From Acidimicrobiia bacterium (GTDB lineage: Bacteria > Actinomycetota > Acidimicrobiia > Spongiisociales > JAENVV01): a stretch of 64,000 nucleotides of DNA. The notes under the pieces were generated by a model. The model searched no databases. It saw only the letters and a program-made list of their open reading frames with translations, and was not told the origin of the DNA. The position numbers were made by a program, and so were the translations under genes. Below, piece by piece: positions 1 to 64,000 of the stretch. Each line of letters starts with the position of its first letter. Positions within the stretch are counted from its first letter, which is position 1. The stretch is taken from positions 10,520-74,519 of the forward strand of contig JBFHAT010000005.1 in assembly GCA_041586155.1 (NCBI GenBank). The letters run 5' to 3'.

Positions 1-1205
1 CCGGCAATGTCGTGAGGGACTCCGTTGCCGTCGGCGTGGTCTCGGGAGACAACGCCTCCGGGTTCTGGTGGCCGAGCCAGGCGAACGGTCTGCCCAACAC
101 CTGGGTCTTCGAAGGTAACACCGCCCACAACAACAGCCGGCATGGGATCTTCGTCTGGCAGAACACCTCGACGCTAGGACATGTCATCGACGACTACGCC
201 GCATACCACTGCGGTCTCGATGGGATCCATCACGGCGCTTACTCGAACGTCGGGTACAGCTACCAGAACAGCACGCTGTACCGCAACGGCCGGTCCGGCC
301 TCTCCCAGCACGCGCAGACCAACCCGACCCAGGCCGCCAAGTTCCCTGGCCGCCGCCTCTCCTTCGAGCGTCTGACCTTCATCGGAAGCAGCTACGCGGT
401 ACGGCTCGGCAGCCACAACGCTGAGGCAGGGGTGCCGACCCTGTATCGCGATTGTGGGTTCGAGCTGCAGGCACAGAACAAGGTGCTCGTCGACGAGGGC
501 ACCCTCGAACCAGGTCATTACGACTTCGTCAACTGCGGGCTCGAGCCGAGCGACTTCGACATCTCGGTCATGCGGCCTGGGTCGCTCATCAGGGTGCAGC
601 GAGCCAACGGGACTGCGTATCAGATCGACCACACCGGGGCCGTGACCACCATCGCCGCTTTCGACGGCGCCCGCGGCGGATTCATCGACGTGCCACCCAG
701 CCATTGGGCGTATGCCCCCATCACGGCGGTGGCGGCGGCCGGCATCGCCCTGGGGTACAGCGACGGGACGTTCCGGCCCGGCGAGCTGGTGACGCGAGCG
801 CAAGCCGTCGTGTTCGTGGGTCGAGCGGCTGCGCTCCCCAACCCGTTGGGGGCCACGTCCCAGTTCAGGGACGTACCCCAAGATCACTGGGCGTTCGGGC
901 CGATCTCGGCGGCGGTGGCTGCAGGCATCGCCGCCGGGCGTGAAGATGGCACGTTCGGACCGGGCGAGACCGCAACTCGAGCCCATATCGCCGCATTCAT
1001 CTTCAGGGCGATCGGCGAGAAAGAGAACCCGACGCATGGAGGAGCCTTCACTGACGTCCCTGCCTCCGCCTGGTTCGCCGGAGTCGTGGAACGACTCGCC
1101 GAGCTGGGCGTGATCGCCGGCTACGAAGATGGGACCTTCCGCCCCAACGAGAACACCAGCCGGGCGCAGATGGCGGCAATGATCTCCCGCGCATGGAAGT
1201 TGTGA
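1..1205 (+). CDS. SLH-domain surface protein with N-terminal parallel beta-helix-like region; 5' partial, reading frame open to the window edge
   Basis: The 12..1205 ORF is open upstream to position 1. The C-terminal half has three SLH-like repeats (FIDVPPSHWAYAPITAVAAAGIALGYSDGTFRPGELVTRAQA; FRDVPQDHWAFGPISAAVAAGIAAGREDGTFGP...TRAHIAAFIFRA; FTDVPASAWFAGVVERLAELGVIAGYEDGTFRPNENTSRAQMAAMISRA). The N-terminal part is rich in N/G/T, typical of beta-helix repeats. Confidence 0.75.
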   Translation, partial: GNVVRDSVAVGVVSGDNASGFWWPSQANGLPNTWVFEGNTAHNNSRHGIFVWQNTSTLGHVIDDYAAYHCGLDGIHHGAYSNVGYSYQNSTLYRNGRSGLSQHAQTNPTQAAKFPGRRLSFERLTFIGSSYAVRLGSHNAEAGVPTLYRDCGFELQAQNKVLVDEGTLEPGHYDFVNCGLEPSDFDISVMRPGSLIRVQRANGTAYQIDHTGAVTTIAAFDGARGGFIDVPPSHWAYAPITAVAAAGIALGYSDGTFRPGELVTRAQAVVFVGRAAALPNPLGATSQFRDVPQDHWAFGPISAAVAAGIAAGREDGTFGPGETATRAHIAAFIFRAIGEKENPTHGGAFTDVPASAWFAGVVERLAELGVIAGYEDGTFRPNENTSRAQMAAMISRAWKL

Positions 1206-1232
1206 TCGGACAGCACGGTTAGCCTGACCGGG

Positions 1233-2387
1233 ATGCGCGTCCTCCATGTGATCGACGGGTTGGGGGGATCCGGCGGCGCCGAGAACCGCATGTGCGAAGA
1301 GGTCCTCGAGCTCGCCGGCCAGACCGACCCGCCCCAGCAGATGGTCGTTCGACTGTACGAGCGCGACTTTCTACAGCCTCGCTTGGAGGAGGCCGGTGTT
1401 GCCGTCGTGGCGCTCGGGCTGGCCGGAGCGCGAGGAGCTCGCAACTGGCCCCTGGCGGCGTGGCGTCTCGTGCAGATCACTCGGAGGTTTCGCCCAGACG
1501 TGATCCATACGTCACTGTTCTCTGCGAACCTGGCCGGCCAGCTGGCCGGGATCGCCACCCGCACTCCCGTCGTGTCGACGATGACCCTGACCGGCGACAT
1601 GCGCCTGCACCGGATGCTGCAACCGGGGGCGGCGTCATGGCGAGCAGGTCTGCTTCGCTGGATCGCCGCCCGAGTGGCCAAGATGGCTCCCGTCGAATAC
1701 CGGGCCATCACCCACGACGTCAAGGACACGTCGTGCGTGGCGATGCCGTTCCCGCCGGACCGAGTGTTCGTCATCCCTCGAGGTCTCGCTCCTACGAGGG
1801 GAACGGCCCCGAGCGATCGGTCTCGCTTCGGTCTACCCGATGGCGTACCCCTGTTCGTCAACGTCGGGCGGCTCACCAAGCAGAAAGGACAGACGCTGCT
1901 CATCGAGGCATTCAGCCGGATCAGACAGGACATCCCCGATGCGATCTTGGCCATTGCCGGTGAGCGGAGCGACGCCACTCACGACGTCGAACGAGCAGTG
2001 ACGTCACATCAGTTGAACGGCGCCGTCCACCTCCTCGGGTTCCGGTCCGACCTCGACCAGCTGCTGGCATCAGCCGACATCTTCTTGTTCAGCTCTCTGG
2101 CTGAAGGTCTCGGCACGGCCGTCCTCGAAGCGGTCGTCGCCGGCCTACCCGTCGTCACCTTCGACATCCCGCCGGTGACCGAGGTGGTGGACGGTGCGCC
2201 TGGTGTGACCATCGTGCCGATGGAAGACGCCGCTGCGCTGGCTGCCGCCGCAGTGAACGCCTGGCGCACGCTGCAGGCCGGAGAGCGAACCGGCGATGGT
2301 CGAGCGTGGGTCTACGACCGCTACGAGCTCGGAGTCGTCGGGTCCCGGCTCAGACGGGAGCTGGAGCGGGTTGCCGGCTCAGCCTGA
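1233..2387 (+). CDS. Glycosyltransferase family 4 (group 1)
   Basis: MRVLHVIDGLGGSGGAE N-terminus. C-terminal GT4 signature EGLGTAVLEAVVAGLPVV. 384 aa. Confidence 0.8.
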   Translation: MRVLHVIDGLGGSGGAENRMCEEVLELAGQTDPPQQMVVRLYERDFLQPRLEEAGVAVVALGLAGARGARNWPLAAWRLVQITRRFRPDVIHTSLFSANLAGQLAGIATRTPVVSTMTLTGDMRLHRMLQPGAASWRAGLLRWIAARVAKMAPVEYRAITHDVKDTSCVAMPFPPDRVFVIPRGLAPTRGTAPSDRSRFGLPDGVPLFVNVGRLTKQKGQTLLIEAFSRIRQDIPDAILAIAGERSDATHDVERAVTSHQLNGAVHLLGFRSDLDQLLASADIFLFSSLAEGLGTAVLEAVVAGLPVVTFDIPPVTEVVDGAPGVTIVPMEDAAALAAAAVNAWRTLQAGERTGDGRAWVYDRYELGVVGSRLRRELERVAGSA

Positions 2388-3272
2388 CCCGAGCTCGAAC
2401 GACGCCGTCATCCATTCCCAGATCAAGTCTCCAAGCGCTTCCTGGGTCGGTAGCGCCGCCCGGCCGTGGACTTTGCCGTCGAGGACCTCGATCTGCATCG
2501 CTGGACCGGCTCGCTCGACCAGGGCTTCCAAGCGGCCGGGCAACGCCGCCTGGAAATCCTCCCATCCGTCCTCGGTACCGAACACGAACAAGACCGGGAC
2601 GCCTCGCTCGATCACTCCCGTCAACGCATCCAAGAACGGACGACTCACCCAGGGCGGCGTGCCGTCGCCGGGCCGGATTCGAGCCAATGCCGCCCTGGCT
2701 TTCGTTCGCGCCAATATCCGAGCGGCCCCTGCGATGCGCGCCAGCTGCTTGGGTTTCAGGAGCATCGTCGGCTCGAGCGCTCCCACTCCCCGGCTCATGA
2801 ACTCCAGTGTGGATCCCTCCGCCAGCCTGGTGGCGGTACCCTCGCCGCGATCGAAGTCGCGCACCAGAGGGGCGATCAGCACCAGGCCGGCCAGATCTTC
2901 GATGCGGTCCGCCGCCGCCAGCGCGTTCCTGGCGCCGAAACACTGACCGATGAGCACGTGTCGGCTCACACCCCGGCTTCGTAGCGAATCGACGGCCCCC
3001 ACGACGTCAGCGGCGAAATAACGGTTCGATCCCATCTCCCCGATCAAGCCTGTGCTGTCCCCGGCTCCGTGATAGTCGAATCGCAAGGTGCGGACTCCGA
3101 CGGAGGCAAGGCGGGTTTCCAGCGGGGTCCACAGCGGGCTGCGGGTCACGGCCGCCGTGTAACCCCCGCCGCGCAAGACCGTGACTCCAAGTGAACCGGG
3201 TTGGTCGGGCTCGGTGCAAGTTCCAAAAAGCGTCTCACCGGCGGCTTCGAAGAAGAGCGGATGAGTTGTCAT
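2379..3272 (-). CDS. Alpha/beta-fold hydrolase, second of an adjacent pair (resembles the exosortase-system-associated hydrolase 1/2 families)
   Basis: Start taken at MTTHPLFFEAAGETLFG, an internal Met of ORF 2379..3431, which gives a 4-bp ATGA overlap with the upstream gene. Sequence has the a/b hydrolase pattern (HG..GDS.G). Confidence 0.6.
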   Translation of the reverse strand: MTTHPLFFEAAGETLFGTCTEPDQPGSLGVTVLRGGGYTAAVTRSPLWTPLETRLASVGVRTLRFDYHGAGDSTGLIGEMGSNRYFAADVVGAVDSLRSRGVSRHVLIGQCFGARNALAAADRIEDLAGLVLIAPLVRDFDRGEGTATRLAEGSTLEFMSRGVGALEPTMLLKPKQLARIAGAARILARTKARAALARIRPGDGTPPWVSRPFLDALTGVIERGVPVLFVFGTEDGWEDFQAALPGRLEALVERAGPAMQIEVLDGKVHGRAALPTQEALGDLIWEWMTASFELGSG

Positions 3273-4147
3273 CGATCCGCCCCCAGGTTCTCCACCCAGG
3301 CAACCGTCTGGTCGATGAGCAGCCTGGTCAGCATCTTGTTCTCTTCTGTCTCGAACCGGTCGGCTTCGAACCACCACGCTTCCTCGTGACCCGTGGAGGA
3401 CGCCGTGACCTCGACACCTGCATCCTGCCACCCAGCCGCGACAAGGGCCAGATCCTCGGCCAGCTCGGAACGGCGCGACACCTGCAGCACGAGCGCTGCC
3501 TCGGAGGCGGCTTCGCTGATCAGTCGGGGAACGTCGATCGGCGCGACCGACCGATGGAGGTCACGCTCGATGAGGTAGTCGAGAACGACCAGACTGCCTT
3601 CGTTCTCGAGCATCGTGACGAGATCGGATCCCGAATGGCGCTTGTCTGCGCCGGAGGTCAGCTCCTGGACCTGCCGCACCCTGATGATGTCGGCCAGATA
3701 TCCCGCCGGATCGATGACCGGATCCCAGAGCACGAGCGGTGCCCCACCGCGCCGGACGGCTGCCCGGGCTGCCACGATGCCACCCCACCGCACCCCCATC
3801 AGGATCATGCGATCAGGACGACAACGCTCGGCGAGGGCACCGGCGGCAGCGTCGGCGTCGTCGGTCATGGACGCAACGGTCATCCCGCCGGGCACGTCGT
3901 CACTCAGACCCGTATTGCGGTATTGGAATCGCTGCACGGCCGCTCCGGCTGCGGCCAGCGCACGCGCCAAGAGCACTTCACGCCGATAGTTCTTGAAGTA
4001 CTCGGCGTAGATCGGGCTGCAGATCACCACTCCCGTCCCACTGGGCTGATCGGGCAGATACCGATGCCCGAAGAGCCCCGGACCAACTAGATCAGCTTCT
4101 TCGAGGAATCCCTCCGCCTGGCGAACAGCTCCCGCTCCAGGGCTCAT
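3269..4147 (-). CDS. Alpha/beta-fold hydrolase, first of the adjacent pair
   Basis: 292 aa with VVICSPIYAEY...GLSDD motifs of the a/b hydrolase fold. Overlaps both neighbours by 4 bp, so it reads as part of an operon. Confidence 0.6.
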   Translation of the reverse strand: MSPGAGAVRQAEGFLEEADLVGPGLFGHRYLPDQPSGTGVVICSPIYAEYFKNYRREVLLARALAAAGAAVQRFQYRNTGLSDDVPGGMTVASMTDDADAAAGALAERCRPDRMILMGVRWGGIVAARAAVRRGGAPLVLWDPVIDPAGYLADIIRVRQVQELTSGADKRHSGSDLVTMLENEGSLVVLDYLIERDLHRSVAPIDVPRLISEAASEAALVLQVSRRSELAEDLALVAAGWQDAGVEVTASSTGHEEAWWFEADRFETEENKMLTRLLIDQTVAWVENLGADR

Positions 4148-5256
4148 CCGGCCCCCTCGCCCGCCGGCGCAGCTTCACTCGCGTCGACGCCTCGCCCGCT
4201 TCCCTGTCCGGCCCGTCGGCTGCTGGCTTCTTCGCGCATCGCCAGCAACCGACCGCTGGGACCGACTGGTCGGAGCAGTGCGAAATCGACGGCATCGGTC
4301 GCACCGAGGGCGTACTTGTGGGGCTCGGACCCTCTGAGCAGATCCAGGCTGGACAACCCTTCGCTTCGCGCCCAGTCGAGGGCAGTCACGGTGAGGGCGA
4401 TACCGATGCCGTATCGGGCAAATTCGGGATTCCATCCTGTTTTGTAGCTGGCGAACGTTGTGCGGTGCCTGAACCCGAGGAGACCGGCGATCGCTTCGCC
4501 GTCCTTCTCCATCAGCAACAGCCACGGCCCGTCAGGTCCAGTCGCTCGCCGGGCGACGTCCGACAGGAAACGCAGGCGAAGCTCGTCGAACAGCCCGCCA
4601 CCTCGACCATCCCAGCGGCTGGCGTGCAGCTCTTGAAGCGAGCTGAGCCCGTCGGCGACCGCCGGGCCTGGCGAGACCCATCGTGGCTTCACGCCGAGCC
4701 CTTCGAGCTGTCGAGCTCGGCGTCTCACGTTCTCCCGCATCTTCTTCGACCAACGACCCTCGATGTCGTCGCTCAGCTGGAACGCCGGGCACCGAATCCG
4801 GTCCACCACGGTAGCTCCGGCGATCCGCAGCAATGCCGGTTCGTGCTGCTCGGCCACCGACTCGAACAGCAGCGTGCGGCCGGACCCCGTCTCGATGGCC
4901 GCTGCCACCAGCGCATGCTCGACGTCGCCGCCTGTCTCGCAAATGGGTCCGAGATGGTCGCCCGCCCCCGCGCCGGACCCGGCGAGACCCAAATAGCGAA
5001 GTGGCACGGGAACTCGCCTGTGGACTCGGCGTTGCAGCTCGGACAGCGCCAGCAGGCCAAGGAGAGTCCCATCATCGTCGCGAGCGGTGAGCACAGTCAG
5101 GGCTGCGTTGGGCTCGAGCACCTCATGCCAGGAGCGAATCCAGCTCGCCGTTTGGAAGAAGTTCGACACCCCGGCTCGGGCGAACAGACGATCCCATTCA
5201 CCCTCCAACTCGTCGAGCGCTTCATCGCCCGGAACGGCGGACACCTGAACAGTCAT
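4144..5256 (-). CDS. FemAB/CelD-like GNAT-fold acyltransferase (BioF2-like acetyltransferase domain)
   Basis: 370 aa. The family is ~350 aa with the WNPEFARYGIGIALTVTALDWARSEG region. It sits directly beside the hydrolase pair, as in PEP-CTERM accessory cassettes. Confidence 0.55.
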   Translation of the reverse strand: MTVQVSAVPGDEALDELEGEWDRLFARAGVSNFFQTASWIRSWHEVLEPNAALTVLTARDDDGTLLGLLALSELQRRVHRRVPVPLRYLGLAGSGAGAGDHLGPICETGGDVEHALVAAAIETGSGRTLLFESVAEQHEPALLRIAGATVVDRIRCPAFQLSDDIEGRWSKKMRENVRRRARQLEGLGVKPRWVSPGPAVADGLSSLQELHASRWDGRGGGLFDELRLRFLSDVARRATGPDGPWLLLMEKDGEAIAGLLGFRHRTTFASYKTGWNPEFARYGIGIALTVTALDWARSEGLSSLDLLRGSEPHKYALGATDAVDFALLRPVGPSGRLLAMREEASSRRAGQGSGRGVDASEAAPAGEGAG

Positions 5257-6377
5257 GGCCGGGCCGATTCCTCGACTTCGTACATCGTCAGCAATTGTCG
5301 GACGATGACGTCGGGCGTGAAGGCTTCGGCTTTACGTCGGCCTTCCGCCCCGCACGACATCCGTAGTTCGGCGCTCTCCGCCAGTTGCTTGATCCGGGCG
5401 GCGGCCAAGCCGGTATCACCGGGCGGAAACAGGAGACCGGCCTGGCCGTCGGTGTCCAGAAGCTGACGGATCGGCTCGAGGTCGGACGCCACGACCGGAA
5501 TCCCGTTGAGCATCGCCTCGGCCGTGATGCGGGAGAACGATTCATCGCGAGATGCCACGAGCACGATGTCGCATTGTTCATAGATGCGACGAACGTCGGA
5601 GTCAGGCCCGCGCATCACGAGGTCGACTCCTTGAATTGCATCCAGCTGCTGCCATACGGGGGTTGCGTAGTCGGAATCGAGCCTTTTCGTGAAGAGGCGC
5701 CACTGCAGATCCAGGCCGCGACAGCCTTCGATGATGTCGGGAAGCAGATCGAAGCCCTTGCGATGACGGCCGGCGCTGAGATACCCGACGACGAGGGGCC
5801 CATCACCGTCACTTCTCTCGGCGACGACATCAGCCGGATCGATCGGGTTAGGGACGATGGTCACCTCGTCCCACGTACACAGGCCATTCTCGACAGCAAC
5901 CGACGCGGCGGTGCGAGACACCGCGGCAAACCGGGGGCGCTGCAGCAACCACCGGAGAATGGGCCCGAGCCTCCGACCCCACGGTGAACCGACCGGGTCG
6001 TGCACCCATACGGTGACCGGCGCACGGGTGACCAATGCTGGGAGCACCGACAGGCTGAGCGCCCGGGTGGCGTTGGCGTGAATCGCATCGATTCTCGTGC
6101 GATGCCGAAGGGACCATCGCGCCAGTCTCAACGCCGCCCATATCCGATGCATTCGGTTGGGAAAGCGCGGCTTCCATGGCAAGTCGATCGTCTCTTCGGC
6201 CAGCCCTCGTTCCCGGACGAGCGCTCCGAATTCACCCTGCATCGGCGCCGCGAGCATCCTCACGACGCGCGGCCCGATCTCCTCGAGCAGCGTCGCCAGA
6301 CTCCGGTTCGAGCCGCCGAGTGGCGCCGGAACCGCGACGAAGAGCACCACCGGCCGTGCCGGCTGGTCGGGACTCAT
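5253..6377 (-). CDS. Glycosyltransferase family 4
   Basis: 374 aa. GT4 C-terminal domain (ESFSRITAEAMLNGIPVVASD). Overlapping start/stop with both neighbours. Confidence 0.75.
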   Translation of the reverse strand: MSPDQPARPVVLFVAVPAPLGGSNRSLATLLEEIGPRVVRMLAAPMQGEFGALVRERGLAEETIDLPWKPRFPNRMHRIWAALRLARWSLRHRTRIDAIHANATRALSLSVLPALVTRAPVTVWVHDPVGSPWGRRLGPILRWLLQRPRFAAVSRTAASVAVENGLCTWDEVTIVPNPIDPADVVAERSDGDGPLVVGYLSAGRHRKGFDLLPDIIEGCRGLDLQWRLFTKRLDSDYATPVWQQLDAIQGVDLVMRGPDSDVRRIYEQCDIVLVASRDESFSRITAEAMLNGIPVVASDLEPIRQLLDTDGQAGLLFPPGDTGLAAARIKQLAESAELRMSCGAEGRRKAEAFTPDVIVRQLLTMYEVEESARP

Positions 6378-7228
6378 GCTCGTCCCCAGAGATCAAAGCC
6401 GGGACCCACCAGCGAGCGCAGGTCTGCGAGGTCATCTGCCAATTGGTCCCAGATCCAGGCCTCGGTCGAAGGATCGATGTCGAGTGTGTCCCGCTCCAGC
6501 GGCCTGCTCAACGCCACCCGAAGACGCTGTTTGGCGAAGCGGGGCATCATGCGGCTCACTGCCGTGCCTCGAGCGGCTCTGCGCACCCGGTTGACGATCC
6601 CTGGTGCCTGGCGCTTGTCGGCGGTGCGGTTGAGTTCGCGCTCCACCGTCGCGATCGGCACGGTCGGATCGACCCCGATGAACGAGAAGATCTCATCGAG
6701 GACGGCTTCGCGCTCGTTGAGGAGCCGGTCCGACGACACCACCATGATCTGATCGCGAGGGAAGTGATCGAGGTAGAGGCGCAACTGGTAGGCGTACCTA
6801 CTGACATCGAGGTAGTCGGGACTCGCCCGCAGCGCCTCGGCGATCGGTCGTTCCTCCCTGCCCCTGTCGACGTAGTGGGCGTATTGGCTGCGGATCCGTG
6901 CCACCGGATCCCGGATGACATACACGAGCTGGATCGCCGGATACTCCTTGGCGATGCGAGCGGGCACGTCGGGAATCTTGGGTGCCTGCGAGTAACTGGT
7001 AGAGGCTTCGCCAATCGCCGTCTCGTCCCCGGCGTCGGCGAACAGCGACAGATACCAGTCGAGCCCCCGCGCCATGTTGACCGAGAAATAATGCGGTTCC
7101 TTGCGCTGGGGCATGAAGACGTCCGGGTGGGACCGCAGATACGCCGAGAGGCTCGTCGTGCCCGATTTGGCGGCACCGATCACCATGAATGTCGGATGTC
7201 TCGTCACGCGTTCACCCCCCTGGACCAT
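6374..7228 (-). CDS. Sulfotransferase (PAPS-dependent family)
   Basis: 5'-PSB-like motif MVIGAAKSGTTSL close to the N-terminus, followed by HPDVFMPQRKEPHYF. 284 aa. The start could instead be the internal Met at MVIGAAK. Confidence 0.75.
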   Translation of the reverse strand: MVQGGERVTRHPTFMVIGAAKSGTTSLSAYLRSHPDVFMPQRKEPHYFSVNMARGLDWYLSLFADAGDETAIGEASTSYSQAPKIPDVPARIAKEYPAIQLVYVIRDPVARIRSQYAHYVDRGREERPIAEALRASPDYLDVSRYAYQLRLYLDHFPRDQIMVVSSDRLLNEREAVLDEIFSFIGVDPTVPIATVERELNRTADKRQAPGIVNRVRRAARGTAVSRMMPRFAKQRLRVALSRPLERDTLDIDPSTEAWIWDQLADDLADLRSLVGPGFDLWGRA

Positions 7229-7254
7229 CGGATGTTAGCCAGGGAGGGTCCCGG

Positions 7255-8253
7255 TCACGAGCGGCCCCGGGCGTGGTGGATCGCCGGGTGGAGCCCACTG
7301 AGGATGATGGCGAGCCGGTCGAGCGATGTCGTCGAGTTCACCCGCAAACGGGAGATGCGGAGCCGCGCCCCCGGCGGCATGGGCTGCAAGTGATGATCGA
7401 ACAGGAAACCGAGGACGTAGCCGAGCTCGTCGAGCACCGACTCGGCCCGGCCGTCCCAGTTGCCGTTGGGATAGGCGAACGCACGCGGGGACCGTCCCAT
7501 CCACGCTGCAAGTTGGCGGTGCGCCGCCTCGATCTCATGCCGGATCTTGTCGGTCGGGCATCGATCGAGACACGGGTGGCTCATCGTGTGGTTCTCGATC
7601 ACCACGCCGCCACGCTCGAGCGCCGCCAGGTCATCGACGCTGAGTTGGGGACTCTGCACGGGTTCGCCGTCGACGGACGCCCGCAGCCATTCGATGGCTT
7701 CCAGCCGCTGGGAATCGGGCACGACTTTGAGCCGCTGGACCAAGGTGCCCGGACCCGGAAGGGGGTCGACGGCCCCGCGAGCCAGCAACGCCTCGACCTC
7801 GACCCACCACAGCGGCCGGCTCGTGCCGATCACCCCGGGAACCACGAAGGCGACGCCGGGTACCCCGCGCGCTTTCATCATCGGCAGGGCGGTGTCTCGC
7901 ACGGAGCGGATGCCATCATCGAACGTGATCAGCAGCGCGTTGGGCGGCAACGAGATTCGGCCGGCGGTGGCATCGATGGCATCTGCCAGTGAAATCGGAT
8001 GGTATGCCGACCGATACAGGTCCAGATGCGCCTCGAACTGGGCGGCGTCGTCGATGCCGTGGTACGCCACCACGGCGAGATCGCGACCGGCTCGCCGGCG
8101 AAAGAATGGCTGCAGGGGCGAACGCCGGAGGGTGGCATCGGCCAGGCGGTTCGGAACGATCAATCTACCTCCCAGCGTGAACCATAACGCGCGCCCCGTG
8201 ACCGGGTCGCTGGTTGAAGCGTGCCGACAATGGAGTAACGTTGCTCCGCACAA
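7255..8253 (-). CDS. Polysaccharide deacetylase (NodB homology domain)
   Basis: ITFDDGIRSV...NHTMSHP motifs. ORF 7255..8385 would overlap the divergent ABC gene, so the start was tentatively moved to the in-frame TTG at 8253. The start is uncertain. Confidence 0.6.
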   Translation of the reverse strand: MCGATLLHCRHASTSDPVTGRALWFTLGGRLIVPNRLADATLRRSPLQPFFRRRAGRDLAVVAYHGIDDAAQFEAHLDLYRSAYHPISLADAIDATAGRISLPPNALLITFDDGIRSVRDTALPMMKARGVPGVAFVVPGVIGTSRPLWWVEVEALLARGAVDPLPGPGTLVQRLKVVPDSQRLEAIEWLRASVDGEPVQSPQLSVDDLAALERGGVVIENHTMSHPCLDRCPTDKIRHEIEAAHRQLAAWMGRSPRAFAYPNGNWDGRAESVLDELGYVLGFLFDHHLQPMPPGARLRISRLRVNSTTSLDRLAIILSGLHPAIHHARGRS

Positions 8254-8275
8254 GACTGTACAAAGGGAGGGATCG

Positions 8276-9340
8276 ATGGCTGCGCGGGGCCGGTCACGTT
8301 GGACGCGGCGCGATGCCGGCGCGTCACCCGAGGACCGTCGGCTTGTGCCCGACGGCGGACCGGTGGTGAGCATCTCCAATGTCACGAAGGTCTACACGCC
8401 GTACCCGCCCTTCATGCGGATCTTGCTGCGGTCGTCGATCAAGTCCAGCATCGTGGCGCTCAACGATGTCTCTGTAGACGTCGAAGCGGGCAGCATCCTC
8501 GCCATCGTCGGACCCAACGGTGCCGGAAAATCGACACTGTTTCGGATATTGACCGGGCTCACCACCCCCACCGAGGGGTCGGCCACCATCTGCGGTTTCG
8601 ATGTGACATCACAGGCGTTCCATGTGCGCAGCCGGGTGGGTTTTGCGCCCGCCGACGAGCGTACGCTGCTGTTGCGCCACACCTGCCGTGAGAACCTGAT
8701 GTTCCACGGCAAGCTGCAGGGAATGGAGCTGCGCGGACTGCTGCGCGAAGTCGACGCGACGCTGGAGCTCGTCGGGCTCGGAAAGGCGAAGAACCGGGCA
8801 GGCATCGCGCTGTCGTCGGGTATGAAGGCCAGGTTGCAGCTCGCCCGAGCCTTGCTCCATCGCCCGGCGGTGCTCATCCTCGACGAGCCGACCGGCGCGA
8901 TCGACCCCCTCGCCGCTTACGAAGTGCTCGAGATCATCAAGCAAGCTGCCCGCGAGCGCAACATCGCCACACTCATCAGCTCCCATCGCCTGGAGGAGAT
9001 CGAAGCGCTCCACGACAACGTCGTGCTCATGGATCAGGGCAAGATCGTGTACAAGGGTGACCTCGACGTCATGCGAGAGACCTGGGACAAGCCGGGATTG
9101 GAGATCGTGTTCGAGGACGCGGCCTCCGCCACCCGGGTCGCCGAGTTGGTGGTGAACATGGGATTGGCGACCATCAGCGAGCACGACGGCGTCGTACTGA
9201 CGCTGTCCTCCGACCTGGGCACCGGAAAGCTGATCCACGCCCTGACCGGCCAGACCGAGCAGATCCGTTCGTTTCGAGAAGTCAAGCTGCCGCTGCGGGA
9301 TCTGCTCGCCAAGATCCTCTTGTCAGGAGATGCGACATGA
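8276..9340 (+). CDS. ABC transporter ATP-binding protein (ABC-2/Wzt-like) with C-terminal extension
   Basis: Walker A GPNGAGKST, signature LSSGMKARLQLA, Walker B ILDEPT. ATG at 8276 is preceded by AAAGGGAGGG. An alternative GTG start is at 8345. The start of ORF 7547..9340 is upstream antisense noise. Confidence 0.8.
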   Translation: MAARGRSRWTRRDAGASPEDRRLVPDGGPVVSISNVTKVYTPYPPFMRILLRSSIKSSIVALNDVSVDVEAGSILAIVGPNGAGKSTLFRILTGLTTPTEGSATICGFDVTSQAFHVRSRVGFAPADERTLLLRHTCRENLMFHGKLQGMELRGLLREVDATLELVGLGKAKNRAGIALSSGMKARLQLARALLHRPAVLILDEPTGAIDPLAAYEVLEIIKQAARERNIATLISSHRLEEIEALHDNVVLMDQGKIVYKGDLDVMRETWDKPGLEIVFEDAASATRVAELVVNMGLATISEHDGVVLTLSSDLGTGKLIHALTGQTEQIRSFREVKLPLRDLLAKILLSGDAT

Positions 9341-10155
9341 ATGGTCATCCCGTCGTGGCCGGCACGCGTCGACTCCGTCAGGTCGGGTCGGCCTTCTTCC
9401 GCCTCGGGCTGCAGCAGACCCTTGCGTACCCGTTGTCATTCGTCCAGAGCCAGCTCAGCTCCATCGTGCCGGCGATCATCTTCTTCTTCGTGGCGAAGCT
9501 GGTCGCCCAGGAGAACTACTACACGTCGGTGATCATCGGACTGGTCGCGGCGGGGGTCCTCGACGCCGGTGTTCGAGGCTTCACGCGGGAGATCGACGTG
9601 GCAATCAACCGAGGGTGGTTGGAGATGTTCCTCGTCGAACCGGTGCGCTGGCGTTTCCTCCCATTTGGGATGGCCCTGTGGCCCATCACCCTCGGCCTGG
9701 CCAGCGTCTCGATGATCGCCCTCACGGCCGCCGCCTTGGGTGCACAGTTCCGGCTCGAGAACCTCCCACTCGCCCTCGTGTTCCTTCTGTTGGCGCTCGC
9801 CGCCGGACTGGTGATCGGAACACTGTCCGCCTCCCTCAAGGTGCTGGCAAAATCCGGCGATCCCGTCCTCTTCGTGTACGGGCTGCTCACCCAGATCTTC
9901 GCCGGCGTGTACTTCGATCTCGACGTGATCCCTGCGCCACTGCGCGTCATCTCGTGGGCGTTGCCCCACACGTACGCCATCGCCGCGCTGCGACGCCTGC
10001 TGCTGCCCGAAGGCAGCCAACTCCCGTCGATCTCGGTGGCGACATCCACCTGGGTACTGGTGGCGTTCTGCGTAGTCGGATATCCGGTGGCACTGTGGGT
10101 CTACGGACGGGCACTGGAATACGGCCGCCGTCTGGGGGTGCTCAGTGGCTATTGA
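9337..10155 (+). CDS. ABC-2 type transporter permease (Wzm-like)
   Basis: 272 aa with six predicted TM segments. ATGA overlap with the ATPase gene. Confidence 0.75.
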   Translation: MNGHPVVAGTRRLRQVGSAFFRLGLQQTLAYPLSFVQSQLSSIVPAIIFFFVAKLVAQENYYTSVIIGLVAAGVLDAGVRGFTREIDVAINRGWLEMFLVEPVRWRFLPFGMALWPITLGLASVSMIALTAAALGAQFRLENLPLALVFLLLALAAGLVIGTLSASLKVLAKSGDPVLFVYGLLTQIFAGVYFDLDVIPAPLRVISWALPHTYAIAALRRLLLPEGSQLPSISVATSTWVLVAFCVVGYPVALWVYGRALEYGRRLGVLSGY

Positions 10156-11131
10156 ACCCGGAGAACCCCAGCCGGTGTTTCCGATATTCACGGGCGCCGG
10201 TCGTTCGGGCACCACCTTGTATCGCTCGATCTTCGACTCGCACCCTGACCTCTTCGTCGCACACGAAGCGCATTTTCTCGGTCCCATGGCGGCACGGGCC
10301 GGGCGATACGAGATGAACGGAGCATTCGACCGACAGCGCTTCGTCGACGACCTCTACGACGACCACAAATTCGTGGTGCTGGGCGTCGACCGCCGAGAGG
10401 TGGCCGAAGCCTTCGACGTCGCCGGTCCTGCCGACTTCGCGACCGCCGCCCGGACGGTGTTCGGCGTGCTGGCGCAGCGGGCGGGCAAGCCGAGATATGG
10501 CGACAAATCTCCCAACTATGCGAGCCGCATCACCGAGATCGCGTCCGTCCTGCCCGAGACGAAGTTCGTTCACATCGTGCGGGACGGCCGCAACGTCGCC
10601 CTTTCGCTGCTCGACCGGGGGATCGGACCTGGCACCCTCATCGACGCCGCGAGCCATTGGTCTTCCGTGGTTCGCAAGGTCGGCAATGCGAGCCGTGAGC
10701 TGGGGCCGGACCGGATCCTCCAATCGAGGTACGAGGATCTCATCGCCGAGCCAGAGTCGGAGGTGAGAAGGATCTGCGACTTCTTGCATCTGCCGTTCGA
10801 TCCCCGCATGCTGGCGTATCGGGAGCGAGTGGACGAGATCCTCGAACCGCTGAAAGCGGTCGAATGGGACTGGGCGCATGAGAACCTCTCCGCTCCACTC
10901 GATCCGACGTTACGTGACTGGCGATCGACGATGGAATCGGACGACGTGGCGGCGTTCGAATCGGTTGCGGCCGAGGAGCTGGAGCGCCACGGGTACACCA
11001 TCGCTTCGGATCCGGCAGACCGGCCGGCTGTGCGAGCCGCTGCCAAGGGTCGATGGCTCGGTAAGCGGGTGGCCTTCCGGATACGGCAACCACTCCGGAA
11101 ACGACGCCACCGCCGCCGTCTCGAGCCGTGA
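10145..11131 (+). CDS. Sulfotransferase
   Basis: IFTGAGRSGTTLYRSIFDSHPDLFVAHE 5'-PSB motif. GTG start overlaps the permease stop. Confidence 0.75.
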   Translation: MAIEPGEPQPVFPIFTGAGRSGTTLYRSIFDSHPDLFVAHEAHFLGPMAARAGRYEMNGAFDRQRFVDDLYDDHKFVVLGVDRREVAEAFDVAGPADFATAARTVFGVLAQRAGKPRYGDKSPNYASRITEIASVLPETKFVHIVRDGRNVALSLLDRGIGPGTLIDAASHWSSVVRKVGNASRELGPDRILQSRYEDLIAEPESEVRRICDFLHLPFDPRMLAYRERVDEILEPLKAVEWDWAHENLSAPLDPTLRDWRSTMESDDVAAFESVAAEELERHGYTIASDPADRPAVRAAAKGRWLGKRVAFRIRQPLRKRRHRRRLEP

Positions 11132-12033
11132 GCTCTCTGGGTCCTCGGCCCAGCTTCTTCATCGTTGGTGCACCAAAATGCGCCACGACGTCGATGTACG
11201 AGTACCTGCGCGCCCACCCCGATGTCTTCATGCCCGACAGACGGGAGATGAACTACTTCGGCTCTGATCTGCCGCTGCCGAATCGGCTGCCAGATCTCGA
11301 AACCTATCTGTCGTTCTTCACCGAAGCGCAACCCGGCCAGGTCGTAGGGGAAAAGTCCGTGAATTACCTGTTCTCGCGGTCGGCTGCGCACGAGCTCTTG
11401 GAGTTCGATCCCGAGGCGAAAGCGATCATCATGCTGCGCAACCCGGCGGACGTCGTGTTCTCGTTGCACCGCCAGTTCTTGTTCTCGGCCAACGAGGACA
11501 TCATCGACTTGGCCTCGGCCCTCGATGCCGAGGATGAACGCATTCGAGGGCTCCGGATCCCGGCAGGCGCCCACAACCCGGCGATGCTGGCGTACACGAG
11601 AGTTGCCTCGTTTGCGCCGCAGGTGCGGCGGTACCTGGATCAATTCGGTCCGGATCGGATCGCCGTGGTGATCTTCGACGACTTCGCTGCAGACCCCGAG
11701 CGTGAATATCGGTCGGTGCTCCGGTTCATCGGCGTCGATCCCGGATACGAACCTGACTTCGAGGTCCACAATCCGGCCAAGCGGGTACCGAATGTGGCGG
11801 TGCGTAAGTTCATGAAGACCCATCGCGGCCTCAGTGCCGTGATCAACCGCATCGTCCCTGAAGACCTGCTCGACCGTGCCCGTTCGAGTTTGGCCCGACT
11901 CCAACCGCAACCCGAGCGCCAGCTCGATCCGGATCTCCGTCGACGGCTCGTCGAGGTGTTCGACGACGACATCAGCCAGCTCGAAGCGCTGATCGACCGC
12001 GACCTGTCGGGCTGGCGGCTCGTACCGGCTTAG
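11128..12033 (+). CDS. Sulfotransferase
   Basis: FFIVGAPKCATTSMYEYLRAHPDVFMP motif. GTGA overlap with the preceding gene. Confidence 0.75.
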   Translation: MSSLGPRPSFFIVGAPKCATTSMYEYLRAHPDVFMPDRREMNYFGSDLPLPNRLPDLETYLSFFTEAQPGQVVGEKSVNYLFSRSAAHELLEFDPEAKAIIMLRNPADVVFSLHRQFLFSANEDIIDLASALDAEDERIRGLRIPAGAHNPAMLAYTRVASFAPQVRRYLDQFGPDRIAVVIFDDFAADPEREYRSVLRFIGVDPGYEPDFEVHNPAKRVPNVAVRKFMKTHRGLSAVINRIVPEDLLDRARSSLARLQPQPERQLDPDLRRRLVEVFDDDISQLEALIDRDLSGWRLVPA

Positions 12034-13046
12034 ACGACCTCGAGCTCGCGCAGGATCCGAAACACCTCCGCGCCGATCGGAGCGGTGCGAGAGATCGGGA
12101 TGTGGGCGAAGTCGACCTGTGCCTGCACGCCTTCGAGCTTCAACAGACGATCGATGTCGACCACATGGAAATCGAGCCGAGCGGAGAGTTCGCTGAGCGC
12201 CAGATTGAACTCGCGCCGGCGCAGCGGATGGGCCGACCCCAGCAGCTGGTAGTTGTGATGCTGACTGCCCGGATCGACCACCAGGCTGTTGTAGATGATG
12301 ACGTGTGCGCCGACTTTCTCACGAATCAGCCTGATCACCTCTTCCAGATTCTTCTGAAAGTCGGCGACATCGATCCGGCCGATGCTCTCGAAGTTCTTCT
12401 TGAACCAGCGGGCGACCTCCGGGTCAGGTAGCACCTTGTCCGTCAGGTTGTTGAGCCAGAAGCCGCCCGGATCGATCAGGTATCCCTCGCTTCGGTGGCG
12501 GTAGACGACGCGCACGAGATCCGAGCCGATGGAGAGGATGACGACCGTCTTGGGAAACCGGCCAAAGCGGGGATGGTCATCGATGACGAAGTCTTTCTCG
12601 GTGAACAGGCGAGGTCCGAAATAGTGCTCTTCGAGCCGGAGCCGGCGCCTCACCTCCGCGGTGTCGGCGGTGGCTGCGTCGCCGAGCGTCTGGAGCATCT
12701 GATCGGTCCGGTGCGCCCCCAACTCGCCACCTGTGCCTTGTTTGAAGATGCCGACCGTGCCCTCGAGTCCGGGACCGATCAGCGGCGCCGCAGTGAATGT
12801 GGACGGCAAGTCGCAGCCGCCACGCAGCAGCACCCCCACCCGCCGCGCATCGGGATCGTTCTTGGAGCGGATCACGGCGAAATTGGGACCGGTGTACTGC
12901 ACGAAGTCGGGGCCGGTCTTCTTCCGGACGCGATCGACCACCGCCTTGCGGTACGTGGCCTTGAAACGCCGCTCGAATGCCGTGTCGGTACCGGCGAGCT
13001 TGCGCCAACCTTTGACGCCTTTACGTAGCAGCTTCTGCATCGTCAC
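12030..13046 (-). CDS. Hypothetical protein, possible SGNH/GDSL-like hydrolase
   Basis: VVILSIGSDLVRV is block-I-like and DFAHIPISR is DxxH block-V-like. Assignment is tentative. Confidence 0.35.
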   Translation of the reverse strand: MTMQKLLRKGVKGWRKLAGTDTAFERRFKATYRKAVVDRVRKKTGPDFVQYTGPNFAVIRSKNDPDARRVGVLLRGGCDLPSTFTAAPLIGPGLEGTVGIFKQGTGGELGAHRTDQMLQTLGDAATADTAEVRRRLRLEEHYFGPRLFTEKDFVIDDHPRFGRFPKTVVILSIGSDLVRVVYRHRSEGYLIDPGGFWLNNLTDKVLPDPEVARWFKKNFESIGRIDVADFQKNLEEVIRLIREKVGAHVIIYNSLVVDPGSQHHNYQLLGSAHPLRRREFNLALSELSARLDFHVVDIDRLLKLEGVQAQVDFAHIPISRTAPIGAEVFRILRELEVV

Positions 13047-13456
13047 AGCTCCTCGGCGGTACGGTCCATCACCTCGGCCACGACCCTCATCTTCGAGGTG
13101 GAGTCAGGACTCCCGCCGTTGTCGCCGAACTCGGGCGCGACGTGAGCCAGCACGTCTCCAACCCGGAACGGGCTGCCCTCACCCAGCTCGATCGAGCGCA
13201 TCGTGCCTGGTTCTGACGCAATGATACGGAACCGCAGCCGCAGCTTGACGGTCCGCGTTTGTTCCGACTTCGCGCGACGCCGCCTGAGCAGACGGGAGGC
13301 GTCTTTGGTTCGATCTACGGCCTCCGATTCGCGCGCCTCGATCTCGCAAAGAACGTCACCGAAGGCGATCGCGCCGCCCTCGGCGACGTGCCATTTCGTG
13401 ACCGAGCCGCCGATCACGCCCATGCCGAGCTCGGGTACTTCGACCGACAGGATCAC
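13043..13456 (-). CDS. Small lipoyl/biotinyl-attachment-like domain protein lacking the modifiable lysine
   Basis: VPELGMGVIGGSVTKWHVAEGGAIAFGDVLCEIEARESEAV resembles the E2 lipoyl domain, but the position of the lipoyl-Lys is Arg. 137 aa. Confidence 0.4.
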   Translation of the reverse strand: MILSVEVPELGMGVIGGSVTKWHVAEGGAIAFGDVLCEIEARESEAVDRTKDASRLLRRRRAKSEQTRTVKLRLRFRIIASEPGTMRSIELGEGSPFRVGDVLAHVAPEFGDNGGSPDSTSKMRVVAEVMDRTAEEL

Positions 13457-14130
13457 TCGGCGCCGTCCCGACTGCCCGACTGGACGAGCAAAGGTCGGCG
13501 TTCGAAGAATCCGTAGTCCTCGAGAATGCGCAGTGCCTCTGCGGCGAGTGCCGCGTTGGCAGCTGCGGAGTACTCGAGAGGACCCGCGACATGGTCGGCG
13601 GCCCCCATTTCCGCCAGGATCCGATCCGCATCGATGATCGAGACGCCCTCTCTGATCGACAGTTGGAGCAACGCCAGGTCGACCTGCTGTGCTCGCCGGG
13701 TGAAGGGGTCGGGCTGGTCGTGGTAGTTCGAGATCGTCACGGTGGGGTCGATAGTCGAAGCATTCAGGAAGACGACGTAGATCTCGTCATCCTTGAACCT
13801 CTTCACGACTCTCTCCATCGCCCCCAGGAAACCGTCGGGATGAGATGCACCGACCAGCACGTCGGGATGCGGGCCTAGGAACACGAGATCGGGCCGGTCG
13901 GCGATGGCGCGACTCCGACCGGACTCCAGCTCAGACAACAGGTCGGGATAGCCGCCCCGCGCCTCGATCGTGAGGTCGACCTGCACGCCGTGCTTGCGCC
14001 GGACGAGGTCGGCGAGCCCTTCTTGGAGGACGCTTCCTCCATCGGCTCGCGACACCAGCGCGTCGACGAGTTCCTTGTTCCCCTTGACGACGACCGACAG
14101 GCGGTCCTGGCCGCCGAGACGAGGTGACAT
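13453..14130 (-). CDS. Hypothetical protein
   Basis: 225-aa ORF in an operon-like overlapping arrangement between the ACP and the lipoyl-like gene. No confident family assignment. Confidence 0.4.
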   Translation of the reverse strand: MSPRLGGQDRLSVVVKGNKELVDALVSRADGGSVLQEGLADLVRRKHGVQVDLTIEARGGYPDLLSELESGRSRAIADRPDLVFLGPHPDVLVGASHPDGFLGAMERVVKRFKDDEIYVVFLNASTIDPTVTISNYHDQPDPFTRRAQQVDLALLQLSIREGVSIIDADRILAEMGAADHVAGPLEYSAAANAALAAEALRILEDYGFFERRPLLVQSGSRDGAE

Positions 14131-14135
14131 CGATC

Positions 14136-14395
14136 CTACGCCGCCGGCGAGCGCCTGCTCTCGATCAGCGTCGTGATCGCAGAGATGTCCTTGAAGTTGT
14201 CGAGCGTGACGTCTTCAGGCTCGATCTCGATGCCGAATTCCTCCTTGATGTGCCCGAGGAGGAGGAAGATGCCAAGCGAGTCGATGATCTCACGTTCGAG
14301 GAGGTCGGTGTCGTCTTCCAGGGCCTGATCAGGCCGGCCTTCCATGAATTCTTGGCGGATGAACGCTTTGACCGCTGCAGCAGTGTTCTCCACGA
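14136..14395 (-). CDS. Acyl carrier protein (phosphopantetheine-binding)
   Basis: LLEREIIDSLGIFLLLGHIKEEFGIEIEPEDV contains the DSL phosphopantetheine attachment motif. Start taken at GTG 14395, ~86 aa. The upstream part of ORF 14136..14621 is probably not translated. Confidence 0.6.
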
Positions 14396-14738
14396 ATAAC
14401 CCCTTTCGCGCGCCATGGTGTCTTGGGCAAGCCCGGCCGAAGCAGGCTTGCGCCTCCCAGCGCCTCGCCTGCCGGAGCGTGATGGTCATCCACTCCCTTG
14501 CCACCATCAATCCACAGCGGTGCGGCTGAACTCTATCGGCGGCCCGCGCGGCTGTCCACCCGCCGGTCACCCCCACCTCGACAGCAAAGGAGCACGTCGG
14601 TAAGGTGCTCAGAACCCACAACTTCCCAGACGCCGCCTGATCCCAGCAGGCCCGCGAAGCCCTTCATCCACTTCGGCGCATTGCCGATAGGGTTCGAAGA
14701 CGACCCGATGCTGGTCGAGGCGCCAGGAGTCTCCCAGA

Positions 14739-15944
14739 ATGAAACACACCATCCTCATCTCGATCACGGCTGCGGTGACCGCCGCCACTCTCTTCGTCGC
14801 GGCGCCGTCGCCGGCAGTTGCATCGAGCAGCCTCAGCCCGATCGGCGTGGTCGGTTGCTCGAACACCCGGAACGCAGTCACCGGATACCACGATGTGTCG
14901 TCGGCCAATGCCTTCTGGAGCGCCGCGTCCATCGCCAGCTACGGCGGCGGCTCCGTCGTGCAATGGGAGAAGGCCAGCGACCCACGCTGGGCGACATTCG
15001 ACGAACAGCTGGCCGCCCGCGGGGCAGCAGCCGTGTGGCTGCAGCTGTGCGTCGCCGACAGCTTCAACGGACCCCTCACCGTCGCAGACAACATCGTCGC
15101 TCTGATCCGCCAGCGCACCAATGTTCCCATCTATGCGTCGGCCATCGACGACACGCCATCGTGCAACCGGTCGAATCCGGCTCTGTCCCAGGACATGGTG
15201 GACCACCTCGTCGCCAACGGATCGGCGGAGCGTGGCCCGGTCATGCAGCCCCTCACGGCCAGCCAAACACTCGACGGTTGTCACGCCAACGACGTGGGCG
15301 ACGATGTGTGGGGTGAGACGTTGGCTCTGTTCTTCACCGGGATCGGCGAGGGGGACGATCCGTCGCCGACCCCCAACCCCAGCCCCAACCCCAGCAGTGG
15401 ATCCGGCCTGTTCATCGACGACGACAACAGCCCCCACGAGACAAACATCGAGTGGATCGCCAAGGCCGGGATCACGCTGGGCTGCAATCCTCCCGCCAAC
15501 GATCGCTACTGCCCCGACGACTCCATCACCCGAGGGCAGATGGCGACGTTCCTCGTGCGCGCCCTCGACCTTCCCCCGGCTCGAGGAGCGGTCGGGTTCA
15601 AAGACGACGACGGCATCCATGAAGGCAACATCGAAGCTGTCGCGGCGGCAGGTATCGCATTCGGATGCAACCCCCCGAGCAACGACCGGTTCTGCCCATA
15701 CGACCCGGTCACCCGGGCGCAGATGGCCTCGTTCCTCGCACGAGCGTTCGATCTCCCTCACGTCTCCAACGGCCCGACCTTCATCGATGACGATGGGTCC
15801 GTGCACGAGGCCAACATCGAAGCGATCGCGGCTGCCGGCATCACGGTGGGATGCAACCCGCCCAAAGGCGACAGGTTCTGCCCTGACGATCCGGTGACCC
15901 GCGCCCAGATGGCCACCTTCCTCGTACGGGCGCTCACTCAATGA
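14739..15944 (+). CDS. Secreted protein: SGNH-like N-terminal domain plus three Cys-containing SLH-like repeats
   Basis: Signal peptide MKHTILISITAAVTAATLFVAAPSPAVA. GCSNTR and DGCHAN motifs. Three ~55-aa repeats of the form FIDDDxxxHExNIExIAxAGIxxGCNPPxxDRxCPxDxxTRxQMAxFLxRA. RBS CCAGGAG. Confidence 0.6.
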   Translation: MKHTILISITAAVTAATLFVAAPSPAVASSSLSPIGVVGCSNTRNAVTGYHDVSSANAFWSAASIASYGGGSVVQWEKASDPRWATFDEQLAARGAAAVWLQLCVADSFNGPLTVADNIVALIRQRTNVPIYASAIDDTPSCNRSNPALSQDMVDHLVANGSAERGPVMQPLTASQTLDGCHANDVGDDVWGETLALFFTGIGEGDDPSPTPNPSPNPSSGSGLFIDDDNSPHETNIEWIAKAGITLGCNPPANDRYCPDDSITRGQMATFLVRALDLPPARGAVGFKDDDGIHEGNIEAVAAAGIAFGCNPPSNDRFCPYDPVTRAQMASFLARAFDLPHVSNGPTFIDDDGSVHEANIEAIAAAGITVGCNPPKGDRFCPDDPVTRAQMATFLVRALTQ

Positions 15945-17182
15945 TCGGGGTGCCGATCGGCTGACGAGCCTCGGGCTCTCCGTGCACTGATCGCCCATAG
16001 GCCGGCGCCCACGACCATTCCCGCAATGACCGCCAAGGCGAGCCAAACCGCCGCCGAGGACGACGATTGTGGAGCCGGCACATCCGGCGGAACGGCCTGT
16101 CCGAGTGTCGTACTGGGTGTTTCGACCCTCGACGTGGTGGTGGTTTCCGCGTCGACGGTCGTCTCGGGGGCCGAGGTGGCAGGAACCGTGCTGGCTGGGG
16201 CGACGTCGGTGGTCACCACCGGCGGCACCGTCTCCGGCGTCACGCCGTCGGCGTAGAACCAAGGCGTCGCCGTCGGGTCCGTCAAGAAATGAGCGAGGAG
16301 CAGTTCGCCGACCTTCTCCTCGCCCGAAAGCACGGGGTGAATGCCCTCCTGGAAGTCGTCGCAACTCCATACCAGCCCGTCGGCGCGAGGCTGCATTCCA
16401 TCGGCCCACATGTAGGGTCCCCACCCGATCCAAGGGGCGAGGCCGGAGGAGGGATCGAGCTCCGGAGCGTCCTCGACCTGGAGTTCGATCGTCCATTTCA
16501 CCGAGAACCCGTTCTCGTAGGCGATCGGTTCCCCTTGATCGGCGTAACCGCCGTAGATGCGGCTCGACAGGTAGACGAGCCGCAAATTGGGAAACCGCTC
16601 CCGCAACACCTGCAACACCTCGACCATCTGGCCGACGTACCGCTCACCCTCGCGTGGGAACCGGCTCGGACCTCGATCCTGGGCCGGCAGCTTGACCCAG
16701 GCCACCTGCACCTGCTCGGCGGTCAGCCCTGCCTCGTCGAGCAGGCTGTCGACTTGAAGCCAGGGCCGGCCCGACGAAGAGGTCCACACCCCCAGAGGCG
16801 CACCGTTCTGGGCGAGGTTGGCAGTTCGCAGCGCCGGATTGACCCGACCATCTCTGGCGACCAGCCGTTCGAAGGCAGCGAACTCCGTTCGCGTGTTCGA
16901 TACGCCAATCGACACGAGACCGATCGAACCATCCGATGCGGGGGAGCCGTCCAGTCCACGCGGCACAACATCGGCGGCAGCCGCCAGCCCCTGTTGCAGG
17001 TGATGATCGGGCGGAAGATTGGACCCGTCGTACAGGCCGCCGGCCTCGCCTCGATACTCGCCACCCACCAACTCGGTCAGCGGCACCAGGCCGGTGCGGT
17101 CGTTCGTACAGTCCTTGGCGGCGCGTTGCGCAGCCGCTGGTGCACCACTCAGCACCAGCAGGACCGCGATGATCATTGCCAC
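15938..17182 (-). CDS. Secreted SGNH-like hydrolase paralog with Thr/Pro-rich linker and C-terminal TM anchor
   Basis: Signal peptide. GVSNTR and DDFQEGIHP motifs. Linker TPETVPPVVTTDVAPASTVPATSAPETT. C-terminal AVWLALAVIAGMVVGAGLWAISARRARG. Confidence 0.55.
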   Translation of the reverse strand: MAMIIAVLLVLSGAPAAAQRAAKDCTNDRTGLVPLTELVGGEYRGEAGGLYDGSNLPPDHHLQQGLAAAADVVPRGLDGSPASDGSIGLVSIGVSNTRTEFAAFERLVARDGRVNPALRTANLAQNGAPLGVWTSSSGRPWLQVDSLLDEAGLTAEQVQVAWVKLPAQDRGPSRFPREGERYVGQMVEVLQVLRERFPNLRLVYLSSRIYGGYADQGEPIAYENGFSVKWTIELQVEDAPELDPSSGLAPWIGWGPYMWADGMQPRADGLVWSCDDFQEGIHPVLSGEEKVGELLLAHFLTDPTATPWFYADGVTPETVPPVVTTDVAPASTVPATSAPETTVDAETTTTSRVETPSTTLGQAVPPDVPAPQSSSSAAVWLALAVIAGMVVGAGLWAISARRARGSSADRHPDH

Positions 17183-17345
17183 GAACAGTGGCCGTCCACG
17201 TTGGTTGATGACTCACTCTCCGGTCGTGCCGAGCTTCGATGACACCCCGCCGACGGCACGGGCGTCGATCCGGGGGGAGTTGCCCAGAGCGACACACGTT
17301 AGATGGGTCGGCCGGCTACCGGATCCGTGGTGTTCTCCGAACTTT

Positions 17346-17374
17346 CTTCACAAAACGCCCCAATGTGCGTACTA
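17346..17374 (+). promoter_or_regulatory. Candidate sigma-70-type promoter for the Wzz-like gene (TTCACA-17 bp-TACTAT)
   Basis: AT-richer hexamers with 17-bp spacing, ~50 bp upstream of ATG 17425 within a 240-bp intergenic region. Confidence 0.3.
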
Positions 17375-17424
17375 TTGTCGGCGGGCGCGGCGGAGGCACC
17401 GCGAGTAAAGGGTGGGAAGGAACC

Positions 17425-19323
17425 ATGGCTCTGCGCAGGTTGAGGCGTTTACTCCGCTCACATTGGGTGATCGTGGCAGCACTCGGCATGGTCGGCCTGG
17501 GAGCAGGGATCTTCTTTGCCGACATGCAGAATCAATCCATCGAACCACTCTACGAGGGAACCGCGCTCGTAAACGTGGGCTCGCCTGCCACGGACCGTGA
17601 CCGTGCCGCCGTCGCCGAGCAGCTGGAAATCGCCGAGGACACCGCCACCCGCGCCAACCGGGACGTCATCGACAACTTCCTCGGTCAGGTCAGTGTCGAC
17701 GAACGCAGCGGCGACCTCCTGTTCGTCTCCCGAGGCGAGACCGAGCGGGAAGCGCTCGTCACCGCCGAGGGAATGCGCCTCGCCTACTTCGAGCAGTTGC
17801 GGGAGGACACCGCCGACGCCAACTCCGGGCGCATCAACGAGATCCTGGCCGAGGGCGCAGCGCTGCTGGCCCGCTTGAACGAGATGGATGCCGAAGCCGC
17901 CGCCCTGGCGGCCGCCGAAGTGGTTCCGATCCGCGAGCTCACCGCCGAAGAACAAGCGGACCTCGACTTCCTCCAGGCGCAGATCGACGGGCTCGTACAG
18001 CGAAGCTTCTCGCTGTCGGCAGACCTCATCCTCGCCGAGGTCGGCGAGAGCCGTTCCGGCACCGTCGAGGAGATCACCGAGCAGCTCGAGCTCATCGCCG
18101 CCAGGCTCGACGAGCTGTACCAGGCCCGTGACCGACTTCTGGGAGATTTGGAACCACCCGACCGCGCGGGACAGGCACCGGCCGCCGCCGAACAGGAGAC
18201 GTCCACGGAGCCGATCCTCACGGAAGGACGAGGAGCTCCCTTTGCGCTCGAGGGGATCGAGCCGCCCCAACTGGAGGGAACATGGACCCGCAGTGCGCTC
18301 GAGGAGCGGCTCACCGAGCTCGAGACCGAATTCGAGACACTCTTCGCCGCTCAGAATGAACCGCCGCCGGCGGCTCCGGACCTGGAACCCGTCGTCGTCG
18401 ACAATCTCACTCCCACCCGTACCGCTCCCCCACTGAGCGGCGCCGTCGGGCTCCTGGGCGGCGCCTTGCTGGCCGCCGGGGCGCTGGCAGCCGAAGACCG
18501 CATCCGACGCCGGGTGTTCGTGGGCCCCGACGCGGCGCCGCTCCGGCTCCTCGCCGAGATGCCCCCGGCCACCGGTCGGCTCATCGAAGGGATGGGTGGC
18601 GCTCCGGCACGTTGGGCGCCCGGACTGCAACAATTACGCAACTCGATTCTCGAAGCGGCCGACGAGCGAATCAACGACCCCATCGTCGGGATCACGCCCG
18701 CTCGGGTCAGCAAGACCGAAGTCGAGGCGCTCGTGAAGGACCTCGGCCAGAGCCTCGCCGCGACCGACCGCACGGTTCTGCTCTTGGATCTCGACTTCAC
18801 GACGTCGATGGAAGACGACACCGACCCCACGACACTCTCGATGGCCCAACTGCTGCGTGACGTTCGGCGTGGCGGCGATGCAGACATCACCCGCCTCAAG
18901 ACGGCACTGGCCGAATCGGTGATCCCTCACGCCTCCTTCTCGATGATTCCGGCGGGCTTCACGACCGAAGATCCGACCGACGTGGTGGCCACCGCAGCGT
19001 TCGCCACGATGATCCAGGCCGCCCGCGAGCAAGCGGACATCGCCGTGATCGTCGCTCCCGACATCACCGACACCTCCGCCCACGCCATGCTCCGCAAGTT
19101 CGACCACGTGGTCGTGCTGATGCGAGCGGGACGCACGCGCTGGCCGGACTTTGGTGCGGCGATCGAACATCACCGCGAGAACCTGCTCGGCGCGGTCCTG
19201 ATGGTGGGCAGAGAACCGCGCGTCCGGCGCTGGATCCCCAGGCTCCGGATCCCCAAGCCACGTCTCCCCAAGATCGCGTTGGGCCGCAAGCCCAAGATGC
19301 GACGGGCCGCCAAAGGCTCCTGA
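17425..19323 (+). CDS. Polysaccharide co-polymerase (Wzz/PCP2-like) with coiled-coil region and degenerate C-terminal P-loop (BY-kinase/MinD-like) domain
   Basis: ATG 17425 preceded by GGGAAGGA. TM1 WVIVAALGMVGLGAGIFFA, a long Ala/Glu/Leu coiled coil, then TM2. The C-terminal domain has VLLLDLDF and IVAPD motifs but no GxxxxGK[ST]. Confidence 0.6.
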   Translation: MALRRLRRLLRSHWVIVAALGMVGLGAGIFFADMQNQSIEPLYEGTALVNVGSPATDRDRAAVAEQLEIAEDTATRANRDVIDNFLGQVSVDERSGDLLFVSRGETEREALVTAEGMRLAYFEQLREDTADANSGRINEILAEGAALLARLNEMDAEAAALAAAEVVPIRELTAEEQADLDFLQAQIDGLVQRSFSLSADLILAEVGESRSGTVEEITEQLELIAARLDELYQARDRLLGDLEPPDRAGQAPAAAEQETSTEPILTEGRGAPFALEGIEPPQLEGTWTRSALEERLTELETEFETLFAAQNEPPPAAPDLEPVVVDNLTPTRTAPPLSGAVGLLGGALLAAGALAAEDRIRRRVFVGPDAAPLRLLAEMPPATGRLIEGMGGAPARWAPGLQQLRNSILEAADERINDPIVGITPARVSKTEVEALVKDLGQSLAATDRTVLLLDLDFTTSMEDDTDPTTLSMAQLLRDVRRGGDADITRLKTALAESVIPHASFSMIPAGFTTEDPTDVVATAAFATMIQAAREQADIAVIVAPDITDTSAHAMLRKFDHVVVLMRAGRTRWPDFGAAIEHHRENLLGAVLMVGREPRVRRWIPRLRIPKPRLPKIALGRKPKMRRAAKGS

Positions 19324-19376
19324 TCCACCCGCGCGGCCCCCGCTAGCGTGGATGGGCGTCCCGCTTCGGAGCCGTC

Positions 19377-20516
19377 ATGAGCCCAACCGAGCCGATTCTC
19401 CTGTCCCCCCCGGACGTGTCGATCGCCGACCGTGAAGCGCTCGGCCGCGCTTTCGACGGAGGCTGGATCGCCCCTTTGGGCCCCGAGGTAGACGAGTTCG
19501 AGCGAGAATTGGCGGCGTTCGTCGGAATGCCTCACGCCGCAGCACTCAGCAGCGGAACGGCGGCGCTCCACCTCGCGTTGCTCGTCGGTGGTGTCGAAGC
19601 CGGCGATCGCGTTTTTGTCTCCGATCTCACATTTGCCGCCACCGCCAACGCCGTCCGGTACGTGTCCGCCGAGCCGGTGTTCATCGACAGCGACCGCACC
19701 ACCTGGAACATGGATCCCGATCTCCTCGAAAGCGCGCTCGAGAGCGCAGCAGCAGAAGGAGAACTCCCGGCGGCGGTGATCGCCGTCGACCTCTACGGCC
19801 AGTGCGCCGACTACCGGCGAATCGAGCAGATCTGCCGTCAATTCGACGTTCTCCTCATCGAGGACGCCGCCGAGGCGTTGGGAGCCGACCTCGACGGCGG
19901 CCGGGCCGGCAGCTTCGGCGATCTGTCGGTGCTCTCGTTCAACGGCAACAAGATCATCACGACCAGCGGTGGTGGAGCCCTGCTCGCCCGAAATGAAGAC
20001 TGGATCAGACGCGCCACCTTCCTCGCCACCCAGGCGCGGGATGCCGCCCCCCATTACGAGCACTCCACGCTCGGATACAACTACCGACTCAGCAATCTCC
20101 TCGCCGCGCTAGGTCGTTCACAGCTGGCCGACCTCGAGCGCCGGGTAGAGGCGCGACGGAGCCACAACCATGCCTACCGGGCTGCGCTGGCCGACATCCC
20201 CGGCGTCGAGTTCATGCCTGAGTTGGATGGTGGCCGATCCACGTTCTGGCTGACCACCCTGACGTTCGACGCCGCGCAGAGTGGCGTCGACCGCGAGACG
20301 GTGCGACGGCATCTCGTCGACCGGGGGATCGAGGCGCGTCCGGTGTGGAAACCGATGCACCTCCAACCTCTCTACGCGGAGTGCGCCACCATCGGCGGCG
20401 CTGTCAGCGCTGACCTGTTCGAACGAGGGCTGTGTCTGCCAAGCGGGTCGACGATGGGTGACGCCGACCGCGAGCGAGTGATCTCGGGTGTCCGAGAGGC
20501 GCACGAGCTGCACTGA
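19377..20516 (+). CDS. DegT/DnrJ/EryC1/StrS-family PLP-dependent sugar aminotransferase
   Basis: 379 aa. Family-typical N-terminus. Lys-containing region SFNGNKIITTSGGGALL. Confidence 0.85.
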   Translation: MSPTEPILLSPPDVSIADREALGRAFDGGWIAPLGPEVDEFERELAAFVGMPHAAALSSGTAALHLALLVGGVEAGDRVFVSDLTFAATANAVRYVSAEPVFIDSDRTTWNMDPDLLESALESAAAEGELPAAVIAVDLYGQCADYRRIEQICRQFDVLLIEDAAEALGADLDGGRAGSFGDLSVLSFNGNKIITTSGGGALLARNEDWIRRATFLATQARDAAPHYEHSTLGYNYRLSNLLAALGRSQLADLERRVEARRSHNHAYRAALADIPGVEFMPELDGGRSTFWLTTLTFDAAQSGVDRETVRRHLVDRGIEARPVWKPMHLQPLYAECATIGGAVSADLFERGLCLPSGSTMGDADRERVISGVREAHELH

Positions 20517-20581
20517 CCAAGCGCGTTGCAAAATGACGCTCGATCGACAATCCTGGAGGCCGCGCCGGTCGGGAGTGGCGC

Positions 20582-21652
20582 ATGAGGGGGGACATCGTCG
20601 TGTTGAGGAACACCGAATCGGCCACCGCCGAATCACCGCAGGCTGCGAGCCCGGAACCGTTCGCCTGGCGGAGGATCGCATACCCGATCGCTCTCGCCGT
20701 CGTGTACCTGACTTGGTTGACGTACATGGCGACGAGCGACCGATGGGGTCTCTTCGCAGAGCATTGGCCCGTGTCGCTCACGATGAGCCTCGGGTCGTTC
20801 GTGGCGGGGGCGACCGCCGAGGGTGGAGCTGCGGTGGCGTTCCCGGTCTTCACCAAGGTGCTGCACATCGAGCCGACGACGGCGCGGACGTTTGGCCTCC
20901 TCATCCAATCGGTGGGGATGACCATGGCCGCCCTCGTCATCGTCGTCCGGCGAGTGACCATCCTGCCCCGGGTGATCTTGTGGGTCTCACTTGGAGGGGT
21001 GGCCGGTCAGGTGATCGGCACCTTCTGGGTGGGCCTCGCCAGCCCCTACTCGAAGATCCTGTTCACGTTCGTCGCCACCGTCTTTGGTGTGGCGCTGGCC
21101 GTCTCACGGTGGGCCTTGAAATGGAACCCGCTGCGGTCGATGCCCGGCTGGGGCAAGGCACATCGGACGACCTTCGTGGCCCTGGGGGTCGCAGGCGGCA
21201 TCGTGGCAGCCAACACGGGATCGGGCATCGACATGGTGACGTTCATCGTCCTCACCCTTGCGATTGGAATCGACGAGAAGGTCAGCACTCCGACCACCGT
21301 GGTGATCATGGCAATCAACTCCGTCGTGGGCACCATGCTCCACGCCTTCGTGGTCCGGGACGTCGGCATCGCTTTCGAATATTGGCTCGTCGCAGTCCCG
21401 ATCGTCGTCATCGGCGCTCCCTTCGGCGCCTACTTCGCCTCCAAGGCCACCAGAGACCAGATCATCTGGCTGCTGCTCACGCTGATCACCATCGAGCTCA
21501 TCTCGACGCTGTGGCTCGTTCCGTTCTCACGTACCGCCATCATCGTGACGTCGATCGCCGTCGTCGTCTGCGCCGTCGGGTTCTGGGCGATGCTCCACCA
21601 TCGCCACCGACGACTCAGTCCTCGCCTCGTCCCCCGACCCAGCGAGACCTGA
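20582..21652 (+). CDS. TSUP-family (TauE/SafE-like) membrane permease
   Basis: Two internal repeats each with a glycine-rich motif (FVAGATAEGGAAVAFPVF and VAANTGSGIDMVTF). ~8 TM segments. Confidence 0.55.
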   Translation: MRGDIVVLRNTESATAESPQAASPEPFAWRRIAYPIALAVVYLTWLTYMATSDRWGLFAEHWPVSLTMSLGSFVAGATAEGGAAVAFPVFTKVLHIEPTTARTFGLLIQSVGMTMAALVIVVRRVTILPRVILWVSLGGVAGQVIGTFWVGLASPYSKILFTFVATVFGVALAVSRWALKWNPLRSMPGWGKAHRTTFVALGVAGGIVAANTGSGIDMVTFIVLTLAIGIDEKVSTPTTVVIMAINSVVGTMLHAFVVRDVGIAFEYWLVAVPIVVIGAPFGAYFASKATRDQIIWLLLTLITIELISTLWLVPFSRTAIIVTSIAVVVCAVGFWAMLHHRHRRLSPRLVPRPSET

Positions 21653-22384
21653 TCGAGGCCTCAGCCCCGCGACGCGCTCGGTCCACCATTCGGCGAGAGC
21701 GGCAACGGCGGTGATTCCGACGCCCACCGTCAGCGCTCGGGTCGCCGAGGGCGCCAACCCGGCGATGCGCGACCATCCCACGACGATCACGACGTGCCAA
21801 CCCACCACCAGCCACGCCGGACGTATCGGTCGTAGGCCCATCAGCGCCAGCGCAGCCAGCGAGCCGAGGCCCCCCACGAGACCGCTCGGTCGCACCGCTC
21901 CGTCGAGCAGCACGGTGGCGGCGGCCAGCGACGTCGCCGCCAGCGCTCCCACCCAGGCAACGCTCGTCCGTGGCCGCAGCCACATGAGGGCCATCATTGG
22001 GATCGATGCGCCCAGCAGCACTGCCGACAGCTCGGTGTCCGGCGTGGTCGCCCAGACCCCTCCCAAGCTGACGAGCCAGGTCACAGACGGGTGCCAGCGG
22101 GTCCGTGCCTGCCGCAATCCCCATGCAGCTGCCAGCGCCGCGATCGCCGCCGCGAGCAACCATTGCGGACCCAACGCCCATGCCCGTTCGACTGCGGCCG
22201 GCCGCACTGCGGCGACGAAGCCCGTCGCGATCCCTCCCGCGAGCGCCATGAACAGAAGACCGTCGATGAACCGGCGCCACCTGGCCGGCATGACCGTGCC
22301 CACGGCCGCGGCAATCAGGCCTGCGCCGAGCCCTGCCCGGAACTCCGCGGTTCGTAGGAGCTCCACCAACACCAACGGATCCAA
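21527..22384 (-). CDS. Hypothetical polytopic membrane protein
   Basis: Multiple hydrophobic segments. Lies 18 bp downstream of UPF0182. Its 3' end overlaps the convergent TSUP gene by ~125 bp, so the boundaries are uncertain. Confidence 0.35.
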   Translation of the reverse strand: MDPLVLVELLRTAEFRAGLGAGLIAAAVGTVMPARWRRFIDGLLFMALAGGIATGFVAAVRPAAVERAWALGPQWLLAAAIAALAAAWGLRQARTRWHPSVTWLVSLGGVWATTPDTELSAVLLGASIPMMALMWLRPRTSVAWVGALAATSLAAATVLLDGAVRPSGLVGGLGSLAALALMGLRPIRPAWLVVGWHVVIVVGWSRIAGLAPSATRALTVGVGITAVAALAEWWTERVAGLRPRSGLAGSGDEARTESSVAMVEHRPEPDGADDDGDRRHDDGGT

Positions 22385-22401
22385 CCGTCCCTCCGGGATG
22401 C

Positions 22402-25263
22402 TCAGGCGTCGGCCAGCAACTCGCGCGCCCGCTCGATGAGCGTGCCCGCTTCTTCGACCTTGGCCTGGTATGTACCGAGATCGCCCTCGGCCAGCGCCGC
22501 ATTGGCCTCTTCGAACGCATCCGAAGCAGCCTGCAAGAGCTGAACGACGTCATCGGGCACGATCGGCGCCGGTCCATCGCCACCACTCGGCACGTCCAGC
22601 GTGCCTGCGAACTCGGGGACCACCACCGACAGAGCCTCATCGAGCGACTCCCCGAATCCGATCCGGTCCGAATACGCCACCACCACCCGCTTGAACTCAG
22701 GAATCTGCCCGGCGTCGCCTTGGAGGTACACCGGCTGCACATAGAGGATCGAATCTTCGATGGGCACCACCAGCATCTGACCTTGGATGAAGGTCGAACC
22801 CTCCTGGCCCTCGAGCGTGCGCAACGCCGAGAATTCGGAGTCCTGATTGATGTCCTGGCCGATCAGGGCGGGTCCGTCGAACTGCCGATCGCGAGGCAGC
22901 GTGTACACGATCATCTCGCCGTAGGAGCCAGGATCACTCTTCGCAACCAGGAACGCGATCATGTTCGCCTTCGCCTCAGGCGTGAAAGGCTGCATGATCA
23001 GAAACGACAGGTCGGACTCGCCCGGAAGCCGGATCAACAGGTAGTAGGGCTCCATCCGGCGAATCTCACTGCGGTTCTGGTCGAACAGCGGACGGCGGAT
23101 GGGATCTTGGGGTGACGTCGCCGGGTCGAGCGCGATGTCCCAGCGGTCCGAGTCGGTGAAGAAGTCGCGGGCTCCGACGACGTGATAGCGCCGGTACATG
23201 TCGGCCTGCACACGGAACATGTCCTCGGGATACCGGAAGTGCTCGTCCAGCCCCTCCGGCATCTGCGAGGCATCGGTGAACAAGGACGGGAAGGCGTTGC
23301 GGTAAGAAGCCAGCACAGGGTCATCCGGATCGATGACGTAGTAGGTGATCTCACCGGTGTACGCGTCGACGGTCGCCTTCACGGAGTTGCGCAGATAGTT
23401 GAACCGGTTCGGAAGGTAGGGCTCGGTTCCCAGCGCCCCGGGCTGTGGGTCACGCAGCCGAGCCGTGTCGGCCGGCTGCGAGTAAGGGAACCACTCACTC
23501 GTCGTGTACAGATCGACGATCCACACCAGCCGGCCGTCGAGGACCACCATGTAGGGATCCGAGTCGACGTTGAGGAATGGGGCGGCGTTGGCGACCCGGT
23601 CGACGACATTGCGGCGCATCAGCACCCGGCTGTCCGAACGCAGCTGCTGGCTGATGATGATGTTGAAGTCGGAGTACCTGATGGCGAACGCAACCCGCCT
23701 CAACAGCCCGCCCACCTCGACGCCGCCCGAGCCGTCGTAGGTGTTGAACTCGATCGCGTCGTCGCCTTCACCGACGGGCCGGTCCACCTCTTTCTCGTCG
23801 GTGCCGGCGATGACGATCGAACTGGCCGGCAGCGCCTCTCCGAAGTAGATGCGTGGCTGCTCGATCTCCAGCGTGGGATCGGTCGCCTGGGGTGGAATGT
23901 CCCGGACCAGGTAGTCGGGCTTGCCCTCATCGGTCACCTCGTTGGCTTGACTGACCACCGCACCGAAACCGTGCGTGAAAACGAGATGGCTGTTGATCCA
24001 GTCGTCGCTCGTCTCGCTCCGCACCAGCTCGCGTGGTGACAGCAGCACCTGTGTGAGCGCTCCATCGATCTCGTACCTGTCGACGTCGACGTCTTCGAAC
24101 TCGTAGAACGGGCGCAGCTCCTGGCTGCTCTTGTACGTCGATCGCAACACGGCCGGATCCCACAACCGGAGATTGTCGAGGGTGCCGGTGCTGTCGCTGA
24201 GATCCTCGGCCGACAGGCTCTGGCGGGCGGTGAACGGTTTGATCTCGACGTCGTCGATGCCGTAAGCGAGCCGGGTGAGCTCGATGTTGTGCTCGACGAA
24301 AGGGATCTCCTTGTTGATCTCGTCCGGTACCACGCGCAGCTGCTGCACGGCGGCGGGCACCACGCCGCCGCCGATGATCGAGACGAGCAGCCACGCTCCG
24401 ACGGCAATCCCGGGGAGCATCCAGCCGCTCATCCTGATGTTCGCCAAGAGGACCGCTGCGACCGCCACCGACACGAACACGAGCAGCGTCAACGCCGGAC
24501 GTTGTGCATTGACATCGGTGTAGGAGGCCCCGGCAACGCCCCCGCGCACCGAGAACAGGAGTTCATAGGTGTCAAGCCGGTAGCTGGCGGCCTTGATGAG
24601 GAACAGGCCGGCCAGCAGCGCGGAGAGTTGCACCCGTGCCCCACGGGAGATCTGCGGCGCCCGATTGGCGAGCAGTCGAATGCTGCCGTTCATGAAGTGG
24701 AGGAACGCCACGACCACGGCGGTCAGAGCGACGAGTTGGAAGGAGTACGTCGCCAGGGCTCGCAGAAACGGCAGCCGGAACAGATAGAAGCCGAGATCGA
24801 TCCCGAAGATGGGATCAGCCTGACCGAAGCTCTGCGGATTCTGGAACAGCACGAAATCGGTGGTCCATGCTCCCGCTCCCAGCCCGGTCATCAAGGCCAG
24901 GAAGCCGGCGACGATGAGACGAACCCTGATGCGCCGGCTGGCCACCCAGTCTTGGAACCGCTCGACGACTTCCTCGCTCTCGTCGACGGGAAAGATGGGC
25001 GTCGCAGTTCGGTCGATCACGACCATGTTGAGATAGACGAAGCCGAACCCGAGCGCGATGGCACTGACGATCAGCCCCACCCGCAAGACGAGGAGTTCGC
25101 TCCACACCGCGGCGAAGTCCACGGAGCGGAACCAAAGCAGCTCGGTCCAGAGCGTCGAGAGAACCTGCAGCGCCAGGTAGAAGAGGATCAGGCCGATGAC
25201 CAGTCGGACCCAACGCCTCCGCGACGGGCCTTGGGCGGTGCGGGCGGGCTCACTCTGCAGCAT
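22402..25263 (-). CDS. UPF0182 family large membrane protein
   Basis: 953 aa. N-terminal multi-TM region then a large extracytoplasmic domain. Conserved actinobacterial UPF0182 architecture, adjacent to a PDZ/Lon-like protease as in mycobacteria. Confidence 0.8.
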   Translation of the reverse strand: MLQSEPARTAQGPSRRRWVRLVIGLILFYLALQVLSTLWTELLWFRSVDFAAVWSELLVLRVGLIVSAIALGFGFVYLNMVVIDRTATPIFPVDESEEVVERFQDWVASRRIRVRLIVAGFLALMTGLGAGAWTTDFVLFQNPQSFGQADPIFGIDLGFYLFRLPFLRALATYSFQLVALTAVVVAFLHFMNGSIRLLANRAPQISRGARVQLSALLAGLFLIKAASYRLDTYELLFSVRGGVAGASYTDVNAQRPALTLLVFVSVAVAAVLLANIRMSGWMLPGIAVGAWLLVSIIGGGVVPAAVQQLRVVPDEINKEIPFVEHNIELTRLAYGIDDVEIKPFTARQSLSAEDLSDSTGTLDNLRLWDPAVLRSTYKSSQELRPFYEFEDVDVDRYEIDGALTQVLLSPRELVRSETSDDWINSHLVFTHGFGAVVSQANEVTDEGKPDYLVRDIPPQATDPTLEIEQPRIYFGEALPASSIVIAGTDEKEVDRPVGEGDDAIEFNTYDGSGGVEVGGLLRRVAFAIRYSDFNIIISQQLRSDSRVLMRRNVVDRVANAAPFLNVDSDPYMVVLDGRLVWIVDLYTTSEWFPYSQPADTARLRDPQPGALGTEPYLPNRFNYLRNSVKATVDAYTGEITYYVIDPDDPVLASYRNAFPSLFTDASQMPEGLDEHFRYPEDMFRVQADMYRRYHVVGARDFFTDSDRWDIALDPATSPQDPIRRPLFDQNRSEIRRMEPYYLLIRLPGESDLSFLIMQPFTPEAKANMIAFLVAKSDPGSYGEMIVYTLPRDRQFDGPALIGQDINQDSEFSALRTLEGQEGSTFIQGQMLVVPIEDSILYVQPVYLQGDAGQIPEFKRVVVAYSDRIGFGESLDEALSVVVPEFAGTLDVPSGGDGPAPIVPDDVVQLLQAASDAFEEANAALAEGDLGTYQAKVEEAGTLIERARELLADA

Positions 25264-25305
25264 GGCGGCCCATTCTATGGATACGGCGTGGGTAGACCGG
25301 CTGGC

Positions 25306-27006
25306 TCAGCGGCTCACGACGATGGTGCAGCTGCAATCACCGTGAAGTGGGGGCATCGGCAGGTTCTTGCGCAAGTGGGCGGCGACGTCCATCGGGCCGG
25401 CATTGCCTTGGGCGTTGCACTCGTCACATGAGACCGACCCCACCAGCCAGCCCATTCGAGCCATTCCGAGCGCGTACAGTCCCCGAGCGACGCCCCGGTG
25501 GTAGGCCAAACGTGCATATTCTCGAATGCGACGCTCGGCTTCGTCGGTCCGCCACCGCCGGAAGGTGCGTGACACCGCCGCACCCGCGGCACGTGCTCCG
25601 CTCGCCTCCTTCGCCCCGGCGGTGAGGTCCGCCTCGATGGCCGAAGTGAAGGCGCCGGTCTGTTCGTTGACGTCTTCCGCTTCGGGCTTGGGCCGCCCCA
25701 ACGACTCACCTGTCATCGCCTCAGCGGCCGAGTAGCCGGCGGCGAACGACTCCTGGGCGAGGATCACGAAGTCGCCGTGCAGCGACTTGTCGATTTCTTC
25801 GACCTCGGGCTTCCATGGGCCCTTGCCGTTGTTGATCTCCTCGAGCGCCGTGTTCTGCCAGTCCGTCAGTTGACGTTTCACCGATCTCAGGATCCGGTTG
25901 GTGATGGGGAGCAACAGTTGATCACGGAGCGAGAACGGGTCCACCACACCTTGCTCGAGGGTCACCAGCGGGGCGGGAGCGCTTCCGCCTTCTGCCCGCA
26001 GCGAGTCGAACAAGCCGGCCAGCACGTCCACTTCGGGTTCGGGGCCAGCGGCCGGTTCCTCTTCCTTGAGACGTCGCACCTCGTCTGCCATGGCTGACGC
26101 ATCGACCGGGTCTACCCGGGTCGGTTTGGCCGCCGGGATGATCCGAATCGTCTCGTCCGCCCAAGTGACGCCCCGTCCGCCGCCCGCGGCCGCAGCCTCG
26201 GTGTCGCCGGCTTTGGGCTGCTCACTTTCCTCGGCTTCTGGCTGAGCTTCCGGTTCCTCGACCGTCTCGACGACTCGCGGAACAGCCGACAGCGCCTGTC
26301 GCTTCTCCTCCAGATCAGATTCGAGGCGCGCCACGGTGGCCCGCACGGACTCGAGCTCGGCCAGAAGGTCGTTTCGGCGCACCTCGAGGGCCCGAGCCCG
26401 CTCCTGAGCCTGGTCGGCCGACTTCTGAGCGGCCTCCACGATCTCGTCACGCTCGGCGCGGGCCTCGACGAGGATCCGCTCAGCTTCGACCTTGGCGAGC
26501 CTCACCTGCTCGTCTGCTTCGCGGCGGGCATTCGACGTCATCCGATGAGCGTCACGTTCGGCTTGCCCCGTCATGGCGAGCGCCTCCCGCTCGGCCTCCT
26601 TGAGGATCTGCTCGGCCGTGGCCTGGGCACCTGCAATGAGCTGCGAGGACGCCGTCCAAGCATCGCCGCGCAGCGCCTCGGAGTCCTCTGCAGCGGAGCG
26701 CCGTGCGTAGTCGACTTCGGCCTTGGCCTCGGCTCGCCACAACGCCACTTCGTCGGTCGCACGCTTGCGGAGGTTCTCGGCTGCTTCCTGAGCGGCGTTG
26801 AGGATCTGGGAAACCTCGAATCCCAGCGCGTCGAAATCGTGCTTCTTCTCGCCGAGCTGCTCGAGCCGCGACGCCAGCCGCTCACGCTCCTCCCGAGTCC
26901 GCTGCAGCGCGACTTCGAGCTCTGCGAGGTGACGGTCGACTTCTGCCTGCTCGTAGCCCCGGAAACCGATCTTGAACGGCCGCTCCTGCGGCGAAGGCTC
27001 GGACAT
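25306..27006 (-). CDS. DivIVA-domain coiled-coil protein with long C-terminal extension
   Basis: Start at MSEPSPQERPFKIGFRGYEQAEVD (DivIVA N-terminal motif). Extensive coiled coil. C-terminus has CDEC...CSC. Confidence 0.65.
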   Translation of the reverse strand: MSEPSPQERPFKIGFRGYEQAEVDRHLAELEVALQRTREERERLASRLEQLGEKKHDFDALGFEVSQILNAAQEAAENLRKRATDEVALWRAEAKAEVDYARRSAAEDSEALRGDAWTASSQLIAGAQATAEQILKEAEREALAMTGQAERDAHRMTSNARREADEQVRLAKVEAERILVEARAERDEIVEAAQKSADQAQERARALEVRRNDLLAELESVRATVARLESDLEEKRQALSAVPRVVETVEEPEAQPEAEESEQPKAGDTEAAAAGGGRGVTWADETIRIIPAAKPTRVDPVDASAMADEVRRLKEEEPAAGPEPEVDVLAGLFDSLRAEGGSAPAPLVTLEQGVVDPFSLRDQLLLPITNRILRSVKRQLTDWQNTALEEINNGKGPWKPEVEEIDKSLHGDFVILAQESFAAGYSAAEAMTGESLGRPKPEAEDVNEQTGAFTSAIEADLTAGAKEASGARAAGAAVSRTFRRWRTDEAERRIREYARLAYHRGVARGLYALGMARMGWLVGSVSCDECNAQGNAGPMDVAAHLRKNLPMPPLHGDCSCTIVVSR

Positions 27007-27094
27007 TGGCTGAAACGATACCGAACGGTTCCGCGGATGCGAAGAATCCGCCTGGCGAACGGCTGGTCCGCCCACCCTTCCGAGCCAGGGCGGC

Positions 27095-28165
27095 TCAGCC
27101 GAGGCCGGTCAGAAACTCGATCGCTTCGTCAACGGTTGCGACACGAACGAGCTCGACGTTCGCCTCGGCTGTCTGCGCCTCGGCCCAATTGTCGGCAGGT
27201 ACCAGCATGAAGTCTGCGCCCGCCTCGGCGGCGGCATAGACCTTCTGCCGGACGCCTCCGATTGGACCGATGGAACCGTCCGGTCTGATCGAACCGGTGC
27301 CGGCGACGACCAGGCCGTGACTCAGATCCTCGTCTGACAGCAGATCGATCAGGGTCAGCGTGTACATCAACCCGGCCGACGGCCCGCCGACGTTTCCGTC
27401 GTCGATGTCGATCTCGATCGGGGTCACGTAGTCGAAGTTGTGAGTGGTGGCCAGAAATCCGATCATCGGTCGATTGGGATCGTCGGCGTTGGGCACCAGG
27501 GTGACGGTGCGCTCGATGACCTCGCCATCCCGTTCGATCGTCAGCGTCACCTCGTCGCCGATGCTCCGTTCAGAAATCAGGCTGATGAGGTCGCCGGCCA
27601 GGTCGACCGGCACTCCGTCGACCGAGACAATGACGTCGTCTGCCCGCAGGATGCCTTCCACCGGAGAGCCTTCGCTGAATCCGGCCACGAGCACGCCTTC
27701 GCCGGTGAATTCGACTTCGAAGCCGGCCCGCTCCAACGCGACCAGGACCGCCGTCGCCTTCGACTCATCCATCAGCTCGCGATTTCGCTCCGCGTACTGC
27801 TCATCGGAGATTCCCGACGGCCGCACCCGCTCCCGGTCGTAGATGTCAGACTGGGGGTCGAGCCCTGCCACGACGAACTCCAGCGCACTGAGCGCAGACG
27901 AGCTGGACACGGTGAGCATATAGAACTCGCCGGTGAGTGGGTCGGGGTCGGCCAGCACCACCATCTCGTCGATTTCCCGCACCGGGCCGGGCGTGAAGGC
28001 GACGTACGGCACTTTGATGACCATCGAGAGTGCCACGATGATCGCCAGGACGATCATCGCCCCAGCCAGACGATACGGCCAGCGAGGCATTGGCGCTCCG
28101 TCGTGTACGGCCACCTCCAGCTCGGGCGGCGCCGACCGGTTCAGGTCCGTCTCCATCGCCGGCAT
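27095..28165 (-). CDS. PDZ domain plus Lon-protease (S16) C-terminal domain protein (YlbL-like)
   Basis: TM anchor, PDZ (GEGVLVAGFSEGSPVEGILRADDVIVSVDGVPV) and Lon_C-like (GPSAGLMYTLTLIDLL...AGTGSI). Start chosen at an internal Met. The upstream part of ORF 27095..28705 is low-complexity. Confidence 0.7.
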   Translation of the reverse strand: MPAMETDLNRSAPPELEVAVHDGAPMPRWPYRLAGAMIVLAIIVALSMVIKVPYVAFTPGPVREIDEMVVLADPDPLTGEFYMLTVSSSSALSALEFVVAGLDPQSDIYDRERVRPSGISDEQYAERNRELMDESKATAVLVALERAGFEVEFTGEGVLVAGFSEGSPVEGILRADDVIVSVDGVPVDLAGDLISLISERSIGDEVTLTIERDGEVIERTVTLVPNADDPNRPMIGFLATTHNFDYVTPIEIDIDDGNVGGPSAGLMYTLTLIDLLSDEDLSHGLVVAGTGSIRPDGSIGPIGGVRQKVYAAAEAGADFMLVPADNWAEAQTAEANVELVRVATVDEAIEFLTGLG

Positions 28166-28258
28166 GGTACCCCGGGCGTGGTGGCAACCCTGCCGGGGCG
28201 TGGGCGAGTAACGTCGTGGCGACGCCGAGTCTGTGATCTCGACCATCGAGGAGGAACC

Positions 28259-28837
28259 GTGCTCGCCCATCCTGCCGTGCTGACCGGACACGTCCTGCCC
28301 CGCCGGGCTGTCATCACCGTGCTCGCCGTGGTCGGGTTCGCGGCGCTGACGGCCGTCGCCGCCCAGTTCGCCATCCCCCTTCCCTTCACTCCGGTGCCCA
28401 TCACGGGACAGACCCTTGCGGTGTTGTTGACAGGGGCCGCGCTCGGAAGCCGGGCCGGAGCCGCCAGCCAGCTCCTCTATGTCGGGGTGGGCGCCCTCGG
28501 CGCCCCTGTGTACGCGGAGGGCGCCGGCGGTTGGGACGCGGCCACGGGCCCAACCGCCGGATACTTCGCCGGTTTCGTGGTAGCCGCGTACGTCGTCGGA
28601 TTGCTGGCCGAGCGCAAGCAGGACCGCAGTTTCGCCACCTCGCTGCCCGCGTTCTTGACCGGATCGGTGATCATCTACGGCTTCGGCCTGGCGTGGTTGC
28701 TGCAATCACTCGACGTCGACCTGGCAACGGCGCTGGGCCTCGGTCTGGCGCCGTTCGTCGTGGGGGACATCGTCAAAGCGCTGATCGCGGCCGGCATCAC
28801 GCCGACGGCGTGGAGGCTGGTGGGCCGCTCCAGCTAG
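28259..28837 (+). CDS. bioY: BioY-family biotin transporter (ECF S component)
   Basis: GTG start preceded by GAGGAGGA. VPITGQTLAVLLTGAALG...GPTAGYFAGF motifs. Confidence 0.75.
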   Translation: MLAHPAVLTGHVLPRRAVITVLAVVGFAALTAVAAQFAIPLPFTPVPITGQTLAVLLTGAALGSRAGAASQLLYVGVGALGAPVYAEGAGGWDAATGPTAGYFAGFVVAAYVVGLLAERKQDRSFATSLPAFLTGSVIIYGFGLAWLLQSLDVDLATALGLGLAPFVVGDIVKALIAAGITPTAWRLVGRSS

Positions 28838-28844
28838 CGGCTGC

Positions 28845-29690
28845 TCAAGCCGTCTGGTGGTCCTCGCCCAGGTAGGCCTTGATCACCTCGGGGTTGCGCT
28901 GGATTTCGTGGGGTGGGCCGGTGGCGATCGGTACCCCGAAATCGAGCACCATGATGCGGTCGGCAATGTCCATCACCAGCCCCATGTCGTGCTCGACCAG
29001 GATCATGGCGATGTCGAGCTCGTCGCGGATGTCGAGAATGAACCGAGCCATATCCTCGGTCTCTTCGAGGTTCATCCCGGCAACGGGCTCGTCCAACAGC
29101 AACAGCTCGGGCCCCATGGCCAGCGCCCGGCCCAGCTCGACCCTCTTCTGCACCCCGTAGGGCAGAAGCCCGACCGGGTATTTGCGCCACTGCTCGATCT
29201 CCAAGAAATCGATGATGTCTTCGACCTGGACCCGATTGGCGATCTCCTCCCGCTTGGCCCGCCCCCACCACACGGCCCCGGCCAGCCAACCGTGCTTCAT
29301 GCGGACGTGCCGCCCGGTGAGGATGTTCTCGAGCACGGTCATGTGCGGGAACAACGCAATGTTCTGGAACGTGCGGGCGATGCCCAGCTCGGCGGTCTTG
29401 TTGGGCTTGAGACCCGTGATCGACCTGCCCTTCCATCGGATCTGACCTTCCTGAGGCCGATACACCTGATTGACGCAGTTGAAGATCGAGGTCTTGCCGG
29501 CGCCGTTGGGGCCGATCACGGAGAAGAGCTCACCAGTATCGACGTGGAATGAAACACCGTCGATCGCCTTCAAACCCTTGAACGAGAGGTGGATGTCCTC
29601 CACCTCGAGCAGATGCTCGTAGGGCTCTGCGACGTCATGAGCGGTCTCGAGACCCTCGAGGGTGTGATGCGAGCGGACGACGTCAGCCAC
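28845..29690 (-). CDS. livG: ABC transporter ATP-binding protein, LivG-type
   Basis: Walker A GPNGAGKTS. LivG-like N-terminal region. 281 aa. Confidence 0.8.
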   Translation of the reverse strand: MADVVRSHHTLEGLETAHDVAEPYEHLLEVEDIHLSFKGLKAIDGVSFHVDTGELFSVIGPNGAGKTSIFNCVNQVYRPQEGQIRWKGRSITGLKPNKTAELGIARTFQNIALFPHMTVLENILTGRHVRMKHGWLAGAVWWGRAKREEIANRVQVEDIIDFLEIEQWRKYPVGLLPYGVQKRVELGRALAMGPELLLLDEPVAGMNLEETEDMARFILDIRDELDIAMILVEHDMGLVMDIADRIMVLDFGVPIATGPPHEIQRNPEVIKAYLGEDHQTA

Positions 29691-29723
29691 GAACGGTCCT
29701 CTCGCTCGGTGCCGGCCGGGAAC

Positions 29724-30518
<795 letters not shown>

Positions 30519-30574
30519 CTCTCCCTCCGTGGAGCGCCGGGGGCGAAACGCCCCCGGCGCTCATTCGTCTGTCG

Positions 30575-31978
30575 CTACTCCAGCTTGAAGCAGGCCTCGC
30601 TGAACTCGTACTCCGCAGCGATGTCGGACGTGTAGAGCGCTTCCAAGACCTCGAGGCCGGACCCGCCGGCTTCCAGGTCGGCCGTGCTCGGCTTGCCGAT
30701 GTACATGGCCCGCTGCAGGTTCTCGTTGGGAGAGCCGCTGTACGACTCCGGCGGCGCCATGCCGTTGAAGTCGACCGATTCCATGCTCTTGCCCGCGGCC
30801 AGGACGCCAGCCTGGGTCATGTCGCCGTTGTCGTACGCCTGCCGCAGGATCTGCTCCAACAGCACAGCCTCGACCACTCCCGCCAGGAAGTACTCGCTGG
30901 GCGGGGCGTCGGGATTCTGCGCCAGCACGGCTTCGCGAGCGGCCGTGGTTCCCGGATTGGGGTCGCTCCACGGCGCCAGTGGGAAGCCGAAGATCATGTC
31001 GCGTACCGCCGCGTCCCGGATCGGCGAGTCAGGGGCGATGAAGCCCTGGTTCCAGTCGACGAACGAGCCGGACCACACCGCCTGGAGGCCGGCTGCCAGC
31101 GTCTGCCCGTAGATACCCGAGTAGGCACCCGGCGACGTCGATACCCACACGATGTCCGGAGCGCCCGCAATGATGCCCTGCGCCACTTCGGCCAGCGACG
31201 CCTCATCAGCGGCGTTGACCTTGCCTTCACCGTCGTAGACGATGTCGAGACCGAGGGCTTCGGCGGCCAGCTTGGCGCCCTGCGCCGAGTCCTGGCCGTA
31301 GTCACCGGCGTTGGAGGCGATGGCGATCGTCGCCGCGTCCGGATTCTGGTCCTTGATGTAGCCGAGAACGTTCATCGACTCGATGCAGTACGGCGTTCCG
31401 TGCGCCAGCACGTTCGAGTTGAGTTCCGGGTCGGTCCAGCCCGAGTACCACGTGAGGGGGATGGCGAGGATACCGTCGGCCTGCAGGTCGGGCACGATGT
31501 TCACCGTATGGGGCGAACCGGTCGAATGCCCGAGGGCCACGACCTCGTCTTTGATCTCGGAGTACTTCTGGGTATGGACGTCTTCGGCGTAGCCGGTGTC
31601 TTCGATCACCAGTTCCACTTGGAGACCGTTGATGCCTCCCTCGGCGTTGACCTTGTCCCACCAAGCCTGCTGGCCCGCCACGACCGGGGTCACCAGCGCC
31701 GAGAAGACGCCGGTCAGGTCGGACAACAGTCCGACCTTGATCACGCCCGCTTCGAGATCCACGCCTATATCCGTGGCGATCTCTCCAGCGGGCGCTGTCT
31801 CGTCAGGAGCGGTGGTCTCGTCGGGGGCAGTGGTCTCGTCAGGGGCAGTTGTCTCTTGGGGTGCGGCCGTCGTCGCCGGAGCGTCGCCCTCGGTCGTATC
31901 GGCGGCGCCGCCACCGCAGGCCGCCACCACCAGCCCCAAGGCCAGCAACACAGCCAGCCATCTGGCTCTCATCGTCAT
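30575..31978 (-). CDS. Liv-type ABC substrate-binding lipoprotein (periplasmic binding protein type I)
   Basis: Lipoprotein signal MTMRARWLAVLLALGLVVAAC. A TTAPDETTAPDE repeat linker, then a PBP1 domain. Confidence 0.75.
   Translation of the reverse strand: MTMRARWLAVLLALGLVVAACGGGAADTTEGDAPATTAAPQETTAPDETTAPDETTAPDETAPAGEIATDIGVDLEAGVIKVGLLSDLTGVFSALVTPVVAGQQAWWDKVNAEGGINGLQVELVIEDTGYAEDVHTQKYSEIKDEVVALGHSTGSPHTVNIVPDLQADGILAIPLTWYSGWTDPELNSNVLAHGTPYCIESMNVLGYIKDQNPDAATIAIASNAGDYGQDSAQGAKLAAEALGLDIVYDGEGKVNAADEASLAEVAQGIIAGAPDIVWVSTSPGAYSGIYGQTLAAGLQAVWSGSFVDWNQGFIAPDSPIRDAAVRDMIFGFPLAPWSDPNPGTTAAREAVLAQNPDAPPSEYFLAGVVEAVLLEQILRQAYDNGDMTQAGVLAAGKSMESVDFNGMAPPESYSGSPNENLQRAMYIGKPSTADLEAGGSGLEVLEALYTSDIAAEYEFSEACFKLE
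31797..31868. repeat. 18-bp tandem repeat (~4 units) encoding the (T)TAPDE linker of the substrate-binding lipoprotein
   Basis: Units gtctcgtcaggagcggtg, gtctcgtcgggggcagtg, gtctcgtcaggggcagtt, gtctcttggggtgcggcc, read directly from the sequence. Confidence 0.6.
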
Positions 31979-32017
31979 TTCAGTTCTTCCTCCTGGTTCT
32001 GATTCGTCGAAGGCCAC

Positions 32018-33256
32018 TCAATAAGTGAACGGCCAACCCTTCCAGTAATTGCGAATGCGGATCCAGATCCCGTACAAGCCCAACGGCTCGAAGATGAGGA
32101 ACCCGATGATGAGAAGACCGTAGAGGACCAGGTTCAGCTGGGCTACCGACAATCCCGGACCGACCCCTGGCAGCGTGTTCACCAATCCGAAGTCGGAGCC
32201 GTCGGTCGCCACGACGAAGTCGAGCACAGAGGCGAGCAGGCTGTCCCCCTCCTCGACGATCCCTTGAACCCACAGAGTGAATTCTTCGACCACTCGCGGC
32301 AACACGATCACGAACACGGCGCCGAGGATGGTACCCGACACGGTGCCGGCCCCGCCGATGAGGACGATGGCGATGAACTGCACGGACAGAAACAGATCCC
32401 AGCGTTCGGGAATGAGCCGGCCGACGAACGAAGCGAGTAGCGCACCGGCCACTCCGGCGAAGAACGAGGAGATGCCGAACGCCAGCAGCTTGTAACGGAA
32501 CTCGTCGACCCCAGTGATCTCGGCGGCGACGTCCCGATCTCGAATCGACTGGAAGGCCCGCCCCACCCGCGTCCTCTGCAAGTTCTTGGCCACGAGCACG
32601 AACAGCAACGCCAATGCGACGAGGAACAGGTACGTCTTGGCCTCCGAGGACAAATCCACCCCCAACCACGGGCCGTCCGACGTCAAGTCGAGCAGGGGCT
32701 CGTCCTCCCTCCAGAATCGGATGTGGAACTCGGGAAACGACCGCCCCGCCTGGGCGCCGCCCGTGACGGACCGCCAGTTGCGGAAGAGGTAGTCGCCTGC
32801 GAAGACAAGCCCCAGCGTCACGAACGCCAGGTACAGACCACGAACCCGCACAGCGGTTGGGCCGACCGCCACTCCCACCAGCGCGGCCACCACTCCGGCA
32901 GCGGGCAGCCAGATCCACATGGGAAGCTCCCACCCGATGTGCTCGACCGTCGGTGCGCCGCCCAGCACCGCGGCGACGTAGGCTCCCACGCCCATGAAGA
33001 AAGCATGACCGAGCGATACCTGACCAGCGAGACCGGTGAGGATGTTGAGGCCCAAACCGCCAATGGCGAAGATCGCCACGCTCGACAGGAGTCGGAGCCA
33101 ATCGTCGGCAGCGAGGAACTTCAGGCCAGGCACGATCCCCAGCGGAAGGGTCGCAGCCACGATCAGGGCAAACATGGCAACGACCCGCTTGGTCGTCGTG
33201 TTGAGGATCGCCTGATCGTCCTCGTAGGAGGTGTGCAGCAGAGGTCGGCCTCTCAT
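32018..33256 (-). CDS. livM: Branched-chain-type ABC permease, LivM-like
   Basis: 412 aa polytopic membrane protein with LivM-type motifs (GLNILTGLAGQVSLGHAFFMGVGAY). Confidence 0.75.
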   Translation of the reverse strand: MRGRPLLHTSYEDDQAILNTTTKRVVAMFALIVAATLPLGIVPGLKFLAADDWLRLLSSVAIFAIGGLGLNILTGLAGQVSLGHAFFMGVGAYVAAVLGGAPTVEHIGWELPMWIWLPAAGVVAALVGVAVGPTAVRVRGLYLAFVTLGLVFAGDYLFRNWRSVTGGAQAGRSFPEFHIRFWREDEPLLDLTSDGPWLGVDLSSEAKTYLFLVALALLFVLVAKNLQRTRVGRAFQSIRDRDVAAEITGVDEFRYKLLAFGISSFFAGVAGALLASFVGRLIPERWDLFLSVQFIAIVLIGGAGTVSGTILGAVFVIVLPRVVEEFTLWVQGIVEEGDSLLASVLDFVVATDGSDFGLVNTLPGVGPGLSVAQLNLVLYGLLIIGFLIFEPLGLYGIWIRIRNYWKGWPFTY

Positions 33257-33284
33257 TGGTGCATCTCCCGGGGGTGGACTCTTC

Positions 33285-34310
33285 TCATACCCGCCGGATC
33301 TCCTCCGTGCCGAACAGCCCGTAGGGCCTGATCAGCAGCACTACGAGCATGACCAGGTAGGGAACGACGCCGCCGAATCCGGTTCCGAGGAACTCGAACG
33401 TCAGGTAGGTGCTGGCAGCCGCCTCGGCGAAGCCGATAGCAAAACCGCCCACCAGGGCGCCGACGATCGAGTCGAGCCCGCCGAGGATGATCGCCGGAAA
33501 GGCCCTGAACGCGAAGAACGCAGTCAGCGTGTCGACCCCGCCGGGCCGGCGGGGGAACATCGAGATGAACATCCCTCCGATCGCCGCCAGCGCCGCCCCG
33601 ATTGCCCAGGAGATCGAGAAGATCCGGCCAACCGAGATGCCCTGGGCGCGGGCCGCTTCCTGGTCCCATGCCGTCGCTCGCATGGCGATCCCGGTGCGCG
33701 AGCGGAAGAACCAGGTCACCCCGATGACCAGCAGCGCGGTCAGGATCATCTGGAAGGCAGTCGTGTAGGGCAGGCGCAGCGAGCAGAGGTCGGTGAGCTG
33801 GATACTGGGCTCGTAGCCTCCCGTCTCGCATCCGAACCCCATCTGCTTGAGGCCGAACGGATCGCCCATGGGTCTGGGATTCAAACCGAGGAAGTCGTTC
33901 GCAACGGTGCGGAGCACGATGTCCATTCCGAGCGTGACGATCGCAACGGCGAAGAGGGCTTCCCCCAGCATCGGTCGGAGGAACAGGCGCTCCAGCACCA
34001 TGCCCAAGGCGGCGGCGAACAGCACCGCGAACACGAGCGACAGCCCCCATCGGATCCACTGCGGCGAGCCCTCCATCCACCGTCCGGGGATGTTGATGAT
34101 GGTGGCGAACGAAGCGACGAAGAAGGCCCCCAGCGCTCCGAGCGCACCGTGGGCGAAGTTGAGCACCTGGGTCGCCTTGAAGATGATCACGAAGCCCAGG
34201 GCGAGCACGGCGTAGATGGCACCGAGGCTGAGGCCATTGACGACCATGAACCCGAAGCTCGACGCCTCCGGTCCGGCCTGAGCGAGGACGACCACCCCGT
34301 TGACCGTCAC
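33285..34310 (-). CDS. livH: Branched-chain-type ABC permease, LivH-like
   Basis: 341 aa. FMVVNGLSLGAIYAVLALGFVIIFKATQVLNFAHG motif. Confidence 0.75.
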   Translation of the reverse strand: MTVNGVVVLAQAGPEASSFGFMVVNGLSLGAIYAVLALGFVIIFKATQVLNFAHGALGALGAFFVASFATIINIPGRWMEGSPQWIRWGLSLVFAVLFAAALGMVLERLFLRPMLGEALFAVAIVTLGMDIVLRTVANDFLGLNPRPMGDPFGLKQMGFGCETGGYEPSIQLTDLCSLRLPYTTAFQMILTALLVIGVTWFFRSRTGIAMRATAWDQEAARAQGISVGRIFSISWAIGAALAAIGGMFISMFPRRPGGVDTLTAFFAFRAFPAIILGGLDSIVGALVGGFAIGFAEAAASTYLTFEFLGTGFGGVVPYLVMLVVLLIRPYGLFGTEEIRRV

Positions 34311-36184
34311 GTCCGATACATGTCGTCGATGAGCTCCTCGAACATGCTCGCCATCGAGGATCGTTTCAGCTTCTGGGTGGCCGTCAACTCGCCGTCTTCG
34401 TGGTCGAGCTCCTTGGGGATCATCCGGAACTTTCGGACGTTCTCTACGCGGGCGAATTTGTCGTTCGTCTCGTTGATCACACCCTGGATGAGCTCGACCA
34501 CCTCCGGCTTCTCGGAGAGGTCGCGGTAGGTCGTGTACGGGATACCACGGCGGGTGGCCCAGTCGCCGACCGTGTCGTATTCGATACCGATCAGCGCACT
34601 CAGGAACTTGCGGCCCTCACCGGTGACCATCGCCTCCTTGACGTAAGGCGACGTCTTGAGGCTGTTCTCGATCTCGGACGGCGACACGTTCTTGCCGCCC
34701 GAGGTGATGATGATGTCCTTCATGCGATCGACGATCTTCACGTGGGTCCCATCCACCCACTCACCGACGTCACCGGTCTTGAGCCAACCGTCTTCCGTGA
34801 AGGTCTCGGCGGTCTGGTCCGGCTTGTTCCAATATCCCCTGAACACACCGGCGTGTTGGGTCTGGATCTCTCCGGTCTCCTCGTCGAGTCGCAGACCGAT
34901 GCCCGGGTAGGGGACGCCCACCGTTCCCAGCTTCATCTCACCGACCGGGTTGTACGTGGCCACAGCCGCGTTCTCCGTCATGCCGTACAGCTCGAACACG
35001 TCGACGCCCAATCCGTGGAAGAACTCGATCACCTCGGGGGCGATGGGGGCGGCTCCGCTGGCGGCCCACCGGCAGCGCCGCAGACCCACCCGCTCCCGAA
35101 GCGCCCGGAATACGATTGGATACCCGACCCAGTAGGCGAGACGCCCGGTCAGCGAATGGTCCCCGCCATTGGCGATGCGCTGTTTGCCCACGTAGCGAGC
35201 CAGAGCAAAACCGATCTGAAACCAGAGGCGCTTGAACGGGGTGGCGTCCTTGGCCTTGATGACGATCCCGGCGTGCAGCTTCTCCCAGATCCGGGGAACG
35301 GCAAAAAACAGCGTCGGCTGCACTTCGCGCAGGTTCTCTTGTACGGTCTCGATCGATTCGGCGAAGTTCAGTACGGACCCGGCAGCGCACATCGTCCAGG
35401 TCGAGAAGATCCGTTCGGCGACGTGGCACAGCGGCAGGTAGGTGAGGATCTGATCGGTGGCATTGGGCCTGCGGTTGCCTCGCATCCGGTTCTTGGCAGT
35501 GATCAGGGTGTGGATGCAGTACTCCACGTTGCCGTTGTCGAGCATCGCCCCTTTGGGCGGACCCGTGGTACCGGACGTGTAGACCAGCGTCATGACGTCC
35601 TCGGCGGTGGCTTGGGCCATCCGTTCTTCGACGGCACCGCTGTGATCGGCTCGATGCCGGCGGCCCAAGGCGATGAAGTCGTCCCAGAAGAGGAAGCGGT
35701 CGTCGTCGCGAAACGCACGGAACCCTCGTGGTTCGACGTGGATCACCCGAGCCAGGTTCGGCAGTCGATCGATGATCTCGAGGACCTTGTCGGCCTGCTC
35801 CTGGTCTTCGGCCAGGTGGACCTTGGCACCCGAGTCGCTCAGCAAGTACTCCACCTCGGCAGTTGGGTTGGTCGGATACAGCCCGACCGAGATTCCCCTG
35901 ACCGCCACGGCGGCAAGGTCGAGCACCACCCATTCGGGGCGGTCCTCAGACTGGATCGACACTCGATCCCCCACCTCGACCCCAAGGGCTAGAAGCCCGT
36001 GGGCGGCGTCCACGATCAGCTCCCACAGCTCCGACCACGTGATCTCCTGCCAGATGCCGTAGTCCTTCTCACGCATGGCGACCTGATCAGGGCTCGACTC
36101 CGCCCATTCCTTGACCCGGACGGCGATAGTCCGGTAGCCGGTCTCAGTACCGGGCGAGGCGACCTCGCCCATGGTTGCCGTCAT
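34307..36184 (-). CDS. Long-chain fatty-acid--CoA ligase (AMP-dependent synthetase/ligase)
   Basis: AMP-binding motifs (YTSGTTGPPKG; GYGMTE-like YGMTENAAVAT). C-terminal long-chain ACS region. Start at ATG 36184 preceded by GGAG. ATGA overlap with livH. Confidence 0.8.
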   Translation of the reverse strand: MTATMGEVASPGTETGYRTIAVRVKEWAESSPDQVAMREKDYGIWQEITWSELWELIVDAAHGLLALGVEVGDRVSIQSEDRPEWVVLDLAAVAVRGISVGLYPTNPTAEVEYLLSDSGAKVHLAEDQEQADKVLEIIDRLPNLARVIHVEPRGFRAFRDDDRFLFWDDFIALGRRHRADHSGAVEERMAQATAEDVMTLVYTSGTTGPPKGAMLDNGNVEYCIHTLITAKNRMRGNRRPNATDQILTYLPLCHVAERIFSTWTMCAAGSVLNFAESIETVQENLREVQPTLFFAVPRIWEKLHAGIVIKAKDATPFKRLWFQIGFALARYVGKQRIANGGDHSLTGRLAYWVGYPIVFRALRERVGLRRCRWAASGAAPIAPEVIEFFHGLGVDVFELYGMTENAAVATYNPVGEMKLGTVGVPYPGIGLRLDEETGEIQTQHAGVFRGYWNKPDQTAETFTEDGWLKTGDVGEWVDGTHVKIVDRMKDIIITSGGKNVSPSEIENSLKTSPYVKEAMVTGEGRKFLSALIGIEYDTVGDWATRRGIPYTTYRDLSEKPEVVELIQGVINETNDKFARVENVRKFRMIPKELDHEDGELTATQKLKRSSMASMFEELIDDMYRT

Positions 36185-36335
36185 GACGCTCCTAGGAGGG
36201 TGGCGTGTGCAGATCGCGGCGAACCGTAGCGGCCCGAGCACTCACCGCAAGCAGATACCATATCGGCGCCAGCCGGCGGAGGACCTCGGAAACGAGGAAA
36301 ATCGATCGCCTGGGTGATGCGGCCGGAGGGTGCGC

Positions 36336-36770
36336 TCAGGCGCCCTGGACCCATTCGGCGCCCTCGGCGGCGTACTCCTTCTTCCAGATCGGTGCCCGAT
36401 GCTTCAACTCGTCGATGATGTGGCGCGCAGCGGCGAACGAGTCGGCTCGGTGCGACGACGAGACCGCCACGACCACGGATTCCTCGCCGACACGCACGGT
36501 GCCGATCCGGTGCTCGACCGCCAGATGAGTGATGTCCCAGCGTTCCCGCGCTTCGGCGCAGATGGCGGCGATCCTGGTCTCGACCTGTTCGACGTATGCC
36601 TCGTACTCCAGGTGGGTCACGTCGGTACGACCCGGGGCGTGGTCGCGGACGATGCCCGAAAAGAGCACGGCCGCGCCGGCCGACGGGTCCTGAACGGATT
36701 CGTAGAGCGCGACCGGGTCGAGGGGCCGCTCGACGACCAGCACGTGCGTTCGTAGTCCGGTCCCGCCCAT
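36336..36770 (-). CDS. moaE: Molybdopterin synthase catalytic subunit MoaE
   Basis: AGAAVLFSGIVRD...HRIG...SSHRADSF...PIWKKE motifs. Start chosen at an internal Met. The N-terminal boundary is uncertain. Confidence 0.7.
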   Translation of the reverse strand: MGGTGLRTHVLVVERPLDPVALYESVQDPSAGAAVLFSGIVRDHAPGRTDVTHLEYEAYVEQVETRIAAICAEARERWDITHLAVEHRIGTVRVGEESVVVAVSSSHRADSFAAARHIIDELKHRAPIWKKEYAAEGAEWVQGA

Positions 36771-36801
36771 AGAATGCAGTGTACGTTCCGAGGTGAGCCC
36801 C

Positions 36802-37896
36802 ATGAGCGACGACCTGTTCAGCCAACTATTCGAGCTCTTCAACGCCCCAGGTCCCGTCAATTGGCGACTGGGAGCCGAGATCGCCAAACAACTCGCCGGT
36901 GAGGCATCACCGGTCGACCCATGGCTGGCTGAGGAATACCAGGACCTGGCCCGACTGGCTCAGCTCCAGATCGAAGCGATGACTCCCCTCTCTCCGGATC
37001 CGGCTTCCAATATGGAGCCGCTCGACCGGCGAGGGTGGATCCTCGCCAACCTCGAGGCCTACGGCTATCTGGTCGCCGGCCTCGACCCGCTCGACTCAGC
37101 TGACACCGTGTCGAGTAGCGATCCGATGGGGATGTTCGTGAAGCCACTCGTTCCCGCGCTGCTCGGCATGCAGATGGGCTCGTTTGTCGGGTTCCTGGGC
37201 CATCGAGTGCTGGGCAACTTCGACGTCGGGTACCCGACCGAGCATCCTGCGCCCCTGCGATTGATCGTGCCGAACGTCGAAGACTTCGCGGCCGACCATC
37301 AGCTCGATCCGCGCGAGGTGAGGCTGTGGTCGGCGATCCGCGAGGTCGCCCACCAGTCGATCTACGCGATCGACTGGATCCGTCCCGACGTCTTGCGACG
37401 CGCCGCCGACTATGTGGCGGGCATCGGCCTCGACCTCTCGAACCTGTTGGAAAGGTTCCAGTCGGTGACCGATCCGACCGAGATCCAATCGATGATGGAG
37501 GATCCCCTCGGCCTGTCGGGTATCTTCTCCGACGAGCACCAGCGACCCGCCCTGGGTGATCTGCATGCCATCGTTGCGACGATGGCCGGGTATGCCGAAT
37601 TCCTGCTGGACGGTATGGGCCGCAAGCTGCTCCCTTCTCTCGAAGCGATTCGTGCGGCTCATCGGATCGCTCGTGACGAGCCCGCCACCGGCGAACAGCT
37701 GCTCGACCGATTAGTCGGCGTCGAGATCGGAGCCGGAGTGTTCGACGACGCCGCTGCGTTCGTTCGCCAGGTCGCCGACCGTTGGGGTGACGATGCCGCC
37801 CACCGGCTGCTCGAGGGGCCAGACATGGTGCCGTCGATGGATGAGATCAGCGATCCGGTCGCGTGGGCCGCCCGCGTGCTCCTGCCCGACCTCTGA
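36802..37896 (+). CDS. Conserved hypothetical protein (hydrolase-like, DUF2342-type)
   Basis: 365-aa ORF with actinobacterial codon usage and no TM. The family call comes from overall resemblance only. Confidence 0.4.
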   Translation: MSDDLFSQLFELFNAPGPVNWRLGAEIAKQLAGEASPVDPWLAEEYQDLARLAQLQIEAMTPLSPDPASNMEPLDRRGWILANLEAYGYLVAGLDPLDSADTVSSSDPMGMFVKPLVPALLGMQMGSFVGFLGHRVLGNFDVGYPTEHPAPLRLIVPNVEDFAADHQLDPREVRLWSAIREVAHQSIYAIDWIRPDVLRRAADYVAGIGLDLSNLLERFQSVTDPTEIQSMMEDPLGLSGIFSDEHQRPALGDLHAIVATMAGYAEFLLDGMGRKLLPSLEAIRAAHRIARDEPATGEQLLDRLVGVEIGAGVFDDAAAFVRQVADRWGDDAAHRLLEGPDMVPSMDEISDPVAWAARVLLPDL

Positions 37897-37908
37897 CCTG
37901 CTCGGCGG

Positions 37909-38799
37909 CTAGTCGAACAGGCCCCGCCACAGCTTGCGGAAGAAGCCTTCTTCCGGTCGTGGCAGATCGGCCAGCACCCGTCCCTGCAGATCGAGCGGAA
38001 GCTCACCCACCAGGACGAACCCGCCTTCGGGCGAAGTCCATGCAATGGCGGCCGAACCGAGCGAGAACGCACGCTGATATCGATTGCCCTCGATGGTGCT
38101 GTCGGGCACCTGTGCCAGCTCCGGCACCTCGATCTGCTTCTCTGAGTTGAGAACGGTGAAGGAGAAGACGCCGTCGCCGTAATAGGCAGCGGCGATCTCC
38201 GGCTCGGGTCCCTCGGACACGGACAGGCGATCGAAGCCTCCCACCACCGAGGGAAGGGCGCGCTCGTTGAACGAATCGACCGACTCCATCACCACCTCAG
38301 CCAGGTCGACGTCGGCGGTGAGCCCAGGCTGTCCCGGCTCGAACGAGACGAACCTCGTCGAACAGTAGGTCGTGCCGTCGGCGTTGAACACGTCGGACGC
38401 CAGCAGCACGCCGGTGGTGACGTCGAAGCGCATCCTGAGGCGGATTGTTTCGGCCTCGAGAACCTCGACGATCTCGACCGGGCGTTGCAGAAAACGGCCG
38501 CTCCGACCATCGCGTACGTCGTAGCGGCCGGACTCGATCCAACCGGCGTCGACGGCGACCATCGCTGCCCGCACGACTCCGCCGGCGTCGCGCGACACGA
38601 CCACGCCCTCAGCCTGCGACACCTCGAAGACATCGGACGTGCGACCGTCGGGCGTGTTGCACACCACGGTTTGCTCGCCGGTGTACACGGCCTCTGCTTG
38701 CCGGCTGAGCAGCTCTTCGAGATCGACGGCGCCGGCCAGCGGCCCGAAGACGCTGAGCCCCGCCACGACGGCGATGATGGTCGTCAACCGGGCGGTCAC
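37909..38799 (-). CDS. MucB/RseB-like protein (sigma-E regulatory, LolA-like fold)
   Basis: GTG start overlaps the anti-sigma stop (GTGA). N-terminal hydrophobic anchor LTTIIAVVAGLSVFG. Follows sigE and its anti-sigma. Confidence 0.45.
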   Translation of the reverse strand: MTARLTTIIAVVAGLSVFGPLAGAVDLEELLSRQAEAVYTGEQTVVCNTPDGRTSDVFEVSQAEGVVVSRDAGGVVRAAMVAVDAGWIESGRYDVRDGRSGRFLQRPVEIVEVLEAETIRLRMRFDVTTGVLLASDVFNADGTTYCSTRFVSFEPGQPGLTADVDLAEVVMESVDSFNERALPSVVGGFDRLSVSEGPEPEIAAAYYGDGVFSFTVLNSEKQIEVPELAQVPDSTIEGNRYQRAFSLGSAAIAWTSPEGGFVLVGELPLDLQGRVLADLPRPEEGFFRKLWRGLFD

Positions 38800-39224
38800 C
38801 GGGTGCCTCCCTGCGTCGGCTGACCGAGGTTCTGGGTGATGACGGGATCGTGCAATTGCTGCTGCTGATACTGCAACGACACATCGTCCAATGTGATCCC
38901 GACCACGTCGGGAGCGGATGCGGTGGCGGCGGCGACGAACACGATGATCGCGGCGGCGGCTGCGGCCACCCAACTCAGGGGTCGCCGTCGCAGCGGCACG
39001 ACCTCGGCCGGAGACCCGACCCCGGCGAGGAGCCCGACCGGGAGCTCGAGGACGGGCAGCGACCGCAGCGCACTACGGGCTGCATGGAGGTCTGCCATTT
39101 CGAGACGACAGCGCTCGCAGTCGGCGAGGTGTTCGACGACCATCAGCGACTCGGCGGCGGACGTTTCGCCATCGAGATAGGCGGAGGCCAGCTCGCCGAG
39201 GTGGTTTCCGGCCGCTCTCGTCAT
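38796..39224 (-). CDS. Anti-sigma factor (zinc-finger HC2 type)
   Basis: ASAYLDGETSAAESLMVVEHLADCERC motif. C-terminal TM segment. Overlaps the sigE stop. Confidence 0.7.
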   Translation of the reverse strand: MTRAAGNHLGELASAYLDGETSAAESLMVVEHLADCERCRLEMADLHAARSALRSLPVLELPVGLLAGVGSPAEVVPLRRRPLSWVAAAAAAIIVFVAAATASAPDVVGITLDDVSLQYQQQQLHDPVITQNLGQPTQGGTR

Positions 39225-39724
39225 GAAAGCGCCTCACGCAGCAATTTCCGACCGCGATGGATCCGAGACCGCACGGTGCCGACAGGGACGTCGGTGGCTG
39301 CGGCGATCTCGTCGTAGCTGAGGCCGATCAGATCGCACATCACGACCGACTCCCGAAAGTCGTACGGCAGGGCGAGCAGCGCTTTCTGGACGTCTTCGCC
39401 GAGCCGGATCGAGGCGAGCACATCGTCGGGGGCAGGAGTGACCGCGTATCCGGTCCGGTCGAGGTCGTCAGGCAGCCTCGTCGTCGGTCGCCGCTGCCGC
39501 CGACGAACATCATCGAGGAAGGCGTTGCGGGTGATCCTCCACAACCAGCCTTCGAAGCTCCCGGGAACGTACCGTTCCAACCCTCGGCGAACCCGCAGCA
39601 ACACTTCTTGAGTGAGGTCGGCCGCGTCGTCCGGATTGCCGGTGAGTCGATACGCGAAGTTATAGATCTTCCGCCCATGGGTGTGCGCAACTTCTTCCCA
39701 CGTCAGGGGCACTTGCTCAGCCAT
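39221..39724 (-). CDS. sigE: ECF RNA polymerase sigma factor (SigE-like)
   Basis: Region 2 (IYNFAYRLTGNPDDAADLTQEVLLRV) and region 4 (LSYDEIAAATDVPVGTVRSRIHRGR). Confidence 0.85.
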   Translation of the reverse strand: MAEQVPLTWEEVAHTHGRKIYNFAYRLTGNPDDAADLTQEVLLRVRRGLERYVPGSFEGWLWRITRNAFLDDVRRRQRRPTTRLPDDLDRTGYAVTPAPDDVLASIRLGEDVQKALLALPYDFRESVVMCDLIGLSYDEIAAATDVPVGTVRSRIHRGRKLLREALS

Positions 39725-39768
39725 TGCGGCCTATCCCCATAACGGGGCCGGGCGGAGAAAAGTTCCGC

Positions 39769-39966
39769 TCAGTCCGAATCTTTTTTGGACGCCTCCGCCA
39801 CCGGTGCTTCAGCGTCGTCTTCGGACGCTCCGGCCTCGATGCCCTTGCGGAATTCCTTGGCCGACGCTCCAAGCGAACGAGCGAGATCCGGGAGCTTCTT
39901 CGCCCCGAACAGCAGCACGACGATGAGGGCGATGATGAGCCATTCCCATCCAGATGGTGTGCGCAT
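39769..39966 (-). CDS. tatA: Sec-independent protein translocase TatA
   Basis: GWEWLIIALIVVLLFGAKKLPDLARSLG followed by an amphipathic/acidic tail. 65 aa. Confidence 0.8.
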   Translation of the reverse strand: MRTPSGWEWLIIALIVVLLFGAKKLPDLARSLGASAKEFRKGIEAGASEDDAEAPVAEASKKDSD

Positions 39967-40083
39967 TGGGTCGATCTCCTTTCGGGCTGCAAACTCTAGT
40001 CCCTCCTCGCAGTTTGTCAGTCGGCAGAAACCGAGCCCATGAGTAGGACGTCTCTCGACACCCGATGGTTCCGACCCTGCCCA

Positions 40084-40395
40084 TCACCGACTGGAGAGGA
40101 GGAAGTCGGCTGCCATCGACGCAGCCACCCACACGGGTAGCGCGCTCAGCCCGATCGCGCCGATGGACCGGATGAGCGTCCATCGCTGCCCAAACGCCTC
40201 GGAGATCAGCACGAGCAACGTGGCGCCGACGATGTACGCCCCGCCCAGTCCGGCGACGAACAAGAGACCGATGCCCGGGTCCGAAGCGGCACTCTGACTC
40301 TGCGAGGACTCGGCGGCCATCGTGACGACGCCGACCACTGCGAGGCCGGTCACGCCCAGCACGAGGTACGGACACCATCGGCGAGCCAGCAACAC
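40084..40395 (-). CDS. Hypothetical small membrane protein
   Basis: 103 aa with three hydrophobic segments. Confidence 0.35.
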   Translation of the reverse strand: MLLARRWCPYLVLGVTGLAVVGVVTMAAESSQSQSAASDPGIGLLFVAGLGGAYIVGATLLVLISEAFGQRWTLIRSIGAIGLSALPVWVAASMAADFLLSSR

Positions 40396-40476
40396 CGTGG
40401 TCAGCTCCTCCGTCGATCGGGATCCGAGGGAACCAAATCTCCGGGCACGGCGGTCCGGCCTGGCCTCTCGCTGCGC

Positions 40477-41409
40477 CTAGCTCAGAGCCAGAGAATCGAC
40501 GAAATGCTGCAGCCGCTCCCTGGTGACGAAGCGGACCCTCGAATCGTTGCGCTCGCGCTCGTACACCTCGAACGGCCCATACTTGTCGCTCACCAGGAGG
40601 CCCCGATCGGCCTTGGATGCGAGAAAGGTCACGGTGAAGTCGCGGATGGCCGTCTCGGACACTTCTTGGTATCCGCCCGGCTCGTGGGGCACGTCGTAGA
40701 TGAGTGTCGTGGTTCCGGCCCGGGAGGCTCTGTAGAGATGGTCGTCCTCCTGAGTGACCTGGTAGCCGAACACCGCGAGCGTTCCCCGCACCAGCTCTCC
40801 CGCCGACATCGTGGACGGATCGATGCCCTGCGCCCGCAATCCGACGTCGACCGCCTTGGGAATGCGCAGCTCCCTGCCGATCGGGACCAACTCGCCCTCG
40901 GTGGACGTCGACGTCGTCTGCGGCGTCGCATCGCTGCGGCCGGTGAACTGCTCTTCGAGCGGATCGATGTCGACCGCCGAGAGATCCAGCACCGCCGCAC
41001 CGGACAGTGGCGGCGGCAGTTCGCCGGGAGCAGGAAGTCGGATCCGGCCGACCTCGCGCACCTCGCCCCTCCCTGCGAATGCGACCACCTCGGTGACCTG
41101 GTCGATCGGCAGATGATGGCGCTTCTCGCGGGTGACCTCGAGGGCCTCGTTGATCAAGAGCTCTTGCATCAGCTCGTCGGGTCCGTCACTCTCCGGCAAG
41201 GGGACATCGAACGTGACCTGTGCTTCGTGTTCTTGGACGTGGAAGGCGGCAACCGCAGGTCGCGGACGATCGACCGAGAGCTCCATCGCCGGTGCCCCAT
41301 CGGGGGTCACCAGCGCTTCCTTGGCGGTTTGCGTCCGGCGCCTGGTCATGATTGCAAACGCCATCAGCAGGAGACCGATGATGATGATCACGATGCCAAC
41401 CGTCTGCAC
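40477..41409 (-). CDS. Hypothetical membrane-anchored protein
   Basis: Ile-rich N-terminal TM (MQTVGIVIIIIGLLLMAFAIM), unusual for a GC-rich genome and therefore likely real. A long linker, then a ~110-aa C-terminal domain. The antisense ORF 40504..41712 was rejected. Confidence 0.45.
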   Translation of the reverse strand: MQTVGIVIIIIGLLLMAFAIMTRRRTQTAKEALVTPDGAPAMELSVDRPRPAVAAFHVQEHEAQVTFDVPLPESDGPDELMQELLINEALEVTREKRHHLPIDQVTEVVAFAGRGEVREVGRIRLPAPGELPPPLSGAAVLDLSAVDIDPLEEQFTGRSDATPQTTSTSTEGELVPIGRELRIPKAVDVGLRAQGIDPSTMSAGELVRGTLAVFGYQVTQEDDHLYRASRAGTTTLIYDVPHEPGGYQEVSETAIRDFTVTFLASKADRGLLVSDKYGPFEVYERERNDSRVRFVTRERLQHFVDSLALS

Positions 41410-41472
41410 TGCAAGCCTTTCGTCGTGTCGTGCCCGAGTGTAGATGCTGTGCGGATCGGCCTACGGCCAAAG

Positions 41473-41754
41473 TCAGACGGCCTGCTTCCTCCGCGCCGCG
41501 ATTGCTCGGTCCTTGCGGATTCGGCGTCGCTCGCGTTCGGACAATCCACCCCAGATCCCGAACTTCTCGCTGTGCTGAATGGCGAACTCCAGGCACTCCA
41601 CTCGAACCTCGCAAGCGCCGCAGATGGCCTTGGCTTTCCTGGTCGACGCACCCCGCTCGGGAAAGAACAGATCTGCGTCGGCCCCGCGGCAATTCGAGTA
41701 GTCCTGCCATGACAAGTCGTGAAGCGCCAGCGCCTCGATCAGCTTCCGTTGCAC
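41473..41754 (-). CDS. whiB: WhiB-family transcriptional regulator (Fe-S, four Cys)
   Basis: C..C..C cluster CRGADADLFFPERG...CGACEVRVEC. GW-turn FGIWGGLSERERRRI. GTG start at 41754 inferred. Confidence 0.7.
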   Translation of the reverse strand: MQRKLIEALALHDLSWQDYSNCRGADADLFFPERGASTRKAKAICGACEVRVECLEFAIQHSEKFGIWGGLSERERRRIRKDRAIAARRKQAV

Positions 41755-42091
41755 CGTGTCCCTCTCACTCTTCCCCTCCTCGTCCCTCTGACGCTCCCCT
41801 CGAGGTTTCCTCCGGCGCACGCCCGTGTTGGTCCGGGCCGGCCGTGAGACAACTCCGCGTCTCCGGTTTCCGGGTGGCCTACATCCCGATGGTCGGTTTT
41901 CGCGATCCGCTCCGCTCGCTCGAACCACTCACATCCGTGTAATTACACCATTGTGATTGTGGACCTCTCGGCCCCGGCCTGTCAAGCCCGACACCTCCAA
42001 AAGCCCCTCTCCGACGCCGATTTGGGTCCTGCGACCTACCGGCGAGGGCCGCGCTGGCATAATGGGCCGGCACCGAGAGAGCAGGAGCATC

Positions 42092-42814
42092 GTGGCAACC
42101 ACCGAGCTTGAGCGCCCCCGCCGCCAGATCTGGCTCGTCGACCTCTATCGCTCCGACATCGGCAAGAAGTACGCGATGGCACTCTCGGGCATCATCCTCT
42201 TGGGGTTCGTCGTCGCCCACATGGTCGGCAACCTCCATCTCTTCGAGGGCCCAGAGAAGATGAACGAGTACGGCGAGTTCCTTCGCGATTTCGGCGAGCC
42301 GGTTGCGCCCCGCAGCGTGGTGCTGTGGCTCCTTCTGCGGATCCCCCTGATCGGCGCCTTTGCCGTGCACATCCATGCCGCCTACGCCCTGACGTACGTC
42401 AACGCCAAGGCCAGGCCCGACAAATACCAGCAGCCCCGAGAGTGGCTGGCGGCCAGTTACGCGTCACGCACGATGCGATGGTCCGGAACGATCGTGCTTC
42501 TCTTTCTGATCTGGCACCTGGCCGATCTCACCTGGGGTTGGACGTTCGTGAACCCTGACTTCGAACGGGGTATGCCCTACGAGAACGCGGTGGCATCGAT
42601 GAGCCGCGCGGGTGTCGCGGCGCTCTACGTCGTGGCCAACGTCGCGCTCGGATTTCACATCTTTCACGGCGCATGGAGCCTGTTCCAGAGCATCGGCGCC
42701 AACCATCCCCGCTTCAATCGGTGGCGCCGGTGGCTCGCCCAAGGGCTGGCGACCGTCGTCGTACTGGGCAATGTGGCTTTTCCCATCGCCATCTTCACCG
42801 GTTTCGTGGGTTGA
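42092..42814 (+). CDS. sdhC: Succinate dehydrogenase/fumarate reductase cytochrome b subunit (single-anchor, Bacillus/Mtb Sdh1 type)
   Basis: Five TM helices with conserved His residues. GTG start after GCAGGAG. Directly upstream of sdhA. Confidence 0.75.
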
Positions 42815-42828
42815 GGAGGTCTGGCGAA

Positions 42829-44748
42829 ATGATCACCCTCGACGCACGCATCCCGGAGGGCCCCATCGACCGGCTCTGGGAGAACCACAAGTTCGAGATG
42901 AAGCTGGTCAACCCCAACAACAAGCGCAAGTTCACGGTGATCGTGGTCGGCACCGGACTCGCCGGTGCCTCGGCTGCCGCCACCATGGCCGAGTTGGGCT
43001 ACCGCGTGAAGGCCTTCACCTACCACGACTCCGCGCGGCGAGCCCATTCCATCGCCGCCCAGGGCGGCATCAACGCCGCCAAGAACTACCACGGCGACGG
43101 AGACTCGATCTTTCGGTTGTTCTACGACACCGTGAAAGGCGGTGACTTTCGGTCCCGGGAAGCAAACGTCTACCGGCTGGCCGAGGTGTCGGTCAACATC
43201 ATCGACCAGGCCACCGCCCAAGGCGTCCCGTTCGCCCGCGAGTACGGCGGGCTCCTCGACAACCGCAGCTTTGGTGGAGCGCAGGTGTCTCGTACCTTCT
43301 ACGCCAGGGGCCAGACCGGCCAACAGCTGCTGCTCGGGTCGTACCAGGCGTTGTCGCGTCAGGTAGCGCTGGGCAACGTCGAGCTGCACCGACGAAGCGA
43401 GATGCTCGAACTCGTCATGAAAGACGGGCGAGCCGTGGGCATCGTCACCCGCGACCTCGTCACCGGCGAGATCGCCTCCCACAGCGCACACGCAGTGGTC
43501 CTGGCCACCGGCGGCTACTCGAATGTCTACTACCTCTCCACCAATGCAATGGCGTGCAACACCACCGCCATCTGGCGAGCTCACCGCAAGGGGGCGGCGT
43601 TTGCCAACCCGTGTTTCACCCAGATCCATCCGACCTGTATCCCCTCTTCGGAGGAGTTCCAGTCGAAGCTGACGCTCATGTCGGAGTCGCTGCGCAACGA
43701 CGGTCGCATCTGGGTACCGATGAAAGCCGGGGACACCCGCCCGCCTCACGAGATCCCCGACGCTGAGCGGGACTACTACCTCGAGCGCAAGTACCCGGCG
43801 TTCGGCAACCTGGTGCCTCGCGACGTGGCCAGCCGCAACGCCAAGACGATGGTGGATCAAGGCAAGGGTGTCGGCCCCCTCGAGAACGGCGTCTACCTCG
43901 ACTTTGCCGACTCGATCGCCCGCCTCGGCCGCGACGTCATCGAAGAACGGTACGGAAACCTTTTCGAGATGTACGAGCGGATCACCGACGAGGACCCCTA
44001 CCAGATGCCGATGAGAATCTATCCGGCTCCCCACTACACGATGGGCGGATTGTGGGTCGACTACCACTTGATGACGACGATCGACGGGTTGTTCGCCATC
44101 GGCGAGGCCAACTTCTCCGACCATGGCGCCAACCGGCTTGGAGCATCAGCGCTCATGCAGGGATTGGCGGACGGGTACTTCGTGCTTCCCTACACCATTG
44201 GCAACTACCTTGCCGATTTCCTCGGCGAGGACCCGGTGCATCCCGAGGACTCGGCTTTCGGGGAGGTGGAGCAGGACGTGAGGGACCGCGTTGCCCGCTG
44301 GCTGTCAGTCAAGGGGAGCCGCACGATCGACTGGTTTCACCGCGAATTGGGCAAGATCATGCTCGAGTACTGCGGCATGACTCGTTCGCAGGCCGGGTTG
44401 GAGAAGGCATTGTCGGAGATCCCGGCGCTCCACGATGAGTTTCGCAATGACGTGCGGGTGCTCGGCTCATCCGGCACCCTGAACTCGTCGTTGGAGAAGG
44501 TCGGCCGAGTGGACGACTTCTTCGAACTGGCCCAAGCCATGTGCGTCGACGCCCTCGACCGAGCCGAGTCGTGCGGCGGCCACTTCCGCGAGGAGTACCA
44601 AACCGAAGAAGGCGAGGCGCTCCGACGTGACGACGAGTTCGCTTACGTTTCGGCCTGGGAATGGTCGGGTGATCCGGGGGCTCCGGTGCTCCACGAGGAG
44701 CCTCTCGAATTCGAGCACGTCGAGCTGACTCAGAGGAGCTACAAGTAA
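42829..44748 (+). CDS. sdhA: Succinate dehydrogenase flavoprotein subunit
   Basis: FAD-binding [27 protein letters not shown] covalent FAD His region. 639 aa. RBS GAGGAGG. Confidence 0.9.
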
Positions 44749-45512
44749 TGGACCTGACTCTCGAGGTGTGGCGGCAGCCACACGCCGACGCGCCCGGCTC
44801 CATGGTCACCTACGAAGCGAGGGACATCTCTCCCGACATGTCGTTTCTGGAGATGCTCGACGTGGTGAACGAGCGTCTCATCCAAGACGGAGAGGAGCCC
44901 ATCGTTTTCGACCACGACTGCCGCGAAGGAATCTGCGGCTCGTGCGGTCTCATGATCAACGGCCAGGCCCACGGCCCTCAGCTCGGCACCGCCACCTGCC
45001 AGCTGCACATGCGCAAGTTCGCGAATGGCGACACGATCATGATCGAGCCCTGGCGGGCCGCCGGCTTTCCGGTGATCAAGGATCTCGTCGTCGACCGAAC
45101 CGCCTTCGACCGCATCATCGAGGCCGGCGGCTACATCACCGTGCCCACCGGTTCGGCGCCCGACGCCAACCTCATTCCGGTCCCGAAGGAGGCGGCCGAC
45201 ACCGCCTTCGACGCCGCCGCGTGTATCGGGTGCGGCGCCTGTGTTGCAGCCTGTCCCAATTCGGCGGCGCAACTGTTCACGGCGGCCAAGGTCGCTCATC
45301 TCAATCTGCTGCCCCAAGGCCAGCCCGAGCGCTGGACCCGGGTTGAGGCCATGGTCGACACCATGGAGGAGTACTTCGGCTCGTGCACCAACCACGGAGA
45401 GTGCGAGAAGGCCTGCCCCAAGTCCATCTCGATCGACTTCATCGCGCTGCTCAACCGCGACTACATCAAGGCCAAGGTGATCAACCGTCGCCTGGCCGGT
45501 CAGACCCGCTGA
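44748..45512 (+). CDS. sdhB: Succinate dehydrogenase iron-sulfur subunit
   Basis: 2Fe-2[11 protein letters not shown] and 4Fe-4[13 protein letters not shown] clusters. TAATG overlap with sdhA. Confidence 0.9.
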
Positions 45513-45548
45513 CGAGGCCTTCGGCCGTCGATCGCAGTCACCGAACGT

Positions 45549-45577
45549 GGCCGATCTCCATTGTGGAACGATCGGCC
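45549..45577 (+). terminator. Hairpin downstream of sdhB (8-bp GC stem GGCCGATC/GATCGGCC, 13-nt loop); possible U-tract-less terminator or regulatory hairpin
   Basis: Inverted repeat read from the sequence 37 bp after the sdhB stop. No T-tract. The loop contains CATTGTGG. Confidence 0.3.
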
Positions 45578-45644
45578 GACTGGTACCATCGACGCGGGGT
45601 TGAAGGGCTCGTCCGGGGGCCCACCGCTAGGGAGCGTGTTACGG

Positions 45645-46082
45645 ATGGCCTATCGCCATAGATGGCGTCAGAGAAGGGAAGACGATGGCGCCGCGCTGGT
45701 CGAGTTCGCCATTCTCGCCCCATTCTTGATTCTGCTGGCGCTGGGGATGGTCGAAGCCGGATGGGCGTTCAACGCCAAGCTCGACGTGACCCATGCCGCC
45801 CGCGAGGCCGGCCGACTCGCGGCAGTCAATACCGATACCGCCGCCAACATGGTGGCCGAGGCGTGCAGCCGTATGGACCTCTCCAACAACACCACCATCG
45901 AGCTGACTCGCACGGGGGCTCAGATCGGCGACGAGCTGGCCGTCGACGTGATTCACAACTACACGAGCATCACCGGCGGCTTCATCCCGTTCTTCAACGG
46001 CATCACCGTCAACTCGACCGTGGAGATGCGCCTCGAACAAGACGCCACCTGGTCGGGGATCGCGGGGCCGATCTCATGTTGA
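45645..46082 (+). CDS. TadE-like protein (Flp pilus assembly/pseudopilin-like N-terminus)
   Basis: DDGAALVEFAILAPFLILLALGMVEAGWAF TadE motif. 145 aa. Confidence 0.65.
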   Translation: MAYRHRWRQRREDDGAALVEFAILAPFLILLALGMVEAGWAFNAKLDVTHAAREAGRLAAVNTDTAANMVAEACSRMDLSNNTTIELTRTGAQIGDELAVDVIHNYTSITGGFIPFFNGITVNSTVEMRLEQDATWSGIAGPISC

Positions 46083-47578
46083 GCCGGTTCCGTCGCAACG
46101 AGCGAGGCGCCACCGCCGTGATGGTCGCCTCGATGATGCTGCTGCTGATGGGCATCGCCGCCCTCGTCGCCGACTGGGGCATGGGCACCTCGGTGCGCCG
46201 GGCCGCTCAGAACGCCTCCGACGCCTCTTCACTGGGCTCGGCGATCGAGTTCACCATCAACGCCGGCGCCAACCCGATGCAAGCAGCGGTAGACGAGGTG
46301 TATGACCTGGTGAACCGCAATATGGCCGATGCGCCGACCGCGGCAGACTGGACCGCCTGCGTCGACCCCACCCCGCTCGCCCGGCGAACCTTGAGCGACG
46401 GCGCGCTGTTGGGGGTGGTGGGTGGTTCCGACTGCATCAGCTGGAGCGCCAACTTCGACGAAGTCCGGGTGCGCATCCCCACCCGAGGCGTCGACACGTT
46501 CTTCGGGTCGGTGTTCGGCATCAACCAGATCGACGTGGCAGCAGAAGCACACGCTGCGGTGGTCGGCAACAGCGGCGGAGGCGGTTTCGCCTTTCCCACC
46601 GGGGTGTTCAGCGACGCCGGCGGCACCGAATTCTGCATGAAGACCGGCACCGGCGCCCAATCCCACAACAGCTGCGGTGACCCCACCACCGGCGACTTCG
46701 GCAACTTCCGGCCCTACTGGTACGCCGAGATCGCCCCCGGCGGCCCCAACTCGGAGTGCACGTCGGGCGAGCAACCCACTCCGATGTCACGGGTCATGGC
46801 GGTCGGCATGGACCACGAGCTGGGTCACTGGATCGCCGGCAGCGACCGGAGGAACGGCGCCGGATGCCCGGCCGCGGCCGGCCCGCCCAAGCCCAACATG
46901 CTCGACTCTGCAGCTGGCTACACGAAGACCGACATCAGCAACGGGCTGGTCAAGGGCGGCGTCTACGACGGCGCATTCGCCGGGCGACTCGACGGTGGCT
47001 ACGACACCGGATGGGGCACCACCACCGTCTTCGGCTTCACGATCGACAACCGTCCGCTGTGGACGATGATCGATCCGAGCGTGGGCACTCCGGAATGCAT
47101 CGCGGCGCGGGCCCATCCAGCCGCTCCCGCCGACGCCGCCGCCTATGACGCTGCCTGGGCGGACATGCTGGCATGCCTCAGCAACCACACAGGGCTTCTG
47201 TTCACCTCAGCCATTGAGAGCTCGGCCCGGCTTTCAGCGGTCCCGAAATTCATCGAGACCACGCCGCTGCCCAACAACTCGTGCTGCTACCACGTCGACT
47301 ACATCGTCCCGATGTGGATCCAGGACCTCTACGTCGTCCTCTCTCCCCAGCTCACGTGCAACGGCACCCTCGACAACGACCCGGTGGAGGGAACCTGTGT
47401 CTCCCGGCCCGGGCTGAACGGCACGATCAGCATCGTCGCACCGGGGCAACGGGTCCTCGACTCGGCCAGCGGGGTCGTGCTCGAATGCGACCATCTGCCC
47501 GACGATCTGTGCAACTCGCTCAGCGGAGGCCCTGGGGGCGGCACCAACAGCTTCACCGGCGTCGAGCTGACCCGCTGA
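46076..47578 (+). CDS. TadG-like N-terminal domain protein with Cys-rich extracellular region containing an HELGH motif
   Basis: ERGATAVMVASMMLLLMGIAALVADWGMG (TadG-like N-terminal motif). Start overlaps the TadE stop. Cys-rich 470-aa C-terminal region. MDHELGHW at 46811..46834. Confidence 0.6.
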   Translation: MLSRFRRNERGATAVMVASMMLLLMGIAALVADWGMGTSVRRAAQNASDASSLGSAIEFTINAGANPMQAAVDEVYDLVNRNMADAPTAADWTACVDPTPLARRTLSDGALLGVVGGSDCISWSANFDEVRVRIPTRGVDTFFGSVFGINQIDVAAEAHAAVVGNSGGGGFAFPTGVFSDAGGTEFCMKTGTGAQSHNSCGDPTTGDFGNFRPYWYAEIAPGGPNSECTSGEQPTPMSRVMAVGMDHELGHWIAGSDRRNGAGCPAAAGPPKPNMLDSAAGYTKTDISNGLVKGGVYDGAFAGRLDGGYDTGWGTTTVFGFTIDNRPLWTMIDPSVGTPECIAARAHPAAPADAAAYDAAWADMLACLSNHTGLLFTSAIESSARLSAVPKFIETTPLPNNSCCYHVDYIVPMWIQDLYVVLSPQLTCNGTLDNDPVEGTCVSRPGLNGTISIVAPGQRVLDSASGVVLECDHLPDDLCNSLSGGPGGGTNSFTGVELTR

Positions 47579-47655
47579 AGGCGACCGGCATGGCCGGATG
47601 CCGTAGTTAACCGCTGCTAACATCGCCCCTCCCGTTCGACGAAAGAGGCGAGAGC

Positions 47656-48045
47656 ATGGGCGTGAAATACCTCAGCGAAGAATGGGCCAACGCATTCACC
47701 GATGCGCTGGCCAACCACGACGGCTTCCAGAGTGCCATCGGCACCACCGACCTCGGAGTCCAGTTCCAGGTCACCGACGCCCCCGACGGCGGCACCGTCG
47801 ACTACTACCTCGACATCGGCAACGGATCCGCCAAGATGGCGCTGGGTCAGCTCGAAGACCCCGAGGTCACGATCGCTTCCGACTACGAGACGGCCGCGGG
47901 CATCTCGAAAGGTGAGCTCAACACCCAGGCAGCCTTCATGACCGGAAAGATCAAGGTGACCGGCAACCTGGCGGTGTTGATGATGCATCAGCCGATCGTG
48001 TCCAACTGGACCGCCGCCGCCCAGACCGTCGACATCGACTACTAG
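47656..48045 (+). CDS. SCP2 (sterol carrier protein 2-like) domain protein
   Basis: 129 aa. LSEEWANAF...AAFMTGKIKVTGNLAVLMM is the typical SCP2 C-terminal motif. Confidence 0.7.
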   Translation: MGVKYLSEEWANAFTDALANHDGFQSAIGTTDLGVQFQVTDAPDGGTVDYYLDIGNGSAKMALGQLEDPEVTIASDYETAAGISKGELNTQAAFMTGKIKVTGNLAVLMMHQPIVSNWTAAAQTVDIDY

Positions 48046-48061
48046 CGTCTCACCAGATCTC

Positions 48062-48091
48062 ACTCATTGTGGTAACCTGACCACAATGAGT
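48062..48091 (+). terminator. Perfect 12-bp-arm inverted repeat (ACTCATTGTGGT-aacctg-ACCACAATGAGT) after the SCP2 gene; hairpin or protein-binding palindrome
   Basis: Read directly from the sequence. AT-richer than the surroundings. No U-tract. Confidence 0.35.
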
Positions 48092-48179
48092 CGAAGGACC
48101 TATAGAACTCCGCTCACCGGACCGATAACCTCCAGAGGGGTCGCCAACCGGCATCACGCCGTATGAGGGAGTGGAGAAC

Positions 48180-48623
48180 ATGACGATCCGGGGCAGAATC
48201 GACTCGCGCCGTACCACGCTCGGCGAGGAGCGCGGCGCCGCCCTCGTCGAGTTCGCCGTAAGCGCCATGCTGCTGTTCACCCTCTTGTTCGGCATCATCG
48301 AGGCGGGGTGGGCCTTGTCGAATCAGCTCGATCTGCGGCATTCGGCACGCGAAGGCGCCCGAGTGGCGGCCGTCGGCGCCAACAACGCCGACATCGTCAA
48401 CGCCGTATGCGATGCCATCAAGCCGGGACCCTTCCGAGCATCGGCAACCGTGGCGATCAACGGAGGGACCGACGTCGGAGACACCGTCGATGTCACCGTC
48501 ACCGCCACCAGCAACGGGCTTTCCGGATTCCTCCCGGTCTTCAACAACATCATCATGGACGACACGGCCATCATCTACCTCGAACAGTCGCCCAACTTCG
48601 GAGCGGGCGGCACCTGTCCATGA
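48180..48623 (+). CDS. TadE-like protein (second copy)
   Basis: ERGAALVEFAVSAMLLFTLLFGIIEAGWAL. ATG 48180, with an alternative GTG at 48171. Confidence 0.65.
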   Translation: MTIRGRIDSRRTTLGEERGAALVEFAVSAMLLFTLLFGIIEAGWALSNQLDLRHSAREGARVAAVGANNADIVNAVCDAIKPGPFRASATVAINGGTDVGDTVDVTVTATSNGLSGFLPVFNNIIMDDTAIIYLEQSPNFGAGGTCP

Positions 48624-50110
48624 TCGGCCGGCTCCGCACCGACGAGCGCGGCTCGACGCTGCTCATCGTGGCCTCGTCGCTGCTCGTCCTGATGGGTTTC
48701 GCCGCCCTGGCCGTTGATTGGGGGCTGGGCACCAACCAGCGGCGCGCCGACCAGAACGCCTCCGACTTCGGAGCACTGGGGGCCGTACAGTTCGCCAACC
48801 TCGACGTGACCGCCACCTGCAATCAGTCCAACGTCCGCATGCGGGCCGCCTGCAACGGCGCCGAAGCGGCAATGACCGTTGTCGACCTCAATCTGACCTT
48901 CACCCCGGACTGGACGCAGGCACCGTGCGATCCCAATCGCCCGGCCGAGTTCACGATCGTGTCGCCGCTGACCGACTGCATCAGCTTCACGTCGTCGCTC
49001 GACCGCGCCCGGGTGAGAACTCCGATCATTCCGGTCAACACCCAATTCGGAGCGGTCTTCGGCGTCACCGAGATCGACACCGCCGCCGAAGCAGAGGCAG
49101 GGGCCCGTTCGCTGCTGGGCGGGGCGGTGCTGCCGTTCGGAATCCCCAGCAACTTGGCCGGATCTTCATACGAGTGCTTGCGGTCGGGGGCGCATCCCCA
49201 GTGGGGACCCTGTGCGGGCGGTACCACCGGAAACTACGGGTCACTCGACGTTCCCACGTACGGCTCCGAGGAATTCGTGCAGGCCAACGGCGGCTATGTA
49301 CCAACCATCACCCGCTGCAACGGCGACACCAACGGACGCCTGACCTGGAACATTGCTGCCGGGGTGGATCATCCGATGAGCACCTACACCGTCGGCGATC
49401 CGATCGTGAACGATCGGGCCTCCTGCCCGGTGTTCAACGCCGAGCCCAACCAGGTCGCCGCCCAGACCGGCATCGGCTCCGCGCTCGAGCCGGGCCTGTT
49501 TCAGTCGACCAGCGCCTACTCGGAAGACGGCACCGTGATCCCCGGTCGGCTCAGCCGGGGCGGCAACCAGGTGCAGATCAAGAACGGGGTGTGGGCCGAC
49601 GACACCCCGCTGTGGGACTTCCTGTTGCCGGGAACTTGTGCCGGTGTGCCCGGGGTGACCGGTCAGGTCGACAACCACGCCGAGATGGAGCTGTGCCTCG
49701 ACGCCTGGATGGCCGGCACCGTGGTGGGCATCATCTTCGACCCCGACATTGGGACCTCGGTCCGGTACGGTTTCGCCCCCGAGCTCGACCGCCCCTTCGG
49801 GCCGGGCACCCAGGACTACTTCATCGAGCGTTTCCGGCCTGTCTACCTCGACACGAGCTGGTTCAAGTGCACCGCCTCCGGCCAATGCGACACCGTTCAT
49901 TCGCCGGGTGAGCTCGACCCGTCGATCAGCAATCCCACCGACTCGTGTGCCGCCATCGCCGACCCGGTGCTGACCTGCGGCCTCTTGGTCGCCTCACAGG
50001 ACATCGCTGCCCTGTCGGCCTACATGCTGCAACCCGACATGCTGCCGGCCTCGATCCGCCAGCCCATTCCTGCCGACGACGACCAGCTCGCCTACAACCT
50101 GTCGGGCTGA
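48620..50110 (+). CDS. TadG-like N-terminal domain protein, Cys-rich extracellular paralog (no HExxH)
   Basis: ERGSTLLIVASSLLVLMGFAALAVDWGLG. ATGA overlap with the TadE copy. Colinear similarity to the 46076..47578 product. Confidence 0.6.
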   Translation: MIGRLRTDERGSTLLIVASSLLVLMGFAALAVDWGLGTNQRRADQNASDFGALGAVQFANLDVTATCNQSNVRMRAACNGAEAAMTVVDLNLTFTPDWTQAPCDPNRPAEFTIVSPLTDCISFTSSLDRARVRTPIIPVNTQFGAVFGVTEIDTAAEAEAGARSLLGGAVLPFGIPSNLAGSSYECLRSGAHPQWGPCAGGTTGNYGSLDVPTYGSEEFVQANGGYVPTITRCNGDTNGRLTWNIAAGVDHPMSTYTVGDPIVNDRASCPVFNAEPNQVAAQTGIGSALEPGLFQSTSAYSEDGTVIPGRLSRGGNQVQIKNGVWADDTPLWDFLLPGTCAGVPGVTGQVDNHAEMELCLDAWMAGTVVGIIFDPDIGTSVRYGFAPELDRPFGPGTQDYFIERFRPVYLDTSWFKCTASGQCDTVHSPGELDPSISNPTDSCAAIADPVLTCGLLVASQDIAALSAYMLQPDMLPASIRQPIPADDDQLAYNLSG

Positions 50111-50148
50111 TCTCACTCATCGGGCGATCTCAACCGAGCCCGTCGTGG

Positions 50149-51087
50149 TCACTCGAGCGACAGCGAGTGGAGCTCGTCCACCTTGGCTTTCACCGCTTCA
50201 GCCGCGTCGTGGAGAGCAGCACGCTCTCCGTCGGTCAGGTCCAGCTCCACCACCTGCTCGACGCCGTTGGCGCCCAGCGTCGCCGGGACGCCAAGATAGA
50301 CCTCGTTGATGCCGTACTCGCCGCCGACCCATGCACAGACCGGCATCTGGTCGTGTGAGTCGGTGACGATGGCCCTCACCATTGCCGCTGCAGCGGACGA
50401 TGGGGCGTAGTAGGCAGAGCCGGTCTTCAGAAGCGCGACGATCTCCGCGCCGCCGTCGCTGGTGCGTTGCACCAGGCTGGCGATGGTGTCATCGTCGAGG
50501 ACCTCGGTGAGGGGCGCCCCGTCGACCCGACACTGGGAAGGAACGGGGACCATCGTCTCGCCGTGCGAACCGAGGGTGAGTGCTTCGATCTTCTGGATAT
50601 CGACGCCGGTCTGTTCCGAGATTAAGTGGGCGAATCGCGAAGAGTCGAGGATCCCGGCCTGTCCCATGACCTTGTTGCGGGAGAGACCGCTGACCTCGGC
50701 GGCGAGCGTCGTCATGTGATCGAGCGGATTGGTCACCACCACCAACGTCGCGTCGGGCGACGCGTCCATGATCTGTTCGGTCACGGCTTTGACGATCTTG
50801 GCGTTCACCTCCAGCAGATCCATGCGACTCATCCCCGGCTTGCGAGGAAGGCCGGCGGTGATCACCACGACCTCGCTACCGGCCGTGTCGGCATACGAAT
50901 TGGTTCCGACCACCTTGGTCGAGTACCGCTCCACCGGCCGGCTCTGATTCATGTCGAGGGCCAGGCCTTGGGGCAGACCTTCGACGATGTCGGTCAGGAC
51001 GACCTCATCGACGATGTCTGCCTGAGCGAGGCGCATCGCAGTCGTCGAGCCGTACTTCCCGGCTCCCACTACGGTTACTCTGCGCAT
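50149..51087 (-). CDS. mdh: Malate dehydrogenase (LDH-like NAD-dependent)
   Basis: VTVVGAGKYGSTTA Rossmann motif. LDxxR substrate region. Start ATG 51087 with AAGGAG. Confidence 0.85.
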   Translation of the reverse strand: MRRVTVVGAGKYGSTTAMRLAQADIVDEVVLTDIVEGLPQGLALDMNQSRPVERYSTKVVGTNSYADTAGSEVVVITAGLPRKPGMSRMDLLEVNAKIVKAVTEQIMDASPDATLVVVTNPLDHMTTLAAEVSGLSRNKVMGQAGILDSSRFAHLISEQTGVDIQKIEALTLGSHGETMVPVPSQCRVDGAPLTEVLDDDTIASLVQRTSDGGAEIVALLKTGSAYYAPSSAAAAMVRAIVTDSHDQMPVCAWVGGEYGINEVYLGVPATLGANGVEQVVELDLTDGERAALHDAAEAVKAKVDELHSLSLE

Positions 51088-51137
51088 GCTGCGGAACTCC
51101 TTCACTGGCGAGGGCCGTAGCGTAGCTGCCCTGCCTC

Positions 51138-52292
51138 ATGCGAATCATCAAGCCCTACCTCCTTGCGGCCGTCTTGGCCGTCTCCGTGGCCGCCTGCGCC
51201 GGCTCGCCCGATCCCACGCCGACCACCACCCGGCCGGAGCTTGTGGACCGGATCTTCGACCTGACCGACCCCGTCATCCAGGCCGAGGTGGGTGCCCCGC
51301 CGTTCGAACCGGTCGGGTGGCAGCGCTTCGTCGGTCCGTTGACCGCCGTCGGCGACACCGCCCTGCCTGATCCGCGGGAGGTGGAGATCATCGCTGCTGC
51401 AGCGGCCGATGCGGTGCCGCAGTTGCTCGACGGCGTACGCAATCTGGTTCGCACGTCGGATGCGCCTCCCTCTCACCTCGACACGTCGGCGGCGGTGGCG
51501 GTCGCCGTCGGACCCGATATCTATCTGCTGGACCGGGTTTTCTCGGTCGAGGCTCGGGCTGGGCGATATCAGGTGGCGTATGCGATCAACCACGAGCTGA
51601 CCCACGTCCAGCAGTGGCTGGCGCTGGACGACGCATATCTGAACGCCGCTGCCCGGGGCGAGGTCGACGCGATCGAGCTGGATTCCGGCTCAGACGCCGT
51701 GCGGGCGTTCGCCGCCGCCACCGGTTGGACCGACACCGGCGACGAGCCGTGGCAGGCGCAGTGGGTGATCGACAGCGATTCCGTCCCTGCCACCGAATAC
51801 GGGACGGCCGGCCCGGCCGAGGACATGGCCGAGACCGTTGCGCTCGCTGCGTCGGGTAGGAGCAACTGGCTCGACCCGGCCCGCCGCGTCTGGCTGTCCG
51901 AGTGGCTGGGGGCGCCGCTGACGGATCTCGATGCTGGTCAGCCCTTCGTACCCGAAGGCGCCTCCGAGGTGAACTCGGCCGACCTCCTCTACGACGAGGA
52001 AGCCGTTGCGGCGCAGAAGGGCGAGCGGCGGCGCGTCGAGCCGCTGTATTTCCAGCTGCCCGCCGACGTCGACGCAGCCGAAGTCCTCGCCGCCGACATC
52101 GCCGAGGAACTAGGACGGCGAGGGCTGACCGGGACGATGGCCACCATCGACGACGAGCGGCTCATGCGGTTCGGAGGCTCCTTCGAGAGGGGCGACGGCG
52201 TTGGATTCCGGGTGGAGCTGTGGGACTTCCGCACCTCGACCTTCGAAAGGGGGCCGGGTGAGCCGATTCTGAGCTACGTGATGATCTGGTGA
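51138..52292 (+). CDS. Lipoprotein with HExxH motif (putative zinc metallopeptidase)
   Basis: Lipobox LAVSVAAC. INHELTHVQQW motif. 384 aa. Confidence 0.45.
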   Translation: MRIIKPYLLAAVLAVSVAACAGSPDPTPTTTRPELVDRIFDLTDPVIQAEVGAPPFEPVGWQRFVGPLTAVGDTALPDPREVEIIAAAAADAVPQLLDGVRNLVRTSDAPPSHLDTSAAVAVAVGPDIYLLDRVFSVEARAGRYQVAYAINHELTHVQQWLALDDAYLNAAARGEVDAIELDSGSDAVRAFAAATGWTDTGDEPWQAQWVIDSDSVPATEYGTAGPAEDMAETVALAASGRSNWLDPARRVWLSEWLGAPLTDLDAGQPFVPEGASEVNSADLLYDEEAVAAQKGERRRVEPLYFQLPADVDAAEVLAADIAEELGRRGLTGTMATIDDERLMRFGGSFERGDGVGFRVELWDFRTSTFERGPGEPILSYVMIW

Positions 52293-53128
52293 ACGTCGAC
52301 GTCGAGGCCCACGTCGAGCTGAGCGACCGAGTGAGTCAACCAGCCGAGTGAAAGCACGTCGACGCCGGTCTCGGCGATCTCGCGCGCGTTCTCCAAAGTG
52401 ATTCCGCCGGACGCCTCCGTCACCATCTTCCCGTCGACCATCGCCACGGCTTCGCGCAGGGTCGCCGGGTCCATGTTGTCGAGCAGGACGACATCTACCG
52501 GGTCTTCCAGGAGCACGGCGAGCTGCTCGAGCGCATCAACCTCGACCTCGATCTTCACGGTGTGACCCACCGACGCCCGCACGGCGCGTACCGCCTCGGC
52601 GATGCCTCCTGCCACAGCGATGTGATTGTCCTTGATCATGACGGCGTCGCCGAGCGAAAAGCGATGGTTGGCGCCTCCGCCCATGCGTACGGCGTGCTTC
52701 TCGAGAGCCCGCAATCCTGGGGTGGTCTTGCGGGTGTCGGCGATCGCCGCGCCGGTACCTTCGACTGCCAGCACCACGGCTCGAGTCATCGTGGCGATTC
52801 CCGACATTCGCCCCAGCAGGTTGAGCGCCGTCCGCTCGCCGAGGAGGATCCCGCGTGCCGGGCCCGTGAGCTCGGCGAGCACCTGTCCTGCTCCGACTTC
52901 GTCGCCGTCATGACACAACGATCGAAAGGCGATCCGACCATCGGCGTATGCAAAAGCGGCCGCGGCGACCTCCAATCCGGCCGCCGTACCATCTTGGCGG
53001 GTACTGAGCACCGCCGACGCCGACGCACCTGGAGGGATCACCGCCTCGGTCGTCAGGTCGCCGGCGGCGCCGAGATCCTCCTGGAACGCCGTTTCGATCA
53101 CCGGGAGATACATCGATCGATGCAGCAT
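52274..53128 (-). CDS. nadC: Nicotinate-nucleotide pyrophosphorylase (quinolinate phosphoribosyltransferase)
   Basis: Start at internal Met MLHRSMYLPV. QPRTase motifs (GGGANHRFSLGDAVMIKDNH). Overlaps the nadB stop. Confidence 0.85.
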   Translation of the reverse strand: MLHRSMYLPVIETAFQEDLGAAGDLTTEAVIPPGASASAVLSTRQDGTAAGLEVAAAAFAYADGRIAFRSLCHDGDEVGAGQVLAELTGPARGILLGERTALNLLGRMSGIATMTRAVVLAVEGTGAAIADTRKTTPGLRALEKHAVRMGGGANHRFSLGDAVMIKDNHIAVAGGIAEAVRAVRASVGHTVKIEVEVDALEQLAVLLEDPVDVVLLDNMDPATLREAVAMVDGKMVTEASGGITLENAREIAETGVDVLSLGWLTHSVAQLDVGLDVDVHQIIT

Positions 53129-54657
53129 CACCGGGTCAGTTGGGGGAGTCGACCGAGCGCCGGCCGAAGCTTCGTGGTGCGGCGTTCCTGTGCTCGTGGG
53201 TCGGGTGTGGGGTGGTCGAGCCGGTAGTGCGCCCCGCGGCTCTCCCGCCGCTCGAGGGCGGCGGTGGCGATCAGCCGGGCGACTTCGTGGAGATTTCTTC
53301 CTTCCCCTGATGCACGCGCTTGGTCCGTCAGGGCATCGATCTGCTGGAGTCCGGCGCGGAGCGACTCGGCCGATCGTTCGACACCGACGTGCTCCCACAT
53401 CGCCGAGCGCAGTGGATCGAGGCCGACACCGCGACGATCGCGGGTGTCAAGCGCATCGTGCGGCACCAGGAGAGAGCCATCATCGATGGAGGTTCGATGA
53501 CGACGCACGGCGTCGGCTGTCAATCGGCCGAACACGAGGCCCTCCAGAAGGCTGTTGGACGCGAGGCGGTTGGCACCGTGGATCCCGGTGGATGCAGCCT
53601 CCCCCACTGCGAACAAGCCGGGCAGGCTCGTGGCGCCGTCGGGGGCGGCATCGATGCCGCCCATGAAGTAATGGCAGGCGGGCGAGACGGGCAGCGGCTG
53701 ATATCGGGGGTCGAGGCCCGCAGCCATTGCCGACGCAAAGACCGTGGGGAATCGCTCGGGGAATGCTGCGCCGATCATCGTGGCGTCCAGATAGGCGTCG
53801 CCCCGGTGACGGTAGTTGGCTCGCGCCACGACGTCGCGCGGGGCGAGCTCGGCATCGGGGTGAAGGTCGAGCATGTAGCGGTGTCCGGAGCCGTCGATCA
53901 GGTGCGCTCCTTCGCCGCGGAGCGCCTCGGTCAGAAGCGGCATGGGATCGAGTCGTGCATCGAGCGCCGTCGGATGGAACTGCACGAACTCCATGTCGGC
54001 CAACACGGCCCCCGCCCGGGCTGCCATGGCAATTCCGTCGCCGGTGACGACGGTCGGATTCGTAGTCCGGGCGTATACCTGACCGATGCCGCCCGTAGCG
54101 ATCACCACCGCCGGAGCCAGCCAGACCTCGGTTTCGTTCCGGCTGGTCAGCATCACGACCCCTACCACCGACCCCGAGCGATCCAGCACCAGGTCGACGG
54201 CGAAATGATCCTCATGGACTTCGAGATCGGTTCGGTTGTCGACGGCCTCGGTCAGCGTGCGCATGATCTCGGCGCCGGTTGCGTCGCCATTGGCGTGGAC
54301 GATCCGCCTCCGGCCATGCCCGCCTTCCCGGCCCAGGGCGAGGTCACCCGATGTCGTCCGGTCGAACCGGGCACCCAGCCGGATGAGCTCGGCGACGGCG
54401 TCGGGCCCGCCCCTCGTCAGCACCTCGACCGCGTCGGCCACGGCCAGTCCCGCCGACACCGACAGAGTGTCCTGGGCATGGAGATCGGGGTGATCATCTT
54501 CCCCGAGTGCCGACGCGACTCCCCCTTGGGCCCAATCGGAGGAACCCGCTCCAAGACGCGTCTTCGTGGCGATGATGGCAGGGCCGGCGGCCAGTGCCAC
54601 CGACAGTCCGCCGACGCCGGAGCCGATGATGACGGGTCGGTCGTGACGAACGATCAA
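53128..54657 (-). CDS. nadB: L-aspartate oxidase
   Basis: FAD motif VIIGSGVGGLSVA. Succinate-dehydrogenase-like flavoprotein fold. 509 aa. Confidence 0.85.
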   Translation of the reverse strand: MIVRHDRPVIIGSGVGGLSVALAAGPAIIATKTRLGAGSSDWAQGGVASALGEDDHPDLHAQDTLSVSAGLAVADAVEVLTRGGPDAVAELIRLGARFDRTTSGDLALGREGGHGRRRIVHANGDATGAEIMRTLTEAVDNRTDLEVHEDHFAVDLVLDRSGSVVGVVMLTSRNETEVWLAPAVVIATGGIGQVYARTTNPTVVTGDGIAMAARAGAVLADMEFVQFHPTALDARLDPMPLLTEALRGEGAHLIDGSGHRYMLDLHPDAELAPRDVVARANYRHRGDAYLDATMIGAAFPERFPTVFASAMAAGLDPRYQPLPVSPACHYFMGGIDAAPDGATSLPGLFAVGEAASTGIHGANRLASNSLLEGLVFGRLTADAVRRHRTSIDDGSLLVPHDALDTRDRRGVGLDPLRSAMWEHVGVERSAESLRAGLQQIDALTDQARASGEGRNLHEVARLIATAALERRESRGAHYRLDHPTPDPRAQERRTTKLRPALGRLPQLTR

Positions 54658-54659
54658 GG

Positions 54660-55601
54660 TCAGACCTTGACGGCCAGCATCCGCTCGACGGCCTCCCGGG
54701 CGCGGTCGGCCACGTCAGGATCGACCGTCACCTCGTATGTCATGGTCTCGAGGCTGCGGCGGATGTTGTCGAGTGTGATGCGCTTCATGTGTGGGCACAG
54801 GTTGCACGGCACGATGAACTCGATATCGGGATACTCGGCAGACACGTTGTCGCTCATCGAGCATTCGGTCACCATCATGACCTGATCAGGCTGATTGGCT
54901 CCGACCCAGTTGATCATGCCGGAGGTGGACCCGACGAAGTCGGCTTCGTCCAGCACATCACCAGGGCATTCGGGATGGGCGATGATCTGGAGCTCGGGAT
55001 GGCTCTTGCGGTACGACCGCAACTCGTCGCCGGTGAACCGCTCGTGCACCATGCAGGAGCCCTCCCAGAAGATCAGCTCCTTGTCGGTCTGGCCGGCAAC
55101 CCACCCGCCCAGGTACTGGTCGGGGATGAAGATGACGCGATCGCTGTCGAGCGATTCGACCACCTGCACAGCGTTCCCCGAGGTGCAACAGATCGTCGAT
55201 TCGGCCTTGACCTCTGCCGAGGTGTTGACGTAGGTGACGACGGGAACGCCCGGATGCTGCTCCTTGAGCCTGCGCACGTCGTCTGCGGTGATCCCTTCGG
55301 CGAGCGAACACCCGGCTCGTAGATCCGGGATCAGCACGGTCTTCTCCGGGTTGGCGATCTTGGCGGTCTCTGCCATGAAGTGGACACCCGCCATCACGAT
55401 CACGTCGGCGTCGGTCTCGGCCGCCATGCGTGCCAGCGCCAGTGAGTCTCCCCTCAGGTCGGCGGCCAAGTGGTAGATGTCGGGAGTCATGTAGTTGTGG
55501 GCGAGAATGACGGCGTTGCGTTGCCGCTTGAGTTGCTGGATACGATCGAGCACCGGCTCCTTGATCGCCAGCTCGATGTCGGGAATGGCATGTGTGGTCA
55601 C
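54660..55601 (-). CDS. nadA: Quinolinate synthase A
   Basis: NadA motifs ([17 protein letters not shown], three-Cys). Start reassigned to GTG 55601 (AAGAGG RBS), because the ATG at 55637 would place a 21-bp palindromic operator inside the coding region. Confidence 0.8.
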
Positions 55602-55611
55602 TGGGCACCTC

Positions 55612-55632
55612 TTATACTCGTAATGAGTATAA
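55612..55632. promoter_or_regulatory. 21-bp palindrome TTATACTC-gtaat-GAGTATAA; candidate NrtR operator controlling nadA-nadB-nadC
   Basis: Perfect 8-bp arms read from the sequence, located between the nrtR stop and nadA, ~10 bp upstream of the GTG start. Confidence 0.5.
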
Positions 55633-55675
55633 CTCATCGTGAGAGGAGGTCAATTCCCGCCTTTCACCATGGCCA

Positions 55676-56566
55676 TCACCAGGGCCTGCCCACGCCGGGG
55701 CGGGGATGTTCGCTCGTGACTTCACGCCGGAAGCGAAACAGCTCGGCCGGGCGGCCCCCGGTGGAGGTGGTGGCGCCGGTCCCCTCGACCAGGCCGGCTC
55801 GCTCGACGAGCCGCCGAAAATTCTGCTTGTGGAGCGGGGTGCCGGCCAGCGCCTCCACGACGCGCTGCAACTGCAGCAGCGTGAATTCATCCGGCAGCAG
55901 CTCGAACACCACCGGCCGGTAGGTCAACTTGCCACGGAGGCGTCCGATCGCAGTGGCGATGATGCGCCGGTGGTCCGAAGCCATCGACCGGCTTGGCGGC
56001 AGGTCCTCGGGAATCTCGGACCGCCGGTCGGTGTGGGCCTCGGCCACCAATGCCGCCTCGTACATCAGCTCGTACCGCTCGAGGACTCGTACCCCGTCCC
56101 ATGGGAAGCCATCGGTGGCGAACGTCCTTCGGAGTCGGGCCTGGCGAGCCGGGTCCGGTCCGGCCCAGTCGACGAGACGCGGGACGATCACGTCGTCGAT
56201 CACCGCAGGCCTACCCGCACGATGGTCCTCCCACGGATAGAGGTCGTACCAATCGGTCCAGCCGGCGGAAGCGGCCGGGCTGGTCTCGGCAACCAGCCCC
56301 ACATAGGCGACCGACAGCAGGCGGCCGGCGTCGGCTTCCGGACGACGGCCGATGTCACCGAAGGTGTAGAGCTGCTCGAGGTAGCCGAGCTCCAAGCCGG
56401 TCTGATCCCGCACCCAGCGGCGCACTGCCAGCTCGAGAGTGCGATCGCGTTCGGGTTCCAGCGGGCCCGACGGGAGACTGGGCAGCCCGCCGGCCAGCAC
56501 CGCCAGCACGCGGGGCGTGTTCTCGGTGACGGCGACGATGACGCCGTCGAGAGTGATCGAGATCAT
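55676..56566 (-). CDS. nrtR: NrtR-family Nudix-related transcriptional regulator
   Basis: N-terminal Nudix-like domain and a C-terminal winged-helix domain. Positioned upstream of nadABC. 296 aa. Confidence 0.65.
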   Translation of the reverse strand: MISITLDGVIVAVTENTPRVLAVLAGGLPSLPSGPLEPERDRTLELAVRRWVRDQTGLELGYLEQLYTFGDIGRRPEADAGRLLSVAYVGLVAETSPAASAGWTDWYDLYPWEDHRAGRPAVIDDVIVPRLVDWAGPDPARQARLRRTFATDGFPWDGVRVLERYELMYEAALVAEAHTDRRSEIPEDLPPSRSMASDHRRIIATAIGRLRGKLTYRPVVFELLPDEFTLLQLQRVVEALAGTPLHKQNFRRLVERAGLVEGTGATTSTGGRPAELFRFRREVTSEHPRPGVGRPW

Positions 56567-56643
56567 GTGGCAACGAGGCTACAACCGCGTGCCGGCCCGG
56601 CGGCGCGCCAGGGCGGACTACCGCAGGTAGGCCCGGCCGCGAG

Positions 56644-57849
56644 TCAAACCATGCGCTCGATCATCGCATCGGCGAATTCCGACGTCTTCACCTCGGTCGC
56701 TCCGTCCATGAGCCGGGCGAAGTCGTAGGTCACGATGCGGTCGCCGATGGCGCCTTCCAGGCCGGTGACGATCAGGTCGGCAGCCTCGCGCCACCCCATG
56801 TATCGCAACATCAACTCGCCCGACAGGATCACCGAACCCGGGTTGACCTTGTCCTGACCGGCGTACTTCGGAGCCGTGCCATGGGTGGCTTCGAACACCG
56901 CCACGCCCGTCTCGTAGTTGATGTTGCCGCCGGGAGCGATGCCGATCCCGCCTACCTGGGCGGCAAGGGCGTCCGACAGGTAGTCACCGTTCAGGTTCAT
57001 CGTGGCGATGACGTCGTAGTTGGCCGGCCGAGTCAGGACCTGCTGGAGCATGGCGTCGGCGATCACGTCCTGGATGAGGATCTTCTCCCCGGGGTCGCCC
57101 CCCGATTCCTCCCAGGACACCACCTGCTCCGAGAACTCGTCGCGGGCCACCTCATACCCCCAATTGCGGAAGGCGCCCTCGGTGAATTTCATGATGTTGC
57201 CCTTGTGGACGAGCGTCACGGATTCTCGGTTGTTGGCGATGGCGTACTGGATGGCTGCGCGGACGAGGCGCTTGGATCCGGACTCGGAGATCGGCTTGAT
57301 CCCCAGGCCCGAGTCGGGTCGGATGTCCCAGCCGAACTCCTCCCGAACGAACTCGAGAAGGCGCTTGGCGTCCTCGGTGCCCTTCTCGAGCTCCTTGCCT
57401 GCGTAGACGTCTTCGGTGTTCTCACGGAAGATGACCATGTCGACCAGGTCCGGCTGCTTGACCGGCGATGGCACTCCCTGGAACCAGCGAACCGGTCGCA
57501 GGCAGACGTAGAGGTCGAGTTTCTGACGCAACGCCACGTTCAGGCTGCGAATCCCGCCGCCGACCGGCGTGGTCAGCGGGCCCTTGATGCCGACGAGGTA
57601 TTGCTCGAACGCCGCCACGGTGTCACCAGGCAGCCATTCACCGGTACGGTCGTATGCGCTCTCGCCCGCCAGGACTTCCGTCCAGGCGATGGTCCGATCT
57701 GCGCCGTACGCCTCGGCAACGGCGGCGTCAAACACCCGCACTGCGGCCGCCCAGATGTCAGGCCCGATCCCATCGCCTTCGATGAACGGGATGATGGGGT
57801 CGTTGGGGACGACCAGCCCTTCCGGGCCCATCGTGATCGGCGTGGCCAT
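56644..57849 (-). CDS. icd: Isocitrate dehydrogenase (NADP-dependent, homodimeric type)
   Basis: 401 aa. Characteristic IDH motifs ([18 protein letters not shown]). Confidence 0.9.
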
Positions 57850-57912
57850 GTCAGCTCCTGAGTGGGCGAGCGGCGATTATCGCACGACCGGCGGGGCGCA
57901 GCCGAACCGCTC

Positions 57913-58770
57913 TCATTCGGCTCTGCGCTCGGCTGCCGAGACGGTGTTGTCCATGAGCATGGCAACCGTCATCGGCCCGACTCCACCAGGAACCGGGGTG
58001 ATGGCGCCGGCCACCTCCACGACCGACTCGAAGTCGACGTCACCCACGAGCCGGTTGTCGTCGGTGCGGTTGATGCCGACGTCGATCACGGTGGCGCCTG
58101 GCTTGATGAAGTCGGCGTTGATCAGCCTCGGCACACCCACGGCTGCGACGACGATGTCGGCGCGGCGGGTTTCGGCGGCGAGGTCGGCGGTGCGCGAGTG
58201 AGCCAAGGTCACGGTGGCGTCGGCGCCGCGGGCACCCAGCAACAGCCCCAGGGGACGCCCCACCAGAAAGGACCGCCCGACCACGACGGCATTGTTCCCC
58301 CGTACCTCGATGCCATGGTGCGACAGGATTCGCATGACGCCCCGAGGTGTACACGGCGCCAGCACCGGCCGATCGAGCACGAGCAGGCCCAGGTTGTACG
58401 GGTGGAGTCCGTCGGCGTCCTTGCGCGGATCCATCAGCTCGGTGATGGCTTCGGAGTCGAGCCCGGATGGAAGCGGAAGCTGCACGAGGATGCCATCGAC
58501 GCGGGAGTCGGCGTTGAGGCTCCTGATGAGCTGCTCGACATCGGTCTGCGACGCATCGGCCGGCAGTTCGTAGTGATAGGAGTTGATGCCCGTCTCTTCG
58601 GCCAGGCGCCGCTTGTTGCGCACGTATACGTGTGACGCCGGGTCATCACCCACCAACACGGTGGCAAGACCCACCGCGATCCCCCTCGCTCCCAAGGCGG
58701 CAACCCGCCGGCTCACGTCGTCCTTCACCGTCGCTGCGACGGTCTTGCCGTCGAGAATCTTCGCTGTCAA
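57913..58770 (-). CDS. folD: Bifunctional methylenetetrahydrofolate dehydrogenase/cyclohydrolase
   Basis: ILDGK N-terminus. VGDDPASHVYV...PGGVGPMT motifs. Confidence 0.9.
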   Translation of the reverse strand: MTAKILDGKTVAATVKDDVSRRVAALGARGIAVGLATVLVGDDPASHVYVRNKRRLAEETGINSYHYELPADASQTDVEQLIRSLNADSRVDGILVQLPLPSGLDSEAITELMDPRKDADGLHPYNLGLLVLDRPVLAPCTPRGVMRILSHHGIEVRGNNAVVVGRSFLVGRPLGLLLGARGADATVTLAHSRTADLAAETRRADIVVAAVGVPRLINADFIKPGATVIDVGINRTDDNRLVGDVDFESVVEVAGAITPVPGGVGPMTVAMLMDNTVSAAERRAE

Positions 58771-60287
58771 TGTAAGAAGTGCCTCCTGTGAGTGAACACC
58801 ATCGCCATGTCGTGTTCGTCGGCGGCGGCGACAACGGTTTCATCGCCCTTCGATCCTCCCGGCTGCACGACTGCGGTGACCCCGCCAGCGGCCAAGACAT
58901 CGATGCCGTCCGGGAACGGGAAGAACGCATCGCTGGCCGCTACTGCCCCGTCCGCCCGTTCCCCCGCCTTCGCCAGCGCCCGCTCGGCGGCGCCGACCCT
59001 ACTCTGATCGCCTGCTCCTATCCCGACGGCCAAGCCGTCTGCTACGACGACGATGGCGTTGGACTTGGTGTGGGCCGCCACCGTCCATGCGAATTCGAGA
59101 TCCGCATGCTCACGCTCGGTCGGATGCCTCAGAGTGACCGTCGTCGAACCCGCCAGGTCGAAGCCGACCTCGTCTCGCTGCTGGAGGAGGAACCCGCCAT
59201 CGACGCGTCGCCAATCCGGATCGTCGGTATGGGGCGCGCCGGCTTCGATGAGACGAAGATTGGTCTTGGCGGCCAGGCCCGCGGCGTCGACCACCTCCGG
59301 AACGACGATGATCTCGACGAAGCCGGCAGCCGCCAGCACATCGGCGGTGGCTGCATCGAGCGGTCGATTGAGTGCCACCACGCCGCCGAACGCAGAGAGC
59401 GGGTCGCAGCTCCAGGCGGCCGAAGCGGCATCCGCCAAGTTCGGGCGGATGGCAACACCGCACGGGTTGGCATGTTTGACGATCACGCAGGCCGGTTGGG
59501 CAAACGCCTGGACGAGCCGCCACGCCGCCTCGGCATCTGCGTAGTTGTTGAATGACATCGGCTTGCCCTGCAGCTGGCGCGCCGCCGACCACCAGCCGGC
59601 CGAGCCCTCCTGGCGGTACAAGCCGGCGGGCTGGTGCGGGTTCTCCCCGTACCGGAGCACGGCAAAGCGCTCGACAGCCAGCACTGCTCGTTCGGGAAGA
59701 TCTGGACCTCGCTCCATCCATTCGACGATGGCGGCGTCGTACCGCGCCGTGTGGAAGAAGGCGACCCGCGCCAGCCTCCGGCGAAGCTCGTCGGAGAGCC
59801 CTCCTGCGGCCACTGCGTCGGCCACTTCGTCGTACAGGTCGGGCGACGTCACCACTCCGACGCTTTGATGATTCTTGGCAGCGGCCCGGATCATCGTGGG
59901 TCCACCGATATCGATCTGCTCCACGATCTCAGATTCGGTCACCCCCGCCGTCGCCGCGGTGGCTTCGAACGGATACAGGTTGACGACCACGAGATCGAAC
60001 GGGGTGATGTCGTGCGACCGCAGCTCGGCCATGTGATCGGCATTGCCCTGATCGGCGAGGATGCCGGCGTGGATGCGGGGGTGCAGGGTCTTGACCCGCC
60101 CTCCGAGCATCTCGGGGGCGTTGGTGACGGACTCGACGCTGACGACCGGAAGACCGGCCTCGGCGAGGGTACGAGCGGTGCCGCCCGACGAGACCAGTTC
60201 GACACCCGCATCGACCAGCCGGGAGGCGAATTCGATCAGCCCCGCCTTGTCGAACACGGAGATGAGCGCCCGCCGGACCTCACCCAT
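58767..60287 (-). CDS. purH: Bifunctional AICAR transformylase/IMP cyclohydrolase
   Basis: ALISVFDKAGLIEFA MGS-like domain then AICARFT domain. 506 aa. Confidence 0.9.
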   Translation of the reverse strand: MGEVRRALISVFDKAGLIEFASRLVDAGVELVSSGGTARTLAEAGLPVVSVESVTNAPEMLGGRVKTLHPRIHAGILADQGNADHMAELRSHDITPFDLVVVNLYPFEATAATAGVTESEIVEQIDIGGPTMIRAAAKNHQSVGVVTSPDLYDEVADAVAAGGLSDELRRRLARVAFFHTARYDAAIVEWMERGPDLPERAVLAVERFAVLRYGENPHQPAGLYRQEGSAGWWSAARQLQGKPMSFNNYADAEAAWRLVQAFAQPACVIVKHANPCGVAIRPNLADAASAAWSCDPLSAFGGVVALNRPLDAATADVLAAAGFVEIIVVPEVVDAAGLAAKTNLRLIEAGAPHTDDPDWRRVDGGFLLQQRDEVGFDLAGSTTVTLRHPTEREHADLEFAWTVAAHTKSNAIVVVADGLAVGIGAGDQSRVGAAERALAKAGERADGAVAASDAFFPFPDGIDVLAAGGVTAVVQPGGSKGDETVVAAADEHDMAMVFTHRRHFLH

Positions 60288-60885
60288 CGCGTTTCCACGT
60301 GACCTTGCGACCTTCCACGCTCAATCGACCCTGGGCGAATGCGCGTATCACTTCGGGATAGAGGCGGTGCTCGACCTGCTGGATGCGGGCATGGAGCGAC
60401 TCGATGGTGTCTCCTTCGATGACCGGCACCGCCTCTTGGGCGATGATCGGACCATGATCGACGAGCTCGTCGACGAAATGGACCGTGACGCCCGTCATCT
60501 TGACTCCATGTGCCAGCGCTTCTCGCACCGCGTGGGCGCCGGGAAACGCCGGGAGCAATGCCGGATGGACGTTGATGATGGGGAAGCTGTCGACTGCGGC
60601 GGAGCTGAGAACCCGCATGAAGCCGGCGAGCACCAGCGCCTCGGCACCGGCTCGCTCGGCGGAGGCGATGATGGCGTCCGTGAAGGACGGACGATCGGGA
60701 AACGCCGACCATTCCACGACGTCCGCGGGAATCCCGGCTGCGCGGGCCCGGTCGAGGCCTCCGGCGTGCCGACGGTCTGCGATGACGACCACGATCTCGA
60801 TTTCGGCGACTGGATCGCTCCGCGCATGATCGATCAACGCCTGCAGGTTCGAGCCACTGCCGGAGACGAGGACGGCCACACGCAC
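60280..60885 (-). CDS. purN: Phosphoribosylglycinamide formyltransferase
   Basis: VLVSGSGSNLQAL; INVHPALLPAFPG; formyltransferase N-domain. Confidence 0.9.
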   Translation of the reverse strand: MRVAVLVSGSGSNLQALIDHARSDPVAEIEIVVVIADRRHAGGLDRARAAGIPADVVEWSAFPDRPSFTDAIIASAERAGAEALVLAGFMRVLSSAAVDSFPIINVHPALLPAFPGAHAVREALAHGVKMTGVTVHFVDELVDHGPIIAQEAVPVIEGDTIESLHARIQQVEHRLYPEVIRAFAQGRLSVEGRKVTWKRDG

Positions 60886-60938
60886 CGGACGATTGTAGGG
60901 CGCTCGTCCCCCGGGTCAGGGAACCAGCGGCGAGGTGG

Positions 60939-61861
60939 TCACCGGCCCAATGCTCGGAGCATGGCTGCCCCCATGTCGGTCGGTGTGGGCGCCACCACGA
61001 TGCCAGCCCTTTCGAACGCACCGATCTTGTCGGCTGCAGTCCCTTTGCCGCCTGAGATGATCGCCCCGGCGTGTCCCATCCGCTTGCCGGGTGGGGCCGT
61101 CGTACCGGCGATGAAACCGGCCACGGGCTTGTTCATGTGCTCGGCGACCCACTCGGCGGCTTCCTCCTCGGCGGTGCCACCGATTTCGCCGATGACGATC
61201 ACTCCCTCGGTGTCGGGGTCGTCGTTGAACATGCGCAGACAGTCGACGAAATTCGTGCCGTTCACCGGATCTCCTCCGATTCCGACTGCGGTGGTTTGAC
61301 CCAAGCCGTTGCTCGTCAGCTGGAAAACTGCTTCGTAGGTGAGGGTTCCCGAGCGGCTCACCACACCGATGCTGCCCGGGGTGTGAATGTACCCAGGCAT
61401 GATCCCGATCTTGCACTGCTGGGGAGTGATCACTCCAGGGCAGTTGGGTCCGACGAGGCGCACCGGCTTGTCCTCCAGGTAACGCTTGGCGACCACCATG
61501 TCGGCTACGGGAATGCCTTCCGTGATGCACACGATCAGCTCGATGCCCGCAGCCGCTGCCTCCATGATGGCGTCGGCGGCAAACGGCGGCGGCACGTAGA
61601 CGACGCTCGCGTTGGCCCCGGTGTCCGCCTTCGCCTCGGCGACCGACCGGTAGATCGGGACATCCACGCGGTATCGGTCGTCGCGCCCCTGTACGCCGCT
61701 GTGGTCGGTGTCACCTTCGAACGCCATGGTTGTCCCCGCCCGCGAGGGGTGAACGCCGGCCACCACGTTGGTCCCGTAGGCGAGTGCCGTGTCGGTGTGG
61801 AACTTGCCGGTCTTACCCAATCCCTGCACCAGCAGCTTGGTGTTCTTGTCAACCAGGACGC

Positions 61862-61865
<4 letters not shown>
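60939..61865 (-). CDS. sucD: Succinyl-CoA ligase subunit alpha
   Basis: CoA-binding domain plus ligase-CoA domain. Catalytic His region. 308 aa. Confidence 0.9.
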
Positions 61866-63081
<1,216 letters not shown>

Positions 63082-63085
<4 letters not shown>

Positions 63086-63489
63086 ACGTTCCTCGTAAAA
63101 CGTTCTTCGATGTGCTCGGCCACCCAATCGGCGATGTCACCGAGTGGCGCGCCGGGAGTGAAGATCGCGGCGAGACCAGCCTCGAGCAGCGGCTGGACAT
63201 CTTCGTCCGGGATGATGCCCCCACCGAACACGACGATGTCGTCCGCGTCACGCTCGCGCAGCGCTTCGACCACGCGGGGAAACAACGTCATGTGTGCGCC
63301 TGACAGCACCGAGAGGCCGATTGCGTCGACGTCCTCCTGAATGGCGGTCTCGGCGATCTGGTCAGGAGTCTGGTGAAGCCCTGAGTAGATGATCTCGTTG
63401 CCTGCGTCGCGCAGCGCCCGGGCCACCACCTTGGCGCCACGGTCGTGACCGTCGAGGCCAGGCTTGGCGATGAGGATTCGGCGCGGCAT
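63082..63489 (-). CDS. Cobalamin (B12)-binding domain protein (methylmalonyl-CoA mutase C-terminal domain-like)
   Basis: [27 protein letters not shown] (DxHxxG B12-binding motif). 135 aa. Confidence 0.75.
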
Positions 63490-63500
63490 CGACTGGGAGC

Positions 63501-64000
63501 CTAGCCCCGCTCCCCTCGACCCTCGTCGCCGAGCTTGACGAGAGGAGCCCACGCCAGAAGGAGCCGCTTTCGCCCGTGTCCGGCGAAGTCGATCTGCGCC
63601 TCGGCCGAAGCATCGCTGCCGGCAACCTCGACGACCACCCCGGTACCGAACAGGTCGTGTCGAACCCTGTCTCCGACGTCGATCTCCAATCCCGAAACGG
63701 TGGATCGGGGGCCGTCGGCCCTCTCTTTCGCCGGATCACGCAGTCGCTGGACCTTCTCGTAGGTGCCGTCTGGTAGCTCCGCCAGGAAACGGGAAGGAAA
63801 GTTCGAGTTCGACATTCCGAACATCGTCCTGGCGTCGGCATAGGAAAGAAACAGGTAATCCATCGCCCGCGTGATTCCCACGTAGCAGAGCCGCCGCTCC
63901 TCCTCGAGCTCCTCAGGGCTCCCGAGGCTGCGTTGATGAGGAAATACCCCTTCCTCCATGCCGACGATGAACACGACAGGGAATTCGAGGCCCTTGGCGT
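63501..64000 (-). CDS. pcrA: ATP-dependent DNA helicase PcrA/UvrD, C-terminal part (5' end beyond window)
   Basis: UvrD C-terminal motifs (LCYVGITRA; C-terminal Tudor-like tail). The ORF runs off the window end. Confidence 0.75.

Follow-up and report, generated by a model that had tools for sequence, protein, structure and literature searches.

A putative surface-glycan locus of an Acidimicrobiia bacterium with a stand-alone carrier protein and distant relatives of the exosortase-associated hydrolase pair

Gene content and layout of the locus

The window, a stretch of 64,000 nucleotides from an uncultured Acidimicrobiia bacterium, contains the genes listed in Table 1. GC3 values of 0.71-0.81 and 4-bp start/stop overlaps indicated that the gene types named in an earlier note are all present as real coding sequence, and independent Logan contigs gave the same gene calls. 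The note had grouped these genes as a single operon, and this arrangement was not borne out. One minus-strand operon runs from a polysaccharide deacetylase (PDA) through a sulfotransferase (ST), a GT4 enzyme, a GNAT and hyd2 to hyd1 (8163 to 2379). The ABC exporter and two further sulfotransferases are divergent from it on the opposite strand and occupy the middle of the interval, while the carrier protein (ACP), which had been counted with the hydrolase operon, belongs to a second, convergent minus-strand operon (14393 to 12030) together with p225, lip137 and p338, three genes that the note did not mention. The ACP and the hydrolase pair are separated by 9,989 bp, the widest gap among all loci compared. 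Divergence of the PDA-to-hyd1 operon from the ATPase and ABC-2 permease (8276-10155, plus strand) was confirmed. The counts of three sulfotransferases and two GT4 enzymes also stood, but only one GT4 lies inside the interval, the other (1233-2387) abutting it, and only one sulfotransferase (6374-7228) is on the minus strand with the supposed accessory operon, the other two being plus-strand genes beside the exporter.

Table 1. Genes of the locus, with positions in the window
Feature	Position	Strand	Evidence
Secreted protein of 747 aa, C-terminal part with three SLH repeats	3..1205	+	Pfam SLH 151.7 bits
GT4a glycosyltransferase, convergent on the hydrolase operon	1233..2387	+	Pfam Glycos_transf_1 105.9 bits
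hyd1-like alpha/beta-fold protein	2379..3272	-	TIGR03100 64.7 bits; PF12146 42.3 bits
hyd2-like alpha/beta-fold protein	3269..4147	-	TIGR03101 56.1 bits
FemAB/CelD-type GNAT	4144..5256	-	PF13480 93.5 bits; 4-bp overlaps with GT4b and hyd2
GT4b glycosyltransferase	5253..6377	-	Pfam Glycos_transf_1, Glyco_trans_1_4, Glyco_transf_4
Sulfotransferase ST1, PAPS-type	6374..7228	-	PF13469 51.3 bits; PF00685 49.3 bits
Polysaccharide deacetylase (PDA), NodB/CE4 fold, first gene of the operon	7255..8163	-	PF01522 76 bits
ABC transporter ATPase, DrrA-like, C-terminal extension	8276..9340	+	PF00005 111.5 bits; TIGR01188 drrA 190.9 bits
ABC-2 type permease, Wzm-like, six predicted TM segments	9337..10155	+	PF01061 32.9 bits
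Sulfotransferase ST2	10145..11131	+	PF13469 114.8 bits
Sulfotransferase ST3	11128..12033	+	PF13469 61.7 bits; PF00685 48.4 bits
p338, cytoplasmic SGNH-fold protein	12030..13046	-	Invariant G-G-C-D at block I; invariant D312-x-x-H315
lip137, lipoyl/biotinyl-like barrel-sandwich protein	13043..13456	-	PF00364 32.5 bits, confined to the N-terminal half
p225, SGNH-fold paralog of p338	13453..14130	-	Conserved nucleophile at block I absent
Stand-alone carrier protein (ACP/PCP)	14136..14393	-	PF00550 27.1 bits; start possibly up to 14417
Secreted protein, signal peptide, ~190-aa domain, SLH-like repeats	14739..15944	+	SLH 43.2 bits; divergent from ACP
p414, secreted, C-terminal TM anchor	15938..17182	-	Homologs in L004 (36%) and L040 (52%)
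Wzz-like chain-length/co-polymerase protein	17239..19323	+	Weak TIGR01007, 24.8 bits; two TM segments
LegC/PseC-type sugar aminotransferase	19377..20516	+	PF01041 314 bits; TIGR04181 360.7 bits (cut-off 420)
TauE/SafE-family anion (sulfite/sulfonate) exporter-like membrane protein	20537..21652	+	PF01925 59.1 bits; eight hydrophobic segments

On contig L001, the whole gene of the 747-aa protein encodes a CEMIP-type beta-helix (CEMIP_beta-hel, 55.3 bits) followed by the SLH repeats (148.7 bits), and the PDA, called there as 302 aa, had the N-terminal region of PgaB as its top NCBIfam match (70.8 bits). The top NCBIfam match of GT4a was TIGR03088 (104 bits, under the cut-off of 409), and the translation of ST1 contains the 5'-PSB motif GAAKSGTTS. 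Three related loci (L040-L042) have in common a core of a Wzz-like protein, ST, PDA, GT4, the SGNH/lipoyl-like trio (p338, p225 and lip137), ST, GT4, Wzm/Wzt and a beta-helix/SLH protein. Orthologs of GT4b in these loci are 45-49% identical, that of ST3 in L040 is 66% identical, and those of the Wzz-like protein, whose C-terminus is degenerate and BY-kinase-like, were flagged as Wzz in L040 and L041. Searches of Pfam, NCBIfam and the PDB with p414 returned no matches. The LegC/PseC-type aminotransferase would, from its family, yield an amino sugar, and the TauE/SafE-family protein marks the edge of the locus. None of the modifying enzymes has a signal peptide, which is consistent with cytoplasmic decoration ahead of ABC export.

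The hydrolase-like pair and its carrier protein

The best NCBIfam matches of hyd1 and hyd2 were TIGR03100 and TIGR03101, respectively, at scores well under the curated cut-offs of 168 and 203 bits, and the same best-match pattern was found in all six of the pairs or fusions tested. The kinship with an exosortase-type hydrolase pair that the note had proposed is thus a distant one, but sequence comparison supports it as genuine, the counterpart being the exosortase-A 'hydrolase 2 / hydrolase 1' pair. The nucleophile elbow of hyd1 holds Cys111 (G-Q-C-F-G-A-R), and the corresponding position of hyd2 is Arg120 (G-V-R-W-G); in alignments with solved hydrolases, both fall at the nucleophilic Ser. 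Among homologs of hyd1, the Cys and Arg115 were each kept in 36 of 37 and His269 in 86%, and Arg occupied the hyd2 position in 38 of 39. The C-terminal His is absent from hyd2, which has a conserved Arg cluster, and an Azospirillum fusion of the two proteins shows the identical R/C signature. It is therefore probable that hyd1 is the catalytic subunit, and hyd2 is probably its non-catalytic partner. The editing role that had been suggested for the hydrolases is unlikely, because Cys in one and Arg in the other replace the nucleophilic Ser. The Cys of hyd1 is nevertheless also compatible with hydrolysis, since dienelactone hydrolase has a Cys nucleophile and is hydrolytic.

The remaining enzymes of the proposed five-part cassette, the GNAT and the PDA, fit generic families. 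They matched PF13480 and PF01522, and the ACP matched the PP-binding family; TIGR03019 and TIGR03006 were not matched by the GNAT and the PDA, respectively, and none of the four proteins checked reached the TIGR model named for it. The GNAT had no NCBIfam match at all and no relative in the PDB, and no homolog of it was found in the related loci or in a metagenome scan, so that it is unique to the present locus among those examined and the five parts do not form a conserved cassette.

Linkage across genomes held for the pair and the ACP, the GNAT being outside the shared set. In 31 other loci, mostly from Actinomycetota, hyd2 was followed directly by hyd1 wherever the locus was sufficiently long, with 3-4 pairs per locus at most, and fusions are known in both orders, also in EPS loci of Azospirillum and Shinella. 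An ACP homolog lay near the pair in 21 of the 31 loci, with a median gap of 637 bp; several of the 10 loci that lacked one are short contigs. The phosphopantetheine attachment site of the ACP reads D-S-L, its Ser being kept in 24 of 24 homologs, and its nearest solved relatives are the prolyl/pyrrolyl carriers Bmp1-ACP (E 4.5e-10), PltL and PigG. Amino-acid-adenylating enzymes above the TIGR01733 A-domain cut-off were present in 10 of the 31 pair loci; they scored 335-338 bits against TIGR03098 (exosortase-A-associated ligase), and their best stand-alone solved match was PltF. An 'amino acid--[ACP] ligase' also adjoins the Azospirillum fusion. These observations fit the acyl- or aminoacyl-carrier role previously proposed for the ACP. 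An ACP-loading enzyme was not found in the locus of the window, where the nearest AMP-binding gene (34307-36241) lies beside a Liv-type ABC transporter.

It could be argued that this is an ordinary polysaccharide locus, in which the alpha/beta-fold proteins act either as simple esterases or as editing hydrolases of the type-II thioesterase kind and the ACP is an unrelated neighbour. The sub-threshold scores against all exosortase-A models, the generic GNAT and PDA, and the location of the ACP 10 kb away in another operon agree with that reading. However, hyd2 is ruled out as a conventional hydrolase by the Arg at its nucleophile position and by its lack of a C-terminal His, and neither the strict conservation of the pair, with fusions in several lineages, nor the dedicated ACP and adenylating enzymes would be expected of generic esterases. 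We consider this explanation unlikely.

The SGNH/lipoyl-like trio and the sulfotransferases

The trio is Acidimicrobiia-specific. In p338, Cys78 of block I and a D-x-x-H motif are invariant, and structural neighbours of the SGNH folds of p338 and p225 include the acyltransferases SsfX3, PatB and OatA. In an alignment of seven homologs of lip137, the modifiable Lys is replaced by Glu and Cys37 is invariant. Only 5 nt separate the ACP gene from p225 in their shared operon, and in L040 the ortholog closest to the ACP (58% identity) is located within duplicated trios, the 21 kb there containing no hydrolase pair. Thus, the ACP of the window genome may serve the trio instead of the pair, the glycan then being esterified in a Dlt-like or SsfX3-like manner, and the pair and GNAT would use another donor, such as acyl-CoA or aminoacyl-tRNA, the latter being the classical donor of FemAB-type GNATs. 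Against an assignment of this kind, the trios of L041 and L042 have no ACP in 20 kb, and 21 loci without the trio have a member of the same ACP family beside hydrolase pairs. In our estimate it is distinctly unlikely. Service to the trio and service to the pair are not mutually exclusive.

The sulfotransferases might point to a different role for the pair. CurM, with its ACP-ST-TE arrangement, is a precedent for sulfation of an ACP-bound hydroxyacyl group, and in a CurM/OLS-like route the pair would release a sulfated acid or terminal alkene, with the hyd2 Arg recognising the sulfate. Such a pathway would end in a lipid or small molecule instead of a decorated glycan. Consistent with this, hyd2 has its conserved Arg cluster, 8 of the 31 pair loci encode a sulfotransferase, and in five loci (L019, L022, L023, L024 and L027) a sulfotransferase directly adjoins the ACP, divergent from the pairs. 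A sulfotransferase-hyd2 fusion (P0162), the N-terminal half of which is 35% identical to ST2, is also in keeping with it, but represents a single metagenomic gene call. However, the window contains no KS/PKS or other source of beta-hydroxyacyl-ACP, L040-L042 have sulfotransferases where the pair is absent, and glycosyltransferases, the deacetylase, the Wzz-like protein and the ABC-2 exporter dominate the locus. We regard such a route as very unlikely, and the exported polymer itself is probably sulfated.

Relation to exosortase systems and a proposed mechanism

In the 64-kb window and 6 kb further upstream, no exosortase, exosortase-like multi-TM ORF or PEP-CTERM tail was found, in agreement with the note, and PF09721 had no strong match among 41 membrane ORFs of related loci. 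To our knowledge, exosortase-type relatives of the pair and carrier protein have so far been known only from Gram-negative "exosortase" systems. The best NCBIfam matches to the XrtA-associated models TIGR03100, TIGR03101, TIGR03088 and TIGR03018 would suit a canonical exosortase/PEP-CTERM system with its exosortase and substrates encoded beyond the window. Such a system is highly improbable, given XrtA-model scores 3-10 times under the cut-offs, the results of these searches, and a host that its homologs indicate to be a monoderm actinobacterium.

The earlier note had treated the lack of an exosortase as an anomaly. The pair-plus-ACP module proved to be widespread: at E<=1e-30 it was represented by at least 1,558 clusters of 50% identity, and many of its glycan loci, with genes for Wzy_C, WecA-type glycosyltransferases, flippases, Bac_transf or ABC-2 proteins, show no exosortase. 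The module of the window is distantly related to the exosortase-A set 'hydrolase 2 / hydrolase 1 / ligase / ACP', and the best explanation of its sequence relationships is an autonomous glycan-decoration module outside protein sorting. On our best reading, with the chemistry inferred, it is a module for acyl or aminoacyl transfer that depends on a carrier protein and is able to join glycan loci with or without an exosortase.

We propose, with a probability of roughly 0.5, that an ABC-transporter-dependent surface-glycan core is combined here with two carrier-protein-linked acyl-transfer devices. The GT4 enzymes would build the polymer at the cytoplasmic face, with an amino sugar supplied by the LegC-like aminotransferase; the CE4 deacetylase would trim it, the several PAPS-type sulfotransferases would sulfate it, and the ABC-2 pump would export it. 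In the first device, a two-subunit hyd2/hyd1 enzyme with hyd1 (Cys-His) as catalytic subunit, the Arg-rich conserved surface of hyd2 would be the docking site for the acidic carrier protein or for an anionic substrate. The PCP-like ACP would bear an acyl or aminoacyl thioester, from which hyd1 would receive the acyl group as a Cys thioester and hand it, without hydrolysis, to a candidate acceptor on the nascent glycan, either a hydroxyl or an amine. The PF13480 GNAT, encoded directly upstream, might add or extend an N-acyl or aminoacyl group on an amino or de-N-acetylated sugar. The second device would consist of p338 with its block I Cys, the nucleophile-less p225 and the Lys-less lip137.

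The flanking SLH-domain proteins would probably have the exported product as their wall polymer. Searches of the PDB and Pfam with the ~190-aa N-terminal domain of the protein at 14739..15944 returned no matches. In alignments, this domain contains the SGNH-like motifs G-C-S, Y-G-G-G and D-G-C-H, and it is 53-61% identical to products of genes that adjoin the ACP and hydrolase pair in three of the related loci (L028, L036 and L038).

Organization of the locus and its predicted glycan

Raw ORF lists were noisy because the GC content of the window is 63-67%. The gene map was based on third-position GC, on start and stop overlaps, and on genes called independently in three metagenome contigs with the same DNA, all of which were mutually consistent. 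It places three transcription units, not one, in the interval 2379-14621, and the first housekeeping genes at 22402. Unit A has 4-bp overlaps at the junctions from ST1 through to hyd1. The comparison contig L001, which carries the window DNA, adds 6 kb upstream with a second deacetylase, a multi-TM protein without a Pfam match and another sulfotransferase, the fourth after the three in the window. An earlier note on this DNA had described the interval as one operon of an exosortase-accessory-like ensemble. The gene types that it named were found again, whereas the single operon gave way to three units, and the memberships in exosortase-associated families fell away, the TIGR models scoring below cut-off or not matching.

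Transcription units of the interval 2379-14621 and flanking features (window positions)
Feature	Position	Strand	Unit or content
Unit A	8163 to 2379	minus	deacetylase, ST1, GT4b, GNAT, hyd2, hyd1, in order
CE4 deacetylase	7255-8163	-	unit A
ST1 (sulfotransferase)	6374-7228	-	unit A
GT4b (glycosyltransferase)	5253-6377	-	unit A
PF13480 GNAT	4144-5256	-	unit A
hyd2 (alpha/beta fold)	3269-4147	-	unit A
hyd1 (alpha/beta fold)	2379-3272	-	unit A
Unit B	8276-12033	plus, divergent from unit A	ABC ATPase, ABC-2 permease, ST2, ST3
ABC ATPase	8276-9340	+	unit B
ABC-2 permease	9337-10155	+	unit B
ST2 (sulfotransferase)	10145-11131	+	unit B
ST3 (sulfotransferase)	11128-12033	+	unit B
Unit C	14393 to 12030	minus, convergent on unit B	ACP, p225, lip137, p338
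Carrier protein (ACP)	14136-14393	-	unit C
p225 (SGNH fold)	13453-14130	-	unit C
lip137 (lipoyl-like)	13043-13456	-	unit C
p338 (SGNH fold)	12030-13046	-	unit C
GT4a (glycosyltransferase)	1233-2387		flank
747-aa beta-helix/SLH protein	3-1205	+	flank; last 400 aa in window
Secreted SLH-anchored protein	14739-15944	+	flank
p414, secreted, anchored, no recognised family	15938-17182		flank
Wzz-like protein	17239-19323		flank
LegC-type sugar aminotransferase	19377-20516		flank
TauE-like exporter	20537-21652	+	flank

The ABC-2 permease (PF01061) and ATPase (PF00005) genes overlap by 4 bp within a locus rich in glycosyltransferases and form a predicted exporter, an arrangement that is kept in the related glycan loci L041 and L042. 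All three predicted PAPS-dependent sulfotransferases score above the PF00685/PF13469 thresholds, and their translations contain the 5'-PSB motifs GAAKSGTTS, GAGRSGTTL and GAPKCATTS. The deacetylase belongs to PF01522; PgaB was the best of its nine NCBIfam matches (70.8 bits), and TIGR03006 was absent from the nine. The GNAT matches PF13480 at 93.5 bits (gathering threshold, 22) over profile positions 1-142 of 143. It matched no NCBIfam family at E<=0.01, and TIGR03019 was therefore unmatched as well. No homolog of the GNAT was found in the metagenome scan and no relative in the PDB, and a phmmer search of six-frame ORFs from all fetched loci returned only the window's own contigs.

In the three glycan-locus relatives, L040 to L042, the locus type comprises a Wzz-like protein, sulfotransferase, deacetylase, GT4 enzyme, the trio p225-lip137-p338, a further sulfotransferase and GT4 enzyme, Wzm/Wzt and a beta-helix/SLH protein. 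The interval is shown, at the level of predicted gene functions, to be a conserved Acidimicrobiia locus for an ABC-exported glycan. The GNAT, hyd2 and hyd1 genes downstream of GT4b and the ACP gene upstream of the trio are additional acquisitions in this genome.

SLH proteins flank the sulfotransferase-rich locus both here (3-1205 and 14739-15944; L001, 12943-15186) and in its relatives (L040, 20102-21017; L042, 16097-17629), and a CEMIP-type beta-helix is present in one of them. The locus showed no gene for a pyruvyl-transferase (CsaB). Because of this combination, a sulfated polymer might be the SLH ligand in these actinobacteria.

The flanking SLH-anchored protein has a secreted N-terminal domain of ~190 aa (14739-15380, +) with invariant G-C-S, Y-G-G-G and D-G-C-H-A-N motifs, which resemble SGNH blocks I, II and V. 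Counterparts lie beside the ACP and the hyd2/hyd1 pair in three other loci (L028, 14845-15609; L036, 7535-8284; L038, 7544-8293). The domain is 53-61% identical across loci, and the hydrolases of the same loci are only 26-38% identical. Neither this domain nor p414 had a Pfam or PDB match, and BLASTP detected no relationship between the two. A multi-TM family with the motif W-P-S-S-I-G-K-E-S and no Pfam family (L001, 17203-17919, upstream of the window; L011, 6540-7910) occurs in five of the loci with a hydrolase pair and may represent an enzyme of Wzy/ligase-like or GT-C-like type. The TauE/SafE-type gene at the locus edge resembles sulfite/sulfonate exporters, and a link to the handling of sulfur compounds is possible.

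The hydrolase pair and the exosortase-A families

The best NCBIfam match of hyd1 was TIGR03100 (64.7 bits, E 8e-18), covering only the N-terminal half of the profile, and that of hyd2 was TIGR03101 (56.1 bits, E 4e-15, profile positions 18-246). The whole-protein cut-offs of these models are 168.45 and 202.75 bits, respectively. Membership in TIGR03100 and TIGR03101, as in TIGR03019 and TIGR03006, was accordingly rejected on score. Both proteins match the alpha/beta fold family PF12146 (hyd1, 42.3 bits; hyd2, 25.7 bits), and their genes overlap by 4 bp, forming an adjacent pair as in TIGR03100/TIGR03101.

A word-indexed search returned no more than 24 hyd2 relatives. When 1.84 billion representatives were searched in full with a HMMER profile, at least 1,558 clusters (50% identity) passed E<=1e-30 and 8,869 passed E<=1e-10; the best 150 profile matches were all close relatives. 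Scanning one genome per species yielded 31 related loci, mostly in Actinomycetota or Acidimicrobiia MAGs, with one Dehalococcoidia MAG, one Gemmatimonadota MAG and four cultured actinomycetes (Actinophytocola glycyrrhizae, Micromonospora sp. NPDC047074, Mycobacterium sp. 94-17 and Streptomyces sp. URMC 123). Wherever a locus was long enough to judge, hyd2 was followed directly by hyd1 or fused to it, and some loci carried three or four such pairs. Single-polypeptide forms have the order hyd2-hyd1, with one in reverse order. Azospirillum sp. B510, on a plasmid, and Shinella zoogloeoides ATCC 19623, in an EPS locus, encode fused forms of 590 aa; their N-terminal domains match TIGR03101 and their C-terminal domains TIGR03100, both below threshold, and the pairs of L007, L019 and L036 have the same best-match pattern. 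Because this pattern repeats in pairs and fusions, the predicted kinship with the exosortase-A hydrolase 2/hydrolase 1 pair is real but distant. On this evidence, the pair proteins belong to a broader putative superfamily, with the curated exosortase-A families as one of its branches.

Membrane proteins of the related pair loci include Wzy_C, WecA-type glycosyltransferases, flippases, Bac_transf and ABC-2 permeases, and by predicted gene content the pair/ACP module resides in glycan loci. In three loci of cultured actinomycetes (L033, L035 and L039) the surroundings of the pair include a B12-binding radical SAM protein, two ACAD-like proteins, two adenylating enzymes and an ACP, a context closer to natural-product biosynthesis than to a glycan locus. 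The hyd1 match is in two pieces in L032, L033 and L037, where frameshifts are possible. One metagenomic protein of 625 aa, P0162, joins a sulfotransferase to a hyd2-like domain, its sulfotransferase half being 35% identical to ST2 (E 3e-45); this is the only such case, and a gene-call artefact is possible.

The nucleophile elbows of the two proteins depart from the Ser/Asp/His triad with Ser in a G-x-S-x-G elbow, hyd1 carrying Cys and hyd2 Arg in place of Ser. Among 37 hyd1 homologs the elbow reads G-x-C-[FY]-G-A-R (G-Q-C-F-G in the window protein); the Cys and the following Arg are each present in 36, a C-terminal His in 86%, and the Cys aligned with the catalytic Ser of solved hydrolases. 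The hyd2 elbow is G-T-R-x-G, with Arg in 38 of 39 homologs (G-V-R-W-G in the window), and profile-to-PDB alignment placed this Arg on the Ser of solved enzymes. No C-terminal His was conserved among the hyd2 homologs aligned; a basic motif, N-Y-R-R-E-V-L-L-A-R, was. The Azospirillum fusion has Arg and Cys elbows as in the window pair, and the Shinella fusion has Ser and Cys. Such a signature probably marks a catalytic subunit, forming a thioester intermediate, together with a partner that is not catalytic and probably docks a ligand. It is not what two editing hydrolases, the role suggested for them earlier, would show. A rival explanation, that the proteins are generic esterases encoded near an unrelated ACP, appears rather unlikely in view of the active-site substitutions and the linkage of the genes across genomes.

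The XrtA/EpsH type 1 exosortase-A sub-cassette consists of hydrolase 2 (TIGR03101), hydrolase 1 (TIGR03100), an acyl-CoA-type ligase (TIGR03098), a PLP decarboxylase (TIGR03099), an ACP, a FemAB-like protein (TIGR03019) and a deacetylase (TIGR03006), and its TIGR families are themselves of model type 'hypoth_equivalog'. The present locus shares with it two adjacent, mutually distant alpha/beta-fold genes with TIGR03101 and TIGR03100 as best models, a dedicated carrier protein, an EPS locus with a PF13480 GNAT, CE4 deacetylase, GT4 enzymes and Wzz-like protein and, in related loci, an adenylating enzyme scoring on TIGR03098. In contrast to the sub-cassette, scores are far below the cut-offs, TIGR03019 and TIGR03006 are unmatched, the window has no ligase or decarboxylase, the ACP is in another operon, and the host is a monoderm that has neither exosortase nor PEP-CTERM proteins here.

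The absence of an exosortase, which had been noticed from the sequence, extends over the 64-kb window and the 6-kb L001 extension with its membrane gene. As to EpsH/XrtA (PF09721), the multi-TM ORFs of the window were only Wzm, TauE, UPF0182, LivH/M, SdhC and a 130-aa ORF; the last, with three TM segments, was the only multi-pass ORF without a family, and a 285-aa candidate proved to be SdhC. Among ORFs of 80 aa or more in all six frames, none had a [VIPA]PEP motif within its 45 C-terminal residues, nor was an exosortase among the membrane-protein families reported for the related pair loci. A canonical exosortase system was rejected, there being no exosortase-like membrane ORF and no PEP-CTERM tail in the DNA covered, and it is highly improbable that one is completed by an exosortase encoded outside the window. 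Since every defining feature that was tested gave a negative result, the locus falls outside the exosortase-A system.

Functionally, the locus plausibly resembles that system's accessory half. Moreover, the exosortase-accessory hydrolase, ACP and ligase genes look like one branch of a much larger, predicted exosortase-independent module for glycan decoration that depends on a carrier protein, so the lack of an exosortase, previously treated as an anomaly, is to be expected. Public annotation names the pair family 'alpha/beta hydrolase', or 'exosortase A system-associated hydrolase 1/2' in its Gram-negative branch, and we found no functional description of the family. Craig et al., in 2011, reportedly linked N-acyl amino acid synthases to exosortase. 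Our literature search on exosortase-A hydrolases 1 and 2 found nothing relevant, and the hydrolases and ACP are not discussed by Haft 2006 (PMC1569441).

The carrier protein and its neighbours

The window ACP scores 27.1 bits on PF00550 (threshold, 20.8), and its D-S-L attachment Ser is conserved in 24/24 family members. ORF clustering placed a homolog in 21 of the 31 non-window loci, at a median gap of 637 bp to the nearest hydrolase gene; of the 31 loci, some also contain an adenylating enzyme (10 loci), an ACAD-like flavoprotein (6), a sulfotransferase (8) or a deacetylase (8). In the window, the ACP and the pair are in separate operons 9,989 bp apart, the largest gap among all loci. A weak sigma-70-like site (9/12 matches) lies upstream of the ACP gene at 14530-14558 (-); the scan gave 3 such sites in 20 kb against 1.6 expected, which is not significant.

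The nearest solved relatives of the ACP are the Bmp1 ACP domain (E 4.5e-10), PltL (E 6e-8) and PigG (E 7e-5), type II carriers of thiotemplated pyrrole pathways. Among these solved relatives, the identity of entry 6CXT is confirmed in PMC8857579. In L007 and L028 the adenylating enzymes score above the cut-off of TIGR01733, a model for amino-acid adenylation, and reach 335-338 bits on TIGR03098 (cut-off, 592). Their best stand-alone solved match is PltF, a proline-PCP ligase. An AMP-binding gene overlaps the start of hyd2 in L004, and an annotated 'amino acid--[acyl-carrier-protein] ligase' lies beside the ACP in the Azospirillum locus.

The window locus contains no ACP-loading enzyme, and it has neither a TIGR03098 ligase nor a TIGR03099 decarboxylase; a proline A-domain and a prolyl-PCP dehydrogenase are both absent from the window, while genes for ACAD-like proteins and PltF-like A-domains occur in relatives. 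As a loader, the AMP-binding gene at 34307-36241 is unlikely because it is 20 kb away and beside a Liv-type ABC transporter. An AT-skew outlier (+0.255, with |0.1| or less elsewhere) at 32001-34000 coincides with the two minus-strand genes for Liv-type permeases and probably reflects the codon or amino-acid composition of membrane proteins.

Among relatives of the module (L036 and L038, 2203-6563; L015 and L030), some are accompanied by a chorismate pyruvate-lyase, a FAAL and another AMP-binding enzyme, a set that points to p-hydroxybenzoate-type loading, and others by DAHP-synthase-like genes and a Trp-halogenase-like FAD enzyme. Because the neighbouring enzymes differ between related loci, the group predicted to be borne by the ACP probably differs between loci or lineages.

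The physical neighbour of the ACP in this genome is the SGNH trio, not the hydrolase pair. The order p225-lip137-p338 recurs in L040 to L042, sometimes duplicated. The paralogy of p225 and p338 extends over ~105 C-terminal residues, and both proteins are predicted to have SGNH/GDSL folds (pLDDT 88.7 and 81.5); structural neighbours of the models include the acyltransferases SsfX3, PatB and OatA, of which SsfX3 is an SGNH-fold sugar O-acyltransferase. The p338 family has 228 members, 43-72% identical, found only in Acidimicrobiia and other Actinomycetota MAGs. At block I, as positioned by the strand/helix boundary of the predicted model, p338 has an invariant G-G-C-D where GDSL enzymes carry G-D-S, and an invariant D312-x-x-H315 is kept. 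No residue is conserved at the nucleophile position among the aligned p225 homologs. Neither protein is therefore supported as an ordinary GDSL esterase, since the block I Ser is missing.

lip137 matches the N-terminal half of PF00364 only (32.5 bits). A role as lipoylated or biotinylated carrier was rejected because the modifiable Lys is replaced by Glu in 7/7 homologs. lip137 and its homologs in L040 to L042 have an invariant Cys three residues upstream of the Lys position and a basic insert (RLLRRRRAK...), and L041 and L042 have a second, stand-alone lip137-like copy behind a sulfotransferase.

In L040, the closest relative, an ACP 58% identical to that of the window is embedded among trios, and no hydrolase pair was found in 21 kb; the trios of L041 and L042 lack an accompanying ACP. 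As the ACP lies near pairs in some loci and among trios in L040, its family is independently linked to two different candidate transferases. The arrangement in L040 is compatible with the ACP serving the SGNH trio while the pair uses another donor, which we consider unlikely.

A proposed acyl-transfer route and related systems

The gene-level findings are solid and partly unexpected: a Cys/Arg alpha/beta pair, a Cys-bearing SGNH protein, a Lys-less lipoyl-like protein and a sulfotransferase-rich, SLH-flanked Acidimicrobiia locus. From these we infer the following chemistry as the most probable. The ACP would present an acyl or aminoacyl thioester; Cys111 of hyd1 would accept the acyl group, with hyd2 docking, and would then transfer it to the nascent glycan. 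The GNAT would N-acylate or aminoacylate an amino sugar, and p338 may run a parallel or alternative transfer. These acyl-transfer steps would all precede export; outside the cell, the SLH-anchored protein downstream of the ACP gene could remodel ester groups.

In its general form, our tentative reading, to which we give a probability of about one in four, is that hyd2/hyd1 is an unrecognised, widespread two-subunit or fused acyltransferase, consisting of a Cys enzyme and an Arg pseudo-enzyme, that would pass acyl or aminoacyl groups from a dedicated type II carrier to nascent surface polysaccharides in monoderms and diderms. The Acidimicrobiia polymer would be a heavily sulfated wall glycan replacing pyruvylated SCWP as the SLH ligand. 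If true, this would give the exosortase-A-associated hydrolase 1 and 2 families a function in glycan decoration, not sorting, and separate the pair genes conceptually from protein sorting. A family of at least 1,558 clusters would gain a testable function, carrier-protein-dependent surface-glycan acylation, for which the Cys in the alpha/beta elbow, the Arg in the partner elbow and the Cys in SGNH block I are biochemical handles. Acidimicrobiia are an abundant, almost uncultured soil and marine lineage, and the locus points to sulfated, possibly acylated, wall polysaccharides in them; our search of the literature on their envelope chemistry and on sulfotransferase polysaccharides found nothing relevant.

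Several known systems resemble the proposed two-subunit acyltransferase in part. CouN7/CloN7 of aminocoumarin pathways is an alpha/beta-fold acyltransferase that moves a pyrrolyl-2-carboxyl group from the carrier proteins CouN1/CouN5 to a sugar hydroxyl. The resemblance lies in an alpha/beta-fold enzyme beside a PltL/PigG-like type II PCP, in the proposed passage of an acyl group from a thioester to a sugar and, in related loci, in a halogenase-like FAD enzyme, a PltF-like A-domain and an ACAD-like dehydrogenase. CouN7 acts alone with a Ser nucleophile on a small-molecule glycoside, whereas the present system has a Cys enzyme with an Arg pseudo-enzyme partner and would act on a polymer. PhaC, which works with PhaE or PhaR, is an alpha/beta-fold acyltransferase whose G-x-C-x-G 'lipase box' Cys forms an acyl-enzyme from a thioester; it thus has in common with the pair the elbow Cys, a thioester donor and a heteromer with a non-catalytic partner. 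However, the two are not detectably related in sequence, nor are their partner proteins related, and PhaC uses acyl-CoA to make a polyester.

Dlt D-alanylation employs the DltA ligase, the DltC carrier, the MBOAT DltB and the SGNH-like DltD. The locus similarly combines a small carrier protein with SGNH-fold proteins in a context of wall-glycopolymer modification, and adenylating enzymes of related loci score 254-280 bits on DltA models. Unlike in Dlt, the window lacks an MBOAT and a ligase, p225 and p338 are cytoplasmic without a membrane anchor, and decoration would precede export instead of occurring outside the membrane; DltC is a marginal match to the window ACP (17.9 bits; E 0.3 against the PDB).

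In CurM/olefin synthase, an ACP-sulfotransferase-thioesterase tridomain includes a thioesterase with a Ser-His-Asp triad. A PAPS-type sulfotransferase is likewise co-located, and in P0162 fused, with an alpha/beta-fold protein and an ACP. Chemistry of this kind, giving a sulfated or olefinic lipid, would accommodate the sulfotransferase-hyd2 fusion and the adjacency of sulfotransferase and ACP in L019-type loci, but the proteins here are separate, there is no PKS and the context is a glycan locus, which makes it quite improbable.

The proposed sulfated wall glycan has its own parallels. Wzm/Wzt or TagGH-type pathways also have an ABC-2 permease and ATPase beside glycosyltransferases and a Wzz-like protein, but the ATPase here is DrrA-like, without a recognised Wzt carbohydrate-binding domain. 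Sulfated-glycan systems (rhizobial NodH/NoeE, LpsS and KpsS; cyanobacterial sulfated EPS) use similar cytoplasmic PAPS-type sulfotransferases with a 5'-PSB motif. The present locus differs from these in its Acidimicrobiia lineage and in having three sulfotransferases in the interval and the fourth on L001. It differs from known ABC-dependent and sulfated-glycan systems in that a pyruvyl-transferase is absent and SLH-domain proteins are associated with it, and it suggests a possible non-pyruvylated ligand for SLH domains.

Follow-up and report, generated by a model that had tools for sequence, protein, structure and literature searches.

Sulfotransferase genes have been described within bacterial polysaccharide clusters, as in the synechan cluster (xss) of Synechocystis PCC 6803 (PMC8205485) and in wps-1 of Actinoplanes missouriensis (PMC13390465). 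Each cluster contained two sulfotransferases of different subfamilies, glycosyltransferases (GTs) and a polysaccharide co-polymerase (PCP); a sulfated product has been demonstrated for synechan, and that of wps-1 is a prediction. In Aeromonas salmonicida, an ORF with a sulfotransferase domain adjoined wzt, yet the O-antigen carried no sulfate (PMC4483657). The window analysed here, a stretch of 64 kb, contained three intact sulfotransferase genes (ST1, ST2 and ST3) flanking the genes of an ABC-2 exporter, which together form the central part of a probable glycoconjugate biosynthesis locus that spans 27 kb or more. The original prediction had placed three PAPS-type sulfotransferases beside an ABC exporter at 6374-12033; this observation was confirmed by Pfam and PDB matches, and its interpretation was partly supported.

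Sulfotransferases flanking the exporter genes

ST1 (6374-7228, minus strand, 284 aa) was a 3-OST/NDST-like PAPS sulfotransferase (Pfam Sulfotransfer_3, 51.3 bits; Sulfotransfer_1, 49.3 bits), ST2 (10145 or 10175 to 11131, plus strand, 328 or 318 aa) was TPST/CurM-ST-like (Sulfotransfer_3, 114.8 bits), and ST3 (11128-12033, plus strand, 301 aa) was 3-OST-like (Sulfotransfer_3, 61.7 bits; Sulfotransfer_1, 48.4 bits), all scores exceeding the Pfam gathering cut-offs. The PDB sequence search confirmed the sulfotransferase fold of all three: the closest solved relative was 3rnl for both ST3 (2.8e-47, full length) and ST1 (5.9e-24, with 3-OST-3 at 1.5e-18), and ST2 matched the CurM/OLS sulfotransferases and TPST at about 1e-13. 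Entry 3rnl, presumably from Alicyclobacillus acidocaldarius, says nothing on the acceptor because its molecule name gives no function. ST1 carried K20 in the 5'-PSB, E44 (EPHYF) as the catalytic base and R106/S114 in the 3'-PB; G18, E44, R106 and S114 were invariant columns of family alignment A2, and K17, E40, R104 and S112 of ST3 aligned with invariant columns. In alignment A3 of the ST2 family, R20, S21, T24, E41 and R146 were invariant. The PAPS-binding residues were conserved on both alignments as predicted, with the 3'-PB Arg/Ser and the PSB loop kept, but the Lys of the 5'-PSB did not serve as a general criterion since the ST2 family had an invariant Arg in its place (GRSGTT), as in TPST and CurM-ST. 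With the PSB loop, 3'-PB Arg/Ser and catalytic Glu conserved, the three proteins look like functional PAPS-type enzymes. No membrane segments were found in them by hydrophobic-segment analysis, and they are predicted to be cytoplasmic.

The three, called paralogs in the original prediction, were not close ones, because ST1 and ST3 were only 27% identical and ST2 belonged to a different family (E ~1e-4 to ST1/ST3). Searched with HMMs built from the sulfotransferase families, the 64-kb window yielded three sulfotransferase ORFs and no more, all inside 5.7 kb, so their clustering was not due to chance. A fourth sulfotransferase (ST4) and a second CE4 deacetylase were located just upstream of the window. 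The four sulfotransferases spanned two families with at most 31% identity between members of the same family, which suggests that these probably act at different positions. ST2 had more than 2000 homologs, the few with a source name being from Acidimicrobiia/Actinomycetota, and related loci contained 3-5 sulfotransferases per 20 kb. The idea that bacterial carbohydrate sulfotransferases are uncommon therefore held for characterised enzymes but not for the Acidimicrobiia lineage.

The closest solved relatives of ST2 modify either tyrosine residues of proteins (TPST1/2) or beta-hydroxyacyl chains bound to ACP (CurM, OLS), and the cluster includes an ACP; the ST2 acceptor could thus be a surface-protein tyrosine or an ACP-bound hydroxyacyl group. 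This belongs to a broader alternative, improbable in our view, in which the ABC-2 transporter does not export the sulfated product and the sulfotransferases act on a cargo that exits by a different route or on an acceptor other than a carbohydrate. The resemblance of ST1, ST3 and ST4 to carbohydrate sulfotransferases (3-OST, NDST) argues against it.

The ABC-2 transporter and its operon

The ATPase gene (8276-9340, plus strand; ABC_tran, 111.6 bits), preceded by AGGGAGGG located 5 nt upstream of its ATG, was joined by an ATGA overlap to the permease gene (9337-10155, plus strand), whose product had about six hydrophobic segments and matched ABC2_membrane (PF01061) with 32.9 bits (cut-off, 26.9). 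Depending on its start, the ST2 gene overlapped that of the permease by 11 nt (GTG 10145) or followed it after 19 nt (GTG 10175); the junction between ST2 and ST3 was a true GTGA overlap. A public gene call starts ST3 at 11194, the next in-frame start, which would delete the 5'-PSB loop; the start at the GTGA overlap is therefore required. From this layout, ST2 and ST3 are predicted to share one operon with the ABC exporter. The proposed coupling of two sulfotransferases to the exporter by GTGA overlaps was correct for the shared operon and for ST2/ST3, but not for the permease/ST2 junction. ST1 lay in an operon with a CE4 deacetylase gene upstream and the glycosyltransferase gene GT4b downstream, and a divergent intergenic region of 112 bp (8164-8275) separated this operon from that of the transporter, ST2 and ST3.

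The ATPase best matched DrrA (TIGR01188, 191 bits), GldA, NodI (134 bits) and ABCA NBDs in sequence, although it scored under every NCBIfam equivalog cut-off; ABCA3 was matched at 6e-58 in the PDB sequence search. Its NBD spanned residues ~30-270 and was followed by a C-terminal extension of about 85 aa (residues ~270-354), close to the ~90 aa predicted, with a regulatory-type domain at residues 274-349 (nt ~9095-9322). In the AF2 model (pLDDT 90), this small mixed alpha/beta domain had the order beta-alpha-beta-beta-alpha-beta(-alpha), and the full-length protein superposed on TM_1403, the NBD plus R-domain of ABCA1/3/4/7, NosF and MetN. The best full-length Foldseek matches were 4yer (TMt 0.82), NosF (TMt 0.81) and the ABCA NBD plus R-domain. 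Wzt was absent from the 60 best PDB sequence matches and the 50 best Foldseek matches, and a Wzt-like identity was rejected in favour of the DrrA/NodI/ABCA type. The C-terminal domain of Wzt is a beta-sandwich carbohydrate-binding module (PDB 2R5O); such a beta-sandwich was likewise rejected for the extension, given its modelled fold. The proposed recognition of the chain terminus, as by the Wzt C-domains, was not supported, and the extension resembles the regulatory domains of TM_1403, ABCA, NosF and MetN.

The permease had no PDB sequence match, and its orthologs (42-59% identity) were found in at least 19 MAG loci. Among 21 distinct related loci, which were retrieved via the ATPase or permease only, sulfotransferases occurred in the flanks covered for 11. 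Where the permease was at least 50% identical, a sulfotransferase was nearby in seven of eight loci, the sole exception being a 3.4-kb contig; at 42-46% identity there was often none (L021, L022, L024-L028), which indicates that the transporter family is not specific for sulfated cargo. The transporter-sulfotransferase linkage is conserved across independent Acidimicrobiia MAG loci. These loci bear on whether the transporter carries a different cargo, such as a lipid-linked precursor without sulfate or some other component of the envelope, or is an efflux/immunity pump. Consistent with such roles, about half of the loci lacked a sulfotransferase in the flanks covered, the Egibacteraceae locus L012 also had Wzy_C and Bac_transf, i.e., a Wzy-type route, and the A. 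salmonicida domain beside wzt accompanied an unsulfated product. Against them, translational linkage joined ST2 and ST3 to the permease in the window, L010, L011, L015, L016 and L023 likewise had sulfotransferase genes immediately after the permease gene, and a cargo sulfated inside the cell depends on an exporter, for which the cluster offered no other candidate.

The ATPase matches to DrrA, GldA and NodI rather than Wzt/KpsT/TagH, together with weak NCBIfam matches of ST2 (2.4e-05) and ST3 (0.007) to NoeE, would also fit a small sulfated, acylated oligosaccharide or glycolipid, like Nod factors or mycobacterial sulfoglycolipids. Such a product would arise by NodB-type CE4 de-N-acetylation, ACP-derived N-/O-acylation, sulfation and NodIJ/DrrAB-type ABC-2 export. 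We regard it as unlikely, though slightly less so than a transporter unrelated to the sulfated product; the NCBIfam matches were all far under equivalog cut-offs, and NodA and NodC homologs were absent.

Neighbouring genes and their recurrence

Every informative locus had a glycan context (GT4, GT2, DegT, CE4, epimerase, Bac_transf, Wzy), and the recurrent partners were GT4, CE4 beside 3-OST-like sulfotransferases, the ACP operon, the Wzz/Wzc-like protein and SLH/beta-helix surface proteins. In the window, GT4a (1233-2387, plus strand; Glycos_transf_1, 2e-30) had a homolog (59% identity) adjoining the permease in L014, and GT4b (5253-6377, minus strand; Glycos_transf_1, 9e-16) had homologs (45-60% identity) in L010, L011, L014, L015 and L016. 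The PgaB/IcaB-like CE4 polysaccharide de-N-acetylase (7255-8163, minus strand; Polysacc_deac_1, 3.2e-21; PDB 4wcj, 2.7e-10) carried the motifs TFDDG, HTMSH and RAFAYP, and hydrophobic-segment analysis found in it no signal peptide and no TM segment. Across three genomes there were four cases of a CE4 gene immediately adjoining a 3-OST-like sulfotransferase gene in the same orientation. A DegT/DnrJ/EryC1 sugar aminotransferase (19377-20516, plus strand; 1.7e-93) had homologs beside the transporter in L015, L012/L020 and L028.

Several genes pointed to acyl decoration. Hyd4a (2379-3272, minus strand; Hydrolase_4, 1e-10) was an alpha/beta-hydrolase with Cys in its nucleophile elbow (GQCFG), and its hydrolase-like partner Hyd4b (3269-4147, minus strand; Hydrolase_4, 8.5e-06, under the Pfam cut-off) had neither a GxSxG nor a GxCxG motif; the two genes shared an ATGA overlap and recurred as a pair in L007, L009, L010, L011, L017 and L018. 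A FemAB-like GNAT acyltransferase gene (Acetyltransf_6; 4144-5256, minus strand; PF13480, 1.7e-26) had an ATGA overlap at each side. On the minus strand lay an acyl carrier protein (14136-14393; PP-binding, 5e-06; phosphopantetheine site IDSLG), U225 (13453-14130; Lipase_GDSL_2, 0.02), an SGNH-like paralog of U338 (BLASTP, 2e-06), U137 (13043-13456), with a lipoyl-like domain (Biotin_lipoyl, 7.8e-08, residues 5-41) that lacked the modifiable Lys, and U338 (12030-13046). U338 (AF2 pLDDT 82) gave weak SGNH matches and belonged to an Acidimicrobiia-restricted family of 228 homologs, whose source names, where given, were Acidimicrobiia/Actinomycetota; C78, D79, D312 and H315 were invariant. The order ACP-U225-U137-U338 was kept in L011, L015 and L016.

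The surface protein at 12-1205 (plus strand; SLH, 4.8e-45) was the C-terminal part of a 747-aa protein that started upstream of the window and that, in overlapping contigs (L001, L032), had a CEMIP-type beta-helix (CEMIP_beta-hel) and three SLH domains; beta-helix homologs recurred in L011, L012, L016 and L018. A secreted SLH-domain protein (14739-15944, plus strand; SLH, 3.8e-11) had an N-terminal hydrophobic segment. The secreted U414 (15938-17182, minus strand), which could be placed in no family, contained a linker rich in Thr and Pro and was anchored in the membrane at its C-terminus; its homologs (42-48% identity) were in L009, L015, L016 and L030. The Wzz/Wzc-like membrane protein (17425-19323, plus strand; Wzc, E 0.048), whose start was set at M63 because an identical representative is 632 aa, had two TM segments and, outside the membrane, a coiled-coil region; its cytoplasmic P-loop domain was degenerate and lacked a Tyr cluster. 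The window protein had no Pfam match, and weak similarity suggests, tentatively, a PCP; Pfam Wzz was matched by seven of 40 homologs, one of the 40 was fused to a CE4 domain, and three of 150 representatives were fused to a 3-OST-like sulfotransferase domain. A TauE/SafE (TSUP) anion permease (20582-21652, plus strand; 5.8e-16) was not found in the related loci and is assigned to the cluster only tentatively. The 64-kb window contained no genes for PAPS synthesis (APS kinase, CysDN).

These neighbours weigh on the size of the product. CE4 deacetylases without a signal peptide, as in NodB, the conserved ACP, FemAB-like acyltransferase and Cys-type hydrolase pair, and the presence of just two GTs in the window cluster are all compatible with a small molecule, as is the lack of a flippase. 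The cluster likewise lacked an initiating phosphoglycosyl transferase, a polymerase and any obviously processive GT, and a polymer is for this reason not proven. The conserved two-TM Wzz/Wzc-like protein, sometimes fused to a sulfotransferase domain, the Wzy_C, Bac_transf, Wzz and many GTs among related loci, and the beta-helix and SLH proteins, which suggest a wall-associated product, nevertheless tip the balance towards a polymer (a capsule, EPS or wall polymer) and away from a small glycolipid.

Proposed pathway and comparison with known systems

Since the exporter-sulfotransferase linkage is conserved and the neighbours are glycan-building genes, the exported, multiply sulfated glycoconjugate of the original prediction is still the best reading of the locus, and we hold with moderate confidence that the cluster makes such a product, probably a polymer, its donor and acceptor likewise being deduced from the genes. 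The two GT4 transferases would assemble a hexosamine-containing glycan at the cytoplasmic face, with the DegT aminotransferase providing the amino sugar. Cytoplasmic CE4 deacetylases would strip some N-acetyl groups, and the soluble sulfotransferases, three in the window and ST4 upstream, would add several sulfates from PAPS. Acyl decoration is the probable task of the ACP, hydrolase pair, FemAB-like acyltransferase and SGNH-like proteins. PAPS is present in the cytoplasm only, and the anionic product, once complete, therefore has to pass through the membrane; the DrrA/ABCA-class transporter encoded in the operon of ST2 and ST3 may carry it, with the ferredoxin-like C-terminal domain of the ATPase acting as an NBD-dimer/regulatory domain rather than a reader of the glycan end. 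Outside the cell, the Wzz/Wzc-like protein and the cell-wall-anchored SLH/beta-helix proteins would handle the product. Sulfated polymers occur in environmental biofilms, and the cluster, from an uncultured soil-type actinobacterium that most likely belongs to the class Acidimicrobiia, is a plausible candidate for their source.

ST1, ST3 and ST4 had the fold and the catalytic Glu, PSB and 3'-PB motifs in common with the animal heparan-sulfate enzymes NDST and 3-OST. The pairing of deacetylase and sulfotransferase genes echoed the bifunctional NDST, although the proteins were separate in the window and the deacetylase had no detectable sequence similarity to NDST. Like the Wzm/Wzt O-antigen exporter, the window combined an ABC-2 permease (PF01061) with a separate ATPase within a glycan locus, and export of its cargo would follow completion and modification in the cytoplasm; unlike Wzt, the ATPase had an NBD of another type and a C-terminal domain of ~80 aa, mixed alpha/beta, without a beta-sandwich. 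Its best sequence and structural matches were ABC-2 transporters of the DrrAB/NodIJ/ABCA/NosFY type with a C-terminal R domain, but its context was glycan synthesis, in contrast to polyketides, Nod factors or N2O-reductase maturation. Whereas synechan and wps-1 use Wzx/Wzy export, the window cluster had a DrrA/ABCA-class ABC-2 pump with no flippase or polymerase detected, and it differed from both in having a total of four sulfotransferases, paired CE4 and sulfotransferase genes, an operon with ACP and SGNH-like genes, and proteins with SLH anchors.

Gene organization of the locus

Genes in this DNA of 63-68% G+C were mapped by codon-position GC, and the map was checked against the genes called publicly on metagenomic contigs of identical sequence. 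HMMs built from the sulfotransferase families found exactly three sulfotransferase ORFs in the 64 kb, all of them inside 5.7 kb. The first sulfotransferase, ST1 (6374-7228, minus strand), was followed by the CE4 polysaccharide deacetylase Deac1 (7255-8163, minus strand), and a divergent intergenic region of 112 bp separated the Deac1 gene from that of the ABC ATPase (8276-9340, plus strand). The ABC-2 permease (9337-10155), ST2 (start at 10145 or 10175, end at 11131) and ST3 (11128-12033) followed on the plus strand. The ATPase and permease genes were joined by an ATGA overlap, and ST2 started either at the GTG at 10145, with an 11-nt overlap with the permease stop, or at the GTG at 10175, 19 nt past that stop. 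The overlaps and short gaps along the series ATPase-permease-ST2-ST3 confirmed the original prediction that two of the sulfotransferase genes are co-operonic with the exporter. The GTGA overlaps that it had described were literally present at a single junction, that of ST2 and ST3. On the opposite strand, Deac1, ST1, the GT4 glycosyltransferase GT4b, the FemAB-like acyltransferase AcT6 and the alpha/beta-hydrolase pair Hyd4b and Hyd4a formed one operon with four ATGA overlaps.

Two gene starts required correction. A 597-aa ORF on the plus strand (7547-9340) was an artefact of the high GC content, since its 5' 730 nt were antisense to the deacetylase gene; the true ATPase start at 8276 was preceded by the ribosome-binding site AGGGAGGG. 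At the beginning of ST3 (window 11128-11196), the public, Prodigal-type call took the ATG at 11194 and gave a protein of 279 aa. The start of ST3 must be the GTG at 11128, because the ATG start cuts away the 5'-PSB loop, and with the GTG start the full-length alignment to PDB entry 3rnl was regained. When the sequence of ST3 from the GTG onward was looked up, no identical entry was obtained, because the public call begins at the ATG.

Several features were observed elsewhere in the window. An AT-skew spike of 0.255 at 32001-34000, against absolute values of at most 0.10 elsewhere, lay over two minus-strand Liv-type permease genes (32018-34310); the codon composition of genes for hydrophobic membrane proteins probably accounts for it. 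A 600-aa protein without a family came after a Tad/TadE-like pilus-assembly protein (45662-47578), and a 384-aa protein (51138-52292) gave a borderline eCIS_core match at the cut-off (E 1.8e-4). The minus-strand NAD biosynthesis operon nadA, nadB and nadC (52274-56566), with an adjoining NrtR-type regulator, was ordinary housekeeping and, together with UPF0182, DivIVA and Lon-PDZ genes, was consistent with an actinobacterial chromosome.

Sulfotransferase families and their catalytic motifs

All three proteins scored above the Pfam gathering thresholds and all had solved relatives, which confirmed the three predicted sulfotransferases. With Sulfotransfer_3 and Sulfotransfer_1, respectively, ST1 scored 51.3 and 49.3 bits and ST3 scored 61.7 and 48.4 bits, and ST2 reached 114.8 bits with Sulfotransfer_3; the cut-offs were 27 and 22 bits. 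ST1 and ST3 grouped with the heparan-sulfate 3-O-sulfotransferases and the NDST sulfotransferase domains. Their nearest solved relative was the bacterial structure 3rnl, whose function is not named (E 2.8e-47 for ST3 and 5.9e-24 for ST1), and ST1 matched the 3-O-sulfotransferases (1.5e-18) better than it matched the sulfotransferase domain of NDST (5.7e-10). ST2 belonged to the Sulfotransfer_3 family, and its relatives of solved structure were the tyrosylprotein sulfotransferases and the polyketide sulfotransferases CurM and OLS, with E values near 1e-13. This family had more than 2000 matches at E values of at most 1e-5, and those with a source name were labelled Acidimicrobiia or Actinomycetota.

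The predicted PAPS-binding residues, whose loss was to have counted against the original prediction, were retained in the family alignments. ST1 and ST3 were aligned together with ten homologs encoded in the related loci, and the invariant residues were the Gly of the PSB loop, the Glu that serves as catalytic base, and the Arg and Ser of the 3'-PB (R106 and S114 of ST1). In the alignment of 33 sequences for ST2, the invariant residues were R20, S21, T24, the base E41 and the 3'-PB residue R146. The 5'-PSB loops read GAAKSGTTS in ST1, GAPKCATTS in ST3 and GAGRSGTTL in ST2, and the 3'-PB motifs read IRDPVARIRS, LRNPADVVFS and VRDGRNVALS, respectively. The Lys expected in the 5'-PSB loop was thus found in ST1 and ST3 but not in ST2, whose family has Arg at this position (GRSGTT), as in TPST and CurM-ST. 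The catalytic base was E44 in ST1 (EPHYF, aligned with EPHFF of 3-OST-3), E40 in ST3 (EMNYF) and E41 in ST2 (HEAHF, aligned with PELHL of 4gox, which is annotated as "Polyketide synthase"). ST3 showed two mild deviations: Ala replaced a near-invariant Gly of the family in PKCATT, and the second Arg of RDPxxRxxS was gone. None of the three proteins contained a hydrophobic segment, and they are therefore cytoplasmic, as the use of PAPS demands. About 49 of the about 59 predicted genes in the 64-kb window, the rest being mostly short ORFs, were scanned with Pfam, and genes for PAPS synthesis (APS kinase, CysDN) were not found, which calls for caution; TauE was the sole sulfur-related transporter in the window and was not conserved in related loci.

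The description of the three genes as close paralogs was rejected. ST1 and ST3 were 27% identical; with ST4, a fourth sulfotransferase encoded just upstream of the window, the mutual identities were 27-31%, and the alignment of ST2 with the others was confined to the surroundings of the PSB loop. The pairwise comparison shows old copies that have diverged, not recent paralogs.

The contigs overlapping the window ran about 7 kb further upstream. There, the gene for ST4 (3-OST-like, 305 aa) was immediately followed by that for a second CE4 deacetylase of 266 aa (L032:4207-5938, roughly 1.1-2.9 kb before the window begins), and therefore the cluster reaches past the window edge. Further upstream of this pair were a 460-aa protein without an assigned family, a Trp-halogenase-like FAD enzyme and an acyl-CoA dehydrogenase. 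Adjoining genes for a CE4 enzyme and a 3-OST-like sulfotransferase, on the same strand with a gap of at most 120 nt, occurred four times in three genomes. The deacetylases were PgaB/IcaB-like; Deac1, which lacked a signal peptide, retained the motifs that serve metal binding and catalysis in CE4 enzymes (TFDDG, HTMSH and RAFAYP). The coupling of a de-N-acetylase gene to a heparan-sulfate-type sulfotransferase gene recalls the deacetylation-then-sulfation of animal NDST. By sequence, no similarity to the NDST deacetylase was found, and Deac1 matched CE4 enzymes of bacteria only.

The ABC-2 exporter and its conserved neighbors

Contrary to the original prediction, the ATPase proved not to be Wzt-like. 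Its top NCBIfam matches were DrrA (TIGR01188, 191 bits, E 2.8e-56, a score under the equivalog cut-off that gives class-level membership only), GldA, RbbA and NodI, and its top PDB sequence matches were the NBDs of ABCA3/4/1/7 and Thermotoga TM_1403 (4yer). The homolog alignment contained 51 sequences that were 48-59% identical over the full length, including the C-terminal tail, and the AlphaFold2 model built from it had a mean pLDDT of 90, with about 90 over residues 274-349. In this model, residues 274-349, past the NBD, formed a beta-alpha-beta-beta-alpha-beta-alpha arrangement, a ferredoxin/ACT-like domain. The best full-length Foldseek superpositions against the PDB (320-360 columns) were with 4yer, the ABCA NBD plus R-domain, NosF of NosDFY and MetN with its C2 domain; 4yer, NosF and the ABCA proteins aligned over 320-346 columns with the tail included. 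The C-terminal module of Wzt is an all-beta sandwich. The original prediction that the tail reads the chain terminus, for which structure prediction was the proposed check, is unsupported because the mixed alpha/beta fold of the tail differs from the Wzt module and no Wzt appeared among the 50 best Foldseek matches. Nor was Wzt found among the 60 best PDB sequence matches of the ATPase; Pfam Wzt_C did not match it, and the 86-aa tail by itself had no PDB sequence match. The modelled fold and the Foldseek matches led us to reject a Wzt carbohydrate-binding domain, and on the model the tail corresponds to the regulatory/dimerisation domain that ATPases of the DrrA/ABCA class usually carry. The permease matched PF01061 with 32.9 bits (cut-off 26.9), a trait also common to the DrrB, NodJ, TagG and KpsM classes, and its PDB sequence search gave nothing useful. 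At residues ~40-58 of the ATPase (window 8393-8450), a conserved family-specific insert with the consensus YxPSPxWMRxLLRSSI, part of it modelled as a helix, lay between the first two NBD strands; to our knowledge, no insert of this type occurs in other ABC ATPases.

Exact sequence matches and the names of homologs placed the locus among MAGs of Acidimicrobiia. Related loci were retrieved only via the ATPase, or via a scan of one genome per species with an alignment of four permeases. Among the 21 distinct loci, 11 had sulfotransferase ORFs in the examined flanks. Where the permease was at least 50% identical, seven of eight loci had a sulfotransferase, the exception being a 3.4-kb contig. Roughly ten related Acidimicrobiia loci were found. 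The sulfotransferase genes were directly downstream of the permease in L010, L011, L015, L016 and L023, as in the window, and in some loci a stretch of 20 kb contained three to five sulfotransferase genes. The recurrent partners were GT4b (45-60% identity), a second GT4 glycosyltransferase (GT4a), Hyd4a/Hyd4b, a DegT aminotransferase, CEMIP-type beta-helix proteins, the four-gene operon ACP-U225-U137-U338, the uncharacterised protein U414 and a 632-aa protein with two TM helices. Sulfotransferases were often missing around the more distant relatives of the transporter, which still lay amid glycan genes (L012/L020, L024 and L028). The transporter family looks like one of glycoconjugate exporters, the nearest branch of which would be dedicated to sulfated cargo. 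The distant members leave some room for a transporter that does not export the sulfated molecule, which we consider quite unlikely given the linkage in the nearest branch and the shared operon with ST2 and ST3. Sulfated cargo thus remains our preferred reading for the pump of the window.

The 632-aa protein (17425-19323, plus strand) had a region rich in coiled coils between two TM helices, and a cytoplasmic domain. This topology, with its hints of coiled coils, fits a polysaccharide co-polymerase (PCP) of the Wzz/Wzc kind. Its similarity to Wzc kinases was weak (E 0.048), with a degenerate Walker A motif (VSKT) and no C-terminal Tyr cluster. The protein had 194 relatives in an exhaustive search with phmmer. 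Pfam Wzz matched 7 of the 40 relatives scanned, though not the window protein itself, and one of the 40 carried a fused CE4 domain. A 3-OST-like sulfotransferase domain was fused at the C-terminus in 3 of the 150 best relatives (P0388, P0390 and P0498). These fusions link this type of membrane protein, a candidate for the chain-length/export machinery, to sulfation, and they suggest that the product is a polymer. The cluster contained neither an initiating transferase nor a polymerase, a composition that could also accommodate a small, Nod-factor-like or sulfoglycolipid-like product; we regard such a product as unlikely beside the fusions, and a polymer rather than an oligosaccharide is the form that we favor.

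Other partners may act in acyl chemistry. The ACP had its Ser site (IDSLG). In the hydrolase pair (window 2379-4147, minus strand), the nucleophile elbow of Hyd4a carried a Cys (GQCFG) and Hyd4b was without a nucleophile motif; six further loci had this pair beside genes for a sulfotransferase, an ACP or a transporter. The operon ACP-U225-U137-U338 (12030-14393, minus strand) was also present in L011, L015 and L016. U338 belonged to an Acidimicrobiia-restricted family with 228 matches, and its model (pLDDT 82) showed a weak SGNH-like fold with a DxxH motif and an invariant Cys78-Asp79 at the place expected for SGNH block I. U225 was a paralog of U338, and the lipoyl-like domain of U137 lacked the Lys that would be modified. 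Acyl transfer is one possible role of this operon, and the ACP, Hyd4a/Hyd4b, U338 and U225 together suggest an acyl decoration of the product. The PDB sequence searches of U338 and U414 gave nothing useful. Two SLH-domain proteins were encoded on either side of the core, and the product may thus be associated with the cell wall. An SGNH-like "GxSNT" domain shared by U414 and the second SLH protein was considered and dropped, as BLASTP found nothing (E 0.6).

A proposed pathway and its relation to known systems

In the mechanism that we propose, a hexosamine-containing glycan, the presumed acceptor, would be built in the cytoplasm and then partly de-N-acetylated. Four PAPS-dependent sulfotransferases of two families would sulfate it at several positions, with PAPS as the likely donor, and the co-transcribed ABC-2 pump would export the sulfated glycan with the 632-aa, PCP-like protein as its partner. 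We consider the scheme of assembly, de-N-acetylation, sulfation and ABC-2 export, taken as a whole and in this order, to be reasonably probable. The window locus and the roughly ten related loci provide a concrete conserved gene set, comprising the ABC-2 pump, the 3-OST-like and TPST-like sulfotransferases, the CE4 partners and the PCP-like protein, that can be tested by heterologous expression. If the locus works as proposed, it would supply new carbohydrate sulfotransferases for the enzymatic making of sulfated glycans. It also holds two lessons for annotation: the label of a Wzt-like C-terminal reader is inapplicable here, and the public call of ST3 drops the PAPS loop.

Sulfated polysaccharides of bacteria have been firmly documented mainly in cyanobacteria (PMC8205485). 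The synechan cluster of Synechocystis combines sulfotransferases with Wzx/Wzy export, and its authors also noted sulfotransferase genes in ABC-type cyanobacterial clusters (PMC8205485). Polysaccharide clusters with sulfotransferases have been only predicted in the actinomycete Actinoplanes (PMC13390465), and have also been predicted in Pontiella (PMC7356697). A caution comes from Aeromonas salmonicida, in which an ORF with a sulfotransferase domain adjoins wzt although the O-antigen is without sulfate (PMC4483657). The literature search brought up no more than incidental co-mentions of sulfotransferases and Acidimicrobiia, and no paper linking the two was found.

Sulfated, GAG-like and partly N-sulfated polymers have been measured in the EPS of granular sludge and of cultured Pontiella; the bacterial pathways to such EPS are described as not well known, and the producers in sludge as unidentified (PMC10483923, PMC7356697). 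One speculative extension of our scheme, which we hold to be improbable, is that split "NDST" pairs (CE4 plus a 3-OST/NDST-type enzyme) and further O-sulfotransferases make a heparan-sulfate-like, partly N-sulfated hexosamine polymer. This polymer would be exported by the DrrA/ABCA-class ABC-2 pump with the PCP-like protein and would serve as an anionic wall or matrix polymer that anchors the SLH proteins of the lineage, which would place Acidimicrobiia among the makers of "sulfated glycosaminoglycan-like" EPS in sludge, mat and soil.

Unlike the synechan-like Wzx/Wzy clusters, the cluster in the window has a DrrA/ABCA-class ABC-2 exporter, and no Pfam family of the Wzx flippase or the Wzy polymerase was found among its genes. 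The locus is thus not a new principle but a conserved variant that is new in its combination of features. These are the DrrA/ABCA-class ABC-2 exporter, four sulfotransferases of two families, the pairing of CE4 genes with sulfotransferase genes, a PCP-like protein to which a sulfotransferase domain is fused in some relatives, and lineage-specific ACP and SGNH-like genes.

Follow-up and report, generated by a model that had tools for sequence, protein, structure and literature searches.

The closest described relatives of LIPL, the small protein at the center of the locus analyzed here, are the lipoyl domains of E2 and E3-binding proteins (PF00364), which have the same barrel-sandwich hybrid fold. 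LIPL retains their 'xWxxxEGD' signature, with an invariant Trp, but lacks the modification-site lysine, whose hairpin is replaced by a polybasic disordered loop of about 32 residues, and it has gained an additional strand, with a conserved Arg, at the C-terminus. It occurs outside E2, BCCP or H-protein systems: it is encoded between two SGNH-like genes within glycan loci, not in dehydrogenase operons, either as a stand-alone protein (130-160 aa) or fused to an SGNH-like protein. The lipoyl domains of HlyD/RND adaptors likewise have an insertion that interrupts them at the hairpin, but LIPL lacks a signal or transmembrane segment, a coiled-coil hairpin, a beta-barrel and membrane-proximal domains. 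Its matches to the Biotin_lipoyl_2, HlyD_3, type_I_hlyD and RND_mfp models are weak and all far below threshold, and in sequence it is clearly closest to E2 lipoyl domains.

A second set of related systems transfers acyl groups to sugars. Loci related to ours share an adenylation enzyme, a carrier and a dehydrogenase with the clorobiocin/coumermycin pathways (CloN4/N5/N3; CloN2, the second carrier CloN1 and CloN7), a second carrier protein is also frequent in them, and the acceptor, a sugar in those pathways, would be one here too. CloN7 is an alpha/beta-fold acyltransferase, whereas the putative transferase here is an SGNH protein with a Cys and two accessory proteins, and in place of an aminocoumarin glycoside it would act on a sulfated polymer exported by Wzm/Wzt. 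In the alginate AlgI/AlgJ/AlgF/AlgX, OatA/OafA (AT3-SGNH) and Dlt systems, an SGNH-fold protein is likewise the terminal acyl-transfer enzyme and a cell-surface polymer is modified. Two SGNH-like proteins work with the small beta-sandwich adaptor AlgF in the alginate system, and in Dlt (DltA/DltC/DltB/DltD) the acyl group is supplied by an adenylation enzyme and a carrier protein. In contrast to these systems, the candidate nucleophile here is Cys and not Ser, the adaptor would have a lipoyl fold, and the N-termini point to a cytoplasmic location.

A four-gene operon in a glycan locus

The 64-kb window, by which we mean the whole stretch of DNA analyzed, comes from an uncultured actinobacterium and contains a glycan locus with two SLH proteins, two GT4 enzymes, three sulfotransferases, a polysaccharide deacetylase, an ABC-2 transporter and DegT. 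An earlier note, made from the window's sequence, had proposed a carrier-protein operon in it, and its ORFs proved to be real: all four lie on the minus strand (Table 1), have coding-type composition (GC3 0.78-0.81, GC2 0.34-0.49) and are joined by 4-bp overlaps or a 5-nt gap. The GTG start of the ACP gene is preceded by an AAGGGG ribosome-binding site; the end at 14395 previously given for this gene was wrong. Two convergent sulfotransferase genes follow the operon, with a stop codon that overlaps the stop of SG338.

Table 1. Features of the operon and its convergent neighbors, in window coordinates
Feature	Position	Strand	Basis or prediction
Whole operon, four translationally coupled genes (ACP, P225, LIPL, SG338)	12030-14393	(-)	
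ACP/PCP carrier protein, 85 aa, GTG start	14136..14393	(-)	Pfam PP-binding
ACP phosphopantetheine Ser39, DSL motif (residues 38-40)	Ser39 codon 14277-14279	(-)	
P225, 225 aa, degenerate SGNH-like paralog of SG338	13453..14130	(-)	hhalign vs SG338 family
LIPL, 137 aa, lysine-less lipoyl fold	13043..13456	(-)	Pfam Biotin_lipoyl
LIPL Arg42-Glu43, Glu43 in the lipoyl-lysine column	13328..13333	(-)	Alignment to E2 domains
LIPL basic insertion, residues 44-72, net charge +5.5, replacing the lysine hairpin	13241..13327	(-)	Predicted disordered
LIPL C-terminal tail, conserved Arg124 and extra beta-strand, residues 125-134 (MRVVAEVMDR)	13046..13132	(-)	
SG338, 338 aa, SGNH fold, basic (pI 9.7), single Cys	12030..13046	(-)	AlphaFold2 and Foldseek
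SG338 Cys78-Asp79, after strand beta1, SGNH block I position, candidate nucleophile	12810..12815	(-)	
SG338 Asp312-Phe-Ala-His315, SGNH block V DxxH position	12102..12113	(-)	
Two sulfotransferase genes, convergent with the operon	10145..12033	(+)	Pfam Sulfotransfer_3 and Sulfotransfer_1

On inspection of the N-termini, no hydrophobic segment was visible in P225, LIPL or SG338, so that without a signal peptide or membrane anchor their chemistry would be cytoplasmic. Neither AT3 nor MBOAT was found in the window or in the Acidimicrobiia loci; an AT3 (Acyl_transf_3) membrane protein adjoins the three genes P225, LIPL and SG338 only in four Chloroflexota loci.

We propose that the four genes specify a cytoplasmic, carrier-protein-linked acyl-transfer module that would tailor a sulfated, ABC-exported cell-envelope glycan, with LIPL as a non-modified adaptor. 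In our estimate this reading has an even chance of being correct.

A lysine-less lipoyl-fold protein and its SGNH-like partners

The lipoyl-like similarity of LIPL, first suggested from sequence motifs, survives profile and structure searches. LIPL exceeds the family threshold of Pfam Biotin_lipoyl (32.5 bits, E 7.8e-8, cut-off 22.1), both of its halves align to E2 lipoyl domains in a PDB profile search (E ~1e-13 for the N-terminal half), and its AlphaFold2 model (pLDDT 78) matches lipoyl domains in Foldseek with TM 0.7-0.79. The earlier note was right that the modifiable Lys is absent, but not that Arg replaces it: the lipoyl-lysine column holds Glu43, and Arg42, one position earlier, corresponds to the Asp in 'TDK' of E2. 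Among 96 LIPL relatives, the column contains E (48), Q (16), D (12), T (5), G (4) or N (4), and Lys, the modifiable residue that PF00364 domains carry at the hairpin tip ('TDK' in E2, 'AMKM' in BCCP), is not among its common residues. Its absence throughout the family makes swinging-arm redox chemistry improbable, as the note had also held.

LIPL could still be a covalent swinging-arm carrier if it were loaded elsewhere, for example on Lys51 in the RTK(D/R)AS motif of the loop. This motif is kept in the closest LIPL relatives and in a sulfotransferase-linked paralog, and a flexible loop does stand in place of the lysine hairpin; but across the family no alignment column is conserved as Lys, the corresponding place in the loop is without Lys in many members, and no lipoate or biotin ligase was noted among the annotated loci (by annotation, not by a dedicated search). 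We regard covalent loading as very improbable.

A basic insertion of about 30 residues separates the N-terminal half of LIPL from residues ~73-108, which align to E2 residues 48-92. What had been read as a partial second half-repeat is thus simply the C-terminal part of a single lipoyl domain. The AlphaFold2 pLDDT is below 50 at residues 47-66 of the insertion, and the extra strand at residues 125-134 sits in a block with pLDDT 91. Throughout the family, the insert has a median length of 32 aa and a median charge of +7 (at least +3 in 93%), against a median of -8.5 for the remainder of the protein. No residues are invariant or nearly so other than W22 (96/96), R124 (89/96), G33, P8, G27, G94 and G100. 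In the proposed module, the basic loop would serve to bind a negatively charged partner, which may be the membrane, the sulfated glycan or the acidic ACP.

The earlier note had described the proteins on either side of LIPL as two putative hydrolases with weak SGNH-like blocks. Both score below the Pfam Lipase_GDSL_2 cut-off of 32.9 (19.7 bits for SG338 and 15.8 bits for the other), and only one of them, SG338, retains candidate catalytic residues. The SGNH fold of SG338 is borne out by its AlphaFold2 model (pLDDT 82.9, pTM 0.82), whose top Foldseek PDB matches are SGNH hydrolases and acyltransferases (4h08, 4q9a, 3mil, 7ddy, OatA-C 5ufy and TesA 1ivn; probability 0.97-1.0, target-normalised TM 0.5-0.62). 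Block V is also recognizable, with D312 kept in 80/81 distinct homologs and H315 in 72/81 (Lys in 8). The Gly-Asp-Ser of block I is not: SG338 has G76-G77-C78-D79, with no Ser at the nucleophile position. Cys78, the sole Cys of the protein, and Asp79 are invariant in 81/81 homologs, which makes Cys78 a candidate nucleophile, assigned from the order of secondary-structure elements in the model. The codons of both the block I and the block V residues were confirmed in the DNA. Ser175, which stands where block III has its oxyanion-hole Asn, is variable across the 81 homologs, and an hhalign match to TesA is unreliable (0.7% probability). The variable Ser175 and the homologs with Lys at H315 count against the acyl-transfer reading.

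P225 matches the C-terminal half of SG338 (hhalign against the SG338 family: probability 99.4%, E 4e-21, 113 columns), but its family has no conserved Cys, His or Ser-nucleophile motif, and the block I and block V residues are absent. P225, with a net charge of -11, is probably a pseudoenzyme or scaffold, as judged from these missing residues. Natural P225-LIPL fusions occur in at least five lineages (P0144, P0175, P0212, P0255 and positions 8664-9908 of the Chloroflexota locus L049) and fit a structural or adaptor role.

In our model SG338 would be the catalytic subunit, with Cys78-Asp79 in place of the GDS serine and Asp312/His315 at block V, and P225 and LIPL would form a non-catalytic scaffold/adaptor pair for it. 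Cys78 of SG338 would accept the acyl group that the ACP carries as a phosphopantetheine thioester, for subsequent delivery to a hydroxyl or amine of a sugar. In keeping with this, the net charge of SG338 is +10 and that of the ACP -12. The presence of E. coli TesA and other esterases among the Foldseek matches suggests another role, in which SG338 is a TesA-like thioesterase that releases or proofreads acyl or pyrrolyl groups from the carrier and another enzyme transfers them to the glycan. Transfer would then fall to enzymes encoded at 2379-5256 of the window, alpha/beta hydrolases of the exosortase-A-associated hydrolase 1/2 (hydr1/hydr2) type or an Acetyltransf_6 (FemAB-like) GNAT, and as CloN7 has an alpha/beta fold, the hydr1/hydr2-type hydrolases could be the real acyltransferases. 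However, alpha/beta hydrolases occur in only about 10 loci and the P225-LIPL-SG338 triad in all, a hydrolase has no obvious need of two obligatory non-catalytic partners, and a Cys nucleophile would favor a stable acyl-enzyme suited to transfer. The thioesterase role therefore seems quite unlikely to us.

Conservation in related loci

We compared 77 species-representative loci, mostly from Acidimicrobiia and some from Chloroflexota, 36 of which have full 10-kb flanks and are referred to as fully flanked. The earlier note had treated conservation of the ORFs as decisive, and it is extensive: the SG338 family has more than 228 proteins and the LIPL family about 100 full-length representatives at 50% identity. 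The genes are also conserved together. The triad is present in 36/36 fully flanked loci and LIPL in 76/77 loci, in the near-universal gene order P225-LIPL-SG338. LIPL lies immediately upstream (<150 bp) of 70/84 full-length SG338 genes and at a greater distance upstream of 7 more. This widely conserved set of genes is undescribed.

The ACP belongs to the Pfam PP-binding family PF00550 (29.2 bits, cut-off 20.8), and the D and S of its DSL motif are invariant in 44/44 homologs. It has a net charge of -12 and is 44-56% identical both to carrier proteins beside P225 and to those beside the Pro adenylation enzyme of related loci. The constant partners of LIPL are the two SGNH-like proteins rather than the ACP, which the earlier note had stressed: the ACP is facultative, present in 21/36 fully flanked loci and missing from 15/36. 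The wider proposal of a carrier-protein-linked tailoring module fared better, as 27/36 encode at least one of an ACP, a Pro adenylation enzyme and a dehydrogenase of the acyl-CoA-dehydrogenase type (the prolyl-PCP dehydrogenase). All carrier-system genes are missing from the other 9/36; these loci and those without an ACP weigh against the acyl-transfer reading.

The module is always found within glycan loci, next to sulfotransferases, GT4 enzymes and Wzm/Wzt. Sulfotransferases are as common in the fully flanked loci as carrier-system genes (27/36 each), and 6/36 have a sulfotransferase and no carrier-system gene. The loci also contain 13 copies of a second, stand-alone lipoyl-like paralog, which shares the basic insert and lies after a sulfotransferase gene. 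SG338 is also very basic (net charge +10), with an invariant RRR triplet at residues 276-278. These observations suggest that the triad may instead belong to the sulfation machinery, the LIPL loop binding the sulfated chain or PAPS/PAP and presenting it to glycan-modifying enzymes, and SG338 removing or rearranging a substituent, for example by a de-O-acylation that frees a sulfation site. The ACP would then be a lineage-limited accessory. Against this, the ACP gene is translationally coupled upstream of P225 in the window and lies directly upstream of it in 19 other loci, another 6/36 loci have carrier-system genes and no sulfotransferase, and in L049, where the 21 kb retrieved showed no sulfotransferase, the triad is part of the operon that contains the proline cassette. 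Together, we consider a primary role in sulfation unlikely. Docking of LIPL to the ACP, as may occur in the acyl-transfer reading that we prefer, would leave the sulfotransferase-linked paralog unexplained, which counts against that reading.

A proline-to-pyrrole cassette in some related loci

In about half of the fully flanked loci, a stand-alone L-Pro adenylation enzyme and a PigA/RedW-like prolyl-PCP dehydrogenase, often with a halogenase, are encoded close by. The adenylation enzyme has the code DLFYLALVCK in 10/15 cases, which we assign to L-Pro because it matches the pattern L(L/F)YLALVC of stand-alone L-Pro adenylation enzymes (PMC3874040). The best NCBIfam matches of the dehydrogenase are PigA (456-462 bits, cut-off 500) and RedW, a prolyl-PCP dehydrogenase model (416-442 bits, cut-off 650), in both cases below the equivalog cut-off. 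By its sequences, this set is a cassette for pyrrole-2-carboxyl-S-carrier, of the type known as PltF/L/E, RedM/O/W, PigI/G/A or CloN4/5/3. Halogenase homologs occur in 17/82 sequences, a set made up of the window and 81 fetched loci, and in L049 the triad, the proline cassette, a halogenase and Wzm/Wzt form one operon on one strand. A precedent is the clorobiocin pathway, in which CloN1 and CloN7, the latter called simply an acyltransferase, move a carrier-bound pyrrolyl-2-carboxyl group onto the hydroxyl of a sugar (PMC11218499, PMC8748450).

The Pro adenylation enzyme, the prolyl-PCP dehydrogenase and the halogenase are all absent from the 64-kb window, and the acyl group used in this genome is therefore deduced from orthologs only. 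Judging from the orthologous loci, pyrrole-2-carboxylate is the most likely candidate, built from carrier-bound L-proline and in some cases halogenated. We tentatively suggest, as a possible but doubtful extension of the acyl-transfer reading, that uncultured Acidimicrobiia and Chloroflexota decorate a sulfated, ABC-exported cell-surface glycan with proline-derived pyrrole-2-carboxyl groups, halogenated in some cases, by means of a hitherto unknown complex of a Cys-SGNH protein, its dead paralog and an exapted lysine-less lipoyl protein, whose polybasic arm would recruit the acidic carrier or the polyanionic acceptor.

If correct, proline-to-pyrrole chemistry of the natural-product type, with its halogenase, would be tied to the tailoring of cell-envelope polysaccharides in uncultured Actinomycetota and Chloroflexota that abound in soil and sediment. 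The lipoyl fold would also have a new non-carrier role, as a lysine-less adaptor fixed within a conserved partnership of enzyme and pseudoenzyme, and SG338 suggests that the SGNH catalytic scaffold has a version built around cysteine.

In current annotations, more than 200 members of these families are labeled 'hypothetical', 'SGNH/GDSL hydrolase' or, wrongly, 'E2 dihydrolipoamide acyltransferase component'.

Gene structure and family spread

The four open reading frames at 12030-14393 all carry a clear coding signature (GC3 0.78-0.81, GC2 0.34-0.49, at a window G+C of about 65%) and encode a carrier protein (ACP), an SGNH-like protein (P225), a lipoyl-fold protein (LIPL) and an SGNH-fold protein (SG338). 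Two of the junctions are 4-bp GTGA overlaps and the third is a 5-nt gap, indicating translational coupling of the four genes. Upstream of ACP lies a 345-bp region with an SLH-domain gene divergent on its other side; at the opposite end, SG338 and a convergent sulfotransferase gene have overlapping stops. A search of 11500-15200 against Rfam gave no match, and promoter and terminator scans gave matches at chance level only. The ORFs, their coding signature and the fold and profile matches confirm the four-gene operon described in the earlier note, with small corrections; for example, the ACP ORF spans 14136..14393, the note's coordinate of 14395 being two bases off.

Coordinates of the module genes and of other features discussed in the text
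Feature	Sequence	Position	Strand	Description
SG338	window	12030..13046	-	338-aa ORF
LIPL	window	13043..13456	-	137-aa ORF
P225	window	13453..14130	-	225-aa ORF
ACP	window	14136..14393	-	85 aa; GTG start, seven bases behind AAGGGG
SLH protein	window	12-1205	+	secreted, triple SLH repeats
Two alpha/beta hydrolases, followed by FemAB-like GNAT	window	2379-5256	-	GNAT: Acetyltransf_6
SLH protein	window	14739-15944	+	secreted, triple SLH repeats
414-aa protein	window	15938-17182	-	no family match; Thr/Pro-rich linker, C-terminal hydrophobic anchor
TauE/SafE-family protein	window	20582-21652	+	sulfite/sulfonate exporter-type membrane protein
AMP-binding gene	window	34307-36241	-	in Liv-type ABC cluster
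Second LIPL paralogue	related loci	L002 10034-10486; L003 10055-10504; L010, L014-L019, L023, L027, L030, L041 (~12.0 kb)		13 copies
Paired carrier-protein genes	related loci	L051, L059, L061, L062, L068 (~8.2-8.9 kb); L030, L048, L049, L056		near P225-LIPL-SG338, sometimes divergent
Acyl_transf_3 (AT3) gene	L049	7531-8616		integral-membrane acyltransferase

Clustered at 90%, the SG338 family has more than 228 members, nearly all from Acidimicrobiia MAGs and annotated as hypothetical or 'SGNH/GDSL hydrolase'. For LIPL, an exhaustive profile search returned about 100 representatives of full length (130-160 aa). Scanning one genome per species, we found 77 loci, all in MAGs, mostly from Acidimicrobiia, with some from Chloroflexota/Anaerolineae and one from Longimicrobiales. 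With profiles run on six-frame ORFs, LIPL was present in 76 of the 77, and it lay immediately upstream of a full-length SG338 in 70 of 84 cases and further upstream in 7 more. Among the 36 loci whose 10-kb flanks were complete, all contained P225, LIPL and SG338, 21 an ACP, 27 at least one of ACP, adenylation enzyme and acyl-CoA-dehydrogenase-type gene, 12 all three of these, and 27 sulfotransferases. The constant unit is therefore the triad P225-LIPL-SG338, with ACP a frequent but facultative companion. Single-linkage ORF clustering across loci merged adjacent genes and served only for spotting recurrent neighbours.

No description of this module was found in the literature on lipoyl/SGNH/ACP combinations, Acidimicrobiia sulfated polysaccharide, or pyrrole/sulfotransferase/halogenase clusters. 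The module combines known folds in a conserved way that is undescribed, and two of its features are unusual: the lipoyl domain is exapted, lacks the lysine and has a polybasic arm, and the SGNH scaffold bears a Cys.

The lipoyl-fold protein and its SGNH-like partners

Pfam Biotin_lipoyl matched LIPL residues 5-41 at 32.5 bits (cut-off 22.1). In a search of PDB sequences with a profile of 51 family members, the N-terminal half (residues 1-44) aligned to residues 1-44 of E2 lipoyl domains (~1e-13) and the C-terminal half (81-124) to residues 48-92. What the earlier note took for a partial second half-repeat is thus the normal second half of one lipoyl domain, set apart by an insertion (residues 44-72) at the very place expected for the lysine hairpin. 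The note was right that the modifiable lysine is absent; its replacement by Arg is off by one, as Arg42 pairs with the Asp of the 'TDK' motif and the lysine column holds Glu43, so that LIPL is lysine-less at the modification site. In 96 distinct homologues from the genomic loci, this column contained Glu (48), Gln (16), Asp (12), Thr (5), Gly (4) or Asn (4). The AlphaFold2 model (19-sequence alignment, pLDDT 78) has a lipoyl-type beta-sandwich, a disordered insert (pLDDT <50 at residues 47-66) and an extra confident C-terminal strand at 125-134, and Foldseek matched it to lipoyl domains with TM 0.7-0.79.

Family hallmarks are the invariant Trp22 and Arg124 in the C-terminal 'RVVA' strand. The insert has a median length of 32 aa and a median charge of +7 (at least +3 in 93%), and the body outside it is acidic (median charge -8.5). 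A very unlikely alternative is that LIPL acts as a covalent carrier through some non-canonical residue; the family alignment has no conserved lysine column in the insert. Lys51, considered as a shifted modifiable lysine, is not kept across the family, and a LysW-type C-terminal carrier was rejected since the C-termini are acidic but not conserved. A membrane-fusion protein of the HlyD type, with its split lipoyl domain, was also rejected (sub-threshold matches only, no signal peptide, no other MFP domains). In P0125 and P0127, the purely basic loop is replaced by CxxC...CxxC, probably a zinc ribbon. Five family members (P0277-P0279, P0283 and P0164) are publicly annotated as 'pyruvate/2-oxoglutarate dehydrogenase complex dihydrolipoamide acyltransferase (E2) component', a propagated mis-annotation for lysine-less proteins.

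A second, stand-alone LIPL paralogue of the same architecture occurs in 13 copies in related loci, directly downstream of a sulfotransferase gene; the window lacks it. Its insert is highly conserved and basic (ALQRTKRASLLGSTSKLRKRKV...REGRG), and its C-terminal tail is acidic (DPFD). That the role of the triad is tied to sulfation and not to the carrier protein is a substantial alternative, consistent with this pairing and with the facultative ACP; on the other side stand the coupling to ACP in the window and the recurrence of carrier-system genes.

A PDB sequence search with the SG338 family gave nothing useful, with no sequence-level relative. The AlphaFold2 model is confident (49 sequences, pLDDT 82.9, pTM 0.82), and Foldseek matched it with probability 0.97-1.0 to SGNH hydrolases and acyltransferases, including 4h08, 4q9a, 3mil, 7ddy, the OatA C-domain (5ufy) and TesA (1ivn). 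Over 81 distinct homologues, Cys78 and Asp79, directly after strand beta1 in the place of the Gly-Asp-Ser of SGNH enzymes, are 100% invariant. Asp312 (99%) and His315 (89%, Lys in 8) make up the block V DxxH, conservation of Asn253 is 94%, Arg276, Arg277 and Arg278 are nearly invariant, and Ser175 at the block III position is variable. Cys78 is the sole cysteine of this strongly basic protein (pI 9.7, charge +10). From these residues and the modelled fold we infer that SG338 has an SGNH scaffold that may work by Cys/His/Asp acyl-enzyme chemistry.

By hhalign, P225 shares homology with the C-terminal half of SG338 (99.4% probability, E 4e-21). Its family is without a conserved Cys or His and without the block I and block V residues, and P225, with a charge of -11, is acidic; its most likely role is that of a pseudoenzyme or scaffold. 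A P225-type domain stands N-terminal to the lipoyl-like domain in the fusion proteins P0144, P0175, P0212 and P0255.

Carrier protein and likely acyl group

The acyl-CoA-dehydrogenase-type neighbour in related loci scored 456-462 bits with NCBIfam PigA and 416-442 bits with RedW (L-prolyl-PCP dehydrogenase), alike in one Chloroflexota and one Acidimicrobiia locus. These scores, although short of the equivalog cut-offs, far exceed those with other acyl-CoA dehydrogenase models. The AMP-binding neighbour is an amino-acid adenylation domain (TIGR01733, 383-402 bits, cut-off 317). Anchoring on the FDxS, xxAGE, NxYGPTE and GKxDR motifs, we extracted the specificity code DLFYLALVCK in 10 of 15 enzymes and DLFYVAWVCK in 3; stand-alone L-proline adenylation enzymes have the pattern L(L/F)YLALVC (PMC3874040). 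FADH2-dependent halogenase homologues occurred in 17 of 82 sequences (81 fetched loci plus the window), among them L001, L004 and L005, the closest relatives of the window. Together, these neighbours are the known route by which L-Pro becomes prolyl-S-PCP and then pyrrolyl-2-carboxyl-S-PCP, halogenated or not. In L049 (Chloroflexota; compact operon at 1489-13077), a single strand carries halogenase, carrier protein, dehydrogenase, adenylation enzyme, second halogenase, second carrier protein, Acyl_transf_3 membrane protein, P225-LIPL fusion, SG338, Wzm and Wzt with Wzt_C. The Acyl_transf_3 gene, which lies between the second carrier protein and the fusion and is also seen in L048, L056 and L057, in Chloroflexota loci only, recalls AT3-SGNH O-acyltransferases such as OatA and OafA.

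The window ACP is 44-56% identical both to carrier proteins adjoining P225 in related loci and to the single carrier proteins next to the Pro adenylation enzyme where P225 has none, which suggests one orthologous family. Adenylation enzyme, dehydrogenase and halogenase of the proline-cassette kind are all absent from the 64-kb window, and the pyrrolyl assignment for this genome is therefore made by orthology. Several related loci have two carrier-protein genes, a pairing that calls to mind the relay between two carriers from CloN5 to CloN1.

The AMP-binding gene of the window was rejected as ACP-loading enzyme, as it lies past housekeeping genes, within a Liv-type ABC cluster for branched-chain amino acids. 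The 2-kb bin 32001-34000, coinciding with two Liv-type permease genes (-), has an AT skew of 0.255 (elsewhere <=0.1 absolute). The best match of ACP, the ornithine-lipid model 'ACP_for_OlsHI', reached 42 bits against a cut-off of 130, generic carrier-protein similarity, and OlsH, a GH3-like planctomycete enzyme, has no counterpart in the window.

Glycan locus and proposed mechanism

Window positions 1 to ~21.7 kb are a glycan locus, with two GT4 glycosyltransferases, three sulfotransferases, a polysaccharide deacetylase, two SLH-domain proteins, an ABC-2 transporter, DegT, TauE, two alpha/beta hydrolases and a FemAB-like GNAT. A 694-aa protein without family match is possibly a chain-length regulator, by analogy with its Wzz-annotated counterparts in L001 and L002. 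In view of the flanking SLH proteins and the 414-aa protein, the glycan is possibly a secondary cell-wall polymer that binds SLH domains. The TauE/SafE-family protein adjoins DegT at the edge of this sulfation-rich locus.

The alpha/beta hydrolases best match, below threshold, NCBIfam 'hydrolase 1' and 'hydrolase 2, exosortase A system-associated' (TIGR03100/03101). The hydrolase-hydrolase-GNAT set is similar to a ligase-ACP-hydrolase set, itself unexplained, in PEP-CTERM/exosortase EPS loci, and the Pro adenylation enzymes of related loci also match TIGR03098 (ligase_PEP_1, 314-343 bits). A substantial alternative is that SG338 is a thioesterase and that these hydrolases or the GNAT carry out the transfer; TesA is among its fold matches, as are acyltransferases. 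An hhalign comparison of the SG338 family with an approximate TesA sequence was uninformative (probability 0.7%).

With SG338 as the transferase, the glycan would be built and modified on the cytoplasmic side and then exported by the ABC transporter, since the GT4 enzymes, PAPS-dependent sulfotransferases, carrier protein, P225, LIPL and SG338 have no obvious export signals. Basic SG338 would bind acidic acyl-S-ACP, take the acyl group onto Cys78 and, using His315/Asp312 as base, pass it to the hydroxyl or amine of a sugar. P225 and LIPL may form a non-catalytic scaffold, in view of their natural fusions, fixed gene order and translational coupling. The earlier note's reading, an adaptor in a carrier-protein tailoring module, is partly supported: the fusions and gene order favour an adaptor function and the recurrent carrier-system genes fit the setting, while the constant partners of LIPL are P225 and SG338 and not the ACP. 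The polybasic arm of LIPL might hold an anionic partner (carrier protein, sulfated chain or membrane); a sulfated chain in this place would also account for the paralogue that follows sulfotransferase genes. It is plausible that the module is linked to the decoration of a sulfated envelope glycan with pyrrole and halogen.

The alginate system AlgJ/AlgF/AlgX likewise combines two SGNH-like proteins with a small beta-sandwich adaptor; it and Dlt are parallels, and by membership tests the module belongs to neither. CloN1/CloN7 transfer pyrrolyl-2-carboxyl to a sugar (PMC11218499, PMC8748450), and the proposed module parallels them in moving this carrier-bound group to a sugar, but is not a member of that family.
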